Made by a program: the position numbers and the translations under genes. From IMG/VR virus record IMGVR_UViG_3300017824_001452: a stretch of DNA of 64,000 nucleotides; one strand, 5' to 3'. The stretch is from a virus. A model generated the notes under the pieces. That model was not told where the DNA came from and searched no databases. It saw nothing but the letters and a program-made list of their open reading frames with translations. Below, in pieces: positions 1 to 64,000 of the stretch. Every line of letters begins with the position of its first letter. Within the stretch, counting starts at the first letter, position 1.

Positions 1-1047
1 TCGATACAAGAAGTGGCTACAGGCGCAGGAAAGACTATTATGACTGCGGCACTAAGTAAGAGTGTAGAATCATATGGTCGAAGTATTGTGATCGTACCTA
101 ACAAAAGTTTAGTATCACAAACCGAAGAAGATTATATCAACATGGGTTTAGATGTAGGTGTATACTTTGGTGATCGTAAAGAATATTTTAAACAACATAC
201 TATTTGTACTTGGCAATCTCTAAACATTCTGTTAAAGAATACGAAAAGAGGTGAAGTAGATTGTACTATAGGAGAGTTCATTGAAGGTGTTGTTTGTGTC
301 ATTGTAGATGAAGTACATATGGCAAAAGCAGATGCATTGAAGCAACTGTTAACAGGTGTAATGGCACATGTTCCCATCAGATGGGGACTAACAGGAACAG
401 TACCCAAAGCAAAGTATGAATCAATTGCTTTGCAAGTAAGTTTAGGTCCTGTTATTAATAAACTATCTGCAAAAGAATTGCAAGATAAAGGAGTACTTGC
501 TAAGTGTCACGTGAACATAGTACAGTTACAAGACGAACAGGAGTTCAGTAACTATCAAAGTGAACTAAAGCATTTGCTCAGTGATGAAAAACGATTAGAT
601 AAGATGGCAAGTCTGATCGATACAATACAAGAGTCGGGTAATACTTTGATTCTTGTTGATCGTATCGCGGCAGGACATGCCCTTGTTGAACGTTTAGATG
701 ATGCAGTTTTTGTATCAGGAGGCATGAAAGTAAATGACAGAAAAGAAGAATATGATGACGTTGCCATTAGTGATAATAAAATCATTGTTGCTACTTATGG
801 CGTGGCTTCTACTGGTATCAATATTCCTAGGATTTTTAATCTTGTACTCATTGAGCCAGGTAAGTCTTTTGTTCGTGTCATACAGTCAATCGGTCGTGGC
901 ATTCGTAAAGCAGAAGATAAAGACTTTGTTCAAATTTGGGACTTAACAAGTTCCTGTCGTTTTGCAAAAAGACATTTAACCCAACGTAAACATTTCTACA
1001 GAGAAGCAAACTATCCGTTTGTTGTAGAAAAATTAAACTACAAATGA
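1..1047 (+). CDS. uvsW: UvsW-like superfamily 2 DNA helicase (5' end runs off window)
   Basis: Frame open from base 1; Walker A ATGAGKT, DEVH, GLTGT, QSIGRGIR motifs. Confidence 0.9.
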   Translation, partial: SIQEVATGAGKTIMTAALSKSVESYGRSIVIVPNKSLVSQTEEDYINMGLDVGVYFGDRKEYFKQHTICTWQSLNILLKNTKRGEVDCTIGEFIEGVVCVIVDEVHMAKADALKQLLTGVMAHVPIRWGLTGTVPKAKYESIALQVSLGPVINKLSAKELQDKGVLAKCHVNIVQLQDEQEFSNYQSELKHLLSDEKRLDKMASLIDTIQESGNTLILVDRIAAGHALVERLDDAVFVSGGMKVNDRKEEYDDVAISDNKIIVATYGVASTGINIPRIFNLVLIEPGKSFVRVIQSIGRGIRKAEDKDFVQIWDLTSSCRFAKRHLTQRKHFYREANYPFVVEKLNYK

Positions 1048-1061
1048 TTTTACCGATTAAC

Positions 1062-1090
1062 TTGAATAATTCTGCAAGGAGCAGTATAAT
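1062..1090 (+). promoter_or_regulatory. sigma70-type early promoter
   Basis: TTGAAT-N17-TATAAT; ATG 6 nt downstream. Confidence 0.75.
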
Positions 1091-1096
1091 AACAAA

Positions 1097-1597
1097 ATGA
1101 GAATACTAACATTAGAAGACCAATACTATAATTTAGAAACGTTACCAGAAGAAATCGATGACCTTCGATTTGCAATTTTAGATAATTCTAATCCTACATT
1201 CGTGGATTACTATTACATTCCACTTATCTTTTTAGAGTCATTCAATGCTCCAGCAGTTGTATTGCAAGTTGGTGACAAGCAGATTAAGATGCCAGTTGAT
1301 TGGCAAGTGTTGATCGGTGATGAAGAAGGTGGAGACTTAGAAACACTTCCCCTCTCATCTTTGAATGACAGAGGCTTTTCAGTCTTTTCATTTAATCCGT
1401 TATCGTCATTCTCTCCAGGCTTTCTCCCAATAGAGATTGTAGACATTTATTCAGATGTAACATGGTACGCACCAAGACTACGTAACGGTCAGTTCTTATG
1501 TGTGCCTTTAGATGATGGTCCCAAGCCAAGATGTATCTACTTTGTTAAAGAAATTAGTAGAAATTGTGAAGTTGTAGATTATGCTCAAGTCTTTTGA
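1097..1597 (+). CDS. hypothetical protein (possible degenerate Hint-like fold)
   Basis: 166-aa ORF with its own promoter; beta-rich pattern. Confidence 0.75.
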   Translation: MRILTLEDQYYNLETLPEEIDDLRFAILDNSNPTFVDYYYIPLIFLESFNAPAVVLQVGDKQIKMPVDWQVLIGDEEGGDLETLPLSSLNDRGFSVFSFNPLSSFSPGFLPIEIVDIYSDVTWYAPRLRNGQFLCVPLDDGPKPRCIYFVKEISRNCEVVDYAQVF

Positions 1598-1736
1598 TCA
1601 TTGGAAGAATGTCTGCAAACTACATTGGAAAGAAATAGTTACACTGTCTATTGCATTGCACTGGATAGTTGATTTGTTTATTATAGCACCCTTATCGATA
1701 GCAATAGGGTGGTTTGCAAGAGGTTACTTTGGCTAG
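1581..1736 (+). CDS. small membrane protein, 51 aa (not in ORF track)
   Basis: MLKSFDHWKNVCKLHWKEIVTLSIALHWIVDLFIIAPLSIAIGWFARGYFG; fills the gap and overlaps both neighbours. Confidence 0.65.
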   Translation: MLKSFDHWKNVCKLHWKEIVTLSIALHWIVDLFIIAPLSIAIGWFARGYFG

Positions 1737-2316
1737 AGCAAAAACTCCAACAGATGAAAAGTTTGAAAAACAAGACTTCAACTTGTTTGAAGCAATAGCG
1801 GCAATCGATAAAAAAGATTATGATTATTACGATAGACTAACTCCTGAACAACAAAAGAAGTTTGTTCCGTTTATGATGCTACATTGGATTAGTGTAGTAA
1901 AAGGTAAACGTGAGTTGTCGCAATACTATTTACAGAGTGTTGACTATCATGCCAACACACATTTGTTTAATGAAAACGTAATGCATCATCCTAAATTACA
2001 ATGGTTGATGTTATGTGCGGCGAGTCCAGGCATTGGTAAACAATTTCATCAATGGATCCCTCACATTAAAGCAGGCGTAAGCAAGTTAAAAGATACTGCA
2101 AAGCCTAAAGATATAAAAGATTACTATAAAAAAGTATATCCTAAACTAACAGCAGGAGAACTCACTGAGATAGCAAAATTGTTTTGTGAACAACACAAAC
2201 GCAAAATGTATCTAGCAGAAAAGTTTCCAGAATTAAAATTTGATGAGGTAGAATTACTTAGTGAACTCGTTACAGATAATGAAATCGAAGAATACGAAAA
2301 AGAACTCGGCAACTAA
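1729..2316 (+). CDS. clamp loader small subunit (T4 gp62-like)
   Basis: FVPFMMLHWIS...HPKLQWLML...FHQWI pattern resembles gp62; TTG start at 1729 after AGAGG; gp44 homologue present in window. Confidence 0.55.
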   Translation: MARAKTPTDEKFEKQDFNLFEAIAAIDKKDYDYYDRLTPEQQKKFVPFMMLHWISVVKGKRELSQYYLQSVDYHANTHLFNENVMHHPKLQWLMLCAASPGIGKQFHQWIPHIKAGVSKLKDTAKPKDIKDYYKKVYPKLTAGELTEIAKLFCEQHKRKMYLAEKFPELKFDEVELLSELVTDNEIEEYEKELGN

Positions 2317-2989
2317 AAAGTTTGGTTGCGATTTTTGCGGAAGAAGTTTTGCAAAAGAAAGTACTATTGAAAAACATCTTTGTGAACAGAAACGCAGATA
2401 TGGTGATAGGAACCTTAAAGGTAATCGTATAGGTTTTAATGCATGGTTAAACTTCTATGCACAAAACACTTCTAGCAAAAAACAAAAAACTTATGTGGAC
2501 TTTACTAAAAGTTCTTATTATCTAGCCTTTGTTAAGTTCGGTCATTATTGTGTTAACACAAGATGTATCAATGTGAATCGTTATGCTGATTGGTTGCTTA
2601 GAAATCAAATTAGAATTGACAGTTGGACTAGTGATAAAAACTACACTAAGTTTATTGTTGAATATCTTAGACAAGAAGATCCATTAGATGCAATTGCTCG
2701 TAGCATGGAGACTCTTATCGAAATTTGTAAAGATGATCAGATAGAAAGTAAAGATGCATTTAGATATGGTGCTCCAAATAGAATCTGTTATGAAGTCACA
2801 ACAGGAAGAGTATCGCCTTGGTCGTTGTATCAGAGTGAGTCTGGTGCAGAGTTTCTAAGTAAGTTAGATGAAGTACAACAAAAAATGGTATTAGAATATA
2901 TTGACCCTGAGAAGTGGGCGATTAAATTTAACCGTGATGCAGAAGTTGTAGTTGAAGTAAAAGAGTTATTGAGGCAAGCAGGGTATTGA
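2279..2989 (+). CDS. hypothetical protein with N-terminal C2H2/C2HC-type zinc finger
   Basis: CDFCGRSFAKESTIEKHLC; start uncertain (2261 GTG or 2279 ATG). Confidence 0.75.
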   Translation: MKSKNTKKNSATKKFGCDFCGRSFAKESTIEKHLCEQKRRYGDRNLKGNRIGFNAWLNFYAQNTSSKKQKTYVDFTKSSYYLAFVKFGHYCVNTRCINVNRYADWLLRNQIRIDSWTSDKNYTKFIVEYLRQEDPLDAIARSMETLIEICKDDQIESKDAFRYGAPNRICYEVTTGRVSPWSLYQSESGAEFLSKLDEVQQKMVLEYIDPEKWAIKFNRDAEVVVEVKELLRQAGY

Positions 2990-3378
2990 ATACAGTAGAA
3001 GTACATTTACAATTTTATGAACTAGATGGTCGATGGAAAGGACATGACATATTCAAGTGGTGTTGTGTCACTAAAACTCCTCCCAGATATGAACGTTTTC
3101 ATCCTAGACCTTTAGCACATACTGATTTGTCTTCTATTATAAATTTTAATAAAGTACGAGATTGGTGTTGGGATACATGGGGACCTAGTTGTGATATGAA
3201 AGATTACGACAGAGTACATGAATTATCAAACTTTATGAGCCTAGCACAATACAACGACAGTACATACGATACACTAAATGAAAACTGGTGTTGGTCTAAT
3301 GAAGAAGATCATAAGCAACGTAGAATATATCTAGCAGGTGACGAAGAACGTGTGTGGCTAGAAACGAGGTGGCAATGA
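2986..3378 (+). CDS. hypothetical protein
   Basis: 130-aa Trp-rich ORF, 4-nt overlaps with both neighbours. Confidence 0.7.
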   Translation: MNTVEVHLQFYELDGRWKGHDIFKWCCVTKTPPRYERFHPRPLAHTDLSSIINFNKVRDWCWDTWGPSCDMKDYDRVHELSNFMSLAQYNDSTYDTLNENWCWSNEEDHKQRRIYLAGDEERVWLETRWQ

Positions 3379-4181
3379 GTCAGTGGCACGGCGGAAAAGG
3401 ATCCGCACCTAGAAAGGGTGAAAATCAAAAAGCCTATGCCGCTAACTATGATCGTATCTTCGGTAAAAAAGATATCATTAATGATCAATTATCACATGAA
3501 GGCAGGGGTTTTGATATCATAAATGATATCGTATCAGACGACCTTATTCAACGTATAAACGACAGAAAGGACGAACTCTACCCTGTACGTGCATCCACAC
3601 ATAAGAAGCAGTATGCAGAAGCAGAGGCATGTAAGAAACTATTTGGCATTGCTGTATGGTGGAGTCAACTCACGGATGATTGGGACGAAGTACAAGAGAT
3701 ACATGAACTCATCTATCCTGAAATCAAAAAGCATTTAACTGATGCAACATTTTATGCAAGTGATATCGTAACAATCAATGGTCCAAGCAGATGGGTAGGA
3801 CCTCATATTGATACACCGCACAGATTTAAAAAATATAATAAAAGAGAAAACAATGATGTCTGTGGTATACAAGTTATTATTCCACTTGATGACTTAGACA
3901 AAGACACAGGAGCAACTGGACTTATTCCTTATAGTCATCAACAAGATTGGGATATACAAGATTGCTATGAAGGCGTGCATGATGAATACTTTTTAGAGAA
4001 TGCAGAACAATATGATATGCCAAAAGGTAGTATCTTGTTTTACAATACTCGTTTAATGCATTCTACTATGCCATTACATTTACCCAAAAAACGTTCCATT
4101 TTGTTGATTAATTACCTCAGAAATGATATAATAAAAGAAATAAAAGACGAAGATAACGTATGGAGTTCTAATGGCAAATGA
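3375..4181 (+). CDS. 2OG-Fe(II) dioxygenase (PhyH-like) with N-terminal GGKGS peptide
   Basis: HxD (PHID), IPLDD...GAT..IPYSH, KGSILFYNTRLMHS...R; ATGA overlap supports start at 3375. Confidence 0.8.
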   Translation: MSQWHGGKGSAPRKGENQKAYAANYDRIFGKKDIINDQLSHEGRGFDIINDIVSDDLIQRINDRKDELYPVRASTHKKQYAEAEACKKLFGIAVWWSQLTDDWDEVQEIHELIYPEIKKHLTDATFYASDIVTINGPSRWVGPHIDTPHRFKKYNKRENNDVCGIQVIIPLDDLDKDTGATGLIPYSHQQDWDIQDCYEGVHDEYFLENAEQYDMPKGSILFYNTRLMHSTMPLHLPKKRSILLINYLRNDIIKEIKDEDNVWSSNGK

Positions 4182-4713
4182 CGTAATGATAGATATGGAA
4201 ACTCTAAGTACAGATCCTGATTGTGTTATTTTAACAATCGGTGCTGTTCGTTTTGATCCTATGGGTACTGGAGTCGTAGAAAAACTAGAACTACGTCCTG
4301 AGATAGATTCGCAAACAGAAGAATTAAATAGACATATAAACCCTGATACATTAAGGTGGTGGGGAGAACAAAGTGAGGATGCAATTGATGAAGCAATGGG
4401 TGACAGAGATAGGATTCCGTTTAAAGATGCAATGGATCAGTTATACAAGTTCTGCTGGAATCGCAGAGCAGTTTGGTCTAATGGCGCTGGTTTTGATATT
4501 GTTGTTGCAGAGAATGCCTTTAGGCAATTAGAAATGCCGATACCCTGGCCTTTCTACACTATTAGAGACACAAGAACAATATATGATCTTTGCAACGTAT
4601 CTCTTAAAGATGGTCAAGCAGTAACGTCTCACAAGGCTGTAGAAGACGCAGAACACCAAGCAATCGTTGTGCAACGTGCATATCAGAAACTTAAACAAGC
4701 AGGACTTAAATGA
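4171..4713 (+). CDS. DEDDh 3'-5' exonuclease
   Basis: DMETL (ExoI), NGAGFD (ExoII), HKAVEDA (ExoIII). Confidence 0.85.
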   Translation: MANDVMIDMETLSTDPDCVILTIGAVRFDPMGTGVVEKLELRPEIDSQTEELNRHINPDTLRWWGEQSEDAIDEAMGDRDRIPFKDAMDQLYKFCWNRRAVWSNGAGFDIVVAENAFRQLEMPIPWPFYTIRDTRTIYDLCNVSLKDGQAVTSHKAVEDAEHQAIVVQRAYQKLKQAGLK

Positions 4714-5291
4714 GTATACAGTCAGATATTGATATTGACTTTGGAGATAGAGAAAAACTACTCAAGTTGATTAAACATGTACCTGCGGCAATGCGTGATG
4801 TAGAGCCAATAAAGAAACATCCTACTGGTGTATACATAACAGATGTACCCTATGACCCTGTAAATGATATGTGTTCTTTAGATTATAAAGAAGCAGATCA
4901 AAGAGGATACTTTAAGTTAGACCTGTTAAATGTTAACATCTATAAAGCAGTAAAAGATGAATTACATTTAATTAGTCTTATGACTGAGCCTAATTGGGAA
5001 CGATTAAAAGAAAGAAATTTTGTATCTGTGTTGTTGCATCTAAACAAACAATATGATGTTATGCAACAAATGCCAGAGCCTATTAATAGTATTCCAAGAT
5101 TAGCAATGTTCTTGGCTATTATTCGTCCAGCAAAAAGAAATCTTATTGGGAAGACATGGAAAGAGATAAGTAAAACTGTGTGGATTGACAACAATACAGG
5201 ATACACGTTTAAAAAGTCACATGCAGTGGCATATGCACAATTAGTTGTAGTGCATATGAATTTATTAGAGGAGCAAGATGAGTCAATATGA
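4710..5291 (+). CDS. dnaE: DNA polymerase III alpha-like, catalytic C-terminal half of a split minimal enzyme
   Basis: SDIDIDF, KHPTGV, FKLDLL, LAIIRP and YTFKKSHAVAYA match DnaE motifs PDFDVDF, KHAGGV, KFDFLG, ALFRPG and YGFNKSH..AY. Confidence 0.85.
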   Translation: MSIQSDIDIDFGDREKLLKLIKHVPAAMRDVEPIKKHPTGVYITDVPYDPVNDMCSLDYKEADQRGYFKLDLLNVNIYKAVKDELHLISLMTEPNWERLKERNFVSVLLHLNKQYDVMQQMPEPINSIPRLAMFLAIIRPAKRNLIGKTWKEISKTVWIDNNTGYTFKKSHAVAYAQLVVVHMNLLEEQDESI

Positions 5292-5550
5292 CGATAGAGT
5301 AGAAAGACAGAGACAAATGTTAGCGGCCGAAGAGTGGTCAAGAGGCGTAAAAGCAATACATGCACATTCATTTACTACTATGCATTACGAAACAAACCCA
5401 GATAGAACAGGTGATGATTTACGTGTATTAGATATAGAATATAATGACGGCACAGTAGAAAGAGAATACATAGTATCAGGTCGAAAAGAAATAATAGGAA
5501 CAAAACTTAAAGGTGAAATGTTATTGTTTGAGTATCAGAGGCACATCTAA
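5278..5550 (+). CDS. hypothetical protein
   Basis: 90-aa ORF with GAGGAG RBS, coupled to neighbours. Confidence 0.7.
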   Translation: MSQYDDRVERQRQMLAAEEWSRGVKAIHAHSFTTMHYETNPDRTGDDLRVLDIEYNDGTVEREYIVSGRKEIIGTKLKGEMLLFEYQRHI

Positions 5551-6104
5551 TGGAAGAATTGACACTAAACTTAATACCAGAAAACGATCCTAAATTAAAG
5601 GAACCTTGTGAGCCTTGGGACTTTAAACTCGACGGTGATCCAACTGAACTAATTAAAGCAATGACTAAAGTGATGTTTAATCCTAATCATCCTGGCATTG
5701 GTTTAGCCGCACCACAATGTGGCGTAATGAAAAATATATTAATCATGGGCACAGATGAAAAGTTAATGGCTTTTATTAATCCTCAAGTAGATGAACTTAG
5801 AGGAGAAAAAGAATTATTTTTAGAAGGGTGCTTAAGTTATCCTGATCTATGGTTGCATGTTCCAAGACAACCTGAATGCGTAGTCACCTATCAACAAATC
5901 GATGGTGAAGTCGTTAAAGAAAAACATCTTACTGGTATTCAAGCACGTGTATTTTTACATGAATATGATCACCTATTAGGTATCACGTTTGAAGAACGTG
6001 TACAAAGTAAACTTAGTTTAGAATTGGCTAGAAAACGCAGAGCAAAAAAGAAACGCCAAAGTGCTAAACTGGCTAGAAGACTTAAATTCCCTTCTGTTTC
6101 TTAG
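5550..6104 (+). CDS. def: peptide deformylase
   Basis: GIGLAAPQ, EGCLS, HEYDHLLG motifs. Confidence 0.95.
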   Translation: MEELTLNLIPENDPKLKEPCEPWDFKLDGDPTELIKAMTKVMFNPNHPGIGLAAPQCGVMKNILIMGTDEKLMAFINPQVDELRGEKELFLEGCLSYPDLWLHVPRQPECVVTYQQIDGEVVKEKHLTGIQARVFLHEYDHLLGITFEERVQSKLSLELARKRRAKKKRQSAKLARRLKFPSVS

Positions 6105-6493
6105 TAAGGTCGTTTTACTAAAGTAATCGATTTTCTTTTAACTCTTTTCTTTTGGAAGTCAGTCATTGACACAATCGGTCCATGCAACAATGTTAATGAC
6201 TTATTATTGAATGTTCTTAAGAAAGGTTTAAACATTGCCCACTCTTGCTTAAGAAATAAATGAATTGGTATTTGACGATTTGATTCCCACCACCAAACAT
6301 CTCCTAATTCTAAAAACTTTAGTCTTTTTTCAGGATCAACTATTGCACCATAGTCATAGATAGTTGTAACAAGATCATCACGGTTTTGAACAATGCCCAC
6401 AAAGTCTTGTCCGGCATATTGTAACACCGAAATAAACGGGTGAGTCTCTGTCAATTTGACAAAAAAGTCGATGGGTTTCTTTGAATCTGTCAT
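6101..6493 (-). CDS. hypothetical protein
   Basis: 130-aa ORF; TAAATA late-promoter motif 10 nt upstream on the minus strand (6504-6509). Confidence 0.75.
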   Translation of the reverse strand: MTDSKKPIDFFVKLTETHPFISVLQYAGQDFVGIVQNRDDLVTTIYDYGAIVDPEKRLKFLELGDVWWWESNRQIPIHLFLKQEWAMFKPFLRTFNNKSLTLLHGPIVSMTDFQKKRVKRKSITLVKRPY

Positions 6494-6556
6494 GTCTGTA
6501 AAGTATTTAGTACGATGAAAAAAATGGTCAAATTTCTTGGTAAACGCACCTAAAGA

Positions 6557-6562
6557 TAAATA
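6557..6562 (+). promoter_or_regulatory. T4-like late promoter (GATAAATA)
   Basis: TAAATA followed by AGGAG RBS and GTG start; divergent partner at 6504-6509. Confidence 0.7.
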
Positions 6563-6585
6563 TATTCTATAGGAGATTAAAATTT

Positions 6586-7386
6586 GTGTCTTACACTACA
6601 TCAGTATATACTTATACAGTCAGACAAATCGTTGTGGTTTTGTCAGGCACAAGCCCGAGGAAATATATGCCAGTTTATTCAAAACCATTAACCTTAAATA
6701 AAGGTGTCGATAATCAATTACAGTTTCAGTTTCTAAATCAGGAACAAAAGCCTGTTGACTTGTCATATATTGCAACTGAAAGTCAACAAATATCATTTAG
6801 AGCCATCAACTCAGATGGTACCGAAATCCTTTTCAGAAAGGCATTGACACCTGTACTTGATGTCAACGGTATATTTCAATTAAACACAACAGCGGCTGAA
6901 ATTGAAGATATTGAATCGCAAAAATGTTTTTATTCATTAGAATGGCCAAGTGGTAATCTTAATTTACCTGTCTTTGTAGATTCTAAAGCAGGTGCTAGAG
7001 GTGATTTAAATATTGTTGACTCAATACTACCTTCGTTTGTACCATCACAGAACGTAACAATACCAAACGATCAACCATTTCCTAATGCAAATGCTAATGC
7101 AAATTCAGAAGCAGTAACATTTTATTCAAGTATTATCAACACGCAAGATAATCCTGTATTAACTACTTCAATCGACTATGCAAATTATGTAGGCAATGTC
7201 ACTATTCAAGGATCAACTTTAGTTGATGCAAACTTTTATGATATTGAAACACACACATATGGTAATGCAGAAACAGGCGAGAGTGAATCTAGGACTATAG
7301 GTTATACAATCGACGGCTATCATCCATTCGTAAAGGTTAAATTTGAATCTAATGTGGGTAACATAGTTACTATTTTGGCTAGATAA
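6586..7386 (+). CDS. putative virion structural protein
   Basis: Late promoter, beta-rich; C-terminal domain resembles ORF 60980-61348. Confidence 0.6.
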   Translation: MSYTTSVYTYTVRQIVVVLSGTSPRKYMPVYSKPLTLNKGVDNQLQFQFLNQEQKPVDLSYIATESQQISFRAINSDGTEILFRKALTPVLDVNGIFQLNTTAAEIEDIESQKCFYSLEWPSGNLNLPVFVDSKAGARGDLNIVDSILPSFVPSQNVTIPNDQPFPNANANANSEAVTFYSSIINTQDNPVLTTSIDYANYVGNVTIQGSTLVDANFYDIETHTYGNAETGESESRTIGYTIDGYHPFVKVKFESNVGNIVTILAR

Positions 7387-7400
7387 GTTACCCTGTTTAC

Positions 7401-7429
7401 TTGTTTTAACTCTTATTTTCGTCTATAAT
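7401..7429 (+). promoter_or_regulatory. sigma70-type early promoter
   Basis: TTGTTT-N17-TATAAT; ATG 7 nt downstream. Confidence 0.6.
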
Positions 7430-7436
7430 ATCAGAT

Positions 7437-8411
7437 ATGTTTGATATACTTACGATTGTCCCAGGCAAAAAGAAGCAGACGCAGAGTGGATGGACTTCAT
7501 TCAATGCGCCTTGTTGCCATCACAATGGACATAACCCTGACAAAAGAATGCGAGGGGGAATTAAAGCAGACGGTGATGATTGGAACTATCATTGTTTTAA
7601 TTGTGGCTTTAAGTGCGGTTTCAAACTAGGCAGAGCAATTAGTAAACGCACACGTAACTTTTTATCATGGTGTAATATGCCAGACCAAGATATTAATAAA
7701 TGGTCGTTGCATTCTATTCAACACAAAGATTTGATAGATTCTATCCTACACAAAAAGAAACAACAGAAGTTACCTACGTTTAAAGAAAAGCCAATGCCAG
7801 AAGGTGAGTTGATTTATACTGCTAATAAAGATCATCAAGTGTACATTGACTACTTGAACAAAAGAGGATTACAACACAACGACTATCCTTTTATGGTTAA
7901 TCCCAATGCAGAGGGAAGACAATCGCAGGGTATAATTATCCCTTACACATATGAAAACAAAGTTGTAGGTAGTACAATAAGATTTATGGACGATAGAAAT
8001 CCTAAGTTCATAAATGATCAACAACAAGGATATGTATTTGGTACTGATTTACAAAAAGATAGTTGGGAAGTCGTATTAGTTTTTGAAGGTATTTTTGATG
8101 CTATCTCAATGAACGGTTTAGCACTGACACATGACACAATTAATGACAATCAAGTTGCTGTCATTAACAAATTGGGTAAACGTGTTATTGTTGTTCCTGA
8201 TCAGGATAAAACAGGTTTAAGTATATGTGAAAGAGCATTAGAACTAGGTTTTGATGTGTCTTTACCTAACTGGTCAGAAGATATTAAAGATGCAAATGAT
8301 GCTGTAATTAAATATGGTCGTCTGAATACTCTACTAAGTATATTAGACTCCGCAACAAACAGCAAAATTAAAGTAGAAGTTATGAGGAATAAAATTGCTA
8401 AAAGAATTTAA
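7437..8411 (+). CDS. DNA primase (gp61/DnaG-like)
   Basis: Zn-binding CCHH...HCFNC; TOPRIM EGIFDA, PDQD..G, KDAND. Confidence 0.85.
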   Translation: MFDILTIVPGKKKQTQSGWTSFNAPCCHHNGHNPDKRMRGGIKADGDDWNYHCFNCGFKCGFKLGRAISKRTRNFLSWCNMPDQDINKWSLHSIQHKDLIDSILHKKKQQKLPTFKEKPMPEGELIYTANKDHQVYIDYLNKRGLQHNDYPFMVNPNAEGRQSQGIIIPYTYENKVVGSTIRFMDDRNPKFINDQQQGYVFGTDLQKDSWEVVLVFEGIFDAISMNGLALTHDTINDNQVAVINKLGKRVIVVPDQDKTGLSICERALELGFDVSLPNWSEDIKDANDAVIKYGRLNTLLSILDSATNSKIKVEVMRNKIAKRI

Positions 8412-9810
8412 CGTAGAAGTACAAGAATTATTCTTGCGAATGATGATAACAAATGCAGAGTTGTTTGTTAGGGTCAATAATATCTTTAACGCAGAAAACT
8501 TTGATAGAAGATTAAGACCTGTCGCAGAGTTTATGAGAGAACATTCAGAGCAATATAAGGTATTGCCTGACTCTACGCAAATCAAAGCAACAACAGGAGA
8601 AACAATCGACACAGTTGATGAATTAGACGATGGTCATTACGAATGGTTTATGACTGAGTTTGAATCGTTTACTCGCAGACAAGAATTAGAAAGAGCAATC
8701 ATGTCATCAGCAGACTTGTTAGAGAAAGGTGATTATGATCCTGTTGAAAAGTTAATTAAAGATGCAGTACAAATATCATTACAAAGAGACTTAGGTATCG
8801 ATTACTTTGAAGATCCTAGGGCTCGTCTTATGCATCTTAAATCTAGCAACGGTCAAGTATCATGTGGTTGGCCCTGCTTAGATCAAAAACTCTATGGTGG
8901 TTTTAATAAAGGTGAACTGCAAATCTTTGCTGGGGGTTCGGGTTCAGGTAAATCATTGTTCATGCAAAATCTATCAGTCAATTGGGTAGAGCAAGGCTTA
9001 TCAGGCGTGTACATCACACTAGAATTGAGTGAAGAACTATCAGCAATGCGTATCGATTCTATGTTGACTGATACAAAGTCTAAGGAAGTATTTAAAGACT
9101 TAGACAATGTTGAAATGAAAGTTAAGATGAAACAAAAAGCCGCAGGTAACTTTAGAATTAAATATATGCCTGCTCAATCTACAGTAAATGATTTGAGAGC
9201 ATATGTCAAAGAATTACAAATACAAACAGGTATGAAACTAGACTTTATGTGCGTTGACTATTTGGATTTGTTAATGCCAGTAAGTGCTAAAGTAAGTCCT
9301 AGTGACTTGTTTGTTAAAGACAAATATGTATCAGAAGAATTACGTAACTTGGCGAAAGAGTTTGATTTAGTATTCGTAACTGCATCACAGTTAAACAGAA
9401 GTTCAGTTGATGAAATTGAATTTGATCACAGTCATATCTCAGGTGGTATATCAAAAATCAATACAGCAGACAATGTGTTTGGTATCTTTACATCACGTAG
9501 CATGAGAGAACGTGGTCAGTATCAAATTCAGTTAATGAAGACAAGATCAAGTTCAGGGGTAGGACAAAAAGTAGAATTAGCATTCGATATAGAAACATTG
9601 CGTATTACAGACCCAGGAACTAATGCACCAACGCATAACACATCACAACCATCTGCACAATCTATCATGGATAAGTTTAAAACAACATCACAAGTAGGGC
9701 AGACTAATGAAATAGTAGAAAATCAAGTAGAGCCCGAGCAAAAACGAGTAAATGGTGATGTACAAAGTACAAAATTAAAATCATTATTGAATACTTTGAA
9801 AGACAAATAA
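8395..9810 (+). CDS. replicative DNA helicase (gp41/DnaB family)
   Basis: GGSGSGKS, YITLEL, VDYLDL, TASQLNR, MKTR motifs. Confidence 0.92.
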   Translation: MLKEFNVEVQELFLRMMITNAELFVRVNNIFNAENFDRRLRPVAEFMREHSEQYKVLPDSTQIKATTGETIDTVDELDDGHYEWFMTEFESFTRRQELERAIMSSADLLEKGDYDPVEKLIKDAVQISLQRDLGIDYFEDPRARLMHLKSSNGQVSCGWPCLDQKLYGGFNKGELQIFAGGSGSGKSLFMQNLSVNWVEQGLSGVYITLELSEELSAMRIDSMLTDTKSKEVFKDLDNVEMKVKMKQKAAGNFRIKYMPAQSTVNDLRAYVKELQIQTGMKLDFMCVDYLDLLMPVSAKVSPSDLFVKDKYVSEELRNLAKEFDLVFVTASQLNRSSVDEIEFDHSHISGGISKINTADNVFGIFTSRSMRERGQYQIQLMKTRSSSGVGQKVELAFDIETLRITDPGTNAPTHNTSQPSAQSIMDKFKTTSQVGQTNEIVENQVEPEQKRVNGDVQSTKLKSLLNTLKDK

Positions 9811-9833
9811 TATCCAAAATGGTCACGATTGAC

Positions 9834-9839
9834 TAAATA
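9834..9839 (+). promoter_or_regulatory. late promoter
   Basis: TAAATA-GTAGT-A then AAGGA RBS. Confidence 0.6.
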
Positions 9840-9858
9840 GTAGTAAGGAATTATACTT

Positions 9859-10101
9859 ATGCAGAAAAAAACTAAAAGCCTTTTAGAAGAACTAGAAAAT
9901 TTTGGTAGCAACCGAGATATCCCACATATTGTAGAGTCTCGTGGCAACAATATTATTACTAGTGCGGTCAATTTAATTGAATTCATTCAACGTAATTACG
10001 ATGATGTTCAGGCTGAACAGTTAGAAAAGAAACTGCTAAGTGCTATCCGAGGTAGAGACAAAACTCGTTTTTCAAAGACGATTAAAAAGTATCAAGGGTA
10101 A
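9859..10101 (+). CDS. hypothetical late protein
   Basis: 80-aa ORF after late promoter and RBS. Confidence 0.75.
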   Translation: MQKKTKSLLEELENFGSNRDIPHIVESRGNNIITSAVNLIEFIQRNYDDVQAEQLEKKLLSAIRGRDKTRFSKTIKKYQG

Positions 10102-10107
10102 GTATCA

Positions 10108-11349
10108 ATGAAGTTTGATGAAGTCATTATCAAAGAAAATAAATTAGGCGACTGGATGTTTGGAGACAAACGATACCGCGGTCAGGGCGGCATGGGCGGT
10201 ACAGGAGGCCCTACAGTAAAAGCACCTAGTTTAGGACTTAAAGGTGGACTAACAAAACAAGATAAATTAGCATACAAATTATTTGTAAGAGACTTTGTTA
10301 GTGATGCATTGAGTACAATCGATTCAGGTCTTAGAGCAGGATTAATTAATCCGCCTTTAGGTCCAGGATCAGTCACTGGTGATGATCCAAATAATCCAGA
10401 CTCTCAAGGAAATATGGATCCGGACAACAAACAACGTTTAATGCCTGGCTTCCAAGAAAAAATGAGAAGAATGTTTAATCCTAAAATGAAAGGACATGAA
10501 AAGTACGGTGAGTACAAACCTGATACATCAGATTTCGGTAAAGAAACAGACGGCTTTAACAAGCCTAAAGTACCTACTAAACGTAAAATGAAATGGCAAC
10601 AACACAGTATCAAAGATTTAATTGATAAAGGTTTGACTACACAAGAAATTAGGAGAGCATACCCTGGTTGGAACGGTAATCTTAATGAGTGGGTTAAATT
10701 TGTCGAAATGAATATGATCTTAGAAAGTATCATAGACGAACAAGCACATGAAACAGATGTAGAAGCCGCAGGTGGTAGACTACTTAGTGTTTTTATGAAA
10801 GACTGGTTTGGTCAGTGGATGCAAAATGTTGATTATACCAAAAGTAAAGATGTATTATATCAAATCATTGATAACTTAGAACATGTGTATAACAATTCAA
10901 AGAATCCATCTAAGCCAAACATTGATAGAGATATTTTAACTCAGTTAGCCGACGGTGCTTGGGCGGCAACTTCTACAGTAGGTGTTACACCCGTAGGAGC
11001 AAAGAATGCACAAGGTGCAGAAGTAATACAAAAATCAGTACAAGCCCAAGGTGCAAAAGAACCTGAATTAAAATCAAAAGAAACACCAATGAAGCCCGTA
11101 CAGATACCTGCAGGCATAGCAATTAAAGATGCAGGCGGAACAGAATATTTTTATAACGGAGAACAGTGGACTGATTCTAGTGGTAATGCGTTGTCAGCAG
11201 AAGAACAGCAAAAGTATTCAAAAATGTATGCGATGGATCCTAAAACCTTCTATAAAACAGAACTTGCACCACAAAAGAAATCTGTTAAAGAATCTAAAAC
11301 TCAATCAGCAATTAGAGCAGAAAAAATACCATCACTGAAAACGAGGTAA
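10108..11349 (+). CDS. putative internal head protein
   Basis: N-terminal MKFDEVIIKE resembles T4 capsid-targeting/pro-sequences; further hydrophobic-x-E sites. Confidence 0.55.
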   Translation: MKFDEVIIKENKLGDWMFGDKRYRGQGGMGGTGGPTVKAPSLGLKGGLTKQDKLAYKLFVRDFVSDALSTIDSGLRAGLINPPLGPGSVTGDDPNNPDSQGNMDPDNKQRLMPGFQEKMRRMFNPKMKGHEKYGEYKPDTSDFGKETDGFNKPKVPTKRKMKWQQHSIKDLIDKGLTTQEIRRAYPGWNGNLNEWVKFVEMNMILESIIDEQAHETDVEAAGGRLLSVFMKDWFGQWMQNVDYTKSKDVLYQIIDNLEHVYNNSKNPSKPNIDRDILTQLADGAWAATSTVGVTPVGAKNAQGAEVIQKSVQAQGAKEPELKSKETPMKPVQIPAGIAIKDAGGTEYFYNGEQWTDSSGNALSAEEQQKYSKMYAMDPKTFYKTELAPQKKSVKESKTQSAIRAEKIPSLKTR

Positions 11350-11351
11350 CA

Positions 11352-12500
11352 ATGAACCTCAGTGAATCATTATCTAATACTTTACGTACATTAGAAAAAA
11401 TCAACTTAGTCGAAGCAAAGGGACACTTAGATCACCCAGAAGATTTAGTGTTCTTAGGCGATGTTGAGGGTGCTAGACAAGCAATTAGTGCAATAGAACA
11501 AACAATCGCACAACCGGGTACAATCACAATTAAGTGGGACGGCTATCCCGCTCTTATCTTTGGACGTAATAAAGAAGGTAGATTCTCTATTATGGACAAA
11601 CATATGTTCAATAAGAAAGACGGTACAGGAAGACAAGTGTTTTCTCCCCAAGAGTTTAGACAGTATGATAAGAATAGAGGTGTTGATCGAGGAGACTTGT
11701 ATCAGTTGATTGATGATATATGGCCTGGATTAGAAAAAGCAGATAGAGGATCATTAGGTTATTATTGGGGAGACTTATTGTTTGCAAAACCATTAGAAGA
11801 CCAAGACGGATACTACTCATTTAAAATGAATCCAAATGGTATTGCATACAAAGTAAAAGCAGATAGTGAAGTTGGTCACATGCTAAAAGGAAAAACAGCA
11901 GGAGTAGGTGTGCATACATTTATTCCAGTTAACGCACAAACTACAGATGAGTCATCATCACTAGACGGTACGATAGGTAACTTACATAACAATAGTGATG
12001 TAGCAATTGTACCTAGCAAGATGCCCATTACACCAAAGATTAAAATGCCCACGAAATTGAAATCACAAGCAGAAGCAGAAATTGCTCAACACGGTGATGC
12101 TGTTCGTATCTTAATGAATTCAGCGCCACAGGCACGTACTGCATTTAATTCTTTGTTTACTGTATTCATTAATAAAAAGATTGTTGCCAAAGACCTGTCA
12201 AATTTGTATAATGATTTTATTCAGTTTGTTGAGCAACGTCCAATGACTGACTCAATGCGTACTAAAATTACTAATCACTTCAATGCTCACAAGGACGGTG
12301 TTATGGGTGCATTTAAGATTTGGATTGCATTGTATAATCTAAAACAGAACATCGTAGATCAATTAGACAAAGCCGCAGAGGCTAGTCCTGTTAAAGGATA
12401 CTTAGATGATGGCAGTGAAACACACGAAGGTTTCGTTGCTAATGGACTCAAGTTTGTCAATAGAATGGGCTTTTCTGCTCAAAATCTCGCCGCAAAGTAA
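11352..12500 (+). CDS. ligase-like nucleotidyltransferase (DUF6267-like), putatively virion-packaged
   Basis: HLDHPED, KWDG (ligase motif I KxDG), GDLLF, HEGFV, LKFVNR; N-terminal pro-segment ending LVE. Confidence 0.6.
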   Translation: MNLSESLSNTLRTLEKINLVEAKGHLDHPEDLVFLGDVEGARQAISAIEQTIAQPGTITIKWDGYPALIFGRNKEGRFSIMDKHMFNKKDGTGRQVFSPQEFRQYDKNRGVDRGDLYQLIDDIWPGLEKADRGSLGYYWGDLLFAKPLEDQDGYYSFKMNPNGIAYKVKADSEVGHMLKGKTAGVGVHTFIPVNAQTTDESSSLDGTIGNLHNNSDVAIVPSKMPITPKIKMPTKLKSQAEAEIAQHGDAVRILMNSAPQARTAFNSLFTVFINKKIVAKDLSNLYNDFIQFVEQRPMTDSMRTKITNHFNAHKDGVMGAFKIWIALYNLKQNIVDQLDKAAEASPVKGYLDDGSETHEGFVANGLKFVNRMGFSAQNLAAK

Positions 12501-12530
12501 TAATATCACCGCATTTTTTCATAATCGGAA

Positions 12531-12536
12531 TAAATA
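12531..12536 (+). promoter_or_regulatory. late promoter with structured leader
   Basis: TAAATA-ATAGT-ATG followed by two small hairpins. Confidence 0.7.
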
Positions 12537-12611
12537 ATAGTATGAACCTCACGGTGAGGGACAACAAACTATACAGGCTCGGAACGAGTCTTTAAATTAA
12601 GGAAAAGAAAA

Positions 12612-12983
12612 ATGGCACAATTTACAAGAGCAAATGGTGACTTTTATCCAGTATTACGTTTAGACGCAACTGGATATTCAAACCCGGGTGTTAACGCAGT
12701 TTCAAGCGGTTCAACAGTTCAGCCTCAAGGGCCGAAGTTAGACTTCTTCAACATTGAGTTAGCAGACATCGCGGCAAACACAACTTTAGCAAACATCGCA
12801 ATGTTAACAATTCAGCAGAAAGCAATTGTTTACATTTACGAGTTCACTAACGATGCAACTGATGATCTTTCAATCGCAGTATATCCTACTGGCGCTTGGG
12901 ACGCAACTACTTTAGCATCTGCTATCGATACAGCAACTGGTGGAACATCAACAGTTGTAGCATCAGCAACATTCACTAACTAA
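12612..12983 (+). CDS. small virion structural protein
   Basis: Own late promoter, strong RBS (TAAGGA) and terminator; Ala/Thr-rich. Confidence 0.65.
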   Translation: MAQFTRANGDFYPVLRLDATGYSNPGVNAVSSGSTVQPQGPKLDFFNIELADIAANTTLANIAMLTIQQKAIVYIYEFTNDATDDLSIAVYPTGAWDATTLASAIDTATGGTSTVVASATFTN

Positions 12984-13001
12984 GTTTTTAGTTAAAGAAT
13001 T

Positions 13002-13032
13002 AAAAAGCCTCTTTTATTAGAGGCTTTTTTTT
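13002..13032 (+). terminator. intrinsic terminator
   Basis: AAAAAGCCTCT-TTTATT-AGAGGCTTTTT plus T-run. Confidence 0.85.
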
Positions 13033-13038
13033 GGCTAC

Positions 13039-13044
13039 TAAATA
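13039..13044 (+). promoter_or_regulatory. late promoter, leaderless
   Basis: TAAATA-CAACT-ATG. Confidence 0.75.
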
Positions 13045-13049
13045 CAACT

Positions 13050-13490
13050 ATGAAAACCATAACTTGCTTCACATTGTTTGACATTACTCATACTAATGTT
13101 CTCAACAGATCAAAGCCTGTTGGGGACAACCATACGTTATGGCAAGTTCAAAGAAATTCACAAGCAAACTTTGATACTATATTGCAATGCATAAGTTTGC
13201 GAGGCAACCCAGAAATATTACATTATCCTCATCGTATAGAGGACAACACAGAAAATTCTTCATTTGGATTTTTAATAGACAAAAGCATACAAGATTTTCA
13301 TTATTGGAAATTTGATTTTAAAGTACAAAACAATTCGGTGTTTGATGATGACATAGGACCTTTAGGCTTTCTTGTAAAAGACTGCCATGAAATACCTATG
13401 ATTAAATGCGGTACAGAAAGTGTAGACTTACCTGACTTTTTAGATACTACACCTGAATTGAATAATATATACTTTATGGAGAACGTATGA
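13050..13490 (+). CDS. hypothetical late protein
   Basis: 146-aa ORF directly after late promoter. Confidence 0.75.
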   Translation: MKTITCFTLFDITHTNVLNRSKPVGDNHTLWQVQRNSQANFDTILQCISLRGNPEILHYPHRIEDNTENSSFGFLIDKSIQDFHYWKFDFKVQNNSVFDDDIGPLGFLVKDCHEIPMIKCGTESVDLPDFLDTTPELNNIYFMENV

Positions 13491-14047
13491 AAAAGAAGAT
13501 AAATGCAGAAGAAACTCGCAACAAAATTAAACAGATGTTTAAAGGAGAACTAATTAGAGAATTAAAAAATCTTTATATTAGTAACGACAGGTCTGGTATC
13601 AAAGCCTTTGGCAAATACAGAATACGAAAAGATCAAGGCAGTCACTTGTACAAAGTATCATGCAATGATTGGGAAGAATCATATGAATTTATAAATGCAA
13701 GAAATGCAATGGCATACTGCGTATTTTCTCACAATCGTAATACTGAAAGGGCAAAAGAAGTTTATAGCCTAGATGGCAAAATGGCATCCATCAATTTAGA
13801 CATTGCAGTTCATACTAGAGGTTACAAAAGTACAACAAAGGATTTAGATCATAGATTAATACAGTTAACTAAATTACAGGATGATTTAGGTCGCAAGAAA
13901 CAAATTGTGTATAACTTAGAAAGACTAATAAATACATCTAAAGAACAACAACGTAGAATTTTTGAGGAACACAAAAAAAATCGGTTTAAAAAACCCAGAA
14001 ATTCTACGGAACAAGATAAATACAATATATCTACGACAGATTACTAG
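13487..14047 (+). CDS. hypothetical protein
   Basis: 186-aa basic ORF, ATGA overlap, GGAG RBS. Confidence 0.7.
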   Translation: MKKKINAEETRNKIKQMFKGELIRELKNLYISNDRSGIKAFGKYRIRKDQGSHLYKVSCNDWEESYEFINARNAMAYCVFSHNRNTERAKEVYSLDGKMASINLDIAVHTRGYKSTTKDLDHRLIQLTKLQDDLGRKKQIVYNLERLINTSKEQQRRIFEEHKKNRFKKPRNSTEQDKYNISTTDY

Positions 14048-14056
14048 GAATTTAAT

Positions 14057-14794
14057 ATGAAACTTAATGATTTAAACACACAAGAAGTTGCAGTCAAGGC
14101 TTTGAAAGAAAACTTTGAAGTTGATTTTAACGTCAAGGGCTTGAACAAAATCCAGACTCAAACTATGCATAATAAAGTAAAGGGTTTAATTGCTGAAGCA
14201 AAAGAATCTCAGAACTTTGGTGCTGAATATCCAGCATATATGAAGTTAGTGTTTGTAGAGCAGGCTCTCAGAGAGCATTACAAAATTGCTCCTGAAGCAC
14301 CTAGAACTAAAATCATTACAGAAAATGAAGAAGTTAATAGATCACAAGTAATCTTAGCCGCACAAGACATGGTTGATTCTGTACAGAAAATGTTAGAAGA
14401 AGTTTCAGATATGTTAGTCAAAGAAATGCCTGCATTAGTAGATTCTGTGCAAACAGAAATCGGTGTTAACGAAGCACAAGCATTTGATCAAACAGCAGGA
14501 CAAGGTCTTGCAGAATTAAATCAGTGTTTAGTATCTGTTAAAGGTCAACTTGATCAAGCATTAGCAGGTATTACAGGTGGAAATGTTGTAGATGCATTTG
14601 ACGGTGACGTAGACTCAGGTTTAGGTGACGGAGAAGTTGGTGTTGACAGTATGGATGTTTCTGATCCTGTAATGAACGTAACAGGTGATGAAGGAACTGA
14701 CGTAGTAGACGTTAATGCTCCAGAAGTCGTCGGCGATGTCGAAGACGTAAACGTAGACGTATCAACAGGACCAGTCGGTAGAGCAAAAAGGTAA
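14057..14794 (+). CDS. putative head/core (scaffold-like) protein
   Basis: Late promoter at 14017-14022; helical N-half, acidic tail; IAE/ITE-type sites. Confidence 0.5.
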   Translation: MKLNDLNTQEVAVKALKENFEVDFNVKGLNKIQTQTMHNKVKGLIAEAKESQNFGAEYPAYMKLVFVEQALREHYKIAPEAPRTKIITENEEVNRSQVILAAQDMVDSVQKMLEEVSDMLVKEMPALVDSVQTEIGVNEAQAFDQTAGQGLAELNQCLVSVKGQLDQALAGITGGNVVDAFDGDVDSGLGDGEVGVDSMDVSDPVMNVTGDEGTDVVDVNAPEVVGDVEDVNVDVSTGPVGRAKR

Positions 14795-14799
14795 AGCAC

Positions 14800-15171
14800 A
14801 TGAGGCTTTACGAGTTTGTTGATGCTCAGGATAGCAACGCAATGGCAGCCAGTATCGTGGCTGTTTCCAATCAACTAAAACAACATGTAGAAGATGGGTC
14901 CATTGATCCTGATAACTTTACAGTTGATCAACTGCTAGACACATTCCAAGACAATGACATTATACTTGACGTACAAGACTTGTACAAAATGATGGAAAAG
15001 CCTCTTTTAAAAAGTGTCATTTCAAATATTCAGGGAGATAAAGTAGTATTCAAAGGACACGAACCTGTTAACATTGAACCTGGAAAAGACAAAGAATCTG
15101 ATAGTGAAAAAACCGTTGATAAAATGGCAAAGTCTGCTATGAAAAAAGATCGCGGCGCCTTTAAAATATAA
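14800..15171 (+). CDS. putative internal head protein
   Basis: MRLYEF N-terminus; late operon. Confidence 0.5.
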   Translation: MRLYEFVDAQDSNAMAASIVAVSNQLKQHVEDGSIDPDNFTVDQLLDTFQDNDIILDVQDLYKMMEKPLLKSVISNIQGDKVVFKGHEPVNIEPGKDKESDSEKTVDKMAKSAMKKDRGAFKI

Positions 15172-15182
15172 ACCCAATCCAC

Positions 15183-15232
15183 TTTACACGTAATATAAAT
15201 TACTTTATAATAACATATTGAGGTGTTAAATA
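15183..15232 (+). promoter_or_regulatory. tandem sigma70 (TTTACA-N17-TATAAT) and late (TAAATA) promoters for iscA
   Basis: 15183-15211 and 15227-15232; late motif is 5 nt before ATG 15238. Confidence 0.65.
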
Positions 15233-15237
15233 CAAGT

Positions 15238-15555
15238 ATGGAAGTTACAGACATTGCAAAAGATAAAATTAAAGCCCATTTAGAAAAACGCGGCAAAGGC
15301 GTTGGTATTCGTATAGGCATAGAAACTACAGGGTGTAGTGGATATGCTTACAAACTTGAATATGCAGATAATATTAACGAAGAAGATATTATCAATGAAT
15401 ATGATGGGTTTTCAATATTAATTGATCCTAAGGCTAACACTATACTTGAAGGAATCACAGTAGACTATCAAAAACAAGGATTAAATGAAGGTTTTGAATT
15501 TATTAATCCGTTAGAAAAGGCACGTTGTGGTTGTGGAGAGAGTTTTACGATTTGA
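15238..15555 (+). CDS. iscA: A-type Fe-S carrier protein IscA
   Basis: RGKGVGIRIG..TTGCSG.AY and CGCGESF motifs. Confidence 0.93.
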   Translation: MEVTDIAKDKIKAHLEKRGKGVGIRIGIETTGCSGYAYKLEYADNINEEDIINEYDGFSILIDPKANTILEGITVDYQKQGLNEGFEFINPLEKARCGCGESFTI

Positions 15556-16439
15556 ATTTAAAAATATCACACTTAGTCGTTAACGGCTGTAGTTATACAT
15601 ATGGACACGGAATAGCAGATCCAATCAATGATTGTTGGGCTTCTATCATTGCAAAACGTTTAGGAGTTCCGCTAGTTAATCTTGCTCTACCCGGACAGGG
15701 AAATCAAGCAGTCTTTCGTAGAACGATGCAATACTTTTACAAAGACCTTTTGCATGACAACAATCCTTTCTATATACATGCATATACTCAATCATCACGT
15801 AGAGAATGTTACTTGGCAGATGCCTATGCCGGCGCGCCTCCCCATCATTTTCATATTGTTGATGGTTACGGAACTCACTCTCAGTTAGAAAAAGAAATAA
15901 TTTTAAACTCTGATGATCACTATTATTGTTTAATGGAACAAGATAAATTACATCGTTGGACAAGTATTAATAGTTTATTAGATACAAACAATATACCTCA
16001 TCTTATGAGTGATTATATGCCAAATACTTCAGCGGTAGTACAAGATTTTATAGAACGTTACGAGACAATTTTGATAAATGAATTAGAATTACACTCTGGC
16101 AAATTAAGAAATTTTAATGAAGTTACACAAGATTTTGACAAGACGCCTTGTTTACATGAAACAGTAGAAGGACATAAACATCTTGCAGATTATGTTTGGA
16201 AAGAAATAGAAAAACGTTATGATGAAATCGAAGTGATTGACTGCAACCATGCTAAGTTACATGATATACTAATACATACTCCAGAAACGGAAAAAGATGT
16301 ACAATATAACCATACTAATACTATAAATTTTTATCCACTTGAATTTTGTAGAAACGTATATTACTTCCATGAATTAGGATTAGATTATTTAAATAAAAAC
16401 TGGGCAGGCAAACCAGAAACAGATCATATGAGGCCATAA
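15552..16439 (+). CDS. SGNH/GDSL-like hydrolase
   Basis: VNGCSYTYG, NLALPGQGN, C-terminal CLHET..GH; probable TTG start overlapping the iscA stop. Confidence 0.65.
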   Translation: MNLKISHLVVNGCSYTYGHGIADPINDCWASIIAKRLGVPLVNLALPGQGNQAVFRRTMQYFYKDLLHDNNPFYIHAYTQSSRRECYLADAYAGAPPHHFHIVDGYGTHSQLEKEIILNSDDHYYCLMEQDKLHRWTSINSLLDTNNIPHLMSDYMPNTSAVVQDFIERYETILINELELHSGKLRNFNEVTQDFDKTPCLHETVEGHKHLADYVWKEIEKRYDEIEVIDCNHAKLHDILIHTPETEKDVQYNHTNTINFYPLEFCRNVYYFHELGLDYLNKNWAGKPETDHMRP

Positions 16440-17128
16440 TGATAACACAAAAATATCCATACCAAGAACTAAAAAAGAAAAACTTTGATGGTTCACGTAA
16501 ATATCTTACACCAGACGGAGGTAAACTTCCTAGTGTAACGACTATCTTATCTGCTACACAATCTGAAGAAAAGAAAAAATCATTACAAGAATGGCGTAAC
16601 AGAGTTGGACATAAAAAAGCACAAGAGATCACTACTGAAGCCGCAGGACGCGGAACACGTATGCATAAATGGTTAGAAAACTATGTGTTAAGTGACACTG
16701 GAGACATGGGGCAATACGGATCTAATCCATACAGCAAACAAAGTCATATTATGGCACAAGAAATTGTTGACAAAGGTCTAGTAAACTGTGAAGAATTTTG
16801 GGGAACTGAAGTTACATTATACTATCCTGAAATCTATGCAGGTACAACTGACTTAGTTGGTTTGCATAAAGGTGATGAAGCAATCATGGATCACAAGCAA
16901 ACGAATAGACCCAAGAAACGTGAATGGATTGATGATTATTTTATTCAGTTAGCCGCATATGCAGATGCACACAACATCTTATATGGCACAAAGATTAAGA
17001 AAGGTGTCGTGTTTATGTGTAGCAAAGACTATGAATACCAAGAGTTCATCGTAGAAGGCAATGAGTTCGATAAGTATCATCAACAATGGCTAAAGAAGTT
17101 AGAAGAATACTACACTAAGTACATCTGA
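16439..17128 (+). CDS. PD-(D/E)XK exonuclease (Cas4/MGME1-like)
   Basis: PSVTTIL, RGTRMH, AGTTDL, DHKQT, QLAAY. Confidence 0.85.
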   Translation: MITQKYPYQELKKKNFDGSRKYLTPDGGKLPSVTTILSATQSEEKKKSLQEWRNRVGHKKAQEITTEAAGRGTRMHKWLENYVLSDTGDMGQYGSNPYSKQSHIMAQEIVDKGLVNCEEFWGTEVTLYYPEIYAGTTDLVGLHKGDEAIMDHKQTNRPKKREWIDDYFIQLAAYADAHNILYGTKIKKGVVFMCSKDYEYQEFIVEGNEFDKYHQQWLKKLEEYYTKYI

Positions 17129-17158
17129 TAAAATGCCACATTGATTTAAAATCAATGA

Positions 17159-17164
17159 TAAATA
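17159..17164 (+). promoter_or_regulatory. late promoter
   Basis: GATAAATA-AGTAT-A upstream of fibre gene. Confidence 0.7.
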
Positions 17165-17192
17165 AGTATAATCAAAGGAAAAGATTAGACTT

Positions 17193-20100
17193 ATGAGCAT
17201 TATACAAATCTCTAAAATTCAACAAAGGGCTGGTAACCTAGTTGATTTACCACAATTAGACGAAGCAGAAATCGGTTTTGCCAGTGATGCAAAAAGAGTC
17301 TTTATAGGTAAAACTACTAGTGGATTAGAAAATATTGAAGTTTTAACTTCATACTCTGATATTACATTCAGTCAAATCGACGGATCAGTCGGTAACTTAA
17401 ACATATCAAATAGTACAGTTGCAGACGGACAAGTCTTAGCATTTGACGGCAATAACTGGGTCAATAGAGGCGGAGACGCCGGAGGATTAGTTGATCTAGG
17501 AGAGATTAGTAATGTTGCTATAGACGGCGGCTCAGTTGGCTATACAATCGAAACAGATGGTCTAGGTAATTTATCTTGGACACCTAAAGGAACAATTACA
17601 GCATACATCGAAAATGTATCAAAAGCAAACCCAGGTGAAGTTACTTCAACTGTAGAAAACTTTTTAACAGACGGACAAGAAGTTACAATTACAGATGCTG
17701 TAGGTATGACAGAATTAAACGGCGGCACATATTATGCTAACGTTCAATCTTCAACTACGTTTACATTATACTCTGACACAAATTTATTGACACCAGTAGA
17801 CACTTCTGCATTTACTGAGTATGCTTTTTCAAGTGTTGCATCATCAAATACAGTAACTAAAAGAGTTACAATTGGCGATTCATCAGTATTTTCTGTAAAT
17901 GATCCTGTAAGATTCACTGGTGATATGGATAGTGGATCTACATTAATAAACACTGGAACCACTTATTATATTAATGCAATACCCTCAGGCACAACTATTG
18001 TACTTTCTGATACAATCTATGCAAATGGTGTTGCAGGACCTGAAAAACCTATCGGTACAGCAACAGGTTTAACAGCAAACGTATTCGGTTATGGTGGTAG
18101 AGCAATCGCATCAACAGGTGGCGGTGGCACATCAGCGGCTCAAGGCAGTAACACAAGTGTACAATATAATAACTCGGGTGTTATTGATGGTGACGGAGAT
18201 TTTGTTTGGGATTTTAGTTCAAATAAAACTTTAACTGTTAATGGTAATGCAAATGTAGGGAACTTAAATGCTACAAATTCAGTAGTAGCATCCAGACTAT
18301 TTTCAAACGTAGCAACAGGTACGACACCTATTGTCGTAGACTCTACAACACGTGTAGCAAATTTAAATGTTGATTATGCTAACGTAGCAGACAACAGTGT
18401 AGTAGGCAATCTTACTACAGGAAATTACTTCCCAGCATTAGTATCTACTTCTGCAACAGGTAATAAACCACTGAATGTAAGTGGTAGTTATACATTTGAT
18501 ACTGCTAACGCAAAATTCGTAGCAGGTAATGTTGAAGCAACATATGATGTATCAGGTTCAACATTAACCGGTGTTTTAACAACAGCCGCACAACCAAACG
18601 TTACAAGTGTTGGTACTCTTACAAGTTTAGAAGTAGCAGGAGACATTACTCCTGATGCAAACATAGCATATGATTTAGGAAACAATACAAATAGATTTAG
18701 AGATTTATATCTATCAGGATCGTCTATCACATTAGGCTTCCAAGAAATTACATCAAACGCAACTCATACAACATTTACTAATAGAATAGCGGCAGAAACA
18801 TTCGTAGGTAACGTTGTTGGTATTTTATCAGGTGATGCAGGCAACATTTCAAATGTTCAAGGTGCAAACGTTGCAGGTGAAGTTAACTTTGCCGCAACTG
18901 CTAATACTGTTGCCGGAGCAAACGTAACAGGTACAGTACCTTTAGCCGCAATCGCAAGTACAGTTTCAGGTGCAGTACAATCAAACATTACTAGTGTTGG
19001 TACTTTAACATCATTAGATGTTTCAGGTAATTTAAGTGCTGGTAATATAACAGCAACTGGTGGAACGTTATCTGGTATTGCAGGTAATTTAACTACACTC
19101 ACAGTTTCAGGTGCATCTGATTTAGGTGATGTAAGCAATGTACAAATAGACGGCGGTACTGCAAATTATATTCTTAAAACAGACGGAGCAGGTAACTTAA
19201 GTTGGACTAACCCAGACGGTGGTTATTTCTTACATGAACAGACTGTAGCCGCAACTGTTTGGAATGTTAATCATGGTCTCAACAGAAGATATGTGGGTGT
19301 CGAAGCAATCGATGGCAGTGGCATTTCATACAACGGTCGTTATAACTATCCAACGATAGAATATGTAGATGCTAATAACCTTACAATGACATGGGACACT
19401 GCTTTGTCAGGTTATGCGGCAATTACAGGTGGTGGCACTAACATTAACAGTGTAATGGTTGCGCCAGCAACTACCCCAGCAGGTGTTGACACACAAGTTC
19501 AATTTAACGATGCTGGATCATTAGCAGGCAACAATGGTCTCACATTTGATAAGTCTACAGGTACATTAACTGCAACTGTATTAGAAGGCCCTCTAGCAAC
19601 AGCATCACAACCAAACATTACTAGTGTTGGCACACTTAATGGTTTAGAAGTATCAGGCAACATTACTCCTGATGCTAATGTTACATACGACTTAGGTAAT
19701 AACACAAATAGATTTAATGATTTATATTTGTCTGGAACTACAATTTATGTTGGTGATCAGCAAATTACATCTAATGCTTCTGGCATATCATTTACTGGAG
19801 AGACAACATCATCTAATATTAGATTGACTGGTAATATCCAAGCCGCAACTAGTAATTTGTTTGTAACAGGTGAGCAAGGTGGTGCAAACGGTTACGTACA
19901 CCACGATTTTGTTAACAACAAACATTCATTCGTAGGTATTAACAGTGGTTTAGGACCAGTAAGTGCAACGGTAGAAACAGAATACTTTGATGCACTGATA
20001 GATACTGATGGTATTGTACCGGGTATGCCTGGTAAGATGCGTTTAAAAATGGATGGTCTACAAAGTTATGATTTAGATGGCACTACAGAAAACGCATACC

Positions 20101-21353
20101 TTAAATTAAATCAGTCAAGTAGTAATTTACTTACTCCGGGACCCACATGGACTGCTAGTCACCCATCATCAACACCTACTCATATCGTAGCAACAGGTAA
20201 TATTGTTGGTAATTATGGTCATTTTGAACAAGACATGTCAGCAGAAAGTATTTCGGCTACCTATGCAAATATTGACGGTGGAACAGATATCACTGGTAAC
20301 TTAAATGCTGGAAACATTACTACTGCAAATATTGTTACTCAAGCCGCAACTATTAATGGCAACGCAACTGTAGTTGCAAACTTAAGAGTCGATGGCACTA
20401 TTATTGTTGAAAATGATATTAATCTTGGTGTCGATAATCTTACTCAATTTACAGGTAATCTTGTAGGTCTTGATACACCGGGTACTGCAACTGTTGACCT
20501 CAATGTTACGGGCGGCGCATCACCAGGCTCAAGTATTACGTTAGTCGGAGGAACGTCTGGTGGTATAGTAGGAGATACAGAATTTAAAGCAACTGGTGGT
20601 AAATTTACAGCAACTTGGAACAATAGTTATTCCCCTGCTGTAGGCACTCCAACTCTTACAGAGTTAACAAGTCTAGGACTACAAGGCTCAGCAGGACCCG
20701 CTAATGTATATGATGCTTTCCAATTAAATAATCAAGCAACATCAAATACTACTCCCGGTAATGTTTGGTCTGCATTTCAAAAAGGTGGCACAGAAGAAGT
20801 ACATATTTCTGCAACAGGTAACATAGTAGGTGCAGGCGGTATATTCAATGAAGTATTCACTGGAGAATTACATGCTGGAAATGACCCGGCAACATCTGAT
20901 GAAAATACAACCGCTTATATCAAAGGTAATTGGTTATTAAGTGGCGGTTCACGTTTACAAGCAACTTATGCTGACTTAGCAGAATACTACGAAGGTGAAG
21001 AAGTATACGAAGCAGGTACTGTTGTATCGTTTGGTGGCACTAAAGAAGTACACATTTCTAATGAAGTAGGTAGCAAACGAGTAGCAGGTGTCGTATCAAC
21101 TAATCCTGCATATATTATGAATGCAGAATGTCCTGGAGACAAAGTTGCTATTGCACTACAAGGTCGAGTACCATGTAAGGTTACAGGTACATGTGAAAAA
21201 GGTGACATAATGGTGGCAAATGGAGAAGGCGGTGCAACTGCTTGGTATCATGTTGTTACTATAATGCATCCTGGAATGACTATAGGTAAGGCTATCGAAG
21301 ACAAAGAAACTAATGAAGTATCTGTTATTGAGATAGCAGTCGGCCGTCTCTAA
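17193..21353 (+). CDS. long tail fibre / receptor-binding protein
   Basis: Mtd-like N-terminus (LPQLDEAEIGFASD), Gly/Thr/Asn-rich QPNITSVGTL repeats, C-terminal ADLAEYY...GRVPCKV...IGKA domain. Confidence 0.8.
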   Translation: MSIIQISKIQQRAGNLVDLPQLDEAEIGFASDAKRVFIGKTTSGLENIEVLTSYSDITFSQIDGSVGNLNISNSTVADGQVLAFDGNNWVNRGGDAGGLVDLGEISNVAIDGGSVGYTIETDGLGNLSWTPKGTITAYIENVSKANPGEVTSTVENFLTDGQEVTITDAVGMTELNGGTYYANVQSSTTFTLYSDTNLLTPVDTSAFTEYAFSSVASSNTVTKRVTIGDSSVFSVNDPVRFTGDMDSGSTLINTGTTYYINAIPSGTTIVLSDTIYANGVAGPEKPIGTATGLTANVFGYGGRAIASTGGGGTSAAQGSNTSVQYNNSGVIDGDGDFVWDFSSNKTLTVNGNANVGNLNATNSVVASRLFSNVATGTTPIVVDSTTRVANLNVDYANVADNSVVGNLTTGNYFPALVSTSATGNKPLNVSGSYTFDTANAKFVAGNVEATYDVSGSTLTGVLTTAAQPNVTSVGTLTSLEVAGDITPDANIAYDLGNNTNRFRDLYLSGSSITLGFQEITSNATHTTFTNRIAAETFVGNVVGILSGDAGNISNVQGANVAGEVNFAATANTVAGANVTGTVPLAAIASTVSGAVQSNITSVGTLTSLDVSGNLSAGNITATGGTLSGIAGNLTTLTVSGASDLGDVSNVQIDGGTANYILKTDGAGNLSWTNPDGGYFLHEQTVAATVWNVNHGLNRRYVGVEAIDGSGISYNGRYNYPTIEYVDANNLTMTWDTALSGYAAITGGGTNINSVMVAPATTPAGVDTQVQFNDAGSLAGNNGLTFDKSTGTLTATVLEGPLATASQPNITSVGTLNGLEVSGNITPDANVTYDLGNNTNRFNDLYLSGTTIYVGDQQITSNASGISFTGETTSSNIRLTGNIQAATSNLFVTGEQGGANGYVHHDFVNNKHSFVGINSGLGPVSATVETEYFDALIDTDGIVPGMPGKMRLKMDGLQSYDLDGTTENAYLKLNQSSSNLLTPGPTWTASHPSSTPTHIVATGNIVGNYGHFEQDMSAESISATYANIDGGTDITGNLNAGNITTANIVTQAATINGNATVVANLRVDGTIIVENDINLGVDNLTQFTGNLVGLDTPGTATVDLNVTGGASPGSSITLVGGTSGGIVGDTEFKATGGKFTATWNNSYSPAVGTPTLTELTSLGLQGSAGPANVYDAFQLNNQATSNTTPGNVWSAFQKGGTEEVHISATGNIVGAGGIFNEVFTGELHAGNDPATSDENTTAYIKGNWLLSGGSRLQATYADLAEYYEGEEVYEAGTVVSFGGTKEVHISNEVGSKRVAGVVSTNPAYIMNAECPGDKVAIALQGRVPCKVTGTCEKGDIMVANGEGGATAWYHVVTIMHPGMTIGKAIEDKETNEVSVIEIAVGRL

Positions 21354-21375
21354 TCCAACGTTTTTACGCAAAAAC

Positions 21376-21383
21376 TATAAATA
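21376..21383 (+). promoter_or_regulatory. late promoter (full T4 consensus TATAAATA)
   Basis: Exact TATAAATA ahead of a ~100-nt leader. Confidence 0.75.
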
Positions 21384-21388
21384 CATAT

Positions 21389-21460
21389 GAATGTTCTTGT
21401 TTTGTAAGATAACATCAAACGAGACTTATGCGGTGCCCGCCGCGTAGACCTAGAACGTCA
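21389..21460 (+). ncRNA. candidate structured 5' leader RNA (three-way junction)
   Basis: P1 21391-97/21452-58; P2 21398-402/21417-21; P3 21427-34/21439-46 with GCCC loop; GC-rich relative to surroundings. Confidence 0.45.
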
Positions 21461-21487
21461 CTCACTAATATTAAAGGAGATCAAAAA

Positions 21488-21940
21488 ATGGGACGACCAA
21501 TGAAAACATCGAAAAATTCTGATGTTGATACCACTTATAACAACCCGGCAGGTTTATCAAACACTTACCGTATTGTTGCTGGTAACACAACTCAGACAGG
21601 GCCTCAAACTGTATGTAGATGCAAAGTAGGCTCTAACATAGAAGGCGACGGCTTTATTATCAGACAAAAAGGTGCTAGAAAGTATCTTGTTGATGATGGT
21701 TCCGGAAACCAAGGTATTTGTACTTTAGCGGATTCGGCTGATGGTGCATTAGCAGACAACACTATGACTGTTACTGTAACTTTAGACGATCTAAGTACTG
21801 TAAGATTAGAAAGAATTAAAGGATCAGGACGTGCATTAGACTTTTCTGGCAACCCTTACATCATATCTTTCAATACAGCATATCCTGCAGATACATACGG
21901 TGGTCAACCTTACCCGATTGTAACAGTTGAATCTTTATAA
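21488..21940 (+). CDS. putative virion structural protein
   Basis: AAGGAG RBS supports ATG at 21488 (MGRPMK...); late promoter. Confidence 0.7.
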   Translation: MGRPMKTSKNSDVDTTYNNPAGLSNTYRIVAGNTTQTGPQTVCRCKVGSNIEGDGFIIRQKGARKYLVDDGSGNQGICTLADSADGALADNTMTVTVTLDDLSTVRLERIKGSGRALDFSGNPYIISFNTAYPADTYGGQPYPIVTVESL

Positions 21941-21956
21941 TCTGAGGGGTTTATAA

Positions 21957-22286
21957 ATGGCACAGAGTAACGCACAAAAGCAATTACAACAGTACGACAC
22001 TGATATTGCGGTTCTCAAAGTCGAATTTAAAAACTTGGATGAAAAGTTTGATACTGCATTAAATGATGTTAAACATGATATTAAAGAATGTGAAACATTA
22101 ATTAAAGAAGGCACGGCATCAACTCACAAACTCTTAACTGACTTCCAAAAGTCAAACCAAGAGTCACACGACAATATGGCGCAAAAAATTACTGCGTTAG
22201 AACGTTGGAGATGGATGCTTATCGGAGCAGGTATGGTGGCAGGAACTCTAGGCTATTCAGTCATTGAGTTTTGGATGTCGCACTAA
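21957..22286 (+). CDS. coiled-coil protein with C-terminal TM helix (holin/XhlA-like)
   Basis: Heptad pattern, then LERWRWMLIGAGMVAGTLGY. Confidence 0.5.
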   Translation: MAQSNAQKQLQQYDTDIAVLKVEFKNLDEKFDTALNDVKHDIKECETLIKEGTASTHKLLTDFQKSNQESHDNMAQKITALERWRWMLIGAGMVAGTLGYSVIEFWMSH

Positions 22287-22303
22287 ATTTTAGTTATTTA
22301 GGT

Positions 22304-22333
22304 AAGAAAGGGTGCTAGTCGCCCTTTCTTTTT
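22304..22333 (+). terminator. intrinsic terminator
   Basis: AAGAAAGGGTG-CTAGT-CGCCCTTTCTT-TTT. Confidence 0.8.
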
Positions 22334-22454
22334 GGGTATGTAGCCTTCAGGCTACATAAAACCGCATAACGTAGCCTGTGAGCAACGTTATTTGAAGACA
22401 TCTAAAGACACTACTATATGTTTTGTGGCGTCTTAGAACGTCTCTGAGGGCTTT

Positions 22455-22871
22455 CTATAAGTTCTTTAGACTAGATAACTTGTCTACTACGTTATCGATA
22501 TTGATTGTAGAGAATAATCCGGGGTGTAGAGGTTTTGGGTATTTGTCACCACCTACCCAAGCATACCCACAATGTTCGTCATTAAGAATTGGGGAAAATT
22601 CTTTTTCAATCTCACAAAAAAAGGTGTGATATGCAAATGTATTATTGACGAATTTTTGGATAGGAACTAATTTAAAATCATCGTCCCAATGTGAGATTTC
22701 TTCTAAACATTCTCTTTTTAATCCTGCTAATAAAGTTTCATTCTTTTCAATCTTGCCCCCTGGTATAGACCATGTAGGGTTTTTAGATTCATTTCTTAAA
22801 AGATATAGAGATCGTTTGGTAGATTTACAATAAAAGAAAATACCAGCAGATTGATTTATAATAATCGCCAT
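22455..22871 (-). CDS. Nudix hydrolase
   Basis: Nudix box GGKIEKNETLLAGLKRECLEEI; TAAATA 5 nt before ATG (22877-22882). Confidence 0.9.
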   Translation of the reverse strand: MAIIINQSAGIFFYCKSTKRSLYLLRNESKNPTWSIPGGKIEKNETLLAGLKRECLEEISHWDDDFKLVPIQKFVNNTFAYHTFFCEIEKEFSPILNDEHCGYAWVGGDKYPKPLHPGLFSTINIDNVVDKLSSLKNL

Positions 22872-22901
22872 ACAATTATTTAGTAGGTGACAAGGTACCT
22901 C

Positions 22902-24497
22902 TTAAATAACTATACTGTAATCGCCTTCGTTGTAATAACCTTCGTAAGACTTCATCCATTGTGCAGGCAAACCGGGCTGAGTTGAATCAGAAGGTGTAGC
23001 CGCCCAACGATATTGAATTTCTGTAGTTAAGTTAGTTACATATTCAAGTTCATCTTCATTGATGACAGAATCAAACGCAACAAACCAAGTCATAATGTCT
23101 GCGTTAAATTGTATAATGTCATTTGCTTTTGCTTCTACTACAGTGTATACAGTACCTGTGCCTTCTGGTTGTACATTATTCATTGTGAACTGGGTGCCTA
23201 TATTATTATTCGGAGCACCATAGTATCTAAAATCAGTTGTACCTATAGTAGCAATTTGATACAGTGTACCAGGGGTCATTGTTGTTGCAACTTGAGATTC
23301 AGGTAACGTTGATGTACCTGTCTGACTACCTATAATTGTTCCCCATGATGAAGTTTGATAACCTATGTCTTGTGTTAACAAATATCTCACATTAGGAATA
23401 GGCCCGGGGAGTCCGTTGTTTGGTCCTGATACTTGAGGATTAATAACTGATGTTACAGGGTCTAATGTATTCTGTGGTAATGTATCTTCATCGACATTAT
23501 AAATTAGATAACGATCATCAAGAGGATCAATAACAATTGTACCCATAATCTCTGTATCCATATATGGATTTTGTAATGCAACTTGTGAAATACCTCCTCG
23601 GTATGCACCATACATGTTTAAGATAGATGACCAATACAAGTCAGTGTCTGGATTAACTGGCTTATCTAATGAGAAGTTAGAAGGTTGATCTGGTTGATCT
23701 TGCGGTAATAACTGTAATGAATTACCTATGAATAATACTTGATAACCATATGGAGATATCTTTTGTCTTGTACCTAATAACAGGTCATCATCTTTCATAT
23801 CTTCTTGTGTTTTACCTTCAAAGATAGAAGTGATAATCTTGTTAATAACACCATACTTTTTAAGTTTGGCAGATGTCGTTAACCACATGGGTAAGTAGAA
23901 TTTCCATGACATAACATCAATAGGATTACCTGTACCTTGTGGTATAGTACGAGATGAGAATGTAAGTCCATCCTGATATACAACTGTTAAAGATGTCCAG
24001 TCAATAAAGTTATCAGTATTTTGAATTTCTAATGACGGATTGAATAATGTTCCTAATTGTTCAATCAATTCTAATTTTTGTTGATAGTTAGTCGTCCAAA
24101 AGTCTACTTGTAATCTAAGTGTGTATGGAACTGGCATTAACTTTTCAACAGTAAATGCTTGACCCTGTGTCTCTCCGTAAGCGGCTGTAGTAGGATCATA
24201 ATCTCTTTGACGTACATTTTGTTTCTCTACAAAGTAAGGCTCTTGTGTACGTCTTTGATCATACTCTAATCCATTAATAAAATAAGTTATCAAAGGTGCA
24301 GAAGGTAAATTACTTGCAGAGTTGTTTGCAATAATTGTTGATGCTTGTCTACTTGCATCTCCATATTGGATAGGTACTCTAACGAGTATAGGATTGCCGT
24401 TAGGATCAGTACCTGAAGTCACATACCAGTTGCTAAAAATTTTAGCAAACTGTAGTAAAAATCTTCTTATTTGATTGTCGTAAAAATATTGTGCCAT
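22902..24497 (-). CDS. tail terminator / sheath stabiliser (T4 gp15-like) with C-terminal extension
   Basis: YFYD.QIRR..LQFAKIFS, VPIQYG, MPVPY.L...IEQL..LFNP. Confidence 0.75.
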   Translation of the reverse strand: MAQYFYDNQIRRFLLQFAKIFSNWYVTSGTDPNGNPILVRVPIQYGDASRQASTIIANNSASNLPSAPLITYFINGLEYDQRRTQEPYFVEKQNVRQRDYDPTTAAYGETQGQAFTVEKLMPVPYTLRLQVDFWTTNYQQKLELIEQLGTLFNPSLEIQNTDNFIDWTSLTVVYQDGLTFSSRTIPQGTGNPIDVMSWKFYLPMWLTTSAKLKKYGVINKIITSIFEGKTQEDMKDDDLLLGTRQKISPYGYQVLFIGNSLQLLPQDQPDQPSNFSLDKPVNPDTDLYWSSILNMYGAYRGGISQVALQNPYMDTEIMGTIVIDPLDDRYLIYNVDEDTLPQNTLDPVTSVINPQVSGPNNGLPGPIPNVRYLLTQDIGYQTSSWGTIIGSQTGTSTLPESQVATTMTPGTLYQIATIGTTDFRYYGAPNNNIGTQFTMNNVQPEGTGTVYTVVEAKANDIIQFNADIMTWFVAFDSVINEDELEYVTNLTTEIQYRWAATPSDSTQPGLPAQWMKSYEGYYNEGDYSIVI

Positions 24498-26254
24498 TAT
24501 GTTCCGTCACTTGGTGGATTGTCATCTGGTTCCAAATCTAAGATACCACTTAGTCCTTGAGCAGATGGTACGTTTGCTTCATCGTTGTTACTATATATCG
24601 TATCATCATTATTAATGAATCCAGATAATTGTGATGTGTCATCACTAGTAAAGCCTGTAGACGTTCTTACATCTTCACTGACTCTTAACCATAAAGTACC
24701 GTTCCAACGATATAACACATTAGGTGTATAATCTATACGTAAGAAATAATCTCCAACTTGTGGACTTTGCGGGAACGAAATACCTGCACCTGCTGGGAGT
24801 CCATTAGGGGGAGCACCTTCTCCTGTTAAGTAACCTGATGTATAACCAAAGTCACGAGGAGTATATCTTGCTATGTATTGAAAACGAGGATCACAATCAG
24901 CACGATAGTCCATTGTATTTGGACCATATGGTTCTGTACCTGTAAAGCCTGGTTGAGTAGGATCCTGATCTGCTGTTGCGTAAGTGTTATCAGCAGTACC
25001 ATATGGACCTGTTACAGGACCACTTATATTAACTGTTAATAATTTTGTGCCTTCCATCTGACCTGAGCCAGTTGATGACATTTCTGGTGCTTCAACTGCA
25101 ATGGATAAGTTTGCTTGTACAAACTTTGCTATCATTGCTTCTAAGTCTATATCTTGTTCACCATGTTTGGCTTGCATTACGTCAATGACTTCTTTTGGTA
25201 TTCTTATACCAGTAGATTCATATTTGTATTTGTCACTTTTCATAGTAATGACTTCACCAGTAGCAGTTAATGGGCTATTACCGGGCATCCATGAACGTAC
25301 ATCGACAGGAGGTGCGGGTTGATTTTCTTTGTCAGATGGTACACCGTTTGCTTCAAAGATACCATAGCCAGGTACGACATATAAATTAGATGTATCATAC
25401 CCGGCCTTCGGTACAATACGTGCGGCTTCTTTTAAATTAGCATCATTGATTCTAATATTTTCATTATATCGACCTAGAACATCTTTAAGTGTTTTACCTG
25501 TATCCAGTTCCCAGTACGGATCCGGATCAGTATCACCGGGTTTTGTTCCTGCAGGTACTTCTTGTAATGCAATATAATTTTTGTCACCAAATGTCATTGT
25601 ATACCCTGCAGGGTATGTTTTGTTTTTATCCCAATCACCTAAGTAATTGTCTTTGTCAGTTGGTTGACGCAAGATATCCTGAAACTCTTGGCTATCTACT
25701 AATTTTTCACATTTGATACGCCATAGATGAGGGTACCATGTTTGTGAAAAACCTTCACTGCCATAGTTAGCATCTGTAACTTGATAAAATCTTTTTAGTG
25801 CTACTGGAAATTCTGTAGCATCATCGTTTAATGGATTGTAATCTAGTAAGTGAGGTAATTCGATAACATCACCTACCATTAACTTTCTGCCTATGATATC
25901 GATCATGTCATTGTAATGAACATTAATAAAAATAGTATCATTACTTAAAAATAAACCAAACTGACTAAGATCAAAGTCTAAGTTTTGTACGTTATAATGG
26001 CCCCGTAATCGATAAATATCCTTTTCATATTTTCTGTCTCTGTTCTCTAAAAACAACAAATCTTGTATATTTGTTGGGTCTAAAGAACTATATTGAGGTT
26101 GTGTAAAATCAGCAGAAGGTCCTTGATCCATCGGGCCTGCATACTTATGGACATAGAGATCAGTACCGCCAACAGTCAACTGCTCAGAAATACTTCTGTC
26201 TAAAAAACGGTAATCGTTTTGTTTCTGTTCCCGGTATAAACTTAATCTTGGCAT
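24497..26254 (-). CDS. neck protein (T4 gp14-like) with insertions
   Basis: GGTDLYVHKY, LSQFGL, GDVIELP; adjacent to gp15-like gene; TAAATA 5 nt before ATG (26260-26265). Confidence 0.65.
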   Translation of the reverse strand: MPRLSLYREQKQNDYRFLDRSISEQLTVGGTDLYVHKYAGPMDQGPSADFTQPQYSSLDPTNIQDLLFLENRDRKYEKDIYRLRGHYNVQNLDFDLSQFGLFLSNDTIFINVHYNDMIDIIGRKLMVGDVIELPHLLDYNPLNDDATEFPVALKRFYQVTDANYGSEGFSQTWYPHLWRIKCEKLVDSQEFQDILRQPTDKDNYLGDWDKNKTYPAGYTMTFGDKNYIALQEVPAGTKPGDTDPDPYWELDTGKTLKDVLGRYNENIRINDANLKEAARIVPKAGYDTSNLYVVPGYGIFEANGVPSDKENQPAPPVDVRSWMPGNSPLTATGEVITMKSDKYKYESTGIRIPKEVIDVMQAKHGEQDIDLEAMIAKFVQANLSIAVEAPEMSSTGSGQMEGTKLLTVNISGPVTGPYGTADNTYATADQDPTQPGFTGTEPYGPNTMDYRADCDPRFQYIARYTPRDFGYTSGYLTGEGAPPNGLPAGAGISFPQSPQVGDYFLRIDYTPNVLYRWNGTLWLRVSEDVRTSTGFTSDDTSQLSGFINNDDTIYSNNDEANVPSAQGLSGILDLEPDDNPPSDGT

Positions 26255-26304
26255 ATATATATTTATCTCAACACAATGAGACGCAGAATTTGGGTAAATA
26301 GAGG

Positions 26305-26333
26305 TTGAATTAAAAAATTATTTGATGTACAAT
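26305..26333 (+). promoter_or_regulatory. sigma70-type early promoter
   Basis: TTGAAT-N17-TACAAT. Confidence 0.65.
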
Positions 26334-26374
26334 GCGAACACTAAGTATGAACATTCATTTCATTAAGGGACAAA

Positions 26375-27517
26375 ATGGCTAGACGTAAGCAAAAAACAGT
26401 TTATCTGACCCCTGAGCCAGACTGGGAAAAACACAAAAACATCGAAGACCCCGAAGGCCAGGCAAAAGCATACCAAGACTGCCAGTACTTTATTCGTACA
26501 GAAATCAGTGATAAGAAAAGACTAACTGAATTTAAGACTTGGCTTAAAAAAGAATCTGGCTACACCGAAGAAGAAATCGAAATTATTCTTAGGAACCCAG
26601 ACTGGAACTTTAATTCTACAGGTACATCAGTCTATTTTTTAAATAGAGTTGGTTACATGCCAGAAGGGCATATAAATCATATTGCCAAACTCAAAGAAGA
26701 ATGGTTAGAGAAAGGTAAAAAGATTGCTCAAGTAAAAGAAGAAAAAGCAAAAGACAAACCCAATCGTCCTTCTATACAAGAAATCATGCTTGGCAAGTTA
26801 ATGGAAGCAGGTGGAGAGATCGATGGCATTATGGATCAACTGTTTGAAGATGAAATAAAAGTTGATGCTAAATTTAATACTGCTATTCTAAGAATATTAA
26901 ACACATACAATCCTTTACCAAATCATATCCCTCAACTAGTCGAAAGTTATACATTTGAACAAAAAGAATTTAAAGAAGTTATTGAAGGGAAAGATGAACA
27001 ATTAATTGAAGCATATAGTCATTTTAATAAAAGAAAAATTAAAAGTATTATCAGCGCCTATGATGCAATGATTGGAGTATTAAATTCATATCAAGCCCTT
27101 AAAATTAAAAATAGGGCTAAACGTAAAACTAAACCTATCACTCCTGAAAAAGCAACTAGAAGTTTAAAATATCAGAAAAGGTTTGAATGCGAAACAACTA
27201 ACTTAAAATTAGAAAGCATTAGACCCACAGAGTTGCATCTGTCTAAAGAAGCATGGTGCTATGATACTGCTAAAAGAAAACTTCATCACTATATCGCAGA
27301 CGATCTTGGTGGAGAAATGTTTGTTAAAGGAAACACTTTGTATGGATTTGACAAGTCTAAGAGTGCAATTAAGACATTACGTAAACCCAAAGAACAATTA
27401 AAAGAAATTATGGGCAGTAAGCCCGCGGCACGTAAATTCTTTGATGATATTAAAGCAGTCGGTGTTCAACCGAAGGGTCGTTTTAACGATTCAATGATTA
27501 TTTTAAAGGCGTTTTAA
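26375..27517 (+). CDS. hypothetical early protein
   Basis: 380-aa ORF; C-terminal VKGNTLYGFD...KTLRKP...GRFN domain of unknown function. Confidence 0.75.
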   Translation: MARRKQKTVYLTPEPDWEKHKNIEDPEGQAKAYQDCQYFIRTEISDKKRLTEFKTWLKKESGYTEEEIEIILRNPDWNFNSTGTSVYFLNRVGYMPEGHINHIAKLKEEWLEKGKKIAQVKEEKAKDKPNRPSIQEIMLGKLMEAGGEIDGIMDQLFEDEIKVDAKFNTAILRILNTYNPLPNHIPQLVESYTFEQKEFKEVIEGKDEQLIEAYSHFNKRKIKSIISAYDAMIGVLNSYQALKIKNRAKRKTKPITPEKATRSLKYQKRFECETTNLKLESIRPTELHLSKEAWCYDTAKRKLHHYIADDLGGEMFVKGNTLYGFDKSKSAIKTLRKPKEQLKEIMGSKPAARKFFDDIKAVGVQPKGRFNDSMIILKAF

Positions 27518-27521
27518 TTAT

Positions 27522-28280
27522 ATGGCAAATTATATGTTGATTGCGGGGTGTAGTCATGCCGCTGGTTCGGAAATAGATGGGAACTTATCAAGCCCAGAAA
27601 ATCGTCAAGCAAGTTTTGGTAACCAATTAGCAAAAATGATGGATCATGTTCCCATCAATATTGCAAGGAACGGTTCTTCTAATGGTGCTATACATCGTAG
27701 TGTACTAAATTGGTTTACACTTAACCAAGATTTAGTGTCAAATAAAGCAAACAACCTTTTTGTTTTAGTCAATTGGGCAGAGAGTTGTAGAATAGAAGCA
27801 CCTGTTCCACACGATGTAGGTATTGACCAAGATACTTGTGCTGATTGGGCAGACCCATCATTTTTAAGTTCAGTTCAAGTAAATGCAATGACAGATCCAC
27901 ATCATGTTGCTCCGCAAGAAAAAGAACAGTTTTTAACAGCACAAAGATTTTTGGTATATTCAGAAATTTATACTGAATGTCTGACTGCCAAGGATGCTTT
28001 ATCATTGCAATATTTTTTCAAAGCAGAAAATATCAGATATCTAATGACAAATTCTGGTATTGCTTTTAACAATAGAAATATGAAATGGTTAAGACCTTAT
28101 TTGTCAAAAATTGATGCCAAACGTTATTACATGTATAGAGACAATAAGTATGGTTTCTATGAAAAATATAAAGAAGCAGGAATGATTAACCCAAATGCCA
28201 AATATGGCCATCATGGAGCAGACGCACATCTATCCAGAGCCACTGATTTGTTTAATTATATAAAACAGAAAAACATTTAG
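27522..28280 (+). CDS. SGNH/GDSL-like hydrolase
   Basis: IAGCSHAAG, NIARNGSSN, C-terminal GHHG..AH. Confidence 0.65.
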   Translation: MANYMLIAGCSHAAGSEIDGNLSSPENRQASFGNQLAKMMDHVPINIARNGSSNGAIHRSVLNWFTLNQDLVSNKANNLFVLVNWAESCRIEAPVPHDVGIDQDTCADWADPSFLSSVQVNAMTDPHHVAPQEKEQFLTAQRFLVYSEIYTECLTAKDALSLQYFFKAENIRYLMTNSGIAFNNRNMKWLRPYLSKIDAKRYYMYRDNKYGFYEKYKEAGMINPNAKYGHHGADAHLSRATDLFNYIKQKNI

Positions 28281-28313
28281 ACTGATAAATACTAGAAATA
28301 GGAATTTATCAAT

Positions 28314-29099
28314 ATGTCATCAGAACAACTAGCAGTACCAAACGGAGAAAACCTCGAGCAGTTAAAAGAAAATATGTTCGACAACATCCGTTATAGGTTG
28401 GGCGACGGTATTGTAGACTTAGAATTAGATCCAGAACATTATGAAGCCGCATATAACTATTGCATTAAAACATATAGACAACGTGCAGAGAATTCAGTAC
28501 AAGAATCTTATACTTTATTGACAATAGAAAAAGATATTGATACATACACACTTCCTACTGAATTTATTAATGTAAGGCAATGTTTCAGACGTACAATCGG
28601 TCTTGAAACTGGTCCAGCCGCATCATCATTCGATCCATTCTCATCTGCTATTCTAAACACTTACTTGTTAAACTATAATTATGCAGGTGGATTAGCAACA
28701 TATGACTTCTATGCAGGGTATGTAGAACTTGCCGCTAGAATGTTTGGTGGATTTGTTATCTATACTTTTGATCCAGTAACTAAAACAATTAGATTTGTTA
28801 GAGACTTCAAAGGATCAGGTGAACAAGTTCTTATTTGGGCTGACATCCAACGCCCAGAAACATCTTTATTGCAAGATCCGGGCATTGCACCTTGGATTGA
28901 AGATTTTACATTAGCAACTGTAACTATTTCTATTGGCCAAGCACGTGAAAAATTCTCAACTATTGCAGGCCCTGCAGGTGGCACTGCTCTTAATGGAGCG
29001 GCAATGAAGGCTGAAGGATTAGCAGGGCAAGAAAAATGTCTTAAAGACTTGCGTGATTACGTAGATTACTCACAACCTCTTACTTGGATACAGGGCTAA
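28314..29099 (+). CDS. neck protein (T4 gp13-like)
   Basis: RLG...V..EL...H; W..D..LA.....IG..R.KF..I.GP.GG..LNG; late promoter 28286-28291. Confidence 0.8.
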   Translation: MSSEQLAVPNGENLEQLKENMFDNIRYRLGDGIVDLELDPEHYEAAYNYCIKTYRQRAENSVQESYTLLTIEKDIDTYTLPTEFINVRQCFRRTIGLETGPAASSFDPFSSAILNTYLLNYNYAGGLATYDFYAGYVELAARMFGGFVIYTFDPVTKTIRFVRDFKGSGEQVLIWADIQRPETSLLQDPGIAPWIEDFTLATVTISIGQAREKFSTIAGPAGGTALNGAAMKAEGLAGQEKCLKDLRDYVDYSQPLTWIQG

Positions 29100-29108
29100 T
29101 CACATTGC

Positions 29109-30428
29109 ATGACGATTCATAGTTGTCAACTTACAGAATCAATTTGGTGTCTTAATGTAGAATGCGGACATGATCGCAATATACCATTCAATGGACACAT
29201 CGATTCTGCTGAACCATATGACACTCAACAAATCGAACATTTAATTATTGGTTTTATGTTGTATGAGCCACAATGTGGCTGGGATTATACAAAATGGACA
29301 AAGCAGACTTTAGAATATTTACACACAAGTCAAATGTTCCCCAAGTTAACACATGTGTATTTACTACATGAAGGAACTAGAGTTAACATAAATGAATTGC
29401 CTGATCACTATATGGTCTTTGGACACAACACTCGATATTTTTTACTAAGGTCCGAAGGAACAGAAGAAAGAAGTTATGGATTAGATAATAACAATAGTTG
29501 GTTAGATACTTTTCAGAATAAAGATCGTAAAGCACTTTGGTTAATTGGAGACATTTCAGGTAGACCCCACAAACTACCTTTGTTGTATAAATTTTTAAAA
29601 GAAAATACACTTGAACATTTAGATTATTCTTTAACAAATACACTAAACAATTATGAAAACCCTTTTAAAGATTTCGATACACAAGATTATCAACCAATAT
29701 TAGATGCTATCGATGAAAATTTAACATTAGACGACTTAGTAAAAATTTATAATCAACTTAAAAAAACATTGCCCGGAGATAGATTCACTGAAGTGACAGA
29801 AAAAGGTTTAGTAAATAGTTTTGACCTTGCTAACTATCTTTTTCCCGATGAATGGAATGATGCATCATTAATTGTTATGCCTGAGACATGGTTTGATAAT
29901 CCTAATCCTCCTCACTGGCAATATTATACTGAAGAAGTAAATGAAGAAATGGAAGTTCGTCCTTTTTGGGAACATAACATTTATGCTACTACAGAAAAAA
30001 CTTGGAAACCTATTGTAACTAAGAAACCTTTTATAGGAATTAGTAAAAATGATTTACAAGAAAAAACATTAGAAGGGTTAGGGTTTAAAACATTTAGAAA
30101 ATATACATCTGAACCTGATCTAATAGTAGACCGTGGTTATGGAGAGCCTTCATTAGAAACAAAAACATATATTGACATTGCACATAAAAGAATAATTTCT
30201 TTTTTAGAATATATGGAAGGCTATAAGTACGGTATAATGGAAGATATCGAATATAATTACAAACATTGGAAATATGTGTTAGACCAAGAATGGCAATTAT
30301 TATACCGATTTTGTCCTCCATTAAAACATGTCCCCAAACAGAAAATCTTACGAATGTTTATAACACCCTATGACCACAACATATACACAAACACGATTGA
30401 CAAATATTCTGGGAAAATTGTTCAATAA
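29109..30428 (+). CDS. hypothetical protein, glycosyltransferase (GT10)-like motif
   Basis: IVMPETWF...TEKTWKPI..KKPFI...LGFKTF resembles the GT10 E...TEK...P motif. Confidence 0.45.
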   Translation: MTIHSCQLTESIWCLNVECGHDRNIPFNGHIDSAEPYDTQQIEHLIIGFMLYEPQCGWDYTKWTKQTLEYLHTSQMFPKLTHVYLLHEGTRVNINELPDHYMVFGHNTRYFLLRSEGTEERSYGLDNNNSWLDTFQNKDRKALWLIGDISGRPHKLPLLYKFLKENTLEHLDYSLTNTLNNYENPFKDFDTQDYQPILDAIDENLTLDDLVKIYNQLKKTLPGDRFTEVTEKGLVNSFDLANYLFPDEWNDASLIVMPETWFDNPNPPHWQYYTEEVNEEMEVRPFWEHNIYATTEKTWKPIVTKKPFIGISKNDLQEKTLEGLGFKTFRKYTSEPDLIVDRGYGEPSLETKTYIDIAHKRIISFLEYMEGYKYGIMEDIEYNYKHWKYVLDQEWQLLYRFCPPLKHVPKQKILRMFITPYDHNIYTNTIDKYSGKIVQ

Positions 30429-30433
30429 AATAC

Positions 30434-30462
30434 TTGACACTCTTTTATAAATCCTGTATAAT
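30434..30462 (+). promoter_or_regulatory. consensus sigma70 promoter
   Basis: TTGACA-N17-TATAAT. Confidence 0.9.
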
Positions 30463-30491
30463 ATTATTACTTTACTACAGGACTATCCAAT

Positions 30492-31112
30492 ATGATTATA
30501 GGTATTACAGGACTTATCGGCAGTGGCAAAGACACTGCGGCTGACTATCTTATCAGATTTCATGGTTTTAGAAAACTCAGTTATGCAGGTCCTCTAAAAG
30601 ATTGCGTATCTGCTATCTTTGGCTGGGACAGAGAAATGCTAGAAGGTACAACTCAATCTAGTAGAGAGTGGCGAGAAGAAGTTGACGAGTGGTGGGCAAA
30701 CCGATTAGACATGCCTCATTTAACTCCTCGTTGGGTATTACAGTATTGGGGAACTGAAGTAGGTAGACGATCATTTCATAATGATATTTGGGTATCGTCT
30801 ATCGAAAATCAATTACGTAAAATAGAAGATAACGTAGTTATTACTGATTGTAGATTTAAAAATGAGGTACAAGCAATTAAAAATGCAGGTGGAACTACAG
30901 TCAGAGTCAATCGAGGCGAACAACCTACATGGTTAAATGATGCAGTCGATTATAATTATTACGAAAACCCTCAAGCACTAGCAAGGTTAGTTGATTTAGG
31001 AGTTCATGCTAGTGAGTATAGTAGTGTCGGATTAGATTATGATTATCAAGTTGACAATAATGGTACAATCGATGAATTGCACAAACATATGGAGTTAATA
31101 GTCAACAGTTAA
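30492..31112 (+). CDS. deoxynucleoside monophosphate kinase (T4 gp1-like)
   Basis: GLIGSGKDT, TPRWVLQYWGTEVGR, ITDCRF.NE, HASE. Confidence 0.9.
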   Translation: MIIGITGLIGSGKDTAADYLIRFHGFRKLSYAGPLKDCVSAIFGWDREMLEGTTQSSREWREEVDEWWANRLDMPHLTPRWVLQYWGTEVGRRSFHNDIWVSSIENQLRKIEDNVVITDCRFKNEVQAIKNAGGTTVRVNRGEQPTWLNDAVDYNYYENPQALARLVDLGVHASEYSSVGLDYDYQVDNNGTIDELHKHMELIVNS

Positions 31113-31445
31113 ATCTCCCCTGTGCCACATTACATGTTTTCTTTTTACAACTTCAATACAATTTAAACATATCGTTCTTAAATTTGTAAAATCTGTATTT
31201 TGAGGTCTTCCGTCTATATGATACACTACCATTTGTGTAGAATATAAACTTTTAAATCCACATAAAAAACAATTATCTTGTTTTTCATATCCTGCTCTTT
31301 GCCAAAGATATATGGGCTTTCTTGTTTTGTTTACTTTACCGCATTGATTGCACATACTTCTATAATGTCGTTTGCCGTTCTTAATATAGTTTACGGCACA
31401 AACTTTTCTGTTGCAAATCTTACATATTGGTCTAGGTAAACTCAT
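31095..31445 (-). CDS. HNH endonuclease-like zinc-binding protein
   Basis: Several CxxC; HIDG...N...NL...CLNC; TATAAATA 5 nt before ATG. Confidence 0.7.
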   Translation of the reverse strand: MSLPRPICKICNRKVCAVNYIKNGKRHYRSMCNQCGKVNKTRKPIYLWQRAGYEKQDNCFLCGFKSLYSTQMVVYHIDGRPQNTDFTNLRTICLNCIEVVKRKHVMWHRGDLTVDY

Positions 31446-31506
31446 AACTGTATTTATAAAAATGCCTTCGAAGGTATGTTAAACCATAAATTTTTGTGCA
31501 ACAAGA

Positions 31507-31512
31507 TAAATA
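31507..31512 (+). promoter_or_regulatory. late promoter of tail sheath gene
   Basis: GATAAATA-ATAGT-ATG; 17-mer identical to 12530-12546. Confidence 0.75.
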
Positions 31513-31570
31513 ATAGTATGAAAAAACAATCAGGGTGTAACCCTCAAAATCATACAAAAGGAATATTATT

Positions 31571-34500
31571 ATGGCACTAACATCACCAGGCGTAGAAGTA
31601 AGCATCATTGATGAAAGTCAATACTTGCCAGGCGCAACAGCATCGATTCCCTTCTTCTTGTTAGCAACAGCACAAGATAAAGCGGATCCAACATCAACAG
31701 CAACTGCGGCAGCCACAACAGCCGCAAACGCAGGTAAATTATACAGAGTAACTTCTCAACGTGATCTAGTTACTTTATATGGTAACCCATTCTTTTACAC
31801 AGCATCAAACGGTACTCCGTTGCAAGGCTATGAGTTAAATGAATATGGACTATTAGCGGCTTACTCAGCACTTGGTATTTCAAATCAAGTATTTGTATTA
31901 AGAGCAGACGTTGATCTAGCAAGTTTAGTAGGATCAACAGGTCGTCCAACAGGGGCACCACAAAACGGTTCGTTTTGGTTAAACACAACTTCTTCTACAT
32001 GGGGAATCAATGAGTTTAATTCAACAACAGGAGCATTTACAGCAAAAGCACCAATCGTTATCTCTGACTCTACTTTAGTGTCAATAGGTACACCTCTACA
32101 ATCAGTAGGAAATATCGGTGACTATGCAGTAGTTGCTATACCTAATTATAGAAACCCTAACAATGACAATGCACCTACATATTGGTACAAGAATCGTCAG
32201 AATACATGGGTTGGTTTAGATTCAGTAGACTGGTTCAAGGCATGGCCTTCAATCACTTGTCCTACTTCTAATCCTACATTAACACAAGGCGATACAATCG
32301 ACTTGATCGTTAACGGTACAAACTTAGCACAACTTACTGTATCAGCGGCTCCTAACAACACTATTTCTCAGTTAGCGGCAGACATTAACTCATTAGGTTG
32401 GGAATATGTTTCAGCGGCAGTAGTTGATAACAAACTTGAAGTTTATTCTTCACAGACAGGTGGAGATCAAGGTAGTTCAAACGTACCATTCTACATTAGA
32501 TTTGCTAACGCAACAGGTACTATCTTTACAGACTTAGGATTTACAGGTACTAACGTAACTGGCTTCCAACCAAGAGCATTATATGGTACATCTGCTCAAC
32601 AGCCATTATGGCAATCAGGACAGGCTCAGCCTGCTCCGACTGGCTCTGTATGGATTAAGGTTGACGGAACAGGATTACAACCAGTAATTTCTGAATATGA
32701 TTCTACATCATCTTCATATACTGCTAAAACACCTACTTTTGCAGACTCTGATTGGGCACAAATCTATTCAGCAGACTCAACAGGTGGACAAGCAATTCCA
32801 GCAGGAAGTGTTTATGCACAATATGGATTTAACGGTGAGTACACAGCGGCTCCAGTATACTACTTCTATAGAGTAGCAACAGGTGCAACAGTAATTAATG
32901 GTACAAACACTGCACCAGACTTTACTTCAGGACCATATGTAGCAAGAGTTCAGATTTCAACTCCAGGTTCACAAACATTAAGTACCCCTTATACATTTAA
33001 CTTGGGTGATGCAACTGATGCATCTGACTTTGTAACTGCATGGTCAGCGGCGAACATTCCTTACACTTCAGCAAGTGTAAACGATGATGGTTCAATTCAA
33101 ATTCAACACACTTCAGGTGGTGTTATTATCTTAGATGATTATGACAACGTAACAGGTGTATCTTCTGGTTTATTCTCAGAAGCCGGCTTTACAACTGCAA
33201 CAGCAGGTTGTAAGACAGGACCATTCAGAGATGATATCTCATTTACTCCTACTCAGAGTTCTACATCAGGGTCAGGTACTGCATTATCAATCGCAGTAAC
33301 TAATGACTATGGTTATTATGACTTTGATCCGGATGCAGTAGTAAACGGCGGTACAGGTCATGCTGTAGGTGACGTAGTTACTTTCTCAGGTGCAGACTTG
33401 GGCGGTGCTTCACCAGCAAATGACTTACAAGTAAAAGTTACAAGTGTTACAGCAGGCGTTGTTACATCTTATACTTTAAGTACAGGTACAGGCGCAGATG
33501 CGTTCACAACTCAGTTGTCTAACTGGAGAGAGTTCTCATTAACAACTTCAGGTGCTGATTCATTAACAGCAAACGAAGGTGCTCCGACTGCAATACCTAG
33601 CAACTTTACTAACTGGTACTATTCAACAACTGATCAAGTAGATATTATGATCAACTATGACGGTAATTGGAAGGGTTATAGCCAACAAGGTTATGATGGT
33701 AATGGTTTACCTAGCCCATCAGTCGTAAATGCAACTGATCCTAATGGACCTATCGTAACTGCTAGTGAGCCTACTACTCAAAGTGACGGCACACCATTAG
33801 TATACGGTGATCTTTGGTTAGATACTTCTGACTTAGAAAACTATCCGTTACTTTACAGATGGCAGTCAGTACAAGCAACAGGTGGCGGTAGTGCTACTGA
33901 TAAGTGGGTCTTAATTGACAACTCAGATCAAACTACACCACAAGGTATCTTGTTTAAAGATGCACGTTGGGCAACTAACGGAACAACTAACCCAGCAAAT
34001 GATCCGATGCCGACCATCAAATCATTGCTAGGAAGTGATTACTTAGATGTTGATGCTCCGTTATCATCAAATTACCCACAAGGTATGTTGCTTTGGAACA
34101 CAAGACGTTCTTCATACAACGTGAAGCAATATCGTGTAAACTACTTTAACAACGACAGATTCCCGAATGACACTTTACCAACACAGAAAGATGCATGGGT
34201 ATCTGCTTCAGGTGATGCATCTAACGGTGCAATGAATGCAGGTCGTAAGGCACAAAGAGCAATGGTAACACAAGCATTACGTTCAGCAATTGACTCTAAC
34301 GTTGCAATTAGAGACGAAGATAACTACTTCAACTTACAAGCAACACCGGGTTATCCTGAACTACAACCTAACATGATCGCATTGAACTCTGATAGAGGTG
34401 AGACTTCTTACATTGTTGGTGATACACCAATGAGACTGAAAGATGATGCAACTGAAATTCAGGCTTGGGCAACTAACGCCGCAGGTGCAACAACTACAGG

Positions 34501-35179
34501 TGAAGATGGACTTGTAAGTAGAAATACTTATATGGGTCTATTCTACCCATCAGGTATCACTAGTGATCTATCAGGTAACTTAGTTGCTGTTCCTTCATCA
34601 CACATGATGGTCAGAACTATGTTGCGTAATGACAATATTGCTTATCCTTGGTTAGCACCAGCAGGTACTAGACGTGGTATAATCGATAATGCTACAAGCA
34701 TCGGATACATCGATGACGAAGGCGAGTTTAACTCAATCAGAACACGTATTGGAATTAGAGATGTGTTATACACTAACTTTATTAACCCAATGGTATTCTT
34801 TACAGGTAATGGATTATTGAACTATGGTAACAAAACTTCATTTGATTCATCATCTGCATTAGACAGAGTAAACGTAGCAAGATTAGTTGCTTACATACGT
34901 AGACAATTAATATTAGCCGCGAGACCATTTGTCTTTGAACCTAATGACCCTCAAACAAGAAAATCTATTAAAGCAGTAGTAGAATCATTGTTCCAGGATC
35001 TAGTTTCAAAACGAGGATTATATGACTACTCAGTAGTTTGTGATGATTCTAACAACACTCCAGCAAGAATTGATCGAAATGAACTTTGGATTGACATAGC
35101 AGTAGAGCCCGTGAAAGCCGCTGAGTTTATCTACGTTCCGGTCAGAATATTCAACACTGGTGAGTTATCAGGATCTTAA
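31571..35179 (+). CDS. contractile tail sheath protein (gp18-like), enlarged
   Basis: LTSPGVEV, PWLAPAG.RRG, DRVNVARL, FEPND, VCD.SNNTP..IDRNEL, P.KAAEFI. Confidence 0.95.
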   Translation: MALTSPGVEVSIIDESQYLPGATASIPFFLLATAQDKADPTSTATAAATTAANAGKLYRVTSQRDLVTLYGNPFFYTASNGTPLQGYELNEYGLLAAYSALGISNQVFVLRADVDLASLVGSTGRPTGAPQNGSFWLNTTSSTWGINEFNSTTGAFTAKAPIVISDSTLVSIGTPLQSVGNIGDYAVVAIPNYRNPNNDNAPTYWYKNRQNTWVGLDSVDWFKAWPSITCPTSNPTLTQGDTIDLIVNGTNLAQLTVSAAPNNTISQLAADINSLGWEYVSAAVVDNKLEVYSSQTGGDQGSSNVPFYIRFANATGTIFTDLGFTGTNVTGFQPRALYGTSAQQPLWQSGQAQPAPTGSVWIKVDGTGLQPVISEYDSTSSSYTAKTPTFADSDWAQIYSADSTGGQAIPAGSVYAQYGFNGEYTAAPVYYFYRVATGATVINGTNTAPDFTSGPYVARVQISTPGSQTLSTPYTFNLGDATDASDFVTAWSAANIPYTSASVNDDGSIQIQHTSGGVIILDDYDNVTGVSSGLFSEAGFTTATAGCKTGPFRDDISFTPTQSSTSGSGTALSIAVTNDYGYYDFDPDAVVNGGTGHAVGDVVTFSGADLGGASPANDLQVKVTSVTAGVVTSYTLSTGTGADAFTTQLSNWREFSLTTSGADSLTANEGAPTAIPSNFTNWYYSTTDQVDIMINYDGNWKGYSQQGYDGNGLPSPSVVNATDPNGPIVTASEPTTQSDGTPLVYGDLWLDTSDLENYPLLYRWQSVQATGGGSATDKWVLIDNSDQTTPQGILFKDARWATNGTTNPANDPMPTIKSLLGSDYLDVDAPLSSNYPQGMLLWNTRRSSYNVKQYRVNYFNNDRFPNDTLPTQKDAWVSASGDASNGAMNAGRKAQRAMVTQALRSAIDSNVAIRDEDNYFNLQATPGYPELQPNMIALNSDRGETSYIVGDTPMRLKDDATEIQAWATNAAGATTTGEDGLVSRNTYMGLFYPSGITSDLSGNLVAVPSSHMMVRTMLRNDNIAYPWLAPAGTRRGIIDNATSIGYIDDEGEFNSIRTRIGIRDVLYTNFINPMVFFTGNGLLNYGNKTSFDSSSALDRVNVARLVAYIRRQLILAARPFVFEPNDPQTRKSIKAVVESLFQDLVSKRGLYDYSVVCDDSNNTPARIDRNELWIDIAVEPVKAAEFIYVPVRIFNTGELSGS

Positions 35180-35192
35180 TAAAAAAGATATA

Positions 35193-35214
35193 CAGAGAGG
35201 CTTCGGCCTCTCTG
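35193..35214 (+). terminator. stable cUUCGg hairpin (3' stabiliser or weak terminator)
   Basis: CAGAGAGGC-TTCG-GCCTCTCTG, no U-tract; late promoter follows at 35226-35231. Confidence 0.6.
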
Positions 35215-35264
35215 AATTAAAAAGATAAATATATATTAAGATATATTAAAACAGGAGATTAACA

Positions 35265-35912
35265 ATGGCAACAGCCTCAGATACATTAGCAAAACTTTCG
35301 GTACAACCTGAGGGAGGCGCTAACCAAAACTTGTTGATGCCAAAACTTCAATATAGATTCCGTGTGAACTTTATTAATTTTGGTTTTGACGATGATTCTT
35401 CACTTATTCTTACTAGACAAGTAGTAGACTGTGCGAGACCACAAGTTCAGTTTGACGAAATCACTATGAACGTGTATAACTCACGTGTCTATCTTGCTGG
35501 TAAACACACATGGCAAACACTTGCTATCAACGTCAGAGACGATGCTTCTGGTAATGTATCAAAAGCAGTTGGTGCTCAGTTACAACGTCAATTAGATTTC
35601 TATGAGCAGTCTTCAGCGGCAGCAGGTGGAGATTATAAATTTGAAACTGAAATTCAAATCTTAGACGGTGGTAACGGTATCAATACACCAACAGTATTAG
35701 AAAACTGGTCATTAGCAGGTTGTTTCTTACAACAAGCAAACTATCAGACTCTAAACTATGGTACATCTGATGCAGTGACTATTGCTATGACTCTACGTTA
35801 CGATAACGCAGTCCAGACAAATGCTGGCGGCGATCTAAACGGCGTACCGGGTGCTGGTGTTGGACAGTCTGGTCTACAGACATTCCCAAGTCAGATTGGT
35901 ACTGCTACGTAA
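35265..35912 (+). CDS. tail tube protein (gp19-like)
   Basis: PKLQYRFRV, RP...F.EI....YN...YLAGK..W; directly follows sheath. Confidence 0.9.
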   Translation: MATASDTLAKLSVQPEGGANQNLLMPKLQYRFRVNFINFGFDDDSSLILTRQVVDCARPQVQFDEITMNVYNSRVYLAGKHTWQTLAINVRDDASGNVSKAVGAQLQRQLDFYEQSSAAAGGDYKFETEIQILDGGNGINTPTVLENWSLAGCFLQQANYQTLNYGTSDAVTIAMTLRYDNAVQTNAGGDLNGVPGAGVGQSGLQTFPSQIGTAT

Positions 35913-35934
35913 GTATTAGAATTATTTTAAATAG

Positions 35935-35960
35935 AAAAACCGGTTTCGACCGGTTTTTTT
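35935..35960 (+). terminator. intrinsic terminator
   Basis: AAAAACCGGT-TTCG-ACCGGTTTTT-TT. Confidence 0.9.
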
Positions 35961-36004
35961 ATGGGTTTATTGTTTAGATAAATACTCTTATAGGAGAATA
36001 ATAT

Positions 36005-37186
36005 ATGTCGCAATGGCCTTTTACAACGTTACCGGACGATATACTTAACGCATTTGCAGGTAGAGTATATGTACGTGACTGGACACATGCCGCTAAAAAC
36101 TTTTTGCCCGGAGGCATGGCCAATGCAGGTAAGGTTAAATTTACTTTCCATACTTGGTTTGAAATTAATCCTACAGCATATCAACCCCCAACAGGACAAA
36201 ACTACGGATTACTTGTTAAATCAATTAAACTCCCCACATTTAATATGGATGTAACAGAAATGAATCAATACAATAGAAAACGTTTGATTCAATCAAAAAT
36301 TAAATATCAACCGATAGAAGTAACATTCCATGATGATAATGCATCGCAAGTTACTGCAATGTGGGACGCATATTATAGATATAACTATGCAGATGCATGG
36401 AATCCTATTGTTACACCTTTCAGTACAGCGCCTGCTATAAAAGATTATAATAGACGTAACATATATGATCCATCAATATCAGGTGATACTGAATATGGTT
36501 ATAGAGGAGATGCCCGAGGCGAAGGTGGAAATAGAGCAGACGGCGGAGAAAAAGTTCCTTTCTTTAATAACATTACTGTATATGGTATGTGGGCAGGAAA
36601 CTTTATAGCCTATACTTTAATTAATCCTATAATTACACAATTTGACCACGACACTTATGATTATTCAGACGGTGGCGGAACAATGCAAAATAGAATGACT
36701 ATCGACTATGAAACAGTAATATATAATTCAGGTAAGATAGGAGAAGATATAGAAGACGGTACAGGACTACCCCGACGTGAACTTAATGGAGATTTAGTAG
36801 CAGGATTCGGTGGACCGGATAGTTATGATTCAACTGAAAGTCCACTGGAACAGGGCGGTAATAATTTAATAGGTGATTTTCCACCTGCATTCTTAGGAGA
36901 CGATGCTTCAGCAGAAGATTATATACGATTCTTAAAAGAAACATATATAACTCAAGGATCAGGTTTAATTGAAACTGCAAAAGATCAAATACAAAACGGA
37001 ATTAGAGATGCAGTTTTTAATGCTTTAGGTATAGGTGGAGATACCGATACTCCAACAAACGGAGCAACACCGAGTATTGTAAACATTGCTAACCAAGGCA
37101 CAGTTACAGGTGCTAATAATAATAATACACAAGAAAGTCCACCGGCGGCAGGCTCACAAAATAGCGGCGGCACGGGAGGGGCATAA
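36005..37186 (+). CDS. tail tube initiator / baseplate (gp54/gp48-like tube paralogue)
   Basis: LVKSIKLP...NQYNRKR....I.Y.PI.VTFHDD tube-fold pattern; late promoter 35979-35984. Confidence 0.65.
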   Translation: MSQWPFTTLPDDILNAFAGRVYVRDWTHAAKNFLPGGMANAGKVKFTFHTWFEINPTAYQPPTGQNYGLLVKSIKLPTFNMDVTEMNQYNRKRLIQSKIKYQPIEVTFHDDNASQVTAMWDAYYRYNYADAWNPIVTPFSTAPAIKDYNRRNIYDPSISGDTEYGYRGDARGEGGNRADGGEKVPFFNNITVYGMWAGNFIAYTLINPIITQFDHDTYDYSDGGGTMQNRMTIDYETVIYNSGKIGEDIEDGTGLPRRELNGDLVAGFGGPDSYDSTESPLEQGGNNLIGDFPPAFLGDDASAEDYIRFLKETYITQGSGLIETAKDQIQNGIRDAVFNALGIGGDTDTPTNGATPSIVNIANQGTVTGANNNNTQESPPAAGSQNSGGTGGA

Positions 37187-37563
37187 TGCCAATAGAAATA
37201 ACATATAGAGAAAACACATTAGAAATTTTTGACACATATTACAGTGTGCCATTAAAAGTTAATGCCGCTGATTGGGATTCAGTATATTCATATTTCTTAG
37301 GTGTTTTAAAAGGTAATCCCGAATCTGAAAGAACTAAACAAACAGCATCACAATTTGCAACTACATTATTTAGAATAGCACAAGAAACAGGCACAAACAT
37401 TCAAATCTTTATGGATTACTTTAAGGCTAATGTACAAACAAAAGTTCAAGTAAACACAGAAATGGCTTTTTATCTCAATTTATTAAAGTCAAAAACAGCA
37501 TTGTATGGAGTATCAAAAGTGCCTACTCCTAATCAAGCAGTACAACGCAACGTATTGCCGTAG
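37186..37563 (+). CDS. hypothetical virion-assembly protein
   Basis: 125-aa ORF coupled in the late operon. Confidence 0.65.
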   Translation: MPIEITYRENTLEIFDTYYSVPLKVNAADWDSVYSYFLGVLKGNPESERTKQTASQFATTLFRIAQETGTNIQIFMDYFKANVQTKVQVNTEMAFYLNLLKSKTALYGVSKVPTPNQAVQRNVLP

Positions 37564-37572
37564 GGGTAACAA

Positions 37573-38019
37573 GTGCCTCGCAGAAAAAAATACGCACAAG
37601 GTATCTATACTGTAAAAAATCCACACAAATATGTAGGGAAAGGTAAACCTAAATACAGATCAGGTTGGGAACTTACATTTATGATTTTTTGTGATACTAA
37701 TGACAAAGTAATCAAGTGGGCGAGTGAGTCAATTGTTATTCCTTATTTACATCCTTTTAAAGGTAGAAGAACTAATTATGTTCCAGACTTTTTTATTGTT
37801 TACCAAGACAAATATGGAAGAACAAACGCAGAGTTAATAGAAATAAAACCCAAAGCAGAAAGTATTATAACAGAAAAAGTTAAAAATGCAAAGCAACGAG
37901 CAACAATTGCTATCAATCATGCCAAATGGAAATCAGCACAAGCATTCTGCAAAGCACAGGGTATTAAATTTAGAGTAGTTACAGAAGATGACCTTTTCTA
38001 CAATGGGCGTGGAAAGTAA
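37573..38019 (+). CDS. head completion nuclease (T4 gp4 / TnsA-like)
   Basis: N..KY.G, YRSGWE, WASE.I.IPY, YVPDF, EIKP, N.AKW. Confidence 0.88.
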   Translation: MPRRKKYAQGIYTVKNPHKYVGKGKPKYRSGWELTFMIFCDTNDKVIKWASESIVIPYLHPFKGRRTNYVPDFFIVYQDKYGRTNAELIEIKPKAESIITEKVKNAKQRATIAINHAKWKSAQAFCKAQGIKFRVVTEDDLFYNGRGK

Positions 38020-38031
38020 CTAAATAGATAT

Positions 38032-38517
38032 ATGACAAAGAAACTTGAAGAATTATTTGATATTGCATCCAGTGAAGAAAATGAACTGAATGAACCTATT
38101 CCAGGGGTAGCAGAAGAAGTTACTAAAGAAGCATTGACTAATTTAGAAAAGATTGAAACTGCTTTACCTACAGTAAGAGGACTAGAAGCATCAGACAGAG
38201 AAATGGATGAACTGAGTAAGAAAGCAGAAACTAGTTTCCAAGACTTAATGGACTTAGGAATGCAAGTTGATTCACGTTTTAGCGGAGACATTTTTAGTGT
38301 TGCTAGTAATATGTTAAATCATGCTATAACCGCTAAAACTGCTAAGTTAAACAAGAAGTTAAAGATGATTGATCTACAATTAAAGAAAGCAACATTAGAT
38401 CAACGTCAAGCAAAAATGGAAGAAAAAATAGATAATATACCTTTAGGGGACGGTGCTCAAAATTTAGACCGCAATGAATTACTACGAGTATTAACGTCAA
38501 AAAACACAGAGGAATGA
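38032..38517 (+). CDS. terminase small subunit (gp16-like)
   Basis: Helical pattern similar to gp16; leaderless late promoter 38021-38026. Confidence 0.5.
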   Translation: MTKKLEELFDIASSEENELNEPIPGVAEEVTKEALTNLEKIETALPTVRGLEASDREMDELSKKAETSFQDLMDLGMQVDSRFSGDIFSVASNMLNHAITAKTAKLNKKLKMIDLQLKKATLDQRQAKMEEKIDNIPLGDGAQNLDRNELLRVLTSKNTEE

Positions 38518-38545
38518 TAAATATATTATACGGGAACTATACAAT

Positions 38546-39172
38546 ATGAAAAGTTTAAAACATTACATTGCAGAGTCAGTCCACACTTATGATTGCACAA
38601 TCAAACTTGCTGGTGACTGTAGTAAAAATTTCTTAGAGTTATTTAAACATAACTTAAATAAGTTTGAGCCTAAATCAATTAAAGGGCCAACTTCAACTCC
38701 TATTATGAAATCACCATATGGTTTTCCTAATTTATCAAACGAACCAGTACACATCTTTAAGTGTGAGTTTGCATATCCCGTAACAGAACCAATGGTACAA
38801 CAATTAGCACAATTGTTAGGTCACAATATTAATTACGTAAGAATGGTCAATACAGCATTTGATGATAGCATCGATAAAGAACTTGTCGGCTACGAAAATG
38901 AAATGAAAGACACACCTCTCTTACAAAATGAAGAAATGAATGACAATGGAAAAGAAGCCAGTGAAGAATATGGTGATAAGTACTTAGACAGCATTCATAA
39001 ACATGCAGAACATAAAAACGTAGGTAAAGTAGGTTTGCCTGCTGATCAAAAGAACACTAAAGATGCTTTTGATCCTTGGAAGCCATGGTCAGATGATTCA
39101 ATTAAAGGTCAAAAGAGTCCGATGACTGACGTTAAAAGAGGACCCAAGCCTGAAACATCAGCAGGGTACTAA
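38546..39172 (+). CDS. putative internal head protein
   Basis: MKSLKHYIAE resembles the T4 capsid-targeting sequence; late promoter 38518-38523. Confidence 0.55.
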   Translation: MKSLKHYIAESVHTYDCTIKLAGDCSKNFLELFKHNLNKFEPKSIKGPTSTPIMKSPYGFPNLSNEPVHIFKCEFAYPVTEPMVQQLAQLLGHNINYVRMVNTAFDDSIDKELVGYENEMKDTPLLQNEEMNDNGKEASEEYGDKYLDSIHKHAEHKNVGKVGLPADQKNTKDAFDPWKPWSDDSIKGQKSPMTDVKRGPKPETSAGY

Positions 39173-39182
39173 GGAAGACATT

Positions 39183-42100
39183 ATGGATTTTAAAGACATC
39201 TTAAACAAATTCGACAAAGCATCAAAAGAAGAATCTATTGTCGAAACTACTCCTAAAAGACCAGCAAACATGTTGACTGAATCAACAGAGTCTGGTGAAG
39301 TTGTAGAAGTTGTTGAAGGAGTTCAAGTACCTTCATTAAAAAATATGTTTGAAGAACTTTCACTAGAACCAGCAAAGCCTGGTGCACAAACAATTCATAA
39401 AGACGGTGAAGTAATCGGAACTGTTTCTAATCCAGCAGTTGCTAATCAAATGTCACAAGCAATCGACAAAGGCGAATTACAAATCGGTCAAGAAATGCAA
39501 GAAGCAGAACAACTTGACGAACTTGCTCCTTTAGCGGCATTAGGGCCAGCACTTATGACTGGTGCTAGAGTGGCAGGTCCTTGGTTAGCAAAACGTGGCG
39601 CTCAAATGATTAGTGGAGTCGCCAGAGGCGCAGGTAACTATGCTAAAAAGAACCCAATCAAAACTGCTGTAGGTACAGGGGTAGCCGGCACAGAGCAAGG
39701 TAGAGAACTTGCAGGCAACGTCAAAGACGGCGCTGTCGGAATGTATAACTTAACCAACACAACATTTGAAAAAATGAATGATATGATCGATTCAGGTAAA
39801 CACACGTTTGACCAAGCCTCTCAAAAAATTGCAGACTTAGGTGACGGCGCAGGTGGTATGATTAGAGGCGCAATCGGTGATGCCGCATTTGATACAGTTA
39901 AAAGAACAGCATCAACATATGGTCTTCCTTTACTAGCCGCAGTAGCATTACTATACGGCGGAAAGAAAGTTTTAGATAAAGTAATGGACAAAGACGAAGA
40001 TACTGTTAGAGAAGCAAAAGATTGGATCTCGGGTGCTATCAAAGACCCAGGTGCATTCTCAGCAAAAGCAAAAAGACATGGAATGACAACTAAAGCATTT
40101 GCTAATCACGTATTAGCAAACAAAGATGATTTCCCTGCAAAAACAGAAAAACAAGCAAATCTTGCTAAAACATTAGGCAAGATGAAAGAGGGCGAAATGC
40201 CCCCACAAGGTCCAGGACAAGCATCTCCTTTAACATTTGAAGGTGCTCAAAATCCACCGGATGACGGTTCACATAATTCATCTAACGATGAAAAAGGCAA
40301 CGCCGCGGCAAACGCCGCATTGGCAGCCAACGATGCTGATACACCGCAACTTGTAAAAGAAAAAGCAAAAGGTAAAGTAAGCAAGTCGAGTAAATTACCT
40401 AGTATTTCAAAAGTGAAATCTATGTGTAACGAAGGGCTGTCTACTAAAGAAATACAACAACTGCACCCTAAGTGCAACCAACAAGAACTTAATATTATGA
40501 TTAAAAATACTAAAACAAACTTAAAAGAAGGCGCAGATCACATTCTGAAGGCCGCAAAGCACATGGGTCATGCTCATGGTTTATGTAAAGGATCTTATGC
40601 ATGTCCACATGATGCAGGTTCTGAAGGTGCAAGAGCATACCACGAAGGCTACAAAAAAGGTCTTGACGAAGCATGTGGCATGGGAATCAAAAACGAACCA
40701 ATCGCAGGTATGGAAGAAGGCGTACTCGGTGGAGTAGGCGGTGCTATTGCAGGATCTAAATTAGGTGGCATGGCAGGCACAGCAATCGGTGGTTCAATCG
40801 GTGGCGTTCCTGGAGCAACTATAGGTAAGGCAGCAGGCGCGGCACTAGGTGGAATCGCAGGTGATAAATTAACAGGCGACGGCATCTTTGAAGAACCAGC
40901 AGATGAAGTTGTAGATACTATGGCATCTTACGGTGCAATGGGCGAAGCAGAATCTTCACCAGACGGAGACGTTGGTGCTGATGATGACGGTGCATATGAC
41001 AAATATGACTGGGACGCACAAACTGTAGCACGTAAAGGCATTGACGAAGATGAAATGGAAGAAGGTAATGCATTTACAGGCGCAATGGCAGGAAAAGAAA
41101 AAGGTGAAAAGTTCACAGTAGGCGACAAAACATTTACAAAAACATCAGAAGCCGCTACATTAGAAGAAGATGAGTGGACTTTTGAGTCTTTAGAAAAAGA
41201 ATTAAACTCACACTTAGTCGAAAGCACAGAAGAATCAAAAGAACAACTTGACGAAGGCTATACAATGTCTATTACTCAAGGCGAAGAAAATCAGCCAGAC
41301 AGAGTAAGTGTTAATGCCACAGATGCAGAAGCAGACAAGTTAATCAAGTTTGTTAAAGACGTAGGCTTAGGTAACTATGGTGATGCAGAAGTATTAGATG
41401 CACCAGGTGAAGTTGCAGACGTATCATTTTATGGTAGCCCTGAAGTAGAAGTAGAGCCTCAAAGTTCACACGATGACATGCTCAAGTTAATGGGTATTGT
41501 AGACGTAGACGGTGACTATGAAGATGAAGTAGAAGCACCCGGCGTAACAGACGTTGACGTACAAGTAGATGAAAAGTCATGTGACGAATGTGGTGGCGGA
41601 CATAGCATGGAAGAAGGCTGTGGAGACAAAGCATACGAAGATCAAGGTTATGATGACAAAGAAGATGAGTCATTAGGTATGAGAACTGGTAAAGAATCAG
41701 GTAAAAAACAGTCTATGAAAGACCGTAGAGATGATTCTTATGGTAAGTTCGGTAAACGTGACTCTGAACATAGAGATGTTTCATTAGAAGAACAAGAAAA
41801 AGATGCAGGATTATACGACAAGTATGATTGGGACGCATCTACAGTTGCTAAAAAAGGCATTGACGAAGAATCTGATGCTGAAAGAGACGATCATGCAGAA
41901 CGTGCAGGTAAAGAAGTTGCACGACACGCAAAGTACGACGGTCGTAAGCACCCAGGAAGAGATGGTGAAGACATCGTTAAAGATTTAGAATACGATGACT
42001 GGAAAGATAAGCATCATATGGAAGAAGATCAAGGCTATGATGACAAAGAAGATGAGTCATTAGGTATGAGAACTGGTAAAGAGTCTGATAAGAAGCAAAG

Positions 42101-42926
42101 TATGAAAGATCGTAGAGATGATTCATATGGTAAGTTTGGTAAGAGAGATGAAGAACATAGAGAAAAATCTTTAGAAGAAACTCTTGCTCAGTTAGATGAA
42201 CTTGCTCAGTTAGATGAAAAGCAAGGTTATGATGACAGAGAAGACGAACAACTAGGTATGAAAGACGGCAAAGAATCTGATAAGAAACAATCAATGAAAG
42301 ATCGCCGTGATGATTCACGTGGTAAGTTTGGTAAAAGAGATAAAGAAGATGACAATAAACCTCGTTCTTTAGAAGAAAATCTTAGAACTTTAGACTTATT
42401 AGCAGAAGTAGGCGCAGAAACTTCAGAAGAACCTACTCAACCATTATCACAACATGATGATGAGAGACTTTTAACTAAAGAAGGCGCAGAGGATGCCCCT
42501 AAGGACTCTATAAACGATGGTGAGAACGAAGAAATCACTGAGATGGAAACTGATGCTCAAAGAGAATTCAAAGTAGCAGAAGGTGAAGATAAGCCAGACT
42601 TTGCTGACATCGATGATGATGGCGACAAAGATGAGTCTATGAAAAAAGCCGCTAAAGATAAGAAAGAAAAAGTTGATGAATGGGCAAATGATGCAGGTAA
42701 GAAAGGTACTGATACAGCATTTGAACAAGACATTGAGTTTATGACTAAAGTTATCTCTGGTGGTCTTAACAAGCAGAAGTCAACAGGTCAAACAACTATC
42801 CCAGTTATTGCTGGTCAAGAAGACAGAATGGGATATAATGGTGCTGACGTTGTTAAAGAGGGTTCTGTTGTTTCATCTAATGGATTCGCAACTATTTTAA
42901 ACAAGTTAGATAGTATCAAAGAATAA
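39183..42926 (+). CDS. modular internal head polyprotein (putative prohead-protease substrate)
   Basis: Many hydrophobic-x-E sites bounding distinct and repeated modules; acidic linkers. Confidence 0.65.
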   Translation: MDFKDILNKFDKASKEESIVETTPKRPANMLTESTESGEVVEVVEGVQVPSLKNMFEELSLEPAKPGAQTIHKDGEVIGTVSNPAVANQMSQAIDKGELQIGQEMQEAEQLDELAPLAALGPALMTGARVAGPWLAKRGAQMISGVARGAGNYAKKNPIKTAVGTGVAGTEQGRELAGNVKDGAVGMYNLTNTTFEKMNDMIDSGKHTFDQASQKIADLGDGAGGMIRGAIGDAAFDTVKRTASTYGLPLLAAVALLYGGKKVLDKVMDKDEDTVREAKDWISGAIKDPGAFSAKAKRHGMTTKAFANHVLANKDDFPAKTEKQANLAKTLGKMKEGEMPPQGPGQASPLTFEGAQNPPDDGSHNSSNDEKGNAAANAALAANDADTPQLVKEKAKGKVSKSSKLPSISKVKSMCNEGLSTKEIQQLHPKCNQQELNIMIKNTKTNLKEGADHILKAAKHMGHAHGLCKGSYACPHDAGSEGARAYHEGYKKGLDEACGMGIKNEPIAGMEEGVLGGVGGAIAGSKLGGMAGTAIGGSIGGVPGATIGKAAGAALGGIAGDKLTGDGIFEEPADEVVDTMASYGAMGEAESSPDGDVGADDDGAYDKYDWDAQTVARKGIDEDEMEEGNAFTGAMAGKEKGEKFTVGDKTFTKTSEAATLEEDEWTFESLEKELNSHLVESTEESKEQLDEGYTMSITQGEENQPDRVSVNATDAEADKLIKFVKDVGLGNYGDAEVLDAPGEVADVSFYGSPEVEVEPQSSHDDMLKLMGIVDVDGDYEDEVEAPGVTDVDVQVDEKSCDECGGGHSMEEGCGDKAYEDQGYDDKEDESLGMRTGKESGKKQSMKDRRDDSYGKFGKRDSEHRDVSLEEQEKDAGLYDKYDWDASTVAKKGIDEESDAERDDHAERAGKEVARHAKYDGRKHPGRDGEDIVKDLEYDDWKDKHHMEEDQGYDDKEDESLGMRTGKESDKKQSMKDRRDDSYGKFGKRDEEHREKSLEETLAQLDELAQLDEKQGYDDREDEQLGMKDGKESDKKQSMKDRRDDSRGKFGKRDKEDDNKPRSLEENLRTLDLLAEVGAETSEEPTQPLSQHDDERLLTKEGAEDAPKDSINDGENEEITEMETDAQREFKVAEGEDKPDFADIDDDGDKDESMKKAAKDKKEKVDEWANDAGKKGTDTAFEQDIEFMTKVISGGLNKQKSTGQTTIPVIAGQEDRMGYNGADVVKEGSVVSSNGFATILNKLDSIKE
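41640..42377 (+). repeat. three copies of a 51-53-aa QGYDD...GKFGKRD module
   Basis: 41640-41792, 42027-42179, 42219-42377; plus exact 18-nt tandem CTTGCTCAGTTAGATGAA x2 at 42183-42218. Confidence 0.95.
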
Positions 42927-42949
42927 AAATAAAACGTTGTACCCCGTTT

Positions 42950-42978
42950 AAATACCCGGCTCTGTCGGGTATTTTTTT
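42950..42978 (+). terminator. intrinsic terminator
   Basis: AAATACCCGGC-TCT-GTCGGGTATTT-TTTT. Confidence 0.88.
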
Positions 42979-43032
42979 ATCTAAGTAATAAGAACTAAGA
43001 TTGATAAATACTAATATTAGGATAGAATTACT

Positions 43033-46000
43033 ATGGCACAAAGAAATATTGACTTCGGAGCATTCCCTGACGATCCAGATGCAGATGCAATACGATCGGC
43101 GTTTGAAAAAGTTCAGTTAAATTTTACAGAAGTATTTGCAGGACTAGGTGATCAAGCAGTTGTCTCAGTCAATAAAACTGCAGGACCTGGCATATATTTA
43201 GTTAATGGTTCTCCAGTAGGTAATGTTGTATTAGGTGCAAACATTGCTTGTGTACAGTTTTCTTCAACAACATTATCAGTAGGTCGTTCACCGGGTACAG
43301 GTCCAGGTTCTGCGACTATTACTGATTCTACTCAAACATTATATATTGATTTACCTAACACAATAGCAAACGTTACTGACGTTGTAGTATCAAATAGTGT
43401 ACAAGGCAACGCAATTATAGGTAATCTATCAGGTGATTTTGGATACGTATTAGCAAATGCATCATCTGGAAATGGTAATATAGATGCTAACAATATAACA
43501 TTGACAGGTGCTGTTGTAGCATCTAATGTTAGTGGTAATGGTGCTGGGTTATCAGCACTCACAGGTTCAAATGTAACTGGACAAGTAGGGAACGCATTAG
43601 TTGCAGGTACAGTGTACACTGCGGCGCAACCTAACATTACTTCAGTAGGAACTTTAACAACACTAGATGTAATGTCAACAGTAACTGCAACAGCATTTAC
43701 TGCAAATACAGGTTTATTTACTGGCGACGGCGGTGGTTTATCAAACATCGTTGGTGCAAATGTAACAGGAGAAGTTACTAACTCTGCGACAGCAAACGCA
43801 GTAGCAGGCGCAAACGTAAGTGGAGAAGTAGCATTCTCCGCAGTAGCAAATTCAGTAGCAGGATCAAATGTATCTGGTGCAGTCTCATTCGCAACAACTG
43901 CTAATGCAGTCGCCGGAGCAAATGTCTCTGGTGAAGTCGCATTTGCCGCTACAGCAAATAGTGTTGCTGGCGCAAACATATCAGGCGAAGTTGCATTCGC
44001 CGCTACTGCTAATTCAGTTGCAGGTTCTAATGTCAGCGGCGAAGTATCATTTGCACAAGTAGCAAATTCAGTCGCAGGTGCAAACGTAACAGGTGAAGTA
44101 AGTTTTGCAAGTACTGCAAATAGTGTTGCAGGAGCAAATGTCTCAGGCGCAGTAGCCAATGCTACACATGCATTATCAGCAGACTCAGCAAATGCAGTAG
44201 CAGGTGCTAACGTAACTGGTGAAGTAGGTTTTGCGGCTGTTTCAAATTCAGTAGCAGGATCAAATGTTTCAGGTGAAGTCGGATTTGCCGCAGTTGCTAA
44301 TAGTGTTGCTGGTGCAAATGTAACTGGTGAAGTATCAAATGCCGCAACTGCAAATGCAGTCGATGGCGCCAACGTATCGGGTACGGTTGCAAATGCTACA
44401 CATGCAACCACAGCAAATACGGTAGTTGATGCGGTACAATCAAATATTACAACTGTAGGTACATTAAGTTCATTAGATGTATCAGGCAATCTTAGTGCTG
44501 GCAATGTAACAACAACTGGTACATTTACTGGTGATGGTGGTGGTTTATCAAACATCTCTGTATCAACAGGATCTTATATCGAAAACGGTACAAGTGAAGC
44601 AAGACTTGACACTGACGGTCCTTTCAGAGTTACAGTTGGTGGAACTGCAAACGTATTACAAGTTAACAATACAGGTACAGAAGTAGCAGTAACAGGCTCA
44701 ATGTCTGTATCAGGTGGATTTGATAACAACATAGACTTTAACAGCACATCTAATTTAGGGCCAGTAGGCAACGTAACAATTACAGGTGGTGCTACTGGAG
44801 CATTCTTAATGACAGATGGCTCTGGTACTTTAACATGGGACACAGCAACTTTAGTTCCAGCACAAGGCGCAGATACACAAATTATATTCAATGACGGTGG
44901 AAGTACATATGCCGGTAACACTGGACTAACGTTCAATAAAACATCAGGTAATGTGGCAATACCAGGCAACTTAGCAGTAACAAGTGCTGTATCTGGTACA
45001 ACACTTGAAGGAAGTTTATTAACAAATGCACAACCAAACATTACAAGCCTTGGTACATTAACAAGTTTAATTTTAAGTGGTAATCTCAATACTAACAGTG
45101 ATCTTATCACTAACGCAGGTAACATTACAATTGCTAGTGGTACAGGATCATTTATAGGAAATGGTGCAGGATTAACAAATATTACAGGAGCAAACGTAAG
45201 TGAAGTTCCTTTAGCAACATTAGCAACTACTGCTACAACAGCAAACGCAGTTGCAGGTGCTAATGTATCAGGAGAAGTTCCCTTTGCACAAGTAGCCAAT
45301 TCAGTTGCTGGTGCAAATGTTTCAGGCGAAGTTGCATTCGCCGCTACTGCTAACTCAGTAGCAGGTGCTAACGTTTCTGGAGCAGTTGCAAGTGCTACTA
45401 CAGCAACAACTGCCACAACAGCAGATACCGTAACAACAGCATCACAACCCAACATCACTAGTGTTGGAACGTTATCGTCATTATCTGTTACAGGTAATGT
45501 GTCTGCAGGAAATGTATCGGGCACTGGTGGTGTCTTTACATACGTATCAGGAGATGGCGCTAACTTAACAGCAATAGACGGACAACAAGTTACAGGTGAA
45601 GTAGACTTTGCACAAGTAGCAAATAGTGTCGCAGGTGCTAATGTATCAGGGACTGTCGCATTAGCAACAACCGCAGGAACTGTGTCTACATCAGCACAGC
45701 CAAACATCACATCTGTTGGAACTTTAACAGTATTAGGTGTAAATGGTATTGTAACAGCACAATCGTTTACAGCAAATACAGGGTTATTTAACGGTGATGG
45801 TGGTGGACTATCTAATGTGGCGGCAGCCAATATTAGTGGTATAGTAGCAAACGCAACATATGCAACATCAGCAGGTAGTGCGGCATTAGCATTAGATATT
45901 ACAGGAGCAACACAACCTAATATTACTAGTGTAGGCACACTAACAAGTTTAACAGTGTCTGGTAACATAACTAACCAGACTCACATTATTAAAGATGTAA

Positions 46001-46302
46001 CAACCGCAACAGCAGGTGGCACCGATCAATCAGGAGCAACAGCATTAAGTGGAGCAGATATATTCTCAGTTACTACACCTAGCAATAACAACGGTGTTAG
46101 ATTGATGGCTGCTACTCCTGGCTTATGTATATACATCAAAAATTTAGATCCAACAGATACATTAAAAGTATATCCAGCATCTAATGATGCGATTGACGGT
46201 AACGGAACTAATGGAGCAATGTCAATAGGTCCTTTAGGACAAATTCAATTTGTAGCCCACAGTTCATCACAATGGTATACTGTCGGCGCAACATATGCAT
46301 AA
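43033..46302 (+). CDS. tail/baseplate fibre protein with 18-aa tandem repeats
   Basis: N-terminal D.IRSAFEKV..NFTE anchor; VAGANVSGEVAFAATANS repeats; late promoter 43005-43010. Confidence 0.8.
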   Translation: MAQRNIDFGAFPDDPDADAIRSAFEKVQLNFTEVFAGLGDQAVVSVNKTAGPGIYLVNGSPVGNVVLGANIACVQFSSTTLSVGRSPGTGPGSATITDSTQTLYIDLPNTIANVTDVVVSNSVQGNAIIGNLSGDFGYVLANASSGNGNIDANNITLTGAVVASNVSGNGAGLSALTGSNVTGQVGNALVAGTVYTAAQPNITSVGTLTTLDVMSTVTATAFTANTGLFTGDGGGLSNIVGANVTGEVTNSATANAVAGANVSGEVAFSAVANSVAGSNVSGAVSFATTANAVAGANVSGEVAFAATANSVAGANISGEVAFAATANSVAGSNVSGEVSFAQVANSVAGANVTGEVSFASTANSVAGANVSGAVANATHALSADSANAVAGANVTGEVGFAAVSNSVAGSNVSGEVGFAAVANSVAGANVTGEVSNAATANAVDGANVSGTVANATHATTANTVVDAVQSNITTVGTLSSLDVSGNLSAGNVTTTGTFTGDGGGLSNISVSTGSYIENGTSEARLDTDGPFRVTVGGTANVLQVNNTGTEVAVTGSMSVSGGFDNNIDFNSTSNLGPVGNVTITGGATGAFLMTDGSGTLTWDTATLVPAQGADTQIIFNDGGSTYAGNTGLTFNKTSGNVAIPGNLAVTSAVSGTTLEGSLLTNAQPNITSLGTLTSLILSGNLNTNSDLITNAGNITIASGTGSFIGNGAGLTNITGANVSEVPLATLATTATTANAVAGANVSGEVPFAQVANSVAGANVSGEVAFAATANSVAGANVSGAVASATTATTATTADTVTTASQPNITSVGTLSSLSVTGNVSAGNVSGTGGVFTYVSGDGANLTAIDGQQVTGEVDFAQVANSVAGANVSGTVALATTAGTVSTSAQPNITSVGTLTVLGVNGIVTAQSFTANTGLFNGDGGGLSNVAAANISGIVANATYATSAGSAALALDITGATQPNITSVGTLTSLTVSGNITNQTHIIKDVTTATAGGTDQSGATALSGADIFSVTTPSNNNGVRLMAATPGLCIYIKNLDPTDTLKVYPASNDAIDGNGTNGAMSIGPLGQIQFVAHSSSQWYTVGATYA
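43750..44410 (+). repeat. ~12 tandem 54-nt (18-aa) coding repeats
   Basis: VAG(A/S)NV(S/T)GEVxFAxxANS; further copies near 45240-45390 and 45590-45660. Confidence 0.9.
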
Positions 46303-46334
46303 TGTTTTGCATCTTTAGAAAGGATAAAAAACAA

Positions 46335-46796
46335 ATGAAATTATCAAAGAATTTTACACTCACAGAGTTTGAAAAAAGTCAAACTGCTATACGTCAGGGT
46401 TTAGATAACACTATGCCTGAAGAACATTTAGAAAATGCAAAAGCATTATGTGAAAACGTATTACAAAAAGTAAGAGATCATTTTGGACCTGTAATTATTA
46501 ATAGTGGATATCGTGGATCTGCTCTTAATAAAGCAGTAGGTGGAAGTGCAAAATCACAACACTGTAAGGGTCAAGCCGCAGACATAGAAATACATGGAGT
46601 ATCTAATTACGATCTTGCTAAATGGATTGAAAAAAATACAGATTTTGATCAAGTAATTTTAGAATTCTACACTCCGGGTATACCTGATTCAGGTTGGGTG
46701 CATGTTACTTACAATACTGCAGGTAATAGAGGCAAGTCTTTAACTGCATCTAAAGTCGATGGCAGAACACATTATTCTTTAGGTCTCACTAAATGA
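46335..46796 (+). CDS. peptidase M15A (putative endolysin)
   Basis: LSKNFTLTEF, SGYR...LN.AVGG...SQH..G.AAD, WVH; AAGGA RBS supports ATG 46335. Confidence 0.85.
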   Translation: MKLSKNFTLTEFEKSQTAIRQGLDNTMPEEHLENAKALCENVLQKVRDHFGPVIINSGYRGSALNKAVGGSAKSQHCKGQAADIEIHGVSNYDLAKWIEKNTDFDQVILEFYTPGIPDSGWVHVTYNTAGNRGKSLTASKVDGRTHYSLGLTK

Positions 46797-49417
46797 GTAA
46801 TCATCCTGAGTGGGTAACACCAGCCGGAAGTATAGGCGCATTCCCGTCTCAAGTTCCTATGACATTTACGTTTGTAGCAACCCCAGAACTTCCTGCAACA
46901 GCAATTACTTACGCAGTATTGAGCGGAAGCATACCTTCAGGATTATCATTAGATAGTGAAACTGGAATATTATCAGGTACACCTGCAACTGTGGGTGCAG
47001 ACACTACTTACAATTTTTCTATTAGAGCAACAGACGATTATCTAGGTGATACACAACGTATTATGGATAGAACATTTAGTATGATTATTAGTGGTGTTGC
47101 AACACCTGAATTTACTACTCCTGCAGGTACTATTTTAAATTCAAACGACAGTGTATGGAGAGAATTGCAGATAGAATATACAAATCCAGTAACGACTAAT
47201 CCAATATCTATTAGGAAAATTCAAGGAACATTGCCTCCTGGATTAGAAATTAATGAATCAGGATTAATTAGAGGTTATCCTGAACCACCCGTCATTAGTG
47301 TTAATTATAGTACTGTTAATACATCAGTATTAGCCATATCATCAAACGTTTTGACAGTATTGAGTACAACAGGATTTATTAAAGAAAGGCCTATTATATT
47401 TAATGGTGCAGTTTATGGGGACATTGTAGCAAATAGAGTATATTATGTCAAAGATATTTTAAGTGCAACTACATTTACAATATCATCAGCACGTGGCGGA
47501 GCAGAAGAAATTTTATCAGATGGCGTAGGAACATTTGGAGCATTATTACCACAAATACAAACAGGTGAGCCTACTGTACAAACATATTCATTTACATTAG
47601 AATTAGTATCACCATTAGGAAATGCATTAGAATCATATAATATTATTATTGCAAATCAAAATGCGCCGATAAGTGCAGGAGGTCCTGGCCTTCCACCAAA
47701 CAGCAGAATACCTAGTGTCTTAAATACAAGACCACAAACATTTGATGTTGCAACCAATGATCCAACTAACTATGGTTATTATGTATTTCCTAATGATGAT
47801 CCAAATACTACGTATTCACCAAGTGAAGAAGCAAATATAGGAACCTTTCAAAGTGGAGAATATTTTGCATGGAGAATGTTAGGAAAAGATTTTGATGGCA
47901 ATGCTTTAGAATATCGATACACTGATCTACCTTTAGGATTAGTAGGAGATTCAGTGACTGGATGGATAACAGGAACGCCTGTAATTGCTGATAATAGTAT
48001 TTCAAATTATACATTTAGTGTTAATGTAAGAAAAGCAAGTTTTACATCTATACAAAGTTCCACATTTAAATTTAAAATGACTGTTACAAATGATATATTA
48101 GGAGTAATCAATTGGACAACACCTAATGATCTTGGTAAAATGAATAACAGTGAAACATCTATTTTAGCGGTTAATGCAACAAGTGATGTAGAACTTGAAT
48201 ATAGAGTTACGAGCGGCACATTACCTCCCAACTTACAATTGTTAAGCAATGGTGAAATATCAGGTAAAGTAGCATATCAACCCAATGATACATTTACAGA
48301 ACCAAACGCAGAAACACCGTTTACATTTACAATCGAAGCATATTCGCCTTTTTATCCTGTGATTAATTCTACAAGAACGTTTACATTAACTATCGTACAA
48401 GAATTTATTCAACCCACAGATACTTTATATATTAAATGTGTACCAAATGTTGCAGATAGGAATATTATTAATTCATTACTTAACAATACAATGATTTTCC
48501 CTGAACAAGATTTGTATAGGCCAGAAGACGTAAACTTTGGTAAAGCAACTAATATTACATATGAACATGCGTATGGTATATATGCAAGTGATTTTGAAGA
48601 ATATGTAGCCGCTATTGACAAGAATCATTATTGGAGATATATTACATTAGGTGAATTAAAAACAGCAGTTGCAAAAAATTCTGCTGGAGAAATAGTTTAT
48701 GAAGTAGTTTATTCTCAAATACAAGATGATCTAATAAACCCAAAAGGCAAAAGCATCAGTGAAGAAATTTTATGGCCTAGAAGTATACCACTTAGTAAAG
48801 GACCATGGTACACAAGTGTAACAGATATCTACACAAGTTATATAGATACAACCCCCGACGGACAACAAATACAAACAGAAGAAACGTTTGAAGAACAATT
48901 AATCGTTTCAGAAACTGAATTACCTTTGTTAACAGAAACAAGTCAACCAGCATATTATACAAGTTTAACTCCTGAATTTGCAAGAGCATTGTATCCTAAT
49001 TCATTGCCAAACATGAGAGACAGAGCAGGACAGAACTTAGGACAAGAATTTGACTTTAGACTTCTTCCTGAATGGATGACTAGTCAACAAGCAAACGGTT
49101 CGACTTTAGGATATACTCCCGCTTGGGTTCTTGCTTATTGTAAGCCGGGTACCGCTGATACAATTAAAAACAATATTGAAACTTTATGGGTAGATCCTTT
49201 AGGTAAACCATACACATTGAACACAATTAACTTCCAGTTAGACAGAATTACAGTTAATAAATCTACTACGTTTGACTATGATAATAACACTAGTCCGCCC
49301 GCATGGACAGGATTACCTAGTGCATCTCCAGAACCTAATCCTATTGATTCTGAAGACTTTCATGTTTTATTTCCTAGAAGAACTGTTTTACCAGACGAAG
49401 GAAATGTATCTGGATAA
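46793..49417 (+). CDS. baseplate wedge-like protein with Ig-like repeats
   Basis: Repeated G.LP.GL.L...G.ISGTP (putative Ig) units. Confidence 0.65.
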   Translation: MSNHPEWVTPAGSIGAFPSQVPMTFTFVATPELPATAITYAVLSGSIPSGLSLDSETGILSGTPATVGADTTYNFSIRATDDYLGDTQRIMDRTFSMIISGVATPEFTTPAGTILNSNDSVWRELQIEYTNPVTTNPISIRKIQGTLPPGLEINESGLIRGYPEPPVISVNYSTVNTSVLAISSNVLTVLSTTGFIKERPIIFNGAVYGDIVANRVYYVKDILSATTFTISSARGGAEEILSDGVGTFGALLPQIQTGEPTVQTYSFTLELVSPLGNALESYNIIIANQNAPISAGGPGLPPNSRIPSVLNTRPQTFDVATNDPTNYGYYVFPNDDPNTTYSPSEEANIGTFQSGEYFAWRMLGKDFDGNALEYRYTDLPLGLVGDSVTGWITGTPVIADNSISNYTFSVNVRKASFTSIQSSTFKFKMTVTNDILGVINWTTPNDLGKMNNSETSILAVNATSDVELEYRVTSGTLPPNLQLLSNGEISGKVAYQPNDTFTEPNAETPFTFTIEAYSPFYPVINSTRTFTLTIVQEFIQPTDTLYIKCVPNVADRNIINSLLNNTMIFPEQDLYRPEDVNFGKATNITYEHAYGIYASDFEEYVAAIDKNHYWRYITLGELKTAVAKNSAGEIVYEVVYSQIQDDLINPKGKSISEEILWPRSIPLSKGPWYTSVTDIYTSYIDTTPDGQQIQTEETFEEQLIVSETELPLLTETSQPAYYTSLTPEFARALYPNSLPNMRDRAGQNLGQEFDFRLLPEWMTSQQANGSTLGYTPAWVLAYCKPGTADTIKNNIETLWVDPLGKPYTLNTINFQLDRITVNKSTTFDYDNNTSPPAWTGLPSASPEPNPIDSEDFHVLFPRRTVLPDEGNVSG

Positions 49418-49457
49418 TTTGTGTTGATAAATAGTATATTGAGAGATTATATAAATT

Positions 49458-50930
49458 ATGACTAGTACAATTAATACAAACGGAATAGACGGAAACTATC
49501 CTGTCCCGGGACAGAATAACAATTCTCAGGGTTTCAGAGATAATTTTACGGCTATCAAAAATAATTTAAATACAGCCGAAACAGAAATTTCAGACTTACA
49601 AAGTAATGCTGTACTTAAAGCGCCTTTAACTGGTATTCCGTTAGACAATAACATGGCCAATACTTTGATTAGTAATGCCGCTGTTAGAACGTTTCGTAAT
49701 ACTACATATAATTTAGGTAATAACGTATCAGGAACAGTCGTAGTCGATTGTACATTAGGTGATGTACAATTTGCAACTATTACAGGAAACACTACGTTTC
49801 AATTTGCAGGTTGGGCACCTACTTCAACAAAACACACAATCACGTTAGACTTAACTGTTGCAAACACTGATGCATTTTTAATGTTCCCTGCTGAAGTTGT
49901 TGGTAGTGGTGACATTTTAGAAAACAACATAACGGTTAGTGGCAACTTAGCAATTGCTAAAGCACCTTATGATGTAACTAATCTCGTATATGATTTTTCT
50001 ACTATTGATTGTGGTAATACAATTTTAGTAGAACCAGTCAACAGAAGTTATCAAATCTCACAAATCGAACAAAGAGAAGCAATTATTCCTACAGGATATG
50101 TAGGTGACAGAAACGGTGATGTTGCATTCTCTACAGTTATCGAACCACAAACAATAACTGATACAGGTAACGTTTTTACTGCCGGAACATTTGTAGTTGG
50201 TAGAGAATATATTATTGTTTCTACAGGAGACACTGATTTTACTTTAATTGGAGCCGCAGATAGCAACCCGGGAACTGCATTCGTAGCAACTGGTGTTGGT
50301 ACAGGAACTGGAACAGCCAGTGACAATACTTTAATTACAGACAACACTACTGGTTTTTATGTAGGCATGCCAGTAGAGTTTACAGGACAAAATGGCAACA
50401 CAGTATTTGGAGGAGTCTCTGCGGGTACAGATTATTATGTAACATTTGTCGAAGATGATACTAGTTTTGCAGTAAGTACTACGTTGGGCGGTAGCAATAT
50501 AGCACTGACTACTGGCAACAGTACAATGCAAGTATCACCTATTAAACATGTTTATTATGCTACAGGAACATTTGACAGCACAGTGAATTCTGTTAATTTG
50601 CATGAAACTACTGCATCAACAGACTTAATAGAATTGGCAGCCACTGTTCCAAATGTTGCATCATATGGATTAAATCAACCTATCGTATTTTCAGGCAGTG
50701 AGATAGAATTAGACGATGCAGGTCTTTTAGCAAATACTACATATTATATTGCTTCTATCGATACAGGTGGTGCAAACACAGCAATATCAATAAGCCGATC
50801 ACGTACAAATGGCGTAGCAGACGGCAACGTATCATTATCTGATCATACATTTACTTCAAACATAGCATTAGGTAATGTGTATACACAGGGCCACGACATT
50901 TGGAAAAGAATTAGGCTAGACTCGTTTTAA
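49458..50930 (+). CDS. baseplate/tail fibre-associated structural protein
   Basis: YPVPGQNNNSQGFRDNF..IK N-terminus, C-terminal IWKRI; late promoter 49428-49433. Confidence 0.65.
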   Translation: MTSTINTNGIDGNYPVPGQNNNSQGFRDNFTAIKNNLNTAETEISDLQSNAVLKAPLTGIPLDNNMANTLISNAAVRTFRNTTYNLGNNVSGTVVVDCTLGDVQFATITGNTTFQFAGWAPTSTKHTITLDLTVANTDAFLMFPAEVVGSGDILENNITVSGNLAIAKAPYDVTNLVYDFSTIDCGNTILVEPVNRSYQISQIEQREAIIPTGYVGDRNGDVAFSTVIEPQTITDTGNVFTAGTFVVGREYIIVSTGDTDFTLIGAADSNPGTAFVATGVGTGTGTASDNTLITDNTTGFYVGMPVEFTGQNGNTVFGGVSAGTDYYVTFVEDDTSFAVSTTLGGSNIALTTGNSTMQVSPIKHVYYATGTFDSTVNSVNLHETTASTDLIELAATVPNVASYGLNQPIVFSGSEIELDDAGLLANTTYYIASIDTGGANTAISISRSRTNGVADGNVSLSDHTFTSNIALGNVYTQGHDIWKRIRLDSF

Positions 50931-50940
50931 AGGATAGGCT

Positions 50941-51180
50941 ATGTCAGGCATGCATCATCCATTTATCAACGATCTTTCTGATAAAAGTATAGAAGAATTA
51001 CAAGAAGCAATTTCTGATCTTACTACTAAAATTACATTTGCACATCGCATACAAAATCAACCTATGATTAATCAATTAGATATGATTCTTAATAGTTACA
51101 AATCTGAACAAAAGAAAAAATTAGATAAATTGTTTGCTGAAAAAGAGATAGGTGATAACATTAAAGTAGATAGAAAATGA
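50941..51180 (+). CDS. hypothetical coiled-coil protein
   Basis: 79-aa ORF with RBS. Confidence 0.7.
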   Translation: MSGMHHPFINDLSDKSIEELQEAISDLTTKITFAHRIQNQPMINQLDMILNSYKSEQKKKLDKLFAEKEIGDNIKVDRK

Positions 51181-51746
51181 GTACCAGAATAGAAAAAGAT
51201 TTAGGTTTTTCTACAGCAATACATTTTGCTGATACATTCATGTTAAATGAATATTTAATGACTTTATCTATGTTAGTAGAAACAGAGGACATTGCAGAAC
51301 AAAATATTGCTTTAGAACGTTTACTGCATTTTGTTATAAACGTATTAAACAATTGTATTTTTATCAACGAAAACAACACCAAAGAAATTAAAAAATATAA
51401 AGAAGCAGGTATTAGAGTTTGTGAACTGCCCGATGATCCTTTTGATCAAATTATTTCTATGGCACTTTTGCAAAAGTTTAATTCTATTACTGAAGGACGA
51501 ATTAAAGTTACAGACTGCTCACTAAGTTCTCATTTAAGTGACGGTGTTCGTTTCTGTACAGTTTCAGAAATAGTAGAGAGTAACATAGATCAAGGAAACC
51601 ATAAATGGTGGAATTGCAGTACACTCTGCATTGAACATTCTAAACCAGATGATAACAATGATAATATTGTTAAACTTTTTTCTAATGATGAATGGGAAAA
51701 ACTATCACTCAACTTTAAAAAGGGTAAAAAATCTTCCAAAAGTTAG
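51177..51746 (+). CDS. hypothetical protein
   Basis: 189-aa ORF, ATGA overlap. Confidence 0.75.
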   Translation: MSTRIEKDLGFSTAIHFADTFMLNEYLMTLSMLVETEDIAEQNIALERLLHFVINVLNNCIFINENNTKEIKKYKEAGIRVCELPDDPFDQIISMALLQKFNSITEGRIKVTDCSLSSHLSDGVRFCTVSEIVESNIDQGNHKWWNCSTLCIEHSKPDDNNDNIVKLFSNDEWEKLSLNFKKGKKSSKS

Positions 51747-51756
51747 ACCTTTTTGC

Positions 51757-51784
51757 TTGTAAATCAACAATAATAGTGTATAAT
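51757..51784 (+). promoter_or_regulatory. sigma70-type early promoter
   Basis: TTGTAA-N16-TATAAT; ATG 7 nt downstream. Confidence 0.6.
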
Positions 51785-51791
51785 ATATCAT

Positions 51792-52298
51792 ATGATTAAC
51801 GATTATTACGGACGCCCTATATATACTGAACGAGATTTAGTAGATATCTACATGACAAATCCAAATCAGAAATTAAAAGGTGTTCTTACTAATAACAAAA
51901 TAGAAATTGATCCAAGCCTAGAAATAGAAAATGTTCCTGAGTTAATAGAACACACATTAGCACAAGTTTCTGTTGCAGATTTTGATGAAGAAATGCGAAG
52001 CAAATGGCATATGCCTACAAAATACAGAGAACTAGACATTGCTAAATGGTTACTAGAACAATGTAAACACGAAGAAGAAATACAACGTGTAGGAAAAGAA
52101 TTGTTATTGTATCAAAAACGCGGACAATTTCAACTATTGCAGTATATGAAATATCTTGTTGATTTAATGAGAGAACATAATATCGTATGGGGAGTAGGTA
52201 GAGGGTCTAGTGTATCAAGTTTTGTTTTATTTTTGATAGGAATTCACCGTATAAATAGTATATACTACGGTTTAGACGTTGAAGAATTTTTAAAATAG
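51792..52298 (+). CDS. dnaE: DNA polymerase III alpha-like, N-terminal palm half of a split minimal enzyme
   Basis: QRVGKEL....GVGRGSSVSSFVLFLIGIHRIN..YGLDVEEFLK aligns to DnaE [31 protein letters not shown]. Confidence 0.85.
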   Translation: MINDYYGRPIYTERDLVDIYMTNPNQKLKGVLTNNKIEIDPSLEIENVPELIEHTLAQVSVADFDEEMRSKWHMPTKYRELDIAKWLLEQCKHEEEIQRVGKELLLYQKRGQFQLLQYMKYLVDLMREHNIVWGVGRGSSVSSFVLFLIGIHRINSIYYGLDVEEFLK

Positions 52299-52306
52299 GA
52301 AGCAAT

Positions 52307-52996
52307 ATGGGAAGAATATATAAAACGGCAAGGGGAAGATCACTAGACATGGCGTCTTTGATTGCGAAACAAGAAAAAACACGTGCTGTTAGTAATATTA
52401 ATGCAATTAATTCACGTGGTGATGAAATCGATCAAGCAGGAAATGTAGTAAGACCTAATACTCAACGAGTTGCAGATTCATACGCATCACAGGTAGGAAC
52501 TCAAGGTGCAGTAAGTTTACAAGAACGCCCTGAAAATCCTAATATTAGTAAAAGTGCTAATCCAAACGCTCCATTATCTCCCAAACAAAAAAGAGAACTT
52601 GAAGCATTAGAAAAAGTAGAGTCAGGTGCAGTGGAAGAAAAGGCGCCTACTGAGACTCCTATGCTAGATAAGTTAGTAGAAGAATCAAAACCTAACGTGC
52701 AAGAAAGTGTGCAACCTGTAGCAGAAGTGGCGCAAGAAAGTGTAGAAGAATACGTAGCACCCATTGAAGCAGAGATTGCTCCTATTCCCCCTGCAGAACC
52801 TGAAGAATTTGTAATGAAATCAGCAGACGAAGCACCAGATAGTTTCCCTGCAGAAGGAGAAATAGAATTACATCCTGAAGAGGCTGAATTAGCAGAACTT
52901 GAAGAAGACTTTGATATCGAAGCAATTAAGAAAGCGGCTTTAGAAAACATTGTAACAGAACAACCAAAAGCAAAATCTAAAAAGAAGGGTAAGTAA
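52307..52996 (+). CDS. hypothetical late protein with acidic low-complexity tail
   Basis: TATAAATA at 52250-52257 inside the upstream gene; AGGA RBS. Confidence 0.7.
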   Translation: MGRIYKTARGRSLDMASLIAKQEKTRAVSNINAINSRGDEIDQAGNVVRPNTQRVADSYASQVGTQGAVSLQERPENPNISKSANPNAPLSPKQKRELEALEKVESGAVEEKAPTETPMLDKLVEESKPNVQESVQPVAEVAQESVEEYVAPIEAEIAPIPPAEPEEFVMKSADEAPDSFPAEGEIELHPEEAELAELEEDFDIEAIKKAALENIVTEQPKAKSKKKGK

Positions 52997-52999
52997 TAA

Positions 53000-53377
53000 A
53001 TGGCAATAGGACTTAAATCTAATATCAATCGTATACATTGTAAATCATTGAGAGCAATCAGTGATAAAATTATTGTACATGGCATGGAGTTCGGTGAACA
53101 GAAACTTGCATCTGGTATCGTGCTAGTAGACGATGATAAAAAGTCTACAGGAATCAAGCCTAGATGGGCACAAGTATACTCTATCGGTCCACAGGCAAAT
53201 ACTGAACTTAAAGAAGGACAATATGTAATGGTAGCACATGGTCGTTGGACACGTGGTATTAACATTACAGACGAAGAAGGGGACAAGACAATTCGTTGTG
53301 TTGACCCAAAAGATTGCTTGTTAGTAAGTGATGAACCACAGACTAACATGGCATATGGAGATAAAGAAGGAGCATAG
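53000..53377 (+). CDS. groES: GroES-like co-chaperonin
   Basis: RAISDKIIV...E..LASGIVL...V.SIGP....LKEGQYV. Confidence 0.85.
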   Translation: MAIGLKSNINRIHCKSLRAISDKIIVHGMEFGEQKLASGIVLVDDDKKSTGIKPRWAQVYSIGPQANTELKEGQYVMVAHGRWTRGINITDEEGDKTIRCVDPKDCLLVSDEPQTNMAYGDKEGA

Positions 53378-53441
53378 TGTTCGGATTTTTTACTTATGTG
53401 TTCATGTGAATACATATAATGAAAAATTTAAAGGAGACTAT

Positions 53442-53822
53442 ATGAAATTTTTTATTTTCATTCTGGCACTAGTTTCATTCGGTGCTACAGCCCAAACGGT
53501 TATCAACTATGACGATGGTTCTACATTGACCCTTGAAGAAGGTGAAATGATTCACGTTACTAAAGGTAAATTGTATCAACAACGCACTTATAATAGCGGT
53601 AGAACTATTCAGTTCAAAGAGTTTCCGGAAACTGCTCGGCGTGATTATGTTGAAGTAGATAACGGAACTGATGACGACATGGCAATGGGATCACACGCCT
53701 GGTGTGATGCATATGTTCCATGGTCAGAAGGTTTGACCTTCACTATGGTTGCATGGCAACGTTATTGTGATACAAATAATGACGGTGTGTATGACGAAAA
53801 CGATGACGGTTGGGAAGGCTAA
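53442..53822 (+). CDS. secreted/periplasmic protein with signal peptide
   Basis: AAGGAG RBS; MKFFIFILALVSFGATA signal peptide; C-terminal DTNNDGVYDEND Ca-binding-like loop. Confidence 0.7.
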   Translation: MKFFIFILALVSFGATAQTVINYDDGSTLTLEEGEMIHVTKGKLYQQRTYNSGRTIQFKEFPETARRDYVEVDNGTDDDMAMGSHAWCDAYVPWSEGLTFTMVAWQRYCDTNNDGVYDENDDGWEG

Positions 53823-53825
53823 AAT

Positions 53826-53853
53826 AAAGGGCACATTGTTGCCCTTTTTCTTT
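53826..53853 (+). terminator. intrinsic terminator
   Basis: AAAGGGCA-CATTGT-TGCCCTTT-TTCTTT. Confidence 0.8.
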
Positions 53854-53862
53854 AATTAATGA

Positions 53863-53891
53863 TTGACATCTATTCATTAATCCTATATAAT
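53863..53891 (+). promoter_or_regulatory. consensus sigma70 promoter
   Basis: TTGACA-N17-TATAAT. Confidence 0.9.
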
Positions 53892-53923
53892 AACAGTATT
53901 AAATTAAACTCAATGAGGTATCA

Positions 53924-54847
53924 ATGAAGAATCAGTTGTGGGTAGAAAAGTATCGTCCGTTATCTGTAGATGATTATGTGTTTACAGATCCAATTCAAAA
54001 AGAACAAGTTCAAAACTGGATAGCAGAAGATAGTTTCCCTCATTTATTGATGTCTGGTGACCCCGGTACAGGTAAAACTACACTGGCAAAAGTGTTGATT
54101 AACGAATTAGGTATCGAAGAATATGACGTATTGACTATTAATGCATCACGTGAAAATGGTATTGACATGTTGCGTGAAAAGATTAATGGCTTTGTGCAGA
54201 CTATGCCGTTCGGCAAGTTCAAGGTGGTGCTGTTAGACGAGGCAGATTATTTAACTCAGCCCTCGCAGGCAGCCTTAAGAAATGATATGGAAGCATACCA
54301 TGAGACTGTAAGATACATTCTCACTTGTAACTATGCCCATAAGATCATTCCTGCACTAAAGTCTCGTTGTCATCAATATCATATTGCTAAGCCTGATATG
54401 ACAGAGTTTACAGCAAGAGCGGCAACTGTGCTAGTTACAGAAAAAGTTGAGTTTGAATTAGATGTATTAGATACATATGTTCGTGCAACTTATCCTGACT
54501 TACGTAAGTGTCTCAATCAATTGCAAGTAAACAGCGGCTCTGGCGCTCTCAGGCCCCCTCAGAGTGAAGGCCAGAGTGAAGATGAACTCTTAGTCGAAGC
54601 AACAAACTTGTTTAAAAGCGGTAATTTAATCGAAGCAAGACAACAATTGATGCAATATATCGCATTGTATCCTACTAGAATCGAAGATACATATCGTTGG
54701 ATGTATGATAACTTAGACTTGTTTGGGGCAAGTAATGAAGAACGTGATGCAAATATCATTGTTATCAGAAATGGTCTAGCAAATCTGCCGTTAGTAGGTA
54801 TCCCTGAGATATCACTCGCCGCAACTTTAGTTGAGTTGACTTCTTAA
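53924..54847 (+). CDS. clamp loader large subunit (gp44/RFC-like AAA+)
   Basis: LWVEKYRP, GDPGTGKTT, NAS, DEADYL, SRC, PDLRK. Confidence 0.93.
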   Translation: MKNQLWVEKYRPLSVDDYVFTDPIQKEQVQNWIAEDSFPHLLMSGDPGTGKTTLAKVLINELGIEEYDVLTINASRENGIDMLREKINGFVQTMPFGKFKVVLLDEADYLTQPSQAALRNDMEAYHETVRYILTCNYAHKIIPALKSRCHQYHIAKPDMTEFTARAATVLVTEKVEFELDVLDTYVRATYPDLRKCLNQLQVNSGSGALRPPQSEGQSEDELLVEATNLFKSGNLIEARQQLMQYIALYPTRIEDTYRWMYDNLDLFGASNEERDANIIVIRNGLANLPLVGIPEISLAATLVELTS

Positions 54848-54864
54848 CCATATAAATAAATGAT

Positions 54865-55143
54865 ATGAGATATTTACTAATACAATACATTCGCAAACCA
54901 AATGGTCAAATAGATGAATTGGTTCAAGTTTCACGCAAATTAAAAAAATCAGACATGAACACAAAAAATGTGATTATGGACTACTCTGATAATTCAGTTC
55001 AAAAATGTGTTATTGAAGGTAATAACCACGATACAACATTTGAAAAAATGAGTTCTTATTACAAGAGAATTTACCCTAAACTGATTGAGCAACTTGAAAA
55101 AGAAGGACCAATCGAAAAGAAAGATAAAAGGAATAAAAAATGA
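54865..55143 (+). CDS. hypothetical protein
   Basis: 92 aa; TATAAATA ends 6 nt before ATG. Confidence 0.7.
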   Translation: MRYLLIQYIRKPNGQIDELVQVSRKLKKSDMNTKNVIMDYSDNSVQKCVIEGNNHDTTFEKMSSYYKRIYPKLIEQLEKEGPIEKKDKRNKK

Positions 55144-55358
55144 GAAATAAATTTAAAGAAGTTTTGTTAGATTTTGGACAAGGAGCATACATATTTGCAT
55201 GGATTTTTGTTATTATGTTTACTTATATTTGGACATTGTCTCTTTTTAACTTCTCAGAAACAATTGAAGAATTATTAATATTTGCACCTTTATTCATTTA
55301 TGCCGCTTATATGATGGGCGGATTAAGAAGGCTGAATAGAAAATCAAAGACCTTGTAG
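55140..55358 (+). CDS. small two-TM membrane protein
   Basis: Two hydrophobic segments, ATGA overlap. Confidence 0.6.
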   Translation: MRNKFKEVLLDFGQGAYIFAWIFVIMFTYIWTLSLFNFSETIEELLIFAPLFIYAAYMMGGLRRLNRKSKTL

Positions 55359-55375
55359 GGGCAAAATCTTCAGTC

Positions 55376-55404
55376 GAAAGGGCCTAGAACGGCCCTTTCT
55401 TTTT
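55376..55404 (+). terminator. intrinsic terminator between convergent genes
   Basis: GAAAGGGCC-TAGAAC-GGCCCTTTC-TTTTT. Confidence 0.85.
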
Positions 55405-55425
55405 GGTTTATATGGACCTATGAAA

Positions 55426-56211
55426 TTATTGATACATCTTTAGTACGTGTTCAATAATCTTGTGTCTCCGTATGTCTTTGTGATCAAAAGTACAAGCAGT
55501 CATGCCTGGCACTTTATGTAGATCAATTCTTTCTTTTAAATCAAGGAGCCCGTTATTGTGTGTTAGTCGGTCAGTCTGTTCAACGTCACCATTGATTACG
55601 ATTTTGCTACCCTCAGCAATCCTTGTCATTAACATTTTTATTTGTGACGGTGTTGCGTTTTGAGCCTCATCTAATATAATCCATGAATGCTTGAAGTTTC
55701 TGCCTCGGCAAAATGCTAAAGGTGTGATTTCTATGATTTGTTCCTTTAACATATATTCGATTTCATTCTGTGAGTAATATTCTCTCACCACATCGAATAA
55801 GGGTCTTACCCATGGTTCCATTTTTGAGTTTAAGTCGCCTGGGAGAAAGCCATGTTTTTCATCATCCACTGCTACAGCAGGGCGTGTGAGTAATATTTTA
55901 TCGCATTGACCTGATCTTAATGCTCTCATTGCCGCTAACATTGCTAAGTAGGTTTTACCTGTTCCAGCGGGGCCACTAGCCATAACGATATCTGTTTCAG
56001 GGTCATTTAATGCTATAATATATTTTTCCTGATTTATACTCTGAGGTACTAATTCGATTGGTCTACGTGACTTCTGCTTTTTGCTATACTTGCTAAAGTC
56101 AATGGTCTTTGAGGTGTTCATATAGAATGTGTCCTCTGCGTTGTATTGTGTTTCCCTGTGTCTGTATGGTTCATGTTTTTTCCTTAGTGCGCCTGTTTTT
56201 CGTTTACTCAT
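55426..56211 (-). CDS. phoH: PhoH-like ATPase
   Basis: GPAGTGKT, HGFLPG, RGRNF, DEAQN, GDVEQTD. Confidence 0.95.
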   Translation of the reverse strand: MSKRKTGALRKKHEPYRHRETQYNAEDTFYMNTSKTIDFSKYSKKQKSRRPIELVPQSINQEKYIIALNDPETDIVMASGPAGTGKTYLAMLAAMRALRSGQCDKILLTRPAVAVDDEKHGFLPGDLNSKMEPWVRPLFDVVREYYSQNEIEYMLKEQIIEITPLAFCRGRNFKHSWIILDEAQNATPSQIKMLMTRIAEGSKIVINGDVEQTDRLTHNNGLLDLKERIDLHKVPGMTACTFDHKDIRRHKIIEHVLKMYQ

Positions 56212-56373
56212 ATATAATTCCTATATTTTAAAATGAAATGAGAAATTGTTTTCTCATTAAATACTTACCTGGTTTAGGTATGTAAAGAATCAGTGGATGA
56301 GGAAATGTCGTTTTGTGATAAATACTAGCACCAGAAGAACATGTTGTAAAATTCTTTTGCAGTCCCAATGAGA

Positions 56374-56379
56374 TAAATA
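56374..56379 (+). promoter_or_regulatory. late promoter, leaderless (duplicate GATAAATACTAG near 56317-56328)
   Basis: TAAATA-CTAGT-ATG. Confidence 0.75.
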
Positions 56380-56384
56380 CTAGT

Positions 56385-57017
56385 ATGACTAAAGCAATTA
56401 CAGGCGATAATCTTGCTAGGAAACAAGCAGATTCATTTTTCAAAGACATTGACTTTGTTAGTATTGTAGATACAATAAAAAATATCTATATGTCTGACGG
56501 TGCAATGAATACTTTGCTGGACTTTGAAAGAGTCTTAGACGAAGCAGACATATATGCATATAGAAATTGGATCAACGGAGAATTAGTACAAGGTCCTGAT
56601 GTAGGAAGATATTCATGTACATGTACATTTATGTGGCCTTATAAATTAATGCCTGATCCTAGAGCAACATTAAGACTTGCAACAATTGGTTGCAATATTA
56701 AAATGATGAAGTCTAAGATTGAAGTTCCTGTAGCAGTCACATCATACGAAGACTTTCAATCAGGAAGTCGTTACCCTAAAATGAAAGAAAATAAAGTTTG
56801 GTTTATGCAAATTGAAATACCTTTTGAATTAATGGATGATATTAAAGAAGGTAGTGTTGACATTGCAGAAGACACAATTGACTTATCAGAAATCGAAGAT
56901 GCATATGACAATGATTTAGAACAAACAAAATCAGAAGAAGATACAGGCAACGATATGGAAGCAGTTGATGACGTTACTCAAGGCGCACCAAATGATGGCG
57001 GAGCATTTCAAATCTAA
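56385..57017 (+). CDS. hypothetical late protein
   Basis: 210-aa ORF after late promoter. Confidence 0.75.
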   Translation: MTKAITGDNLARKQADSFFKDIDFVSIVDTIKNIYMSDGAMNTLLDFERVLDEADIYAYRNWINGELVQGPDVGRYSCTCTFMWPYKLMPDPRATLRLATIGCNIKMMKSKIEVPVAVTSYEDFQSGSRYPKMKENKVWFMQIEIPFELMDDIKEGSVDIAEDTIDLSEIEDAYDNDLEQTKSEEDTGNDMEAVDDVTQGAPNDGGAFQI

Positions 57018-57565
57018 TGACTATTCTATCTGAAAGTTTAAACTACATGGACATGGAAAATCAAGTTGTTCCTCTTGTATCTATAGATGAATATGCCGCT
57101 AAGATGGGAGAAGACAAAGATATTGTCACAGTAACTTTTATGGTTAAATCAAAATTAGTTGCTGAAGATTTAGTAACATGGTTTGAAAGAGGCTATGATT
57201 TTATTTTAGATGCTAGTATATCAGACGGTGAACTCTCACCTAACAAATGGTTAGTCTTTGTAGAAATGGAAAGACGTTCATGGGTAGCACGTAGAGTATT
57301 AGGTTTATTAAAAGATTTAGAAACACTAACAGGCATGCCTGTCGAAGAATATACTCTTAACATTGACGGTGATGAATATCCAATGGAACTAGAGATTATG
57401 AAACAAAAAATTATTTTAAACCCAACCAAATACGAGATTGAAAAAGAAGAACCCATCAATGATGAACTCAATGAAATGAGACTCAAAGCAGGTTTAGAAT
57501 ACAAAGAATCTGACACTCCCAAAGACGAATACATCAAATCACTTCAAGCAACTGCCGGGATTTAA
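57017..57565 (+). CDS. hypothetical protein, possibly virion-associated
   Basis: 182 aa; N-terminal ILSE site; TAATG coupling. Confidence 0.7.
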   Translation: MTILSESLNYMDMENQVVPLVSIDEYAAKMGEDKDIVTVTFMVKSKLVAEDLVTWFERGYDFILDASISDGELSPNKWLVFVEMERRSWVARRVLGLLKDLETLTGMPVEEYTLNIDGDEYPMELEIMKQKIILNPTKYEIEKEEPINDELNEMRLKAGLEYKESDTPKDEYIKSLQATAGI

Positions 57566-57579
57566 CGGGCAAATTACTG

Positions 57580-57608
57580 TTGACTTCTATATACATGGCT
57601 GTTATAAT
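57580..57608 (+). promoter_or_regulatory. sigma70 promoter with extended -10
   Basis: TTGACT-N17-TATAAT with TGn; ATG 5 nt downstream. Confidence 0.8.
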
Positions 57609-57613
57609 ATAGC

Positions 57614-58450
57614 ATGGACCATTATCAAACATTAGGTGTATCACCTCAAGCCGATCAAAAGGAAATTAAAAGAGCCTATCGAAAACTTGCAGGTAAACAT
57701 CACCCTGATAAAGGCGGAGATGCTGAAAAATTTAAAGAATTACAAAAAGCATATGATACTCTAAGTGACCCACAGAAACGAGCAGAGTATGATAATCCTA
57801 ATCCATTCACACAATTTCAGCAAGGAGGCAATCCGTTTGGTGCAGATAGTCCGTTTGGTGATATCTTTGGTGATATTTTTGGTCAACGTCCTAGAGGAAC
57901 TAGGCGTCCGCAACCTCAACCAATGTATAGAACACAGTTAAATGTTACTTTACGTCAATCATACACAGGTGATATACAAACACTAGAATTAAATACTCCA
58001 CAAGGTAAAAAAGTCGTGCAAGTTACTGTGCCACAAGGTGTACAGACCGGGCAACAGACACGTTATGATAATGTAGTTCAAAACGGAACATCTTTAATTA
58101 TTGATTTTCATGTAATGCAAGATTCATGGTTTGAAAGACACGGAAACAATTTGTTATGTACACATAACATTTCAGTATTAGATTTAATTGTGGGAACACA
58201 TTTTAATTTTACTACGATATCTGGAAAGGTCTTAAAAGTTACAGTAAAACCCAACACACAACCAGGTACACAAATTAAATTAGCAGGACATGGAATGCCA
58301 ATTGCTGATCGAAGAGGTCCTAATTACACTTCTGGAAACAACGGTGACCAAATTATATTGCTTAATGGTATTATACCAGATACAATAGAGCAAGGTGTCA
58401 TAGACTCAATTAAAAAATATAAAGATATCCAAGACTTAAAGCAAAACTAA
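57614..58450 (+). CDS. dnaJ: DnaJ-class co-chaperone (type II, no zinc finger; CbpA-like)
   Basis: J-domain with HPD, G/F region with DIF repeats, C-terminal domain. Confidence 0.92.
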
Positions 58451-58475
58451 ATAATATTATACAGAGGAAAAACAT

Positions 58476-60758
58476 TTGAACACATCACCAGAAATTGAAA
58501 ATATTATCTCTAGGGCAATCGAAACTGCAAAGTCCTATAATCATCAGTATGTTACTATTGAGCATTTGCTTCACGCATTAGTAACACATCAACCGTTTAA
58601 AAAAGTATTAAATCAATTTAATGTTGATACTGATTTAATGATTGGTGAAATAGAAGCATACTTGAATGGATTACATGCTATCGAATCTAAAGACCCTGAG
58701 TGTGTTCCTAAGAAAACTAATTCACTAGAACGTGTAATGAATAGAGGTGTTACACAAGTTCTATTTACAGGTCGTAGACAAGTCACTACTATGGATCTGT
58801 ATCTATCGATTGCAACTGAAGGAAACACCCATGCACATTATTTCTTATTAAAGTATGGTGTAAACAAAACTCAGTTTATTGAATTTTGGCAAAAGAATTA
58901 TAGACATCAGGATAGTCAAAACATCAGTCAAGACCAAGCAGATGATATTTTAGAAGAATACACAACTAATTTAACTAAATTGGCTAGAGACGATAAACTA
59001 GAACCTGTCATAGGACGTGTGTCTGAAATTGATGACATTATTAATGTTCTAGCAAAACGTTTTAAAGCAAACGTATTAATGGTAGGTGATCCGGGTGTAG
59101 GTAAAACAGCAATTGCAGAAGGTATTGCACAAGCAGTTGTTAACAAAGAAGTACCCGAGTTCTTAGACGGACATGAAGTCTATTCATTAGAGATTGGTAA
59201 CTTACTTGCTGGATCAAAATATCGCGGTGAGTTTGAAGAAAAAGTTAAAGAAGTCATTATGGCTTTAGAAGTTAAAAAGAATTGTATCTTATTCATTGAC
59301 GAAGCCCACACTATGGGAGGCGCTGGATCAACATCGAATGGCTCAGTTGATTTTGCAAACATGATTAAGCCTGCTATTACTAAAGGAACTCTCAAAGTAA
59401 TCGCATCTACTACATGGGAAGAATACTATGAATCGTTTGAAAAAGACAGAGCCCTCATGCGTAGATTCTATCGTGTTTCAATTGATGAACCTTCACATGA
59501 TACTACAATTAGAATTTTACGTGGTTTATCCGATAGATTAAATGACTTCCACGATGTCAACATTACAGAAGATGCAATCGAAGCCGCAGTTGAAATGGCT
59601 GACAGATACATACACGAAAGAAAGAATCCAGATAAGTCTATTGACTTACTTGATGCCGCTTGTGCAAAGCAACGTGTAGCAGAAAACAAAGGTGTTGATA
59701 TCACTAAGACATTGATTTTTGATCAAGTAGAGAAGTTCACAGGCGTTCCTGCTGACAAACTTAAAGGTGATAATGTAGATCGTATTACTAACTTAGACGT
59801 TAATGTTAAAAGTAAGTTGTATGGTCAAGATGATGTAGTTGATAATGTAATCGAAAGAGTTTATGTATCGTTTGCAGGAATCGGCAACGAAACTAAACCT
59901 ATCGCAAGTTTCTTATTTTTAGGACCAACAGGCACGGGAAAAACAGAATTGGCTAAACTGCTGTCTAGTAACTTAGATATGCCACTGCTCAAATACGATA
60001 TGTCCGAGTATTCTGAGAAACACAGTGTAAGCAGTTTGATAGGACCTCCCCCGGGTTATGTAGGTTTTAGTGATTCACAAGTACAAGGCGGACGTTTGAT
60101 ATCAGACTTAAGTAAACAACCTCATTCAATCATGTTGTTTGATGAAGTTGAGAAAGCACACCCTGATATCTTTAATATTTTCTTACAGATGTTAGACGAA
60201 GGTACGATCACTGGGTCTAATGGTAAGCAAGTATCATGTAAGAACTGTTTAATCATTCTCACATCTAACTTAGGTAGTGCAGACGGAGAACGTTCAAACA
60301 TCGGATTCGGTGATACGGACAAAGTAGGCGAAGATGAAAAAGCAATGAAAAACTTCTTTAAGCCAGAGTTTAGAAATAGACTTGACATGGTTTGTAAGTT
60401 TGGTAAACTTGATAAACTATCTATTAAAAAGATTGTTGTTAAATTTGTTGCTGACCTACAAAAAGCACTGCTTGATAAACATAATATCACTCTTAACTTT
60501 AGTGAAGATGCAGTTGATTACTTAGCAGACGTAGGTTATGATAGCAAGTTGGGAGCAAGACCATTAGCAAGAAAAATTGATGAACTTGTAAGAGTCCCAT
60601 TGAGTAAAAAGATTTTATTTGAGAAAATCAAAGATGCTAATGTCATGTGTGTTATTGATCCAGACACTGGAGAGATTGATTTTGCTTCAACGAAAAAACA
60701 GGTTGCTCAAGTAGGTGACGATGGTATCATTGAAGTAGAAGATTCAGACAACATATAA
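58476..60758 (+). CDS. clpA: ClpA-like Hsp100 unfoldase
   Basis: N-domain, two AAA+ modules (GDPGVGKT, GPTGTGKT), short linker, IGF loop; late promoter 58448-58453. Confidence 0.9.
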   Translation: MNTSPEIENIISRAIETAKSYNHQYVTIEHLLHALVTHQPFKKVLNQFNVDTDLMIGEIEAYLNGLHAIESKDPECVPKKTNSLERVMNRGVTQVLFTGRRQVTTMDLYLSIATEGNTHAHYFLLKYGVNKTQFIEFWQKNYRHQDSQNISQDQADDILEEYTTNLTKLARDDKLEPVIGRVSEIDDIINVLAKRFKANVLMVGDPGVGKTAIAEGIAQAVVNKEVPEFLDGHEVYSLEIGNLLAGSKYRGEFEEKVKEVIMALEVKKNCILFIDEAHTMGGAGSTSNGSVDFANMIKPAITKGTLKVIASTTWEEYYESFEKDRALMRRFYRVSIDEPSHDTTIRILRGLSDRLNDFHDVNITEDAIEAAVEMADRYIHERKNPDKSIDLLDAACAKQRVAENKGVDITKTLIFDQVEKFTGVPADKLKGDNVDRITNLDVNVKSKLYGQDDVVDNVIERVYVSFAGIGNETKPIASFLFLGPTGTGKTELAKLLSSNLDMPLLKYDMSEYSEKHSVSSLIGPPPGYVGFSDSQVQGGRLISDLSKQPHSIMLFDEVEKAHPDIFNIFLQMLDEGTITGSNGKQVSCKNCLIILTSNLGSADGERSNIGFGDTDKVGEDEKAMKNFFKPEFRNRLDMVCKFGKLDKLSIKKIVVKFVADLQKALLDKHNITLNFSEDAVDYLADVGYDSKLGARPLARKIDELVRVPLSKKILFEKIKDANVMCVIDPDTGEIDFASTKKQVAQVGDDGIIEVEDSDNI

Positions 60759-60810
60759 TCTCACCTACAGACTATATAAGCATAAATACTCTTATAACAC
60801 GGAGATAATT

Positions 60811-60978
60811 ATGGCTAAAATAGTCGAAGATATGGTAGCAATCAAATTAAGCAAAATTGCAAAAGATGATGCTCCAGACGGTCAATCAATCATAACTGAC
60901 GAAATTGCCTCTCAAATAGAAGCAGTGGCGCAAGAGTTAGTTGGTGAATCAGTTATAGTAGAAATAGTGAGGGGATAG
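60811..60978 (+). CDS. small hypothetical late protein, 55 aa (not in ORF track)
   Basis: MAKIVEDMVAIKLSKIAKDD...VEIVRG; late promoter 60783-60788 and GGAG RBS. Confidence 0.75.
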   Translation: MAKIVEDMVAIKLSKIAKDDAPDGQSIITDEIASQIEAVAQELVGESVIVEIVRG

Positions 60979-60979
60979 A

Positions 60980-61348
60980 ATGTCTCAATCAACAATCCTT
61001 ACATTATTACCACAAACTACATATGACAATGATGGCACGGCTCAGCCTTACGATGTAACAGGTAATGCTGTACAGGGCGCCGCATATTATTTAGGAAATC
61101 AAGACCTACAAACATTATCATATAATTTTTCAGAAGTCACAGGGAATTTAGTAATTGAAGCCGCACTTTCTAATCCTCCCGGAGACAATGACTGGTTCAA
61201 AATTTTTGAAACAGAAGCAAACAATGCCGCTAATCTTAATGCAAACACTAGTTCTTATACAAACTTATCAGGTAACTTTGTTTATTTGAGAGCAAAAATA
61301 GAAGATTTTGCAAATGGTGTTGTTCAATACGTAAAAGTAAGTTACTAA
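60980..61348 (+). CDS. putative virion protein
   Basis: GNLVIEAAL...DWF...GNFVYLRAKI resembles the C-terminus of 6586-7386. Confidence 0.6.
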   Translation: MSQSTILTLLPQTTYDNDGTAQPYDVTGNAVQGAAYYLGNQDLQTLSYNFSEVTGNLVIEAALSNPPGDNDWFKIFETEANNAANLNANTSSYTNLSGNFVYLRAKIEDFANGVVQYVKVSY

Positions 61349-61349
61349 C

Positions 61350-63506
61350 ATGGCAAATATTGTTATTATGCCAGGTGGATTTCACCCATTTCATGCAGGG
61401 CATGCCGCACTTTACAACTCTATAAAAGAGAAGTATGGTAAAGGCTCTGACATCTATGTGGCCGCTAGTAACAATCAAAAAGAACGACCCTTCCCATTTG
61501 AAATTAAAGAAAAATTAGCACAACTTTCAGGTGTACAACCAGGTGAGTTTGTGCAAGTTAAATCTCCGTTTGTACCAACAGAAATCACAAACAAGTATGA
61601 TCCAGACAAAGACACGATTGTTTTTGTACGAAGTGAAAAAGATAAAAATGAATACCCAAAGCCCGGGGCAGTTAAGAAAGACGGATCACCGGGATACTTT
61701 CAACATATAGATACAGCAAAAAGAGGTGCACAACCTTTTAGTAAAGTAGGCTATATGGATTACTTACCAGTTAAAGAATTTGCAGGTATTACTAGTGCTA
61801 CACAAATCAGAGATACGTGGCCTAGTCTTAATGATGATCAACGTGAAGAATTTGTAACACACATTTATCCTAATATAAAAGGCAACGACAAACTAATTAA
61901 GAATGTAGTTAAGTTATTAAGTAAAGGAATGTCCTTAAATGAAGGACTAGCATATATTGATAAAGATGGTAACAGAGTTGATTATACAAGACCTGACTTA
62001 CCCACAGACATTGAAAATTTAGTCATTGATTGGTTTAATGACAGAGACAAATACACTAAGGCAACTTTACAATCTAAAGGATATAAAGTAGACGTTGATG
62101 ATAAGTTCAACAACATTGATATTACAGACAAAAGAGGTAGAAAATATACTGTGTCTACAGACGATGCAATGTCTAAACTTATACAACAAGCATATGCAGA
62201 ACCAATGACTGAAGACAAGAACGATACATTACTTGATACAAAACGTGCAAGAGCAATACTTCAACTTTATACAAGAACAAACGGGTTTGATTTAAGAAAA
62301 ATCATATCAAGCCGTAAACGTGGCGGCGGCACTAACGAAAGAATAATGACAGTAATGCTTAGACCGGACTCTAAGACTTTCAGTAGAGACGATATAGATA
62401 ATCTTTCCGATGAACTTCAAAGAAGATTTAGTGTTACAGTTCCTAGAATGACTATTACAGGTAACGGTAGTTATCTTAATCTAAATCCTGTTGTAGTTAC
62501 AAAAGTAAATGAAGCATTTGTTGACCCAGATCAATCAAAGCAATATTGGAACCACGATGCACAAAAAGTAGGCGTCGGTGGACAAATAGAGTTTCCACTT
62601 ACTGACACACCAAACTTAAATGGCAGAAGACAAGGCTTCAATGAAGGTGAAGAAAGAAGTGATATCGAAACTGCCGCTTATGAATGGTTGCTAGATTATA
62701 AAAGTAAAAATCCTGAAGCAGACTATGAAAAACTGTATTCAGTATTAAAAAATGTTAGCCACGATGATCTTGGTACACAAGAATTAGATTATTTTATAGG
62801 AGAACCATTAGGCTTGAACATGGACAACAAGAATTTAATTGTTGATGCTGTTCTTGCTCAAATGACAGAAGGCGTGCGTAGATACAGATACGAAGAAAGC
62901 ATAGAAAAGATTCGTAACATGATTAAAGAGTCAAGTGACGAACAGAAATCTAAGTCCACAGATTTACATCGCAAACTGTTTGAACTTATGGAAGAAGAAA
63001 AAAACAACGTTGTTAAACTCCGAGGTTTTGGTAGAGAACAAGATAAAAAAGTACCTGATTTAAACATAGTTAGAAAAGAAAAAGAAAAAGAACAACAAAG
63101 AAATCAAGGCGAGTACGATAAGAAAAGACAACAGCAACTTGCATACTTAAGAAAGATACAAGAAGTCTTATTTGAATTGCATGAAGAATTTGCACAGATG
63201 GAACAGTTAGGTCTTTTACCTATCGAAATGAAACAAAACTTTGAAAACGTAAAAGAACTAATTAACTTTGTAGAGAACTATAGTGCTGATGATTTCCCCT
63301 TCACTGATGATGACGGGAACTTACTTGAATCATTGCATGTGAAGACTCTGCAACTTAAAGAATATTTTGGTGGTTGGAGAGACAGACAAGCACCTAGAAC
63401 ATTAAGAAACGATAAGCCAAAACTATCCCCATTAACAAACGTAAATAATGCATTTTGGAACACGATTGATTTGTCCGAAACCGCTGATTATATCGAAGAA
63501 AAATAA
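61350..63506 (+). CDS. HxGH nucleotidyltransferase (cytidylyltransferase-like) fused to a modular tail
   Basis: PGGFHPFHAGH and ITSATQIR in the first ~195 aa; then modules bounded by LNE/MTE/VNE/FNE/IKE/LKE. Confidence 0.75.
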   Translation: MANIVIMPGGFHPFHAGHAALYNSIKEKYGKGSDIYVAASNNQKERPFPFEIKEKLAQLSGVQPGEFVQVKSPFVPTEITNKYDPDKDTIVFVRSEKDKNEYPKPGAVKKDGSPGYFQHIDTAKRGAQPFSKVGYMDYLPVKEFAGITSATQIRDTWPSLNDDQREEFVTHIYPNIKGNDKLIKNVVKLLSKGMSLNEGLAYIDKDGNRVDYTRPDLPTDIENLVIDWFNDRDKYTKATLQSKGYKVDVDDKFNNIDITDKRGRKYTVSTDDAMSKLIQQAYAEPMTEDKNDTLLDTKRARAILQLYTRTNGFDLRKIISSRKRGGGTNERIMTVMLRPDSKTFSRDDIDNLSDELQRRFSVTVPRMTITGNGSYLNLNPVVVTKVNEAFVDPDQSKQYWNHDAQKVGVGGQIEFPLTDTPNLNGRRQGFNEGEERSDIETAAYEWLLDYKSKNPEADYEKLYSVLKNVSHDDLGTQELDYFIGEPLGLNMDNKNLIVDAVLAQMTEGVRRYRYEESIEKIRNMIKESSDEQKSKSTDLHRKLFELMEEEKNNVVKLRGFGREQDKKVPDLNIVRKEKEKEQQRNQGEYDKKRQQQLAYLRKIQEVLFELHEEFAQMEQLGLLPIEMKQNFENVKELINFVENYSADDFPFTDDDGNLLESLHVKTLQLKEYFGGWRDRQAPRTLRNDKPKLSPLTNVNNAFWNTIDLSETADYIEEK

Positions 63507-63582
63507 TTCGAGCAGGCATTCCTACAGTAAATAATAGTAGTTATATACAAGCAACTACATTTATTATTAGGAGTTATTAACA

Positions 63583-64000
63583 ATGGCAAGTCGCAAAAAA
63601 CCCGCCCCTAAGAAGGCAACAAAAGCAACAACAAAGAAAAAAGAAGAGGCTAATATTCCATTAGAAAAACTGGAAGAAGCCGTTGAAGAAATTAATGATA
63701 GTCCGCCTCCGGCGCCACAAGACGGACAAGTTCAAGTAAACGTAGACTTTTTGCGTACAACAAAAGTTCATATTGCAATGCCATGTTATGGTGGTATGTT
63801 GACTGAATCTACATTTATGTCATTTATCAAGTGGGCAAACACTGCTCGTCAGTTAAACATTGACTGGACACTTGAAACAATGGTTAATGAGTCGTTGATT
63901 AGTAGAGCAAGAAACACACTAACAGCAAAATTTTTACATATGCCTGATGCTACTCACTTGATGTTTGTTGACGCAGACATTGGTTGGGAGCCATGGCACT
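63583..64000 (+). CDS. GT-A fold glycosyltransferase-like protein (3' end runs off window)
   Basis: IAMPCYGG, NESLISRARN, THLMFVDADI; late promoter 63528-63533; AGGAG RBS. Confidence 0.8.
   Translation, partial: MASRKKPAPKKATKATTKKKEEANIPLEKLEEAVEEINDSPPPAPQDGQVQVNVDFLRTTKVHIAMPCYGGMLTESTFMSFIKWANTARQLNIDWTLETMVNESLISRARNTLTAKFLHMPDATHLMFVDADIGWEPWH

Follow-up and report, generated by a model that had tools for sequence, protein, structure and literature searches.

A split minimal DNA polymerase III alpha in a marine jumbo phage and its exonuclease neighbour

The ORF at 4710..5291 on the plus strand of the window, i.e., the whole 64,000-nt stretch of viral DNA analyzed here, is with near certainty the C-terminal half (C-half; 193 codons, 193 aa) of a split minimal DNA polymerase III alpha of group 2.2 jumbo phages, the Rak2/PA5oct/Atu_ph07-type phages. 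With equal confidence, we assign as its partner the plus-strand ORF at 51792..52298, which encodes the 168-aa N-terminal nucleotide-binding half (N-half; phrog_11127, 1.8e-40; PF07733, 3.7e-10) at a locus 47 kb from the C-half gene. The most likely role of the pair is that of an accessory two-subunit DNA polymerase, and we give a probability of about 0.6 to the reading that such a polymerase is built from the two distant halves, with the exonuclease encoded next to the C-half being co-expressed and not a defining subunit. The split mini enzyme itself is not new: it is a known family since 2021, when a minimal split Pol III alpha was described from sequence by Iyer, Anantharaman, Krishnan, Burroughs and Aravind (Iyer et al. 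2021, Viruses 13:63, PMC7824862), and no bench work on such enzymes was found in the literature searched. Our analysis adds a map of the E. coli dNTP, template and DNA contacts that survive in the split enzyme, one natural fused form, an Arg390 to Glu change, and the finding that the coupling to the exonuclease is a lineage-specific insertion outside the enzyme proper.

The catalytic half

The C-half matches phrog_11778 over residues 4-189 with an E-value of 6.4e-55 and is 37-48% identical to genes of Phosso, Atu_ph07, PA5oct and PBECO4. At least 7984 homologues, with a uniform length of ~190 aa, are present in the database, the enzyme is abundant in marine and freshwater metagenomes, and the median dN/dS of the C-half is 0.06. 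Because of this profile score, the number of homologues and the low dN/dS, the match to the family is far beyond chance. A near-identical gene is also found on a 333-kb contig, and in a blastn search against cultured phages the sole match was a segment of 165 nt, to Atu_ph07. The source is an uncultured marine giant (jumbo) phage that belongs to the group 2.2 lineage; a tail sheath domain detected by Pfam fits the setting of a jumbo myophage.

Residues D6, D8, K69 and D71 of the C-half correspond to the catalytic residues of family-C polymerases; neither these four nor R139 and P140 vary among 72 cluster representatives, whose identity to the C-half is 30-51%. The spacing between D8 and D71 is 63 residues, compared to 152 residues (D403-D555) in E. 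coli DnaE. A profile of the family detected 2hnh in the PDB (E 1.2e-5) and aligned with E. coli DnaE in three blocks, in which residues 4-22, 55-140 and 151-180 match 399-419, 539-641 and 739-769, respectively; in an hhalign comparison of the same profile with E. coli 392-792 the central block alone was aligned. It follows from the three blocks that ~87 residues are gone between positions 22 and 55 of the C-half, at the site of the thumb: 32 residues (23-54) stand for 119 residues of the E. coli protein (420-538), including its thumb at 433-509 (PMC4703070). A second deletion, again of ~87 residues and missed by the sequence-only reading that preceded this work, removes E. coli ~642-738, i.e., the body of the index finger, where ten C-half residues (141-150) replace 97. 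The protein ends just past the KSH motif, at about E. coli residue 784. No match to PF17657 was found by Pfam in the C-half, and the consensus of the 72 representatives carries no conserved clamp-binding motif at the C-terminus. The C-half lacks the index-finger body, the fingertip/clamp-binding region, the (HhH)2 domain and the OB tail.

The AlphaFold (AF2) model of the C-half has a pLDDT of 96.1. VIA-align placed 187 of its 193 residues on residues 397-784 of 2hnh (Z 8.4) and returned Z-scores of 9.3 for both 3e0d (458-841) and PolC (3f2b, 968-1299), with alignments to DnaE and PolC spanning 186-190 residues. Among 48,161 PDB chains only C-family polymerases reached Z ≥6, and the next best chain scored 3.9. 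Foldseek alone gave an E-value of 7e-3, and the clear result came from VIA-align. In the model, the thumb site is occupied by two strands with a short loop; on the predicted structure and the sequence blocks taken together, the C-half is predicted to be thumb-less. According to the order of secondary-structure elements the thumb was probably lost at the turn formed by residues 29-34, in agreement with the sequence-only reading. That reading had proposed the shortened spacing of the catalytic aspartates (~63 versus ~152 aa), the deletion at the thumb site, and a stop soon after KSH with loss of the HhH, clamp-binding and OB domains, all of which are borne out here. It had also named a retained thumb and poorly conserved aspartates as findings that would speak against it; structural alignment reveals no thumb in the model and the catalytic Asp residues are invariant among homologues, so the reading stands on both points.

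The partner half and genomic context

The model of the N-half (AF2, pLDDT 83.9) aligns through residues 58-168 with residues 271-393 of the E. coli palm (VIA, 5fku, Z 9.3), i.e., beyond the PHP domain. Residues 1-57 form an extension which is too short to be a PHP domain, as the latter covers 164 Pfam positions, and Pfam found nothing but PF07733 in the N-half. This upholds the earlier claim that the other half has no PHP domain, as well as the estimate of ~360 versus ~1160 aa for the whole enzyme: the two halves together comprise 361 aa, compared to 1160 in E. coli. The GRGS triphosphate loop corresponds to G136-S139 and is invariant in 28 sequences; G134, G136, R137, G138, S139 and S140 are invariant residues of the N-half. 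When the N-half was aligned with its counterparts from five cultured phages, from the fused form and from E. coli, the site at which it stops proved common to all relatives.

The structural matches of the two proteins abut on the E. coli enzyme, with N-half 58-168 ending at residue 393 and C-half 1-193 starting at residue 397. Moreover, in an all-length HMMER search, one of the best 150 among 399 representatives was a natural fusion of 375 aa (P0178), a single chain in which the halves are joined at exactly the same point. This fused form supports, at the level of sequence, the view that the two halves would constitute one enzyme. A word-index search for fused or longer forms found none, which is weak evidence. 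Each half is encoded once in every one of the five complete genomes of cultured relatives; in PA5oct the two proteins are gp264 and gp196.

In a ternary complex of the E. coli enzyme, dGTP and the template are contacted by R362-S364, D401, D403, K553, D555, R639-P640, Y754 and H760 (bioRxiv 10.64898/2026.06.29.735100), and the invariant residues of the split enzyme map onto these contacts. Specifically, R139-P140 of the C-half corresponds to the template-nucleotide pair R639-P640, and Y165 and H171 correspond to Y754 and H760, as part of a helix-loop-helix made up of Y165/F167/K169/H171. Counterparts of R709, K714 and K715, three index-finger residues located no more than 4 Å from dGTP in the same complex (bioRxiv 10.64898/2026.06.29.735100), are absent from the split enzyme and were lost with the index finger, and the position of DnaE Arg390 is occupied by an invariant Glu. 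With the thumb and these three basic residues lost and Arg390 replaced, the split enzyme is short of much of the equipment by which Pol III alpha grips DNA and chooses nucleotides, and templated DNA synthesis is therefore presumed from homology.

Downstream of the C-half, a convergent 130-aa ORF on the minus strand (6101..6493; phrog_11637, 2.1e-29) forms part of a conserved context. A minus-strand convergent ORF of 108-132 aa, compared by position, size and strand, is found at the same place in seven cultured phages (Phosso, Atu_ph07, PA5oct, Vibrio 2.275.O, Slicko01, PBECO4 and SCTP-2) and beside the fused form, and directly abuts the 3′ end of the polymerase-half gene in the cultured relatives. 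Another conserved neighbour is phrog_11058. It is followed on the plus strand by genes for a Toprim primase (7437-8411; PF13155, 3.2e-5) and a DnaB-type helicase (8395-9810; PF03796, 1.2e-19), whose order is the same in all cultured relatives; the helicase-primase-DnaB synteny around the C-half is conserved in these phages. Near the N-half, the plus strand encodes an RFC/gp44-type clamp loader (53924..54847; phrog_168, 1.3e-71). In PA5oct and Phosso, too, the N-half is followed by a small ORF and a GroES-like gene; an AAA-ATPase gene lies further downstream of the N-half in Phosso, and the corresponding stretch of PA5oct contains no clamp-loader annotation.

On near-identical contigs syntenic with the window, which were walked via identical proteins, we located a complete 904-aa family B polymerase (PF03104 and PF00136), which includes an exonuclease domain and maps to about +91 kb on the coordinate scale of the window. 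Such a polymerase is present in all five complete relatives, none of which contains a PHP (0/5) or DNA_pol3_finger (0/5) domain. When E. coli DnaE was used as a tblastn query on the window and on the contigs of the walk, the KSH motif alone was recovered, and no further piece of Pol III. The family B polymerase for which the sequence-only reading had proposed to search is thus encoded on syntenic contigs, and together with the missing domains its presence there fits the earlier judgement that the split enzyme is not a conventional processive replicase.

The exonuclease neighbour

The gene directly upstream of the C-half (4171..4713, plus strand) encodes a 180-aa Rv2179c-like/DexA-like DEDDh 3′-5′ exonuclease (PF16473, 3.4e-34; phrog_255, 3.7e-44). 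Its DEDDh residues D8, E10, D109, H154 and D159 show no variation among 19 relatives, its dN/dS is 0.09, and its identity to homologues from cultured phages is at most 38%. The two genes share a 4-nt ATGA stop/start overlap at 4710..4713 on the plus strand, in which the start codon begins at 4710 and the TGA stop codon occupies 4711-4713, preceded by an AGGA Shine-Dalgarno-like site. A good sigma-70-like site (4104-4132) is located just upstream of the exonuclease gene, which alone is not evidence; the scan for promoters and terminators showed no enrichment (24 sites versus 23.5 expected).

In the marine clade the exonuclease might act as a dedicated proofreader in trans, so that three proteins would form a miniature 'Pol III core'. 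The split polymerase itself lacks a nuclease domain, the exonuclease retains its active site under the selection noted above, and the exonuclease gene directly precedes the polymerase-half gene in every one of the 83 close marine loci (polymerase half ≥67% identical) where the two were detected, with the same ATGA overlap in 62 of them and other overlaps in 12. Against this, the remaining nine loci have inserts of 98-936 nt with other ORFs between the two genes, and overlapping junctions are near-universal in the gene block around the C-half, so that little can be read from the ATGA about a specific link between exonuclease and polymerase. Beyond the marine clade, the exonuclease was not found beside the polymerase half in any of the seven cultured phages listed above (Vibrio 2.275.O being Vibrio phage 2.275.O); three of the five complete relatives carrying the polymerase have no PF16473 exonuclease, and in the other two it is encoded tens to >100 kb away, far from both halves. 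Conversely, members of the exonuclease family are spread over 630 records from diverse phages, most of which lack the split polymerase, and bear the annotation exonuclease, exonuclease A, exodeoxyribonuclease VIII or 3′-5′ exoribonuclease. Furthermore, E. coli epsilon (DnaQ) docks to the PHP domain and also touches the thumb (PMC4703070; bioRxiv 10.64898/2026.06.29.735100), and both of these docking surfaces are absent from the split enzyme. A complex prediction covering the N-half, the C-half and the exonuclease, with the exonuclease as the scored partner, yielded a score of 0.01 (mark, 0.32) and gives no evidence either way. We therefore consider a proofreading role in the marine clade unlikely, and the 'separate proofreader' of the sequence-only reading is not supported as a trait of the enzyme, since the exonuclease is adjacent in this clade only and missing from three of five complete relatives. 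The exonuclease is a lineage-specific neighbour or insertion, and neither a fixed partner nor part of the enzyme.

Probable role and comparison with known systems

In the favoured reading of an accessory two-subunit polymerase, the two small proteins would come together as a single nucleotidyltransferase palm of the Pol-beta type, to whose composite active site the N-half would contribute the GRGS triphosphate-binding loop and the C-half the two-metal carboxylates D6, D8 and D71 plus K69; R139-P140 of the C-half would lie against the templating nucleotide, and its Tyr/His helix-loop-helix may stack on the incoming nucleotide. Such an enzyme has no thumb, closing index finger, fingertip/clamp-binding region, OB or PHP domain, and is therefore expected to hold DNA weakly and to act distributively. 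It might work beside the 904-aa family B replicase in replication or repair, for example in short gap-filling or primer extension. The DexA-like DEDDh gene would have been inserted into the operon in one marine lineage, where it may be co-expressed with the polymerase half.

Slightly less probable still than a proofreading exonuclease is that the two-piece enzyme serves as a nucleotidyltransferase in some other process and not as a templated DNA polymerase, for instance by tailing DNA or RNA ends without a template, or by synthesizing a nucleotide signal or a modified nucleotide. Little is kept beyond the Pol-beta-type catalytic core, as the thumb is gone and so is the closing index finger, including its dGTP-proximal residues, an invariant Glu takes the place of the triphosphate-contacting Arg390, and a full replicase of family B is already present. 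However, the template contact R139-P140 and the base-stacking Y165 and H171 are kept and conserved, structural relatives are confined to replicative C-family polymerases, and the gene resides within the conserved helicase-primase-DnaB block. A related and somewhat more doubtful idea is that the mini enzyme does not copy a template and instead has another nucleotide substrate or chemistry, for instance end-tailing or the making of a nucleotide signal, within an operon linked to replication, and that the coupled DEDDh nuclease of the marine clade might then act on its product; it draws on the charge reversal from Arg390 to an invariant Glu and on the loss of the thumb and the basic index-finger residues. 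Strongly disfavoured, and far less probable than any of these, is that the C-half gene is a remnant in decay or encodes a non-catalytic protein that does no more than bind, or interfere with, host replisome parts: the protein is very small and most DnaE domains are gone, but its catalytic residues are all invariant across the 72 divergent sequences, dN/dS is low, homologues are abundant and uniform in length, and both the split site and the synteny are kept across distant phages.

The accessory two-subunit polymerase that we favour closely resembles the group 2.2 enzyme of Iyer et al., which consists of two stand-alone proteins encoded at distant loci, an NTP-binding N-part and a Mg/template-binding C-part, and lacks other Pol III domains in a system that also has a family B polymerase, an RFC-type clamp loader and DnaB. 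The corresponding PHROG families are 11127 for the N-half and 11778 for the C-half, and the synteny around the C-half matches that of Atu_ph07, PA5oct, PBECO4, SCTP-2 and Phosso. In contrast to the cultured group 2.2 members, the marine lineage of the window carries a PhyH-like oxygenase, the DEDDh exonuclease and a peptide deformylase inserted around the C-half, and the coupling to the exonuclease is absent from the portion of the account of Iyer et al. that was available to us (PMC7824862).

As in DnaE1 (E. coli 2HNH/5FKW) and PolC (3F2B), the split enzyme has a Pol-beta-type palm, the GS loop, the Asp triad and the equivalent of K553, along with the R639-P640 template contact and the Y754/H760 helix-loop-helix, in the same order of elements. 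Unlike DnaE, it is devoid of the PHP domain (1-280), the thumb (433-509), the index-finger body (~642-738) and everything past ~784, i.e., the fingertip, clamp-binding motif, OB domain and tau-binding tail. Like the E. coli Pol III core, it pairs a C-family polymerase without an intrinsic DEDD nuclease with a separate DEDDh exonuclease gene next to it; the phage nuclease, however, belongs to the Rv2179c/DexA-like family and not to that of DnaQ, and is missing from most genomes that carry the mini polymerase. The phage nuclease shares with the Rv2179c-like and T4 DexA-like phage exonucleases (PF16473, phrog_255) the organization as a stand-alone DEDDh nuclease and differs from other PF16473 exonucleases in that the window copy overlaps a polymerase gene. 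No relative of the bacterial replicase smaller than the split enzyme is known, and Iyer et al. proposed that this enzyme is a model of the ancestral catalytic module of Pol III (PMC7824862).

The C-terminal half and its relatives

The window, with a GC content of ~36%, is a portion of an uncultured jumbo myophage genome; it encodes a DnaB helicase and a primase, an RFC-type clamp loader, a tail sheath and a ClpB-like chaperone. The C-half, i.e., the metal- and template-binding part of a split minimal Pol III alpha (4710–5291, + strand, 193 aa), matches phrog_11778 ("DNA polymerase", 6.4e-55) and shows weak contact with DnaE-type PHROGs through its KSH motif; a Pfam search with the 193 aa gave no match. 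Among 1.84 billion cluster representatives, an all-against-all search with HMMER yielded 399 relatives, the best 150 of which are all but one 71–233 aa long, with complete ones of ~190 aa, and a word-indexed search raised the number of homologs to at least 7984. D6, D8, K69, D71, R139 and P140 are invariant in 72 aligned representatives that are 30–51% identical to the window protein, so that the catalytic aspartates, whose lack of conservation would have refuted the sequence-only reading, proved constant throughout the alignment. A PDB search with the 72-sequence profile returned Pol III alpha chains only (best E 1.2e-5), and a median dN/dS of 0.06 indicates strong purifying selection.

The C-half profile matches E. 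coli DnaE in three blocks: residues 4–22 correspond to DnaE 399–419 (the strand with D401 and D403), residues 55–140 to 539–641 (K553, D555, R639-P640), and residues 151–180 to 739–769 (Y754 to H760). In E. coli Pol III alpha, the PHP domain covers residues 1–280, palm-fingers 281–432 and 510–810, the thumb 433–509, the fingertip 811–928 and the tail 929–1160 (PMC4703070). The gap between the first two blocks spans the thumb, which has thus been lost; the short Asp spacing remarked on earlier is real (63 residues from D8 to D71, versus 152 from D403 to D555). A second gap (E. coli 642–738), overlooked in the sequence-only reading, takes away the index-finger body, and the protein terminates around DnaE residue 784. 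The very confident AlphaFold2 model (pLDDT 96.1) has just two strands and a short loop between the strand after the DxD helix and the helix preceding K69; a retained thumb was looked for in this predicted structure and in the alignment blocks, and none was found. Using VIA-align, 186–190 of the 193 residues fit E. coli 397–784 (Z 8.4), Taq 458–841 (Z 9.3) and PolC 968–1299 (Z 9.3). When 48,161 chains were scanned in an unbiased way, Z≥6 was confined to C-family polymerases, the next best hit having Z 3.9.

Residues that surround dGTP and the templating base in the ternary complex of E. coli Pol III are listed in a 2026 preprint (bioRxiv 10.64898/2026.06.29.735100). The split enzyme keeps the GS motif, D401 and D403 (D6, D8), K553 and D555 (K69, D71), R639-P640 (R139-P140), and the helix-loop-helix residues Y754/F756/K758/H760 (Y165/F167/K169/H171). 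Gone are the index-finger residues R709, K714 and K715, the entire thumb with its DNA-groove loop and proofreading wedge, and every DNA contact of the little finger. The position of Arg390, which contacts the triphosphate in E. coli DnaE and whose replacement by Ala lowers catalytic efficiency 27-fold, is occupied by Glu in the N-half (E165). The marine clade, five cultured jumbo phages and a fused form all have this Glu without exception, which represents a family-wide charge reversal.

The N-terminal half and the split site

The nucleotide-binding N-half is encoded at 51792–52298 (+ strand, 168 aa; phrog_11127 1.8e-40, PF07733 at positions 15–94). In its model (pLDDT 83.9), residues 58–168 align with E. 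coli 271–393 (Z 9.3), which is the first palm part directly after PHP and includes the GRGS triphosphate loop, invariant here as G136–S139. The earlier proposal that this half has no PHP domain holds, as the alignment begins at E. coli 271 and residues 1–57 are a non-PHP extension. This extension (51792–51962), which lies ahead of the palm-homologous part and has a moderate-confidence model of a few strands and one helix, gave no alignment with solved polymerase structures and may stand in for a missing domain.

The N-half ends at E. coli 393 and the C-half starts at 397, and the two halves therefore abut. This split site is the preprint's border between the rigid region 271–393 and the large palm subdomain's mobile portion (bioRxiv 10.64898/2026.06.29.735100). 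A metagenomic protein of 375 aa (P0178, L105:1066–2193), a naturally fused, single-chain version known from one 2.4-kb contig on which a convergent small ORF follows, joins the halves exactly there. Each of five complete cultured relatives encodes one N-half and one C-half, and the N-half end point is identical in every N-half aligned. Both loci are syntenic, the C-half lying between the helicase block and primase-DnaB and the N-half ahead of a GroES-like gene. The fusion, the paired halves, the common end point and the synteny support a single enzyme formed by two proteins, and they indicate that the split is old and stable.

The phage's chaperone genes (53000–53377, 57614–58450 and 58476–60758, + strand) encode a GroES-like co-chaperonin, a DnaJ-like protein, recognized through a counterpart encoded on contig L086, and a ClpB-type double AAA+ protein of 760 aa.

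The exonuclease and the surrounding gene block

Directly upstream of the C-half lies a Rv2179c-like DEDDh exonuclease gene (4171–4713, + strand, 180 aa; PF16473 3.4e-34, phrog_255 3.7e-44). Its stop codon and the ATG of the C-half share the tetranucleotide ATGA, with AGGA 5 nt before the overlap; most junctions of the block also overlap (2986/2989, 3354/3378, 4171/4181, 5278/5291, 5550/5550). Judged by its sequence, the exonuclease looks active: D8, E10, D109, H154 and D159 do not vary, and its dN/dS is 0.09. It precedes the C-half in all 83 fetched loci in which both genes were detected (C-half at least 67% identical), with the identical ATGA overlap in 62, a different overlap in 12, and intervening ORFs (98–936 nt) in nine. 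No exonuclease was found beside the C-half in Phosso, Atu_ph07, PA5oct, Vibrio phage 2.275.O, Slicko01, PBECO4 or SCTP-2, and PF16473 occurs in just two of five complete relatives, distant from both halves. The family is found across 630 phage records that span many types, one T4-like vibriophage record carrying the annotation "exonuclease A". In our reading, the exonuclease is a lineage-specific insert, co-expressed with the C-half and possibly, but not demonstrably, its functional partner.

At the same site the marine clade also acquired a PhyH-like 2OG-Fe(II) oxygenase and a peptide deformylase (3354–4181 and 5550–6104, + strand), an arrangement within the replication-gene block that is restricted to this clade; both are missing there in the cultured relatives. 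Within the oxygenase gene, at its 3′ end and ~40 nt ahead of the exonuclease start, there is a sigma-70-like site (4104–4132, + strand; TTGATT, 17 nt, TATAAT, plus an upstream TG); sites of this type are not enriched regionally. A convergent 130-aa ORF (6101–6493, − strand, phrog_11637) is a candidate partner; in cultured relatives a likewise convergent ORF, alike in position and size, directly abuts or overlaps the C-half 3′ end. Upstream, a 242-aa protein (2261–2989, + strand, phrog_11058 2.2e-56) carries, close to the N-terminus, a C2H2-like zinc-finger motif, and a ~235-aa ORF, again alike by position and size, holds its place in cultured relatives, immediately adjoining the C-half in PA5oct. 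Farther downstream, a 382-aa DUF6267 member (11352–12500, + strand, 1.7e-36) whose KxDG motif reads KWDG around residue 62 looks like a ligase/capping-type nucleotidyltransferase, possibly the phage's ATP-dependent ligase.

The main replicase and the known enzyme family

Following metagenomic contigs whose proteins are identical to ones encoded at the window end, we arrived at a family B polymerase of 904 aa that includes an exonuclease domain, ~27 kb beyond that end. All five cultured relatives also encode a family B polymerase, and none of the five gave PHP or DNA_pol3_finger matches. The sequence observation is confirmed and its interpretation partly supported: the view that the C-half does not belong to a processive replicase stands, but the exonuclease is not a defining partner. 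The split enzyme would act as a heterodimeric, distributive accessory DNA polymerase, a statement that, taken as a whole, we favor with some reserve.

Some GenBank records already annotate the genes as DnaE-like, and literature searches turned up no bench study of the split enzyme. Finding it here is a rediscovery of a known family, and the enzyme itself is an attractive target for biochemistry. For group 2.2 jumbo phages, Iyer et al. 2021 (PMC7824862) describe a phage-specific minimal Pol III alpha made of two proteins from distant loci, one N-terminal and NTP-binding, the other C-terminal and binding Mg and the template. The enzyme is devoid of the other Pol III domains, accompanies a family B polymerase, and may, they suggest, cooperate with it in one-strand synthesis or repair. 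The window enzyme is exactly the one set out in that account; we put the probability of its membership in this family at about 0.95, and it adds a new marine representative to this computationally described family.

Follow-up and report, generated by a model that had tools for sequence, protein, structure and literature searches.

Two distant genes of an uncultured marine phage lineage probably encode the halves of a split minimal DNA polymerase III α

Two open reading frames on the same strand of IMG/VR virus record IMGVR_UViG_3300017824_001452 raise the question of whether a single polymerase is encoded here by two genes 46.5 kb apart. The window, by which we mean the whole stretch of 64,000 nucleotides that was analyzed, had been annotated as carrying a naturally split family C (DnaE) polymerase, and both reading frames exist exactly as given in that initial annotation. 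The upstream gene (4710-5291, + strand) encodes the C-terminal half (C-half), a protein of 193 amino acids that begins MSIQSDIDIDF, and the downstream gene (51792-52298, + strand) encodes the N-terminal half (N-half), a protein of 168 amino acids that ends ...GVGRGSSVSSFVLFLIGIHRINSIYYGLDVEEFLK-stop. We consider it highly probable that the two genes supply the N- and C-terminal subunits of a polymerase with a composite active site, namely the split minimal Pol III α known from group 2.2 (T4-like, Rak2/PA5oct/Atu_ph07-type) jumbo phages.

The N-half matches Pfam DNA_pol3_alpha (PF07733) with an E value of 3.7e-10 over profile positions 15-94 of 260, and phrog_11127 with 1.8e-40. Against PDB chains, its family profile aligns with residues 380-455 of Taq Pol III α and 322-393 of the E. 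coli protein and stops on the FERFLN motif. The first 75 residues are a family-specific N-terminal extension; the Pol III α palm (E. coli 322-393) is represented by residues 88-168, which contain an invariant GVGRGSS loop (G134-S140, the GRGS nucleotide-binding loop), and the gene ends on EFLK followed directly by the stop codon. The top 15 Foldseek matches of the N-half are Pol III α or PolC and nothing else. The C-half is recognized by phrog_11778 (6.4e-55) and has, by sequence, no Pfam and no PDB match, so that the profile check proposed with the annotation, a search of both reading frames against DNA_pol3_alpha, succeeded for the N-half and failed for the C-half. Profiles built from 8 and 38 C-half sequences gave a sole match at E ≤ 10 among PDB chains, an unrelated protein at E 0.85; with no meaningful PDB sequence match, the homology of the C-half therefore rests on PHROG matches, motifs and structure.

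An AlphaFold model of the C-half (pLDDT 88.9) superposes on Pol III α. Using VIA-align, Taq residues 459-841 were matched with a Z score of 9.2 and 3.4 Å rmsd (188 of 193 residues aligned) and E. coli residues 397-781 with a Z score of 8.3 and 3.9 Å rmsd (182 of 193). The ten top-ranked chains are all Pol III α, and the next unrelated fold has a Z score of 3.5. Over its full length the C-half fits the palm and fingers of Taq Pol III α in the DNA-bound structure 3e0d; relative to E. coli 397-781, about half of the residues are deleted, most of the thumb among them. VIA-align separated the C-half matches more clearly than Foldseek, which alone gave marginal E values for both halves (about 0.01-0.02), though all top matches were Pol III α or PolC.

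In E. coli DnaE numbering the N-half ends at residue 393 and the C-half starts at 396-397, so the halves abut within about 2-3 residues, and the break falls where it had been placed, between the GRGS loop region and the first catalytic Asp. Its position is the same in 12 genomes, where the N-half stop lies 0-2 residues past the profile end and no N-half-like sequence is found upstream of the C-half start; it is also that of PA5oct, Atu_ph07, Phosso, and SCTP-2. Pfam gave no match beyond PF07733 in the two reading frames (PHP, clamp-binding, and OB domains are absent) and no second PF07733 match in the complete relatives. Together the two genes cover only the palm and fingers region of Pol III α. 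The assignment to family C holds, by homology, for both halves; the notion of a split full-length DnaE does not, and the enzyme is a minimal core of 361 amino acids (palm plus part of the fingers).

A separation of this kind could also arise from decaying dnaE fragments, from an assembly artifact, or from pieces that are joined after transcription or translation by an intein or trans-splicing. Nothing beyond the split itself speaks for these explanations, to which we give almost no credence. By Pfam, neither reading frame contains a Hint (intein) domain and, with 5 residues before the first Asp and a stop right after EFLK, neither end has spare residues to hold one, in line with the annotated lack of an intein. 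Strong purifying selection acts on each half (dN/dS 0.057-0.10 at dS 0.5-0.8), as opposed to the relaxed selection expected of pseudogene fragments. Clustering at 90% identity gave at least 7984 C-half and 5657 N-half protein clusters with the same ends, which makes the split module very abundant in marine and freshwater metagenomes, and in every matching cultured phage record (n = 96) the halves are separate genes with the common break point. Finding the break at one and the same residue in many independent genomes speaks against an assembly artifact. The intein, pseudogene, and assembly-artifact readings were rejected on the absence of a Hint domain, the dN/dS of 0.06-0.10, and this recurrence.

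The initial annotation had looked to co-occurrence in related phages, and the halves are indeed inherited together. Among IMG/VR contigs, all 3 complete ones and 8 of 10 long ones carry the pair; so do about 92 of the 96 cultured phage records (188 places) and all three phages whose N-half had been missed by tblastn. The N-half and C-half distance matrices are correlated, with a Mantel r of 0.84 that was reached by 0 of 5000 permutations. The lineage of the window itself is uncultured and marine, with 37-48% identity to cultured members, and megablast found no near-identical DNA in cultured phages.

Structure prediction for the N-half together with the C-half gave an ipSAE of 0.89 in three runs, compared with 0.00 for the best of three controls, a score that may in part reflect recall by the model of solved Pol III α structures in which the two regions are contiguous. 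Of solved complexes, 58 of 80 reach the mark used for ipSAE; of mismatched pairs, 2 of 110 do. The modeled complex has 160 contacts and a partner pLDDT of 90, the runs share at least 93% of contacts, and residues 131-134 of the N-half pair with residues 9-11 of the C-half. The confident prediction supports the heterodimer that had been proposed in the annotation. Alternatively, the two proteins might share no active site and act separately, for example by each modulating the host Pol III holoenzyme or serving as its decoy; their expression does differ, the N-half having its own early-type promoter and the C-half lying within an operon. However, neither half alone is a complete nucleotidyltransferase core, catalytic residues are invariant in both halves, the halves are co-inherited, and a natural fused form exists (P0288, below), and we regard separate action as very improbable.

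Residues D6, D8, and D10 of the C-half correspond to E. coli D401, D403, and D405 and are invariant in 38 sequences. K69 and D71, also invariant, correspond to K553 and D555, D71 being the third catalytic Asp; R139-P140 and the FKKSH motif are invariant as well, and H171 is the equivalent of the steric-gate His H760, an assignment made by structural-alignment offset (192 to 781). D401, D403, and D555 are absolutely conserved across the C family and D405 is DnaE-specific (PMC3919608); H760, which is invariant in Pol III α, was proposed as a steric gate from a structural model (PMC8485763). The Arg of the FERFLN motif is replaced by an invariant Glu (E165) in the split family, where the motif reads EEFLK.

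We propose that the N-half contributes a palm β-strand (IVWG, 131-134), the triphosphate-binding GRGS loop, and the helices that follow it. The C-half would add the palm strand that comes next, which bears DxDxD, the D71 strand, and shortened fingers with H171. The two chains would join non-covalently, without an intein, to complete one β-sheet and with it the predicted composite active site. We infer polymerase activity for the resulting small enzyme of 361 residues, and retention of the steric gate and the DnaE-type Asp triad suggests that it would polymerize dNTPs. With no clamp-binding region or OB domain and little of the thumb, processive replication is unlikely; repair, gap filling, or one-strand synthesis, for example, are tasks that the pair could take on beside the family B replicase of the phage. 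An intact family B polymerase (PolB) of about 900 amino acids is found in 5 of 5 relatives, and none lies within the 64-kb window.

Lacking a clamp-binding region and an OB domain as well as most of the thumb, the heterodimer might instead carry out other chemistry of the Pol β-fold nucleotidyltransferases, such as template-independent tailing or formation of a nucleotide signal, and not be a templated polymerase. The charge reversal from Arg to Glu in the FERFLN motif points the same way, and neither activity data nor a published biochemical test of any split-pair member was found in the literature. We nevertheless consider such chemistry unlikely: the DnaE-specific fingers helix with its rNTP-excluding steric-gate His is invariant, as is the DnaE-type DxDxD, the entire C-half superposes on the 3e0d palm and fingers, and both genes sit in replication gene blocks.

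Around the C-half of the putative split polymerase, the adjoining gene upstream (4171-4713, + strand) encodes an Rv2179c-like DEDDh 3′-5′ exonuclease of 180 amino acids (PF16473, 3.4e-34); in the sequence ATGA, the stop codon of this gene and the start codon of the C-half overlap. The C-half has a Shine-Dalgarno sequence as its only expression signal and, judging from the overlap, is translationally coupled to the exonuclease gene in the window's clade. Co-translated with the C-half, the exonuclease may proofread, and we view it as a candidate partner for this clade only. A role as universal third subunit was rejected, because it adjoins the C-half only in relatives with a C-half at least 57% identical and was not detected at E ≤ 0.001 in five cultured phages with the split pair, in a search without a positive control. 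On the other side, a conserved 130-residue protein (phrog_11637; 6101-6493, − strand) converges on the C-half, as it does in nearly all of 88 C-half loci, including those of PA5oct, Atu_ph07, Phosso, and SCTP-2. The replication block beside the C-half contains a Toprim primase (7437-8411, + strand) and a DnaB/gp41-like helicase (8395-9810, + strand), with the same synteny in PA5oct, Atu_ph07, and SCTP-2.

A putative sigma70-like promoter (51757-51784, + strand; TTGTAA, 16-nt spacer, TATAAT) precedes the N-half; 7 nt separate it from the ATG, and a Shine-Dalgarno sequence is absent. A generic promoter scan showed no enrichment over shuffles (11 found versus 11.3 expected), so the element gains weight only from its conservation across relatives; it is kept in nine of them, with a perfect TTGACA in more distant ones. 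We infer that 51757-51784 acts as the N-half promoter, from which the transcript would probably be leaderless. The annotation had credited both genes with expression signals of their own, which is borne out for the N-half, with its conserved promoter, and not for the C-half. Downstream of the N-half lies a conserved block with a GroES/gp31-like co-chaperonin (53000-53377, + strand) and a clamp-loader AAA+ subunit (53924-54847, + strand), in the same order in PA5oct, Phosso, Atu_ph07, and SCTP-2.

A word-based search returned no C-half relative of greater (fused) length; an exhaustive profile search then gave P0288, a natural single chain of 375 amino acids from a metagenome, in which both halves are in one frame via a 10-residue linker. 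P0288 is a singleton on a 2.4-kb contig and carries the family-specific N-terminal extension. No further minimal fused forms like it were found in IMG/VR and JGI metagenome contigs, and two metagenome matches to it proved to be ordinary Pol III α genes of 933 and roughly 1100 amino acids. In IMGVR_UViG_3300027804_000045, an unsplit, PHP-less core of 559 amino acids that retains the thumb and the canonical Arg occurs alongside a split pair. P0288 and the 559-residue core have the same module boundaries as the split pair (E. coli about 313-787) and, unlike the pair, are contiguous. P0288 could serve as a single-chain construct for biochemistry.

We also speculated that the pair and its co-translated exonuclease form the smallest known proofreading C-family polymerase, whose assembly is timed by separate expression: an early, leaderless sigma70 transcript would yield the N-half, and a replication operon the C-half together with the exonuclease. 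The split would then be a regulatory switch and not only a frozen accident, and the single chain of P0288 would either preserve the ancestral state or have arisen by reversion. We hold this extension of the split-polymerase reading to be doubtful.

The initial annotation had cautioned that split modules of this type might already have been noted in jumbo phages, and rightly so: Iyer et al. (2021, Viruses 13:63, PMC7824862) reported from sequence that a split minimal Pol III α is characteristic of group 2.2 jumbo phages and proposed the split minimal core as a model of an ancestral enzyme. The pair in the window shares with that system (PHROGs 11127 and 11778) the two distant genes, the N-terminal NTP-binding piece, the C-terminal Mg2+- and template-binding piece, and the lack of other Pol III domains. 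Nothing essential differs, and the module is one more example of a published oddity, with no new principle. For the phage itself, membership of group 2.2 is possible: a gp41-like helicase, Toprim primase, clamp loader, and gp31-like co-chaperonin lie in the window in the conserved synteny, and PolB was seen in the relatives, outside the window. Compared with cultured group 2.2 members, the window's clade is distinguished by the exonuclease-coupled C-half and the promoter abutting the N-half ATG, and the window provides a clean, intact example with the coupled exonuclease.

With bacterial DnaE the pair has in common the Pol β-like palm, the GS loop, the equivalents of D401/D403/D405/D555, the steric-gate His, and helices of the fingers; structurally, the two match over E. 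coli 322-781. It differs in having 361 residues in two polypeptides versus about 1160, and in lacking PHP, the HhH/clamp-binding region, the OB domain, the tau-binding tail, and most of the thumb. A two-chain C-family core of this size would be a minimal form of the bacterial replicase fold. Cyanobacterial DnaE (dnaE-n/dnaE-c) is also a C-family enzyme encoded by two distant genes; its halves bear split-intein segments, splicing makes a single full-length chain of them, and its split site is a different one, far downstream in the fingers. The phage halves, in contrast, have no Hint segment and must stay two chains.

As a separate observation, the initial annotation had named beforehand four outcomes that would speak against a heterodimer, namely no confident complex, halves that do not co-occur in relatives, relaxed selection, and an assembly artifact separating a contiguous gene, and all four came out in favor of the heterodimer.

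The two putative halves of a split minimal Pol III alpha are an N-half of 168 aa at 51792-52298 (+), with the C-terminal end ...GVGRGSS...YYGLDVEEFLK-stop, and a C-half of 193 aa at 4710-5291 (+), which starts MSIQSDIDIDF. We reproduced the coordinates and ends of both ORFs as described in the initial annotation, and its overall reading of a split Pol III alpha is supported. The C-half comes first, 46.5 kb from the N-half, and the stretch separating them holds mostly structural genes. The last N-half residue is the equivalent of E. coli N393, and the DxDxD motif matches C-half D6, D8 and D10 to E. coli D401, D403 and D405, which places C-half residue 1 at approximately E. coli 396; the gap between the halves is 2-3 residues or less in DnaE numbering. 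No Hint domain was found at this junction and there is no space for an intein; the claim of abutting halves without one is borne out. The N-half stop falls 0-2 residues past the profile end in 12 genomes, and no N-half-like sequence was found upstream of the C-half (also 12 genomes).

A search against Pfam DNA_pol3_alpha, proposed earlier for both ORFs, succeeded for the N-half (E 3.7e-10, profile positions 15-94 of 260) and failed for the C-half, which had no Pfam match and no PDB sequence match, even with a 38-sequence profile. The N-half belongs to phrog_11127 (1.8e-40), and its eight-member family profile covers residues 380-455 of Taq Pol III alpha and 322-393 of E. coli DnaE, with the alignment stopping on the FERFLN motif. 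A Foldseek search with its AlphaFold model (pLDDT 88.1) returned exclusively Pol III alpha and PolC as top chains (probabilities up to 1.00). The C-half is a member of phrog_11778 (6.4e-55), and its AlphaFold model (pLDDT 88.9) aligns over 182-188 of 193 residues to Pol III alpha alone, namely Taq 459-841 (Z 9.2, 3.4 Å rmsd), E. coli 397-781 (Z 8.3, 3.9 Å rmsd) and M. tuberculosis DnaE1 among the chains, with the top unrelated chain at Z 3.5. By this alignment, ∼385 residues of the DnaE palm, thumb and fingers are squeezed into 193, with the thumb mostly lost.

Invariance was scored over 38 C-half and 47 N-half sequences. GVGRGSS is invariant in the N-half, as are D6, D8, D10, K69, D71, R139-P140 and F167-K168...H171 in the C-half. 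In family C polymerases D401, D403 and D555 are absolutely conserved, and the position of D405 is conserved in DnaE and occupied by Asn in PolC (PMC3919608); the Asp found here therefore makes the split protein DnaE-like. With the offset taken from the structural alignment, H171 corresponds to H760 of the KSH motif, which is invariant in Pol III alpha and was proposed from structural modelling as a steric gate against ribonucleotides (PMC8485763). The Arg of FERFLN is replaced in the split family by an invariant Glu, E165 (N-half codon at window 52285-52287).

Complex prediction of the two halves, from alignments built in this analysis, gave an ipSAE of 0.89 in three runs, against 0.00 for the best control, a score that may partly reflect likeness to the solved structures of contiguous Pol III alpha. 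For comparison, 58 of 80 solved complexes reached this ipSAE mark, as did 2 of 110 mismatched pairs. The predicted complex has 160 contacts, at least 93% of which agree between runs, and a partner pLDDT of 90. Its lowest-error contacts join N-half 131-134, the strand preceding GRGS, to C-half 9-11, the DxD strand, a predicted pairing that completes the palm sheet across chains, and a family-specific N-terminal extension of the N-half (65-74) packs against C-half 43-45. The confident pairing that the initial annotation had looked for was thus obtained, and the model supports binding of the halves, short of demonstrating it.

The N-half and C-half are a real, conserved gene pair. The C-half family comprises at least 7984 clusters at 90% identity and the N-half family 5657, many from marine samples, and an exhaustive profile search gave 490 representatives at 50% identity. 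Among cultured phages, tblastn gave 96 records with a C-half and 87 with an N-half, including PA5oct-like and Rak2/CBB/GAP32-like phages, Atu_ph07, Phosso, SCTP-2 and XacN1; a profile recovered the N-half in three phages where tblastn had overlooked it. The split pair is also present, with the halves ∼11 kb apart, in Alishewanella phage vB_AspM_Slicko01 (OQ508956.1), which at 141 kb is under the usual jumbo threshold and whose N-half was missed by tblastn and found by profile. Co-occurrence and dN/dS, both suggested beforehand as checks, agree with a real, conserved pair: both halves are present in 3/3 complete IMG/VR genomes and 8/10 long contigs (in the two exceptions the site expected from close relatives, ∼45 kb downstream, would lie past the contig end), and dN/dS, computed against close relatives at an unsaturated dS of 0.5-0.8, lies at 0.057-0.10 in the C-half and 0.066-0.09 in the N-half. 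Between-genome distances computed from the N-half are correlated with those from the C-half (Mantel r 0.84, reached by 0 of 5000 permutations). Their spacing ranges from 11 to 128 kb, one contig has them on opposite strands, and none of the 168 loci examined held both within the fetched flanks (≤3 kb).

One metagenomic protein, P0288 (375 aa; L180:1066-2193, on a 2415-bp ENA metagenome scaffold), carries both halves in a single chain. The N-half corresponds to residues 14-180 of this protein (hhalign probability 99.3%) and the C-half to 190-371, with a 10-residue linker, DNKEGIYNIA, between them; all catalytic residues are retained, and the Glu at the FERFLN Arg position is shared. It is a singleton cluster on a 2.4-kb contig with C-half genomic context, including a convergent downstream gene resembling the 130-aa neighbor of the C-half, and could represent either the ancestral arrangement or a fusion that arose secondarily. 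With P0288 as query, cultured phages gave 188 places in 96 records, none spanning both halves, and searches of IMG/VR, JGI metagenome contigs and cultured phages turned up no other minimal fused form. Relative IMGVR_UViG_3300027804_000045 has, in addition to the split pair, an unsplit PHP-less Pol III alpha core of 559 aa (L169:2890-4569, ∼54.9-56.6 kb; Pfam palm 16-260 and finger domain). This core, which matches residues 313-787 of E. coli DnaE in alignment, retains the FERFLN Arg, and the 484-kb uncultured phage LR756508.1 encodes its one full-length relative.

The split minimal Pol III alpha is already known, as the initial annotation had cautioned: its pieces were described in group 2.2 jumbo phages as NTP-binding and Mg2+-/template-binding subdomains, with a family B polymerase alongside (Iyer et al. 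2021, Viruses 13:63, PMC7824862). P0288 and the 559-aa core are additions of the present analysis. We found no later experimental work in the literature, and the enzyme class is an attractive target for it. An intact family B polymerase of ∼900 aa is present in five relatives, and complete relatives showed no further Pol III alpha gene.

The ATG of the C-half and the stop codon of a preceding DEDDh exonuclease gene (PF16473, 3.4e-34) overlap as ATGA, with AGGA 5 nt upstream. This coupling occurs only in relatives that share at least 57% identity in the C-half, and a search lacking a positive control did not detect the exonuclease in five cultured phages with the split pair; in other relatives the C-half likewise continues directly from an upstream ORF. 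The N-half lacks a Shine-Dalgarno sequence at its start and has a sigma70-like promoter (window 51757-51794) whose -10 hexamer ends 7 nt before the ATG. The element is kept in nine relatives, with a perfect TTGACA in more distant ones, which suggests from sequence that the N-half transcript may be early and leaderless.

Each half sits in a conserved block: the C-half with the convergent 130-aa protein (phrog_11637), a 266-aa protein, a Toprim primase and a gp41-like helicase, and the N-half between a 189-aa and a 229-aa protein, followed by a gp31/GroES-like co-chaperonin and the clamp loader. Both orders recur in PA5oct, Phosso, Atu_ph07 and SCTP-2. The phrog_11637 gene (window 6101-6493, -) adjoins the C-half in nearly all C-half loci examined, among them marine contigs as well as PA5oct, Atu_ph07 and SCTP-2, and often overlaps its 3' end; it may be a partner or mere core synteny. 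A peptide deformylase gene (window 5550-6104, +; PF01327, 4.9e-33) is inserted between the two here, as in some relatives only. The gp31/GroES-like gene (53000-53377) forms a chaperone cluster with genes for a DnaJ-like protein (J domain and DnaJ_C) and then a ClpB/Hsp104-type double AAA+ chaperone at window 57614-60758 (+).

Follow-up and report, generated by a model that had tools for sequence, protein, structure and literature searches.

The open reading frame at 39183..42926 (plus strand) of the window, by which we mean the whole 64,000-nucleotide stretch of viral DNA that was analysed, is a real gene; it is preceded by an AGGAA ribosome-binding site and encodes an acidic (pI 4.6), mostly disordered protein of 1247 aa. 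The gene lies downstream of genes for a sheath, two tube-like proteins and a gp4-like (head-completion) protein, and upstream of a fibre-like gene and an M15 peptidase gene. The T4 late promoter sequence TATAAATA was not enriched within the window. The 1247-aa protein belongs to a family of 213 clusters (at 90% identity) with lengths of 700-1432 aa, which is seen only in uncultured T4-related jumbo phages (~270-360 kb) and is widespread among uncultured jumbo phages. Orthologues that are 78-90% identical range from 1147 to 1432 aa, and orthologues taken together from 767 to 1432 aa. Across orthologues, both ends of the protein are conserved and the middle is variable. DNA and protein searches of cultured phages with the 1247-aa protein matched a single piece, related to DUF3008, and separate searches with the C-terminal piece and a Cys/His piece returned no match in these phages. 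Searches of Pfam with the whole protein and with nine segments gave no domain above noise.

The protein can be described as a series of units (all on the plus strand), many of which end at a hydrophobic-x-Glu motif; a slash marks the position after the Glu. The N-terminal leader (aa 1-33, 39183..39281) consists of a nearly invariant MDFKxIL, a variable basic spacer and a conserved LTE/S at residue 33, where joint conservation is 0.94 versus 0.47 in the flanks; the distant orthologue in G001 carries VLKE/S at this place. It is followed by a conserved small beta/alpha unit (aa 34-113, 39282..39521; pLDDT 55-65 in the P0075 model) ending in QLDE/, and by an optional, moderately hydrophobic cassette (aa 114-277, 39522..40013) that ends in TVRE/, is present in ~35-40% of orthologues and has a KD19 maximum of 1.23. 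Stand-alone forms of this hydrophobic cassette were considered and rejected, as the short matches are parts of this gene, broken up by frameshifts in assemblies prone to error. Next come a DUF3008-like cassette (aa 278-336, 40014..40190), ending in MKE/G, and a movable cassette (aa 337-393, 40191..40361) with the conserved part GAQ...LVKE/, which in other lineages is found after the CxxC block.

The core Cys/His helical unit (40362..40670) is composed of two sub-blocks, aa 394-449 ending in NLKE/ and aa 450-496 ending in GLDE/, and both sites are invariant. The sub-blocks also occur independently, and 116 representative clusters (50% identity) carry the core unit. For aa 450-496 the model has a pLDDT <60 and no Foldseek match was obtained; a relation of this half to ribosome modulation factor was not supported, with no Pfam match at E 1 and no PDB sequence match at E 10. 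The optional Gly-zipper cassette (aa 513-571, 40719..40895) begins directly after GMEE/ and shows weak similarity to Rick_17kDa_Anti (E 0.007). It is followed by a first copy of the YDKYDWD cassette (aa 589-622, 40947..41048), ending in GIDE/, and by the conserved acidic core (aa 628-811, 41064..41615) with a CxxC motif and invariant LVE/S and LDE/G. The second YDKYDWD copy (aa 871-895, 41793..41867; GIDE/) lies between the first of three R cassettes (aa 819-870, 41637..41792) and an AERAGKEV...EYDDW cassette (aa 896-948, 41868..42026) that ends in HMEE/ and is duplicated and relocated in other lineages. The second and third R cassettes are located at aa 949-999 (42027..42179) and aa 1013-1065 (42219..42377); all three copies end in SLEE/ and represent the peptide 'QGYDD..DESLGMR..KDRRDDSYGKFGKR'. 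The conserved C-terminal domain (aa 1167-1247, 42681..42923) begins after VDE/W, and its tail (here GFATIL) aligns with the LAG[IL] of distant orthologues.

An earlier note on this DNA had described every block as bounded by [LMVIF]-x-E. We could confirm the ORF, the listed sites and the block structure, but its wording was too strong in including each block: P3 is T or A at some boundaries (TFE/GAQ, AYE/DQGY), and at the end of Gly-zipper cassettes the motif is often missing. The claim that duplicated modules end exactly at such sites likewise holds in part. At the DNA level, a 156-nt repeat occurs three times (at 41637, 42024 and 42216) and a 68-nt repeat twice (at 40983 and 41802). Copies 1 and 2 of the 156-nt repeat end at SLEE and both 68-nt copies at GIDE, whereas the third 156-nt copy has a two-residue insertion and reaches SLEE two residues later. 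The dN/dS between the internal repeat copies is ~0.10-0.11.

For two of the cassettes, homologues exist as independent small proteins of other phages. The DUF3008-like cassette matches the phrog_20603 profile (aa 280-335, E 5e-16, profile positions 2-57 of 59), and its size and limits are those of a free-standing 59-aa phage protein; it is 49% identical to the 59-aa ORFs of Thermus phages (G20c_105) in tblastn. The corresponding Pfam family PF11450 gave no match to the 1247-aa protein up to E 1, and is recorded for distant family members. The R cassette is 70-90% identical to free-standing proteins of 55-100 aa that form at least 167 clusters. In three phage contigs the stand-alone R gene closely follows the portal gene, in one of them with the capsid gene further downstream; a search for the stand-alone R protein in cultured phages gave no match.

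Are the hydrophobic-x-Glu motifs sites in a functional sense, or a consequence of composition? The expectation that their number would set the protein apart from non-head proteins was not borne out. We counted 37 [LMVIF]xE motifs against 25.5 in shuffled sequences (ratio 1.45, z 2.7, p 0.0085), a weak enrichment that is equalled or exceeded by seven other proteins of at least 200 aa in the window, among them the clamp loader and the tail tube. The ratio is close to that of the uncleaved T4 gp20 (1.41) and below that of T4 gp22 (1.80). Such an ordinary enrichment would fit an intrinsically disordered protein, structural or otherwise, that is left uncleaved and whose motifs are structural features, marking where short helices end or serving in docking, independently of the protease; Gly follows 9 of the 37 sites, and these could be helix caps.

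Conservation of the motifs argues against this explanation. The motif Glu is 82% conserved, versus 68% for other Glu residues, and the difference relative to the flanks is significant (Mann-Whitney p = 1.3e-5), as is the effect of a hydrophobic residue at offset -2 (p = 1.2e-4, the clearest position), with offset -3 borderline (p = 0.04); the sequences are related to each other and all these p-values are approximate. The effect is seen for Glu and is absent for Asp. About 17 of the sites are strongly conserved, and LTE/S, MKE/G, LVE/S, LDE/G, LEE/N, LAE/V, VAE/G, VDE/W and VKE/G are 94-100% conserved with flanks that are 35-82% identical; sites persist inside poorly conserved linkers modelled with low confidence. 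Conserved Glu residues after which cleavage is predicted include residues 33, 336, 449, 496, 680, 691, 1065, 1075, 1133, 1166 and 1226. The scaffold protein, used as a positive control, behaved in the same direction, if weakly (0.96 vs 0.80, p 0.06). T4 gp21 requires Glu at P1 and a hydrophobic residue at P3 (PMC9026906). The conservation pattern therefore supports selection on the motif in the form required by T4 gp21, with Glu but not Asp and a hydrophobic P3, although P3 here also includes M, V and F. Together with the coincidence of cassette joints and sites, this makes an uncleaved disordered protein distinctly unlikely.

The same coincidence is apparent from the differences between orthologues. 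Among 115 indel clusters, 11 have a site at both ends, versus 0.2 expected, and 23 have a site at the end of the insert, versus 3.9 expected; the prediction of the earlier note that modules are gained and lost at xE boundaries is thereby supported. The modular build of the protein is real, and its units are gained, lost, duplicated and moved at xE boundaries. The location of indel boundaries in Glu-rich linkers could in part reflect recombination at repeated, GAA-rich DNA.

A protease that could recognize these sites is encoded by relatives. Each of the three relatives with long records, G001-G003, encodes the S77 prohead protease (PF03420, E 2e-28 to 3e-27); these three are the basis of this result, as the five closer relatives are fragments without the head region. 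A long record that is 92% complete, IMGVR_UViG_3300032242_000723, contains an orthologue of the 1247-aa protein together with a gp21-like protease. In G001-G003 the head cluster comprises portal, gp67-like protein, protease, scaffold and capsid. The capsid protein has an LxE/S site that is invariant in 27 distinct capsid sequences and located at the position where T4 gp23 has LTE/A. In addition, distant orthologues of the 1247-aa protein end in W[AK][KR]L[AS]G[IL], similar to the [ILM][KR]RLAGL of the scaffolds. Among the 890 ORFs of G001, this C-terminal motif occurs within the last 20 residues of the orthologue and the scaffold alone, but the motif was defined after it had been seen and the lead in scaffold-similarity score is narrow (22 versus 21 for the runner-up). 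The 1247-aa protein itself has lost the LAGL motif from its C-terminus (GFATIL...).

The scaffold-like C-terminus of distant orthologues raises the possibility that the protein is sacrificial, an accessory of the scaffold or a component of the prohead core comparable to T4 gp22, gp67 and gp68. It would be directed to the core, cut up at many sites and removed before the DNA is packaged, and its fragments would serve no further purpose. The protein is acidic and disordered, as is the gp67-like protein adjoining the protease, and its many sites would yield small pieces; in T4 and phiKZ-like phages, many cleavage sites result in small clearable pieces (PMC5694885). Nevertheless, we regard a purely sacrificial role as unlikely: the cassettes are under strong purifying selection (dN/dS 0.1), homologues of cassettes occur as free-standing proteins in other phages, and the head cluster already encodes a separate scaffold and gp67-like protein.

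The position of the gene, after two tube-like genes and before the fibre and M15 peptidase genes, would also be compatible with a tail-internal protein, i.e., a tape measure, or an ejection or channel protein that inserts its hydrophobic and Gly-zipper segments into the host membrane. Moderately hydrophobic and Gly-zipper segments are indeed present, and conserved ends around a variable middle would suit such a protein. However, the variation in length, both among orthologues of 78-90% identity and over the family as a whole, would not be tolerable for a length ruler. The structure model has a mean pLDDT of 41.5 and is mostly of low confidence, with about one quarter helix in short helices, some strands and no long helices, and such a mostly disordered model argues against a tape measure; neither the long helical chain nor the fixed length among close relatives that characterize a tape measure was observed. 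The hydrophobic and Gly-zipper cassettes are optional and their hydropathy remains under the usual threshold for membrane helices. We therefore consider a tail-internal role very unlikely.

The explanation that we favour, which is partly supported and to which we would give about an even chance on the basis of the sequence analysis, is that the 1247-aa protein is a late structural precursor that becomes incorporated inside the prohead and is cut by a protease of the T4 gp21 type after the conserved hydrophobic-x-Glu sites. The products would be the leader, pieces of acidic linker and about 15-20 small units, each 10-160 aa long. These units would correspond to the evolutionary cassettes, such as the DUF3008-like, the Cys/His helical and the Gly-zipper unit, the three R peptides and others, which lineages gain, lose, duplicate and move at the site-bearing joints. 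The fragments may remain with the DNA and be carried into the cell, or may be expelled like the scaffold fragments of T4.

The processed-precursor explanation makes the protein a candidate variation on the known theme of processed head-core and internal proteins. Cutting of head proteins at multiple sites by the capsid protease is already known for T4 and phiKZ-like phages. Like T4 gp22, gp67 and gp68 and the small internal peptides that gp21 produces from these, the 1247-aa protein is acidic and partly disordered with many hydrophobic-x-Glu sites; its clade has a gp21-type S77 protease, and the N-terminal LTE/S resembles the LTE/A of T4 gp23. In contrast to gp22, gp67 and gp68, it is 4-15 times longer and encoded outside the head cluster (in G001 the orthologue lies ~150 kb from it), and no sequence homology to these three proteins was found. 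It also differs from the T4 core proteins in its conserved mini-domains and repeated peptides, which are under purifying selection and are shuffled between lineages. The T4 internal proteins IPI-III and Alt carry a capsid targeting sequence that is cut off by gp21, and are injected with the DNA (PMC9026906). Similarities to these proteins are the gene location outside the head cluster, a conserved leader at the N-terminus with a hydrophobic-x-Glu site behind it, and packaging and delivery as the fate that we propose here from sequence data (PMC9026906). Differences are a leader of ~33 rather than 10-20 aa, one precursor for many products instead of one, and charge, as the T4 internal proteins are basic and the 1247-aa protein is acidic overall with a few basic cassettes.

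In the giant phages phiKZ, 201phi2-1 and SPN3US, the prohead protease cleaves inner-body and ejection proteins of the head behind the Glu of a short motif, and a single protein often has several such sites (PMC5694885, PMC9026906). The presence of multiple Glu-ending short motifs in one protein is similar, with the cuts in our case being predicted. Those phages belong to another lineage, however; their motifs are of the S/A/G-x-E type, cleavage of their long N-terminal propeptides yields a single mature fragment, and homology to their inner-body and ejection proteins was not detected. The polyvalent proteins of phages and conjugative elements (Iyer et al., 2017; PMC5512222) are likewise long, multi-module proteins encoded among late virion genes, and share the idea that one delivered polypeptide is processed into separate functional units. 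In contrast to these, the modules here are mini-proteins of 35-60 aa, processing would occur in trans by the capsid protease, and the Pfam searches with the whole protein and nine segments identified neither an enzymatic domain nor a zincin-like peptidase.

A bolder version of the processed-precursor explanation, possible but rather doubtful in our view, is that of a 'prohormone', a packaged precursor that the capsid protease cuts into ~15-20 mini-proteins which travel with the DNA into the host. The cocktail would contain three copies of a peptide that elsewhere is encoded by a portal-adjacent gene, along with the DUF3008 and Cys/His units and, optionally, peptides that seek membranes, and swaps of cassettes at the joints would change its composition. 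If true, exchangeable mini-protein cassettes would be a simple rule by which giant phages vary the content that they pack and deliver, and two orphan families of small proteins, DUF3008 and the 'DESLGMR' peptide (at least 167 clusters), would obtain a first functional context.

PA5oct gp203, a virion protein and the positional counterpart of the 1247-aa protein, was considered as a homologue and rejected, as profile comparison did not reveal homology. Upstream of the gene lies a co-oriented ORF of 208 aa (38546..39172, plus strand; 10 nt before the 1247-aa ORF) with the N-terminus MKSLKHYIAE/S. The resemblance of this N-terminus to a T4-like leader is mentioned as a remark only, since the Glu is missing in the PA5oct homologue. 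The 208-aa ORF shows weak homology to PA5oct gp202, which has been detected in virions.

The gene for the 1247-residue protein (39183-42926, plus strand) is an open frame with a good ribosome-binding site in front, and the opposite-strand frames across it are at most 113 aa and unsupported. The protein is acidic (pI 4.6), with G, D, E, K and A at about 10% each. The window derives from a T4-related jumbo myophage, whose sheath protein (31571-35179, plus strand; 1202 aa) is nearest, at about 45% identity, to those of Sinorhizobium phage Phosso, Agrobacterium phage Atu_ph07 and Pseudomonas phage PA5oct. Relatives align to just 56-61% of this sheath, in two pieces, which points to a large lineage-specific insertion. 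The genes for the sheath, the tube, a second tube-like protein, a 125-aa ORF, a gp4-type head completion protein, a 161-aa ORF and a 208-aa ORF precede the 1247-aa protein, and those for a 1089-aa fibre-like repeat protein, an M15 peptidase and an Ig-domain protein follow it; this order is preserved in both near and remote relatives.

Relatives of the protein form 213 clusters at 90% identity (about 700-1432 aa), all of them metagenomic, and none of the cultured phages searched carries the gene. The family occurs on 58 viral contigs, several belonging to records of 267-360 kb. In two ENA contigs (L091 and L092) the gene and its neighbours, including the sheath gene, are split into several ORFs, which looks like assembly frameshift errors rather than true gene splits.

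By count alone, the hydrophobic-x-Glu motif ([LMVIF]xE) is barely above chance, with 37 occurrences where 25.5 would be expected (z 2.7). Seven further proteins of 200 aa or more in the window equal or exceed its ratio of 1.45, which falls between those of T4 gp20 (1.41), which is uncleaved, and T4 gp22 (1.80). A 718-aa protein (61350-63506, plus strand) has a comparable ratio of 1.51, a figure that by itself, in view of these controls, tells little about it. When orthologues are compared, the alignments do indicate a motif above chance: its Glu is conserved at 82% versus 68% for other Glu, despite less conserved flanks (Mann-Whitney p 1.3e-5, for sequences that are related, a caveat shared by the boundary statistics), and about 17 sites are 94-100% conserved. 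The effect is clearest with the hydrophobic residue at -2 (p 1.2e-4), weakens to borderline at -3 (p 0.04) and disappears at -4, at -1 and from +1 to +3; Asp, tested likewise, shows none. This constraint agrees with what is reported for T4 gp21, namely that the residues at P3 and P1 determine whether a substrate is processed and that an Asp at P1 prevents it (PMC9026906). That this disordered protein stays uncleaved, as the motif count alone would allow, is in our estimate quite improbable.

Pairwise alignments of 43 orthologues yielded 115 indel clusters, of which 11 have the motif at both ends (0.2 expected) and 23 at the insert end (3.9 expected); the 11 trace to about six independent cassettes. 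Indel boundaries fall after Glu at 2-3 times expectation and a hydrophobic P3 adds just a mild preference. Gap placement is noisy in the acidic linkers, and part of the boundary pattern could come from recombination at repeated GAA-rich DNA.

The two ends of the protein are conserved (N-terminal MDFKxIL; C-terminal residues 1167-1247), with a mosaic between them. A moderately hydrophobic cassette (114-277) and a Gly-zipper cassette (513-571) are each present in just about 35-50% of orthologues; apparent stand-alone forms of the former were rejected as frameshift artefacts. Here the GAQ...LVKE cassette precedes the Cys/His unit (394-496), but in another lineage it follows the CxxC block. Other lineages have the AERAGKEV...EYDDW cassette in duplicate and at new positions, and one lineage has a second copy of half the Cys/His unit at another place. 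The Cys/His core occurs in 116 representative clusters at 50% identity, nearly always within proteins of 450-1200 aa. The internal repeats, verified at the DNA level, are old yet constrained (dN/dS 0.10 and 0.11 between copies). In the structure model of an 863-aa orthologue (55-sequence alignment), mean pLDDT is 41.5, reaching 55-70 in three small units only, and long helices are absent; the Cys/His unit modelled alone reaches about 78, limited to its first three helices. A tail-internal protein, the location of the gene near the tube genes notwithstanding, seems very unlikely. Orthologues that are 78-90% identical vary in length by up to 25%, the model is mostly coil, and the hydrophobic parts are optional and moderately hydrophobic at most, all of which speaks against a tape measure.

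The cassettes are functional units. A 59-position phage family, which in Thermus phages is a separate ORF of 59 aa, is matched over its full length by the DUF3008-like cassette (278-336). The R cassette, present in three copies each ending in SLEE, is matched at 70-90% identity by free-standing proteins of 55-100 aa that form at least 167 clusters. In an unrelated type of phage, three contigs (L087, 8001-8213; L173; L174) have a small R gene three genes downstream of an SU10-type portal gene, and on one of the three it is visibly upstream of the capsid gene. The stand-alone R proteins are basic and uncharacterised, contain '...QGYK.REDESLGMRTGKES.KKQSMKDRRDESYGKWGKR...', and matched no Pfam or PHROG family.

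A T4 gp21-type S77 protease is encoded by all three relatives with long records (G001-G003). The head cluster of G001 and G002 reads portal, gp67-like acidic protein, protease, scaffold, capsid; G003 differs only in an additional ORF behind the portal gene. About 20 residues before a conserved VIRRV block, the capsid protein carries a propeptide site, [LI][AS]E|S (bar, predicted cut), that does not vary among 27 distinct sequences; at the matching position T4 gp23 reads LTE|A. The distant orthologues in G001-G003 end in W[AK][KR]L[AS]G[IL], and the scaffold ending [ILM][KR]RLAGL is invariant in all 53 scaffolds with a readable C-terminus. In G001, just two of 890 ORFs have a scaffold-like motif near the C-terminus, namely the orthologue and the scaffold, and the orthologue ranks first of 889 in similarity to the scaffold C-terminus, by a narrow lead. 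Members of the window's clade have ..DGLAGLM.. in the aligned stretch, and the 1247-aa protein itself has GFATIL. These C-terminal sequences are suggestive of co-assembly with the core. Scaffolds of this jumbo-phage clade (L064, 8009-9106, minus strand; L093-L172) share an invariant DNVID[ILM]KRLAGL ending.

A core protein that is sacrificed and cleared in full would also co-assemble in this way; with constraint on the repeated cassettes and free-standing relatives of two cassettes, we regard it as unlikely. The reading that we favor, at roughly even probability, is a head-packaged precursor that the capsid protease would cut at the conserved sites into many small units, with cassettes exchanged between lineages at the site-bearing joints. 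Such a mode would resemble that of the T4 core and internal proteins and of the inner-body proteins that are cut at several sites in phiKZ-like phages (PMC5694885, PMC9026906). Polyvalent proteins (Iyer et al., PMC5512222) are alike in concept, but have enzymatic domains and a built-in peptidase, neither of which was detected here.

The 208-aa ORF directly upstream (38546-39172, plus strand) begins with MKSLKHYIAE|S, a start conserved across 15 relatives; it closely resembles MKTYQEFIAE, the targeting sequence of T4 internal proteins (PMC8442874), and shares its I at position 8 and its E at position 10. The 208-aa protein is a weak homologue of the PA5oct virion protein gp202, which has YDA in place of IAE. 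Downstream, the fibre-like protein (43033-46302, plus strand) has many 'ANSVAGANVSGEV'-type repeats, and two antisense open frames inside its gene (407 aa, 43332-44555; 464 aa, 44574-45968) are probably by-products of repeat composition. The region 46272-49417 (plus strand) encodes a 174-aa M15_3 peptidase, predicted and possibly acting as a virion-associated wall-cutting enzyme, and then an 874-aa Ig-domain (He_PIG) protein; the peptidase gene overlaps the fibre gene end by 31 nt and the He_PIG gene start by 4 nt.

Follow-up and report, generated by a model that had tools for sequence, protein, structure and literature searches.

A predicted RMF-like hairpin domain within a large modular protein of a giant marine phage

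Known hairpin proteins, ejected phage proteins and the locus

Ribosome modulation factor (RMF; PF04957; PDB entries 4V8G, 6H4N, 9IOT, and 2JRM) of Gammaproteobacteria is a stand-alone protein of 55 aa that folds into a helix-loop-helix. Its seat on the ribosome is an rRNA-lined cleft, in which it grips the 16S rRNA backbone via Arg3, Lys5, Arg8, Arg11, and Arg15, basic residues that contact phosphates (Beckert et al. 2018, bioRxiv 10.1101/382572). Many phage proteins of 44-120 aa in BFVD have the same predicted fold, and one of them (A0A385EFF1 of Caulobacter phage CcrBL9) is named 'Ribosome modulation factor'. Further phage-borne groups with RMF-like hairpins are phrog_26995, phrog_10492, and phrog_13106. 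A literature search for an RMF-like ejected protein of phages or jumbo phages returned nothing relevant.

The second system that invites comparison comes from phage T4. Its internal proteins IPI, IPII, and IPIII as well as Alt carry a capsid-targeting sequence, are cleaved by gp21 at [LI]-x-Glu sites, and are ejected together with the DNA. Roles have been given for residues 4, 7, 8, and 10 of the targeting sequence, and T4 core proteins are cut by gp21 into small peptides (PMC9026906).

The protein described here, P0001, is encoded by a modular acidic ORF of 1247 aa (39183..42926, + strand; ORF list and translation) in a 64-kb stretch of DNA, called the window below. The source is a giant marine phage, a jumbo myophage with PA5oct and Atu_ph07 among its relatives, and the gene lies downstream of sheath, tube, and head-closure-like genes. 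P0001 is rich in Gly (11%), Asp (11%), Glu (11%), and Lys (10%). Members of its family, all metagenomic 'hypothetical proteins', have three conserved modules in common, with variable linkers in between. Among 50,697 phage records, the gene had no megablast match, and tblastn with the protein did not find the module, including in any cultured relative; the only match was a 57-aa stretch (aa 280-336) common to Thermus phages.

A conserved mini-domain and its resemblance to RMF

The domain covers residues 450-499 (40530..40679, + strand), as delimited by family alignments (A1 and a 96-member alignment), an AlphaFold2 (AF2) model, structure search, and hhalign. Its main part is the 47-aa block that an earlier note, made from the sequence alone, had described as an RMF-like module. 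This block is indeed located in frame in the ORF (40530-40670, G450 to E496), directly after N-L-K-E and ending in G-L-D-E, and is followed by a conserved three-residue tail, which reads Cys-Tyr-Gly in most relatives and Ala-Cys-Gly in the window's copy. The domain is present in 95 cluster representatives (E<1e-3), each time within a metagenomic phage protein of 400-1200 aa. Four short hits (P0008, P0024, P0036, and P0037) were considered as stand-alone versions and rejected, since they are fragments running into the next module.

The first predicted helix spans residues 452-467 (40536..40583, + strand; assigned by DSSP to positions 13-28 of the modelled piece 440-505) and contains the invariant residues Ala458, Gly462, and His465. 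It is followed by a loop (residues 468-480; 40584..40622, +) with Cys474-Pro475 and by a second helix predicted from the model and column counts (residues 481-497; 40623..40673, +). In helix 2, Tyr486, Gly489, Gly493, and Leu494 are invariant, and His487, Lys491, Asp495, and Glu496 nearly so. The domain keeps about 50% identity across proteins that are otherwise very variable. Residues ~450-499 are a real conserved helix-loop-helix mini-domain.

The match to the sequence pattern of RMF proposed in the earlier note was correct except for a single spacing: the Tyr comes 9 residues, not 10, after the His that follows Cys-Pro, and E. coli RMF (read from NC_000913) has 8 at the same place. The proposed register was recovered by profile comparison. 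Aligning the module family (A1, 63 sequences) with RMF (A2, 24 sequences) by hhalign gave a score of 24.06 (P 1.6e-4, hhalign probability 50%), which none of 600 column-shuffled controls reached (mean 9.7, sd 2.2, maximum 19.0); reversed alignments scored 14.5-15.8. Helix 1 aligned with residues 7-22 of RMF helix alpha1, and Y-x2-G-[YF]-K of helix 2 with W40-x2-G43-W44-R45. Tyr486-x2-Gly489-Tyr/Phe490-Lys491, each at least 93% conserved, is a conservative replacement of Trp-x2-Gly-Trp-Arg by other residues of the same chemistry. The RMF HMM scored 96 real modules (median 5.0 bits, maximum 14.2) well above reversed and shuffled ones (shuffled: median -0.5, 95th percentile 2.8, maximum 8.9). In absolute terms, each of these sequence signals is weak, as is the hhalign probability. 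The window's copy had no match to PF04957 and NCBIfam at E<=10, searches of Pfam, NCBIfam, and PDB sequences with the block and the family profile gave no RMF match, and a scan of the window's six-frame translation with the RMF HMM did not list the module. Only one of the 63 module members matched Pfam RMF (E 0.021), below the cut-off.

A link between both families is provided by phrog_26995. RMFs matched its positions 99-150 (E 0.025-0.046), and so did 9 of the 63 module members (best E 2.9e-5; for P0046, positions 109-144), the registers being consistent. A search of five related jumbo-phage records for phrog_26995 gave no candidates, and the control was likewise without any signal. The small phage hairpin proteins (e.g., A0A2I7RHV6, A0A2K9VHQ5 of Pseudomonas phage Bjorn, and A0A385EFF1) matched the domain with fold probabilities of up to 1.00 and an rmsd of 1.1-3 Å over 43-54 columns. 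They differ from it in being free-standing proteins of 44-120 aa, whereas the P0001 domain forms one bead of a giant polyprotein and has protease-like sites beside it, and their sequence links to the module are weak (E 1e-5 to 0.05). Taken together, the domain is probably a distant member of a broad superfamily of Rmf-like hairpins, found in many phages in the form of small uncharacterised proteins.

The structural comparison was based on an AF2 model built with family alignment A1, which has two helices and a pLDDT of 76.4; a single-sequence model was set aside as too poor (pLDDT 53.8). Foldseek ranked RMF 1-3 among 350,542 PDB chains (2jrm, 9iot_y, and 6h4n_v; TM 0.57-0.73, rmsd 1.8-4.6 Å, E 0.3-2.6). 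Two independent structure searches both put RMF at the top, with the register of the profile alignment, and the predicted domain is a two-helix hairpin of the RMF type. The AF2 model may have been pulled towards the RMF structure by the motif similarity. As modelled, the domain very probably has an RMF-like fold, and we lean towards a common ancestry with RMF-like proteins. The description as an RMF-like module in a polyprotein holds for the fold, probably for a distant ancestry, and for the modular protein around it, but the domain falls outside the RMF family.

The two share a length of ~50 residues and the core positions, namely the Leu, Ala, and Gly of helix 1, the loop Cys, and the aromatic-x2-Gly-aromatic-basic motif of helix 2. 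Unlike RMF, the module is part of a 1247-aa phage protein, scores below every curated threshold, and conserves His/Cys positions absent from RMF. Among the 69 members with Cys474, none has His472, whereas the 21 members with Gly474 have His472 in 14 cases and His470 in 16. A second compensating change links the replacement of Cys497 by Ala to the presence of Cys498. This pattern suggests a metal clamp, and we tentatively consider that a metal ion holds the hairpin together.

Cleavage-like sites and virion context

Directly before the domain, L447-K448-E449 (40521..40529, + strand) forms a putative site for a T4-type prohead protease, a conserved [VIL]-x-E. Among 93 members, 92 have Val, Ile, or Leu at position 447, all have Glu at position 449, and 83 have Gly, Ser, or Ala at position 450 (P1'). 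In the AF2 model, the site is located outside the predicted helices in a linker of lower confidence. The earlier note had proposed a second cleavage site at the end of the block, G493-L494-D495-E496 (40659..40670, +). According to the column counts (Gly 96, Leu 96, Asp 94, and Glu 93 in the 96-member alignment), these residues are highly conserved. They lie inside the end of helix 2, which extends to residue 497, and run into the conserved Cys-Tyr-Gly (87, 82, and 87), so they may belong to the folded domain itself instead of a linker.

A different second site of the type [MVF]-x-E|G was found by column counts at residues 625-627, followed by a 'GNAF...' module (aa 628-655; 41055..41147 for both, + strand), with Glu627 in 54 of 54, Gly628 in 53 of 54, and Phe631 in 54 of 54 sequences. 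The C-terminal conserved module (aa 1167-1217; 42681..42833, +), identified by family comparison and containing the motif ISGGLNK.KSTGQTTIPV, is preceded by L/V-x-E in most members. Motifs of the [LI]-x-Glu type are found at the domain borders, with invariant Glu449 and Glu627, where P3 is hydrophobic and P1' is Gly/Ser. Across 180 family members, [LIV]-x-E occurs 1.54 times as often as in shuffles, compared to ratios of 0.73-1.10 for five control motifs.

A T4-type prohead protease (Peptidase_S77, E ~1e-28) is encoded in three complete related genomes of 335-349 kb. The ORFs of the relatives' protease region had no tblastn match in the 64-kb window, which holds no protease gene, and the P0001 gene is located in a tail-gene neighbourhood, far from the protease gene in relatives; both points weigh against the explanation favoured below. 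The start of P0001 (MDFKDILNKF..IVE) bears only a loose likeness to that of T4 IPI (MKTFKEF). A closer likeness was found in the ORF directly upstream (208 aa; 38546..39172, + strand), which begins with the decapeptide MKSLKHYIAE, similar to the capsid-targeting sequence MKTYQEFIAE of T4 IPII/IPIII (T4 sequences were read from NC_000866). Its PA5oct homologue gp202 (E 2e-8) carries a virion-protein annotation based on ESI-MS/MS. The next PA5oct protein, gp203, is syntenic with P0001 and was detected by MS, but has no BLASTP similarity to P0001, nor has gp204 to the downstream 1089-aa ORF. From the conserved sites, the S77 protease of relatives, and the targeting-like start of the upstream ORF, we infer a processed head-internal polyprotein. 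P0001 probably belongs to the virus particle; for a proteolytic release of the domain, we consider the chances about even.

P0001 shares with the T4 internal proteins and Alt the [VIL]-x-Glu sites followed by a small residue, the S77 protease (here in related genomes), diverse small cargo domains, and a decapeptide like that used for targeting (here on the neighbouring ORF). In contrast, the T4 internal proteins are single, small, and basic, whereas P0001 is one very long acidic chain of perhaps a dozen or more modules. None of them is similar to it in sequence, and cleavage and virion location of P0001 are what we infer.

Competing explanations and significance

The earlier note had suggested that the released peptide mimics RMF, binding the 30S subunit near its anti-Shine-Dalgarno (SD) region after injection and thereby disfavouring SD-led host mRNAs. 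In favour of this, the top structural match is RMF, which is also the sole family singled out by profile comparison, Tyr486-x2-Gly-Tyr-Lys parallels Trp40-x2-Gly-Trp-Arg, the Cys-Pro of RMF is present in the window's copy, and P0001 plausibly travels in the virion. But the five positions by which RMF contacts phosphates are occupied in the module by Glu449 (93/93), Met/Ala451, Arg/Lys454 (62/94, but Ile in the window's copy), Ala457, and Glu/Met461, so that four of the five basic residues are lost, one of them to an invariant Glu. The net charge of the module family is -2.3 ± 1.1 compared to +6.5 ± 0.9 for 24 RMFs (window's own copy: 0, with 6 His), and a Lys-rich basic stretch upstream falls before the conserved cleavage-like site. 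Cys and Pro of the loop, both invariant in the RMF alignment, are found in 69 of 95 and 9 of 96 members, respectively, which limits Cys-Pro to close relatives of the window's copy as a lineage-specific feature. The abundance of leaderless phage genes, with which a mimic had been thought to fit, was only half borne out. A few ORFs begin 5-8 nt past TATAAT-like boxes and could be leaderless, but 29 of 58 have a GGAG/GAGG/AGGA core at -20..-4 (background 9%), including P0001 and the late structural sheath and tube genes. We therefore found no support for an RMF mimic at the anti-SD site and regard this reading as improbable; that the domain targets the ribosome is unlikely. Its opposite charge and the loss of the RNA-gripping residues argue for a fold that has probably been reused, and not for a ribosome switch.

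Alternatively, a simple helical hairpin could have come to resemble RMF by convergence, in which case the domain would be a structural or assembly element, as a component of prohead-core/scaffold type or as a piece of a tail protein resembling a tape measure. We consider this rather doubtful, and likewise that its role would be confined to protein-protein contacts within the particle, with fragments discarded or inert. The hairpin is a common arrangement, the E-values are weak, and the window's copy has no RMF match by sequence. P0001 is highly charged and of low complexity, like the T4 core proteins cut by gp21; its gene follows tube and tail-completion-like genes, it has glycine-zipper segments as in some tape measure or ejection proteins, and for one relative the source gives the name YcfJ-like. 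Position and length would fit a tape measure protein; the composition is acidic, Gly-rich, and not coiled-coil-like. However, P0001 matched no tape-measure, scaffold, or core family in Pfam, PHROGs, and NCBIfam. Convergence is also at odds with the top rank of RMF in both structure searches in the register of the profile alignment, the systematically higher RMF HMM scores of real modules over both kinds of controls, and the bridge through phrog_26995. Moreover, the sequence identity that the domain retains amid such variable proteins argues for a specific function.

As a whole, we slightly favour an RMF-fold acidic bead of a cleaved and ejected polyprotein that does not block the ribosome. In this explanation, the RMF fold would have been re-surfaced to be acidic and His-rich, without the rRNA-binding Arg/Lys of RMF, and candidate metal ligands would be His465, His487, Cys497 (or Cys498), and loop Cys474 or His470/472. 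The polyprotein would enter the prohead and be cut by the S77 protease at [VIL]-x-Glu|Gly sites, one of which immediately precedes the domain. Once freed, the domain of ~50 residues would stay inside the capsid and pass into the cell along with the DNA like the T4 internal proteins; such a delivery into the host is possible, though we would not count on it. Inside the cell, its partner would most likely be a positively charged protein and not the 16S rRNA backbone, so that no RMF-type block of the anti-SD region is expected. There is a slim chance that the packed, cut, and ejected metal-clamped peptide acts on the machinery of translation, or on some other target related to RMF, through its inverted-charge surface. 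Its target might then, equally speculatively, be for example a ribosomal protein that partners RMF (e.g., S1, S7, or S21) or RMF's own regulatory partners, and the domain, once injected, would modulate translation or hibernation in the host.

RMF-like hairpins are common in phages, none with a tested function. The new setting here is a conserved bead in a giant virion-module polyprotein, where the RMF-like fold comes with protease-type borders and a possible metal clamp. As a caution, an RMF-like pattern in a phage protein counts as evidence for the control of ribosome hibernation only if the basic surface that binds rRNA is retained. If the polyprotein is cut and ejected, the domain's ~50 residues and clear fold prediction would make it tractable to test, and the polyprotein would provide jumbo phages with a compact delivery of a dozen or more mini-proteins at the first moment of infection.

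A conserved domain within a long ORF

The earlier note had described a 47-residue block, flanked by N-L-K-E and G-L-D-E, that resembles ribosome modulation factor (RMF). We confirmed this block (G450 to E496; 40530-40670, plus strand), which belongs to the reading frame of a 1247-aa ORF (39183-42926, plus strand). The residue pattern reported for it was also found, except for one spacing (His-x9-Tyr instead of x10), and the E. coli RMF pattern used for comparison is present in the RMF sequence from NC_000913. HMMER, run in full against 1.84 billion representatives, identified 95 proteins at E<1e-3, in which the block is always part of a 400-1200-aa protein; the few short matches are fragments. 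Across 96 aligned members, A458, H465, Y486, G489, G493, and L494 are invariant and G462, L467, H487, K491, D495, E496, and C497 nearly so. The block, present once in the window, is a conserved domain and one of three conserved modules common to family members (the others being aa 628-800 and aa 1120-1217), with variable charged linkers between them.

Within the long protein, two strongly conserved modules, 'GNAF..GKTF' (41064-41147) and 'ISGGLNK.KSTGQTTIPV' (42681-42833), each follow a hydrophobic-x-Glu site, and neither matched a family. A separate module (aa 280-335; 40020-40187) matches phrog_20603 (E 5e-16) and shows 49% identity to a small ORF of the Thermus phages P23-45, P74-26, and G20c. 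Pfam DUF3008 (PF11450) is present in one distant relative of the long protein. The region 41640-42377 holds three copies of a charged ~50-aa repeat (QGYDD.EDE.LGM..GKES.KKQSMKDRRDDS.GKFGKRD) and a YDKYDWDA..V..KGIDE unit, repeated twice; these repeats are poorly conserved beyond close relatives (coverage 7-14 of 95).

Likeness to RMF in profile and predicted fold

The window's copy gave no PF04957 or NCBIfam match at E<=10, PDB sequences were not matched by the block sequence or the family profile, and scanning the window's six-frame translation with an RMF HMM returned nothing. Aligning the module alignment with a 24-member RMF alignment by hhalign resulted in a score of 24.06 (P 1.6e-4, probability 50%) and exactly reproduced the register proposed in the earlier note. 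None of 600 column-shuffled controls reached this score (mean 9.7, max 19.0), and reversed alignments gave 14.5-15.8. With the RMF HMM, the median score was 5.0 bits for real modules (max 14.2) and -0.5 for shuffled ones (95th percentile 2.8); reversed modules reached 3.3 at most. Pfam RMF was matched by one of 63 members (E 0.021). Positions 99-150 of phrog_26995 are matched by true RMFs (E 0.025-0.046), and nine module members also match this profile (best 2.9e-5) in a consistent register, the family member P0046 at positions 109-144. The RMF likeness is real at the fold and profile level.

AlphaFold2, run with the family alignment, predicted helices at 452-467 and 481-497 (pLDDT 76.4). In the Foldseek comparison proposed earlier, RMF occupied ranks 1-3 among 350,542 PDB chains (2jrm, 9iot_y, and 6h4n_v; probability 0.75-0.98, TM 0.57-0.73), with weak E-values, as expected at 50 residues. 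Since these E-values are weak and hairpins are structurally simple, we consider an RMF-like fold of the modelled domain quite likely, and common ancestry with RMF-like proteins somewhat favored. In BFVD, many small phage proteins that are uncharacterised share this fold; one of them, from Caulobacter phage CcrBL9, is named 'ribosome modulation factor'.

In contrast to RMF, the module carries a conserved His/Cys set: His465 (96/96), His487 (91), Cys497 (87), and loop Cys474 (69). Cys474 is replaced by Gly in 21 members, with His at 472 (14) and/or 470 (16); His472 is absent from all Cys474 members. The window's lineage has Ala in place of Cys497 and carries Cys498 instead. These compensating changes are consistent with a putative four-ligand metal site that may clamp the hairpin.

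Proposed mimicry at the ribosome

The block had been proposed to act as an injected RMF mimic that biases ribosomes against SD-led host mRNAs. Helix alpha1 of RMF inserts into a cleft formed by 16S rRNA helices, and Arg3, Lys5, Arg8, Arg11, and Arg15 form bonds with the phosphate backbone (Beckert et al., bioRxiv 10.1101/382572). In the module, these residues correspond to Glu449 (invariant), Met/Ala, Arg/Lys (Ile in the window), Ala, and Glu/Met, respectively, and the net charge is -2.3 +/- 1.1 (0 for the window's copy) compared to +6.5 +/- 0.9 for RMF. The Cys of the loop Cys-Pro occurs in 69/95 members and the Pro in 9/96; judging from the alignment, the Cys-Pro behind the striking RMF match is lineage-specific. 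Overall, the module departs from the RMF family in four tested features. With most of the rRNA-contact residues lost, an acidic charge across the family, and a lineage-specific Cys-Pro, the proposed ribosomal mechanism is unlikely. The accompanying argument from many leaderless genes is weak, since an SD core is found upstream of 29 of the 58 window ORFs, including the long ORF and the sheath and tube genes (background 9%). A handful of ORFs begin close behind TATAAT-like boxes: those starting at 7437, 15223, 51792, and 57614 lie 5-9 nt downstream of such boxes and have no SD core, so their mRNAs may be leaderless or very short-leader.

Phage setting and proposed processing of the long protein

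The window belongs to a jumbo myophage. Its unusually long tail sheath (1202 aa; 31571-35179) can be aligned along 56-61% of its length, at ~45% identity, with the counterparts in Sinorhizobium phage Phosso, Agrobacterium phage Atu_ph07, and Pseudomonas phage PA5oct; the limited alignable part indicates a large insertion. Downstream of the sheath gene lie tube, tube-like, and head-closure-like genes. A 148-aa ORF (37573-38019) matches phrog_218 'head closure' (E 6e-44) and endonuclease PHROGs; because its counterpart on a related contig has Pfam Tn7_TnsA-like_N, this label may hide a nuclease fold. A 1089-aa ORF (43033-46302) has fibre-like repeated 'NV(S/T)GEV' units, and its end is overlapped by a 174-aa ORF (46272-46796) matching the endolysin/peptidase PHROG phrog_894 (E 1.5e-47). 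A full-length ClpA-like ATP-dependent protease ATPase (58476-60758; phrog_4871, E 3e-234) is encoded near a GroES-like ORF (53000-53377). The module is absent from cultured phages; every relative is a metagenomic 'hypothetical protein', and the contigs, which reach about 349 kb, come from samples including a TARA ocean sample.

The 208-aa ORF directly upstream of the long ORF (38546-39172, plus strand) is a homologue of PA5oct gp202 (E 2e-8), which mass spectrometry identifies as a virion protein. The long ORF takes the place of PA5oct gp203, likewise a virion protein, to which it shows no sequence similarity. T4 gp21 cleaves after [LI]-x-Glu, and the first ten residues of T4 internal proteins direct them into the prohead, with residues 4 and 7 of this sequence serving targeting and 8 and 10 cleavage (PMC9026906). 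The upstream ORF starts with MKSLKHYIAE (38546-38575), which closely resembles MKTYQEFIAE of T4 IPII/IPIII and shares with it the aromatic residue at 7 and Ile8-Ala9-Glu10. In the long protein, the triplet before the RMF-fold domain, which is not part of the predicted fold, reads [VIL]-x-Glu in 92-93 of 93 members, and the residue after it is Gly/Ser/Ala in 83/93; the next conserved module likewise has an invariant Glu627-Gly628 before it, and P3 is hydrophobic. Among 180 family members, [LIV]-x-E occurs 1.54 times as often as composition predicts, whereas five control motifs show no enrichment (0.73-1.10). Complete relatives of the phage encode a Peptidase_S77 (E 1e-28). From these sites, the enrichment, the peptidase, and the upstream targeting-like start, we infer that the long protein may be a capsid-targeted polyprotein, which would be cut into mini-domains. 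The second of the two borders suggested earlier, G-L-D-E, forms the end of helix 2 and precedes a conserved Cys-Tyr-Gly, so it may be an element of the fold itself. What is new is the setting, in which an RMF-fold domain lies within a giant polyprotein that probably undergoes processing and probably belongs to the virion.
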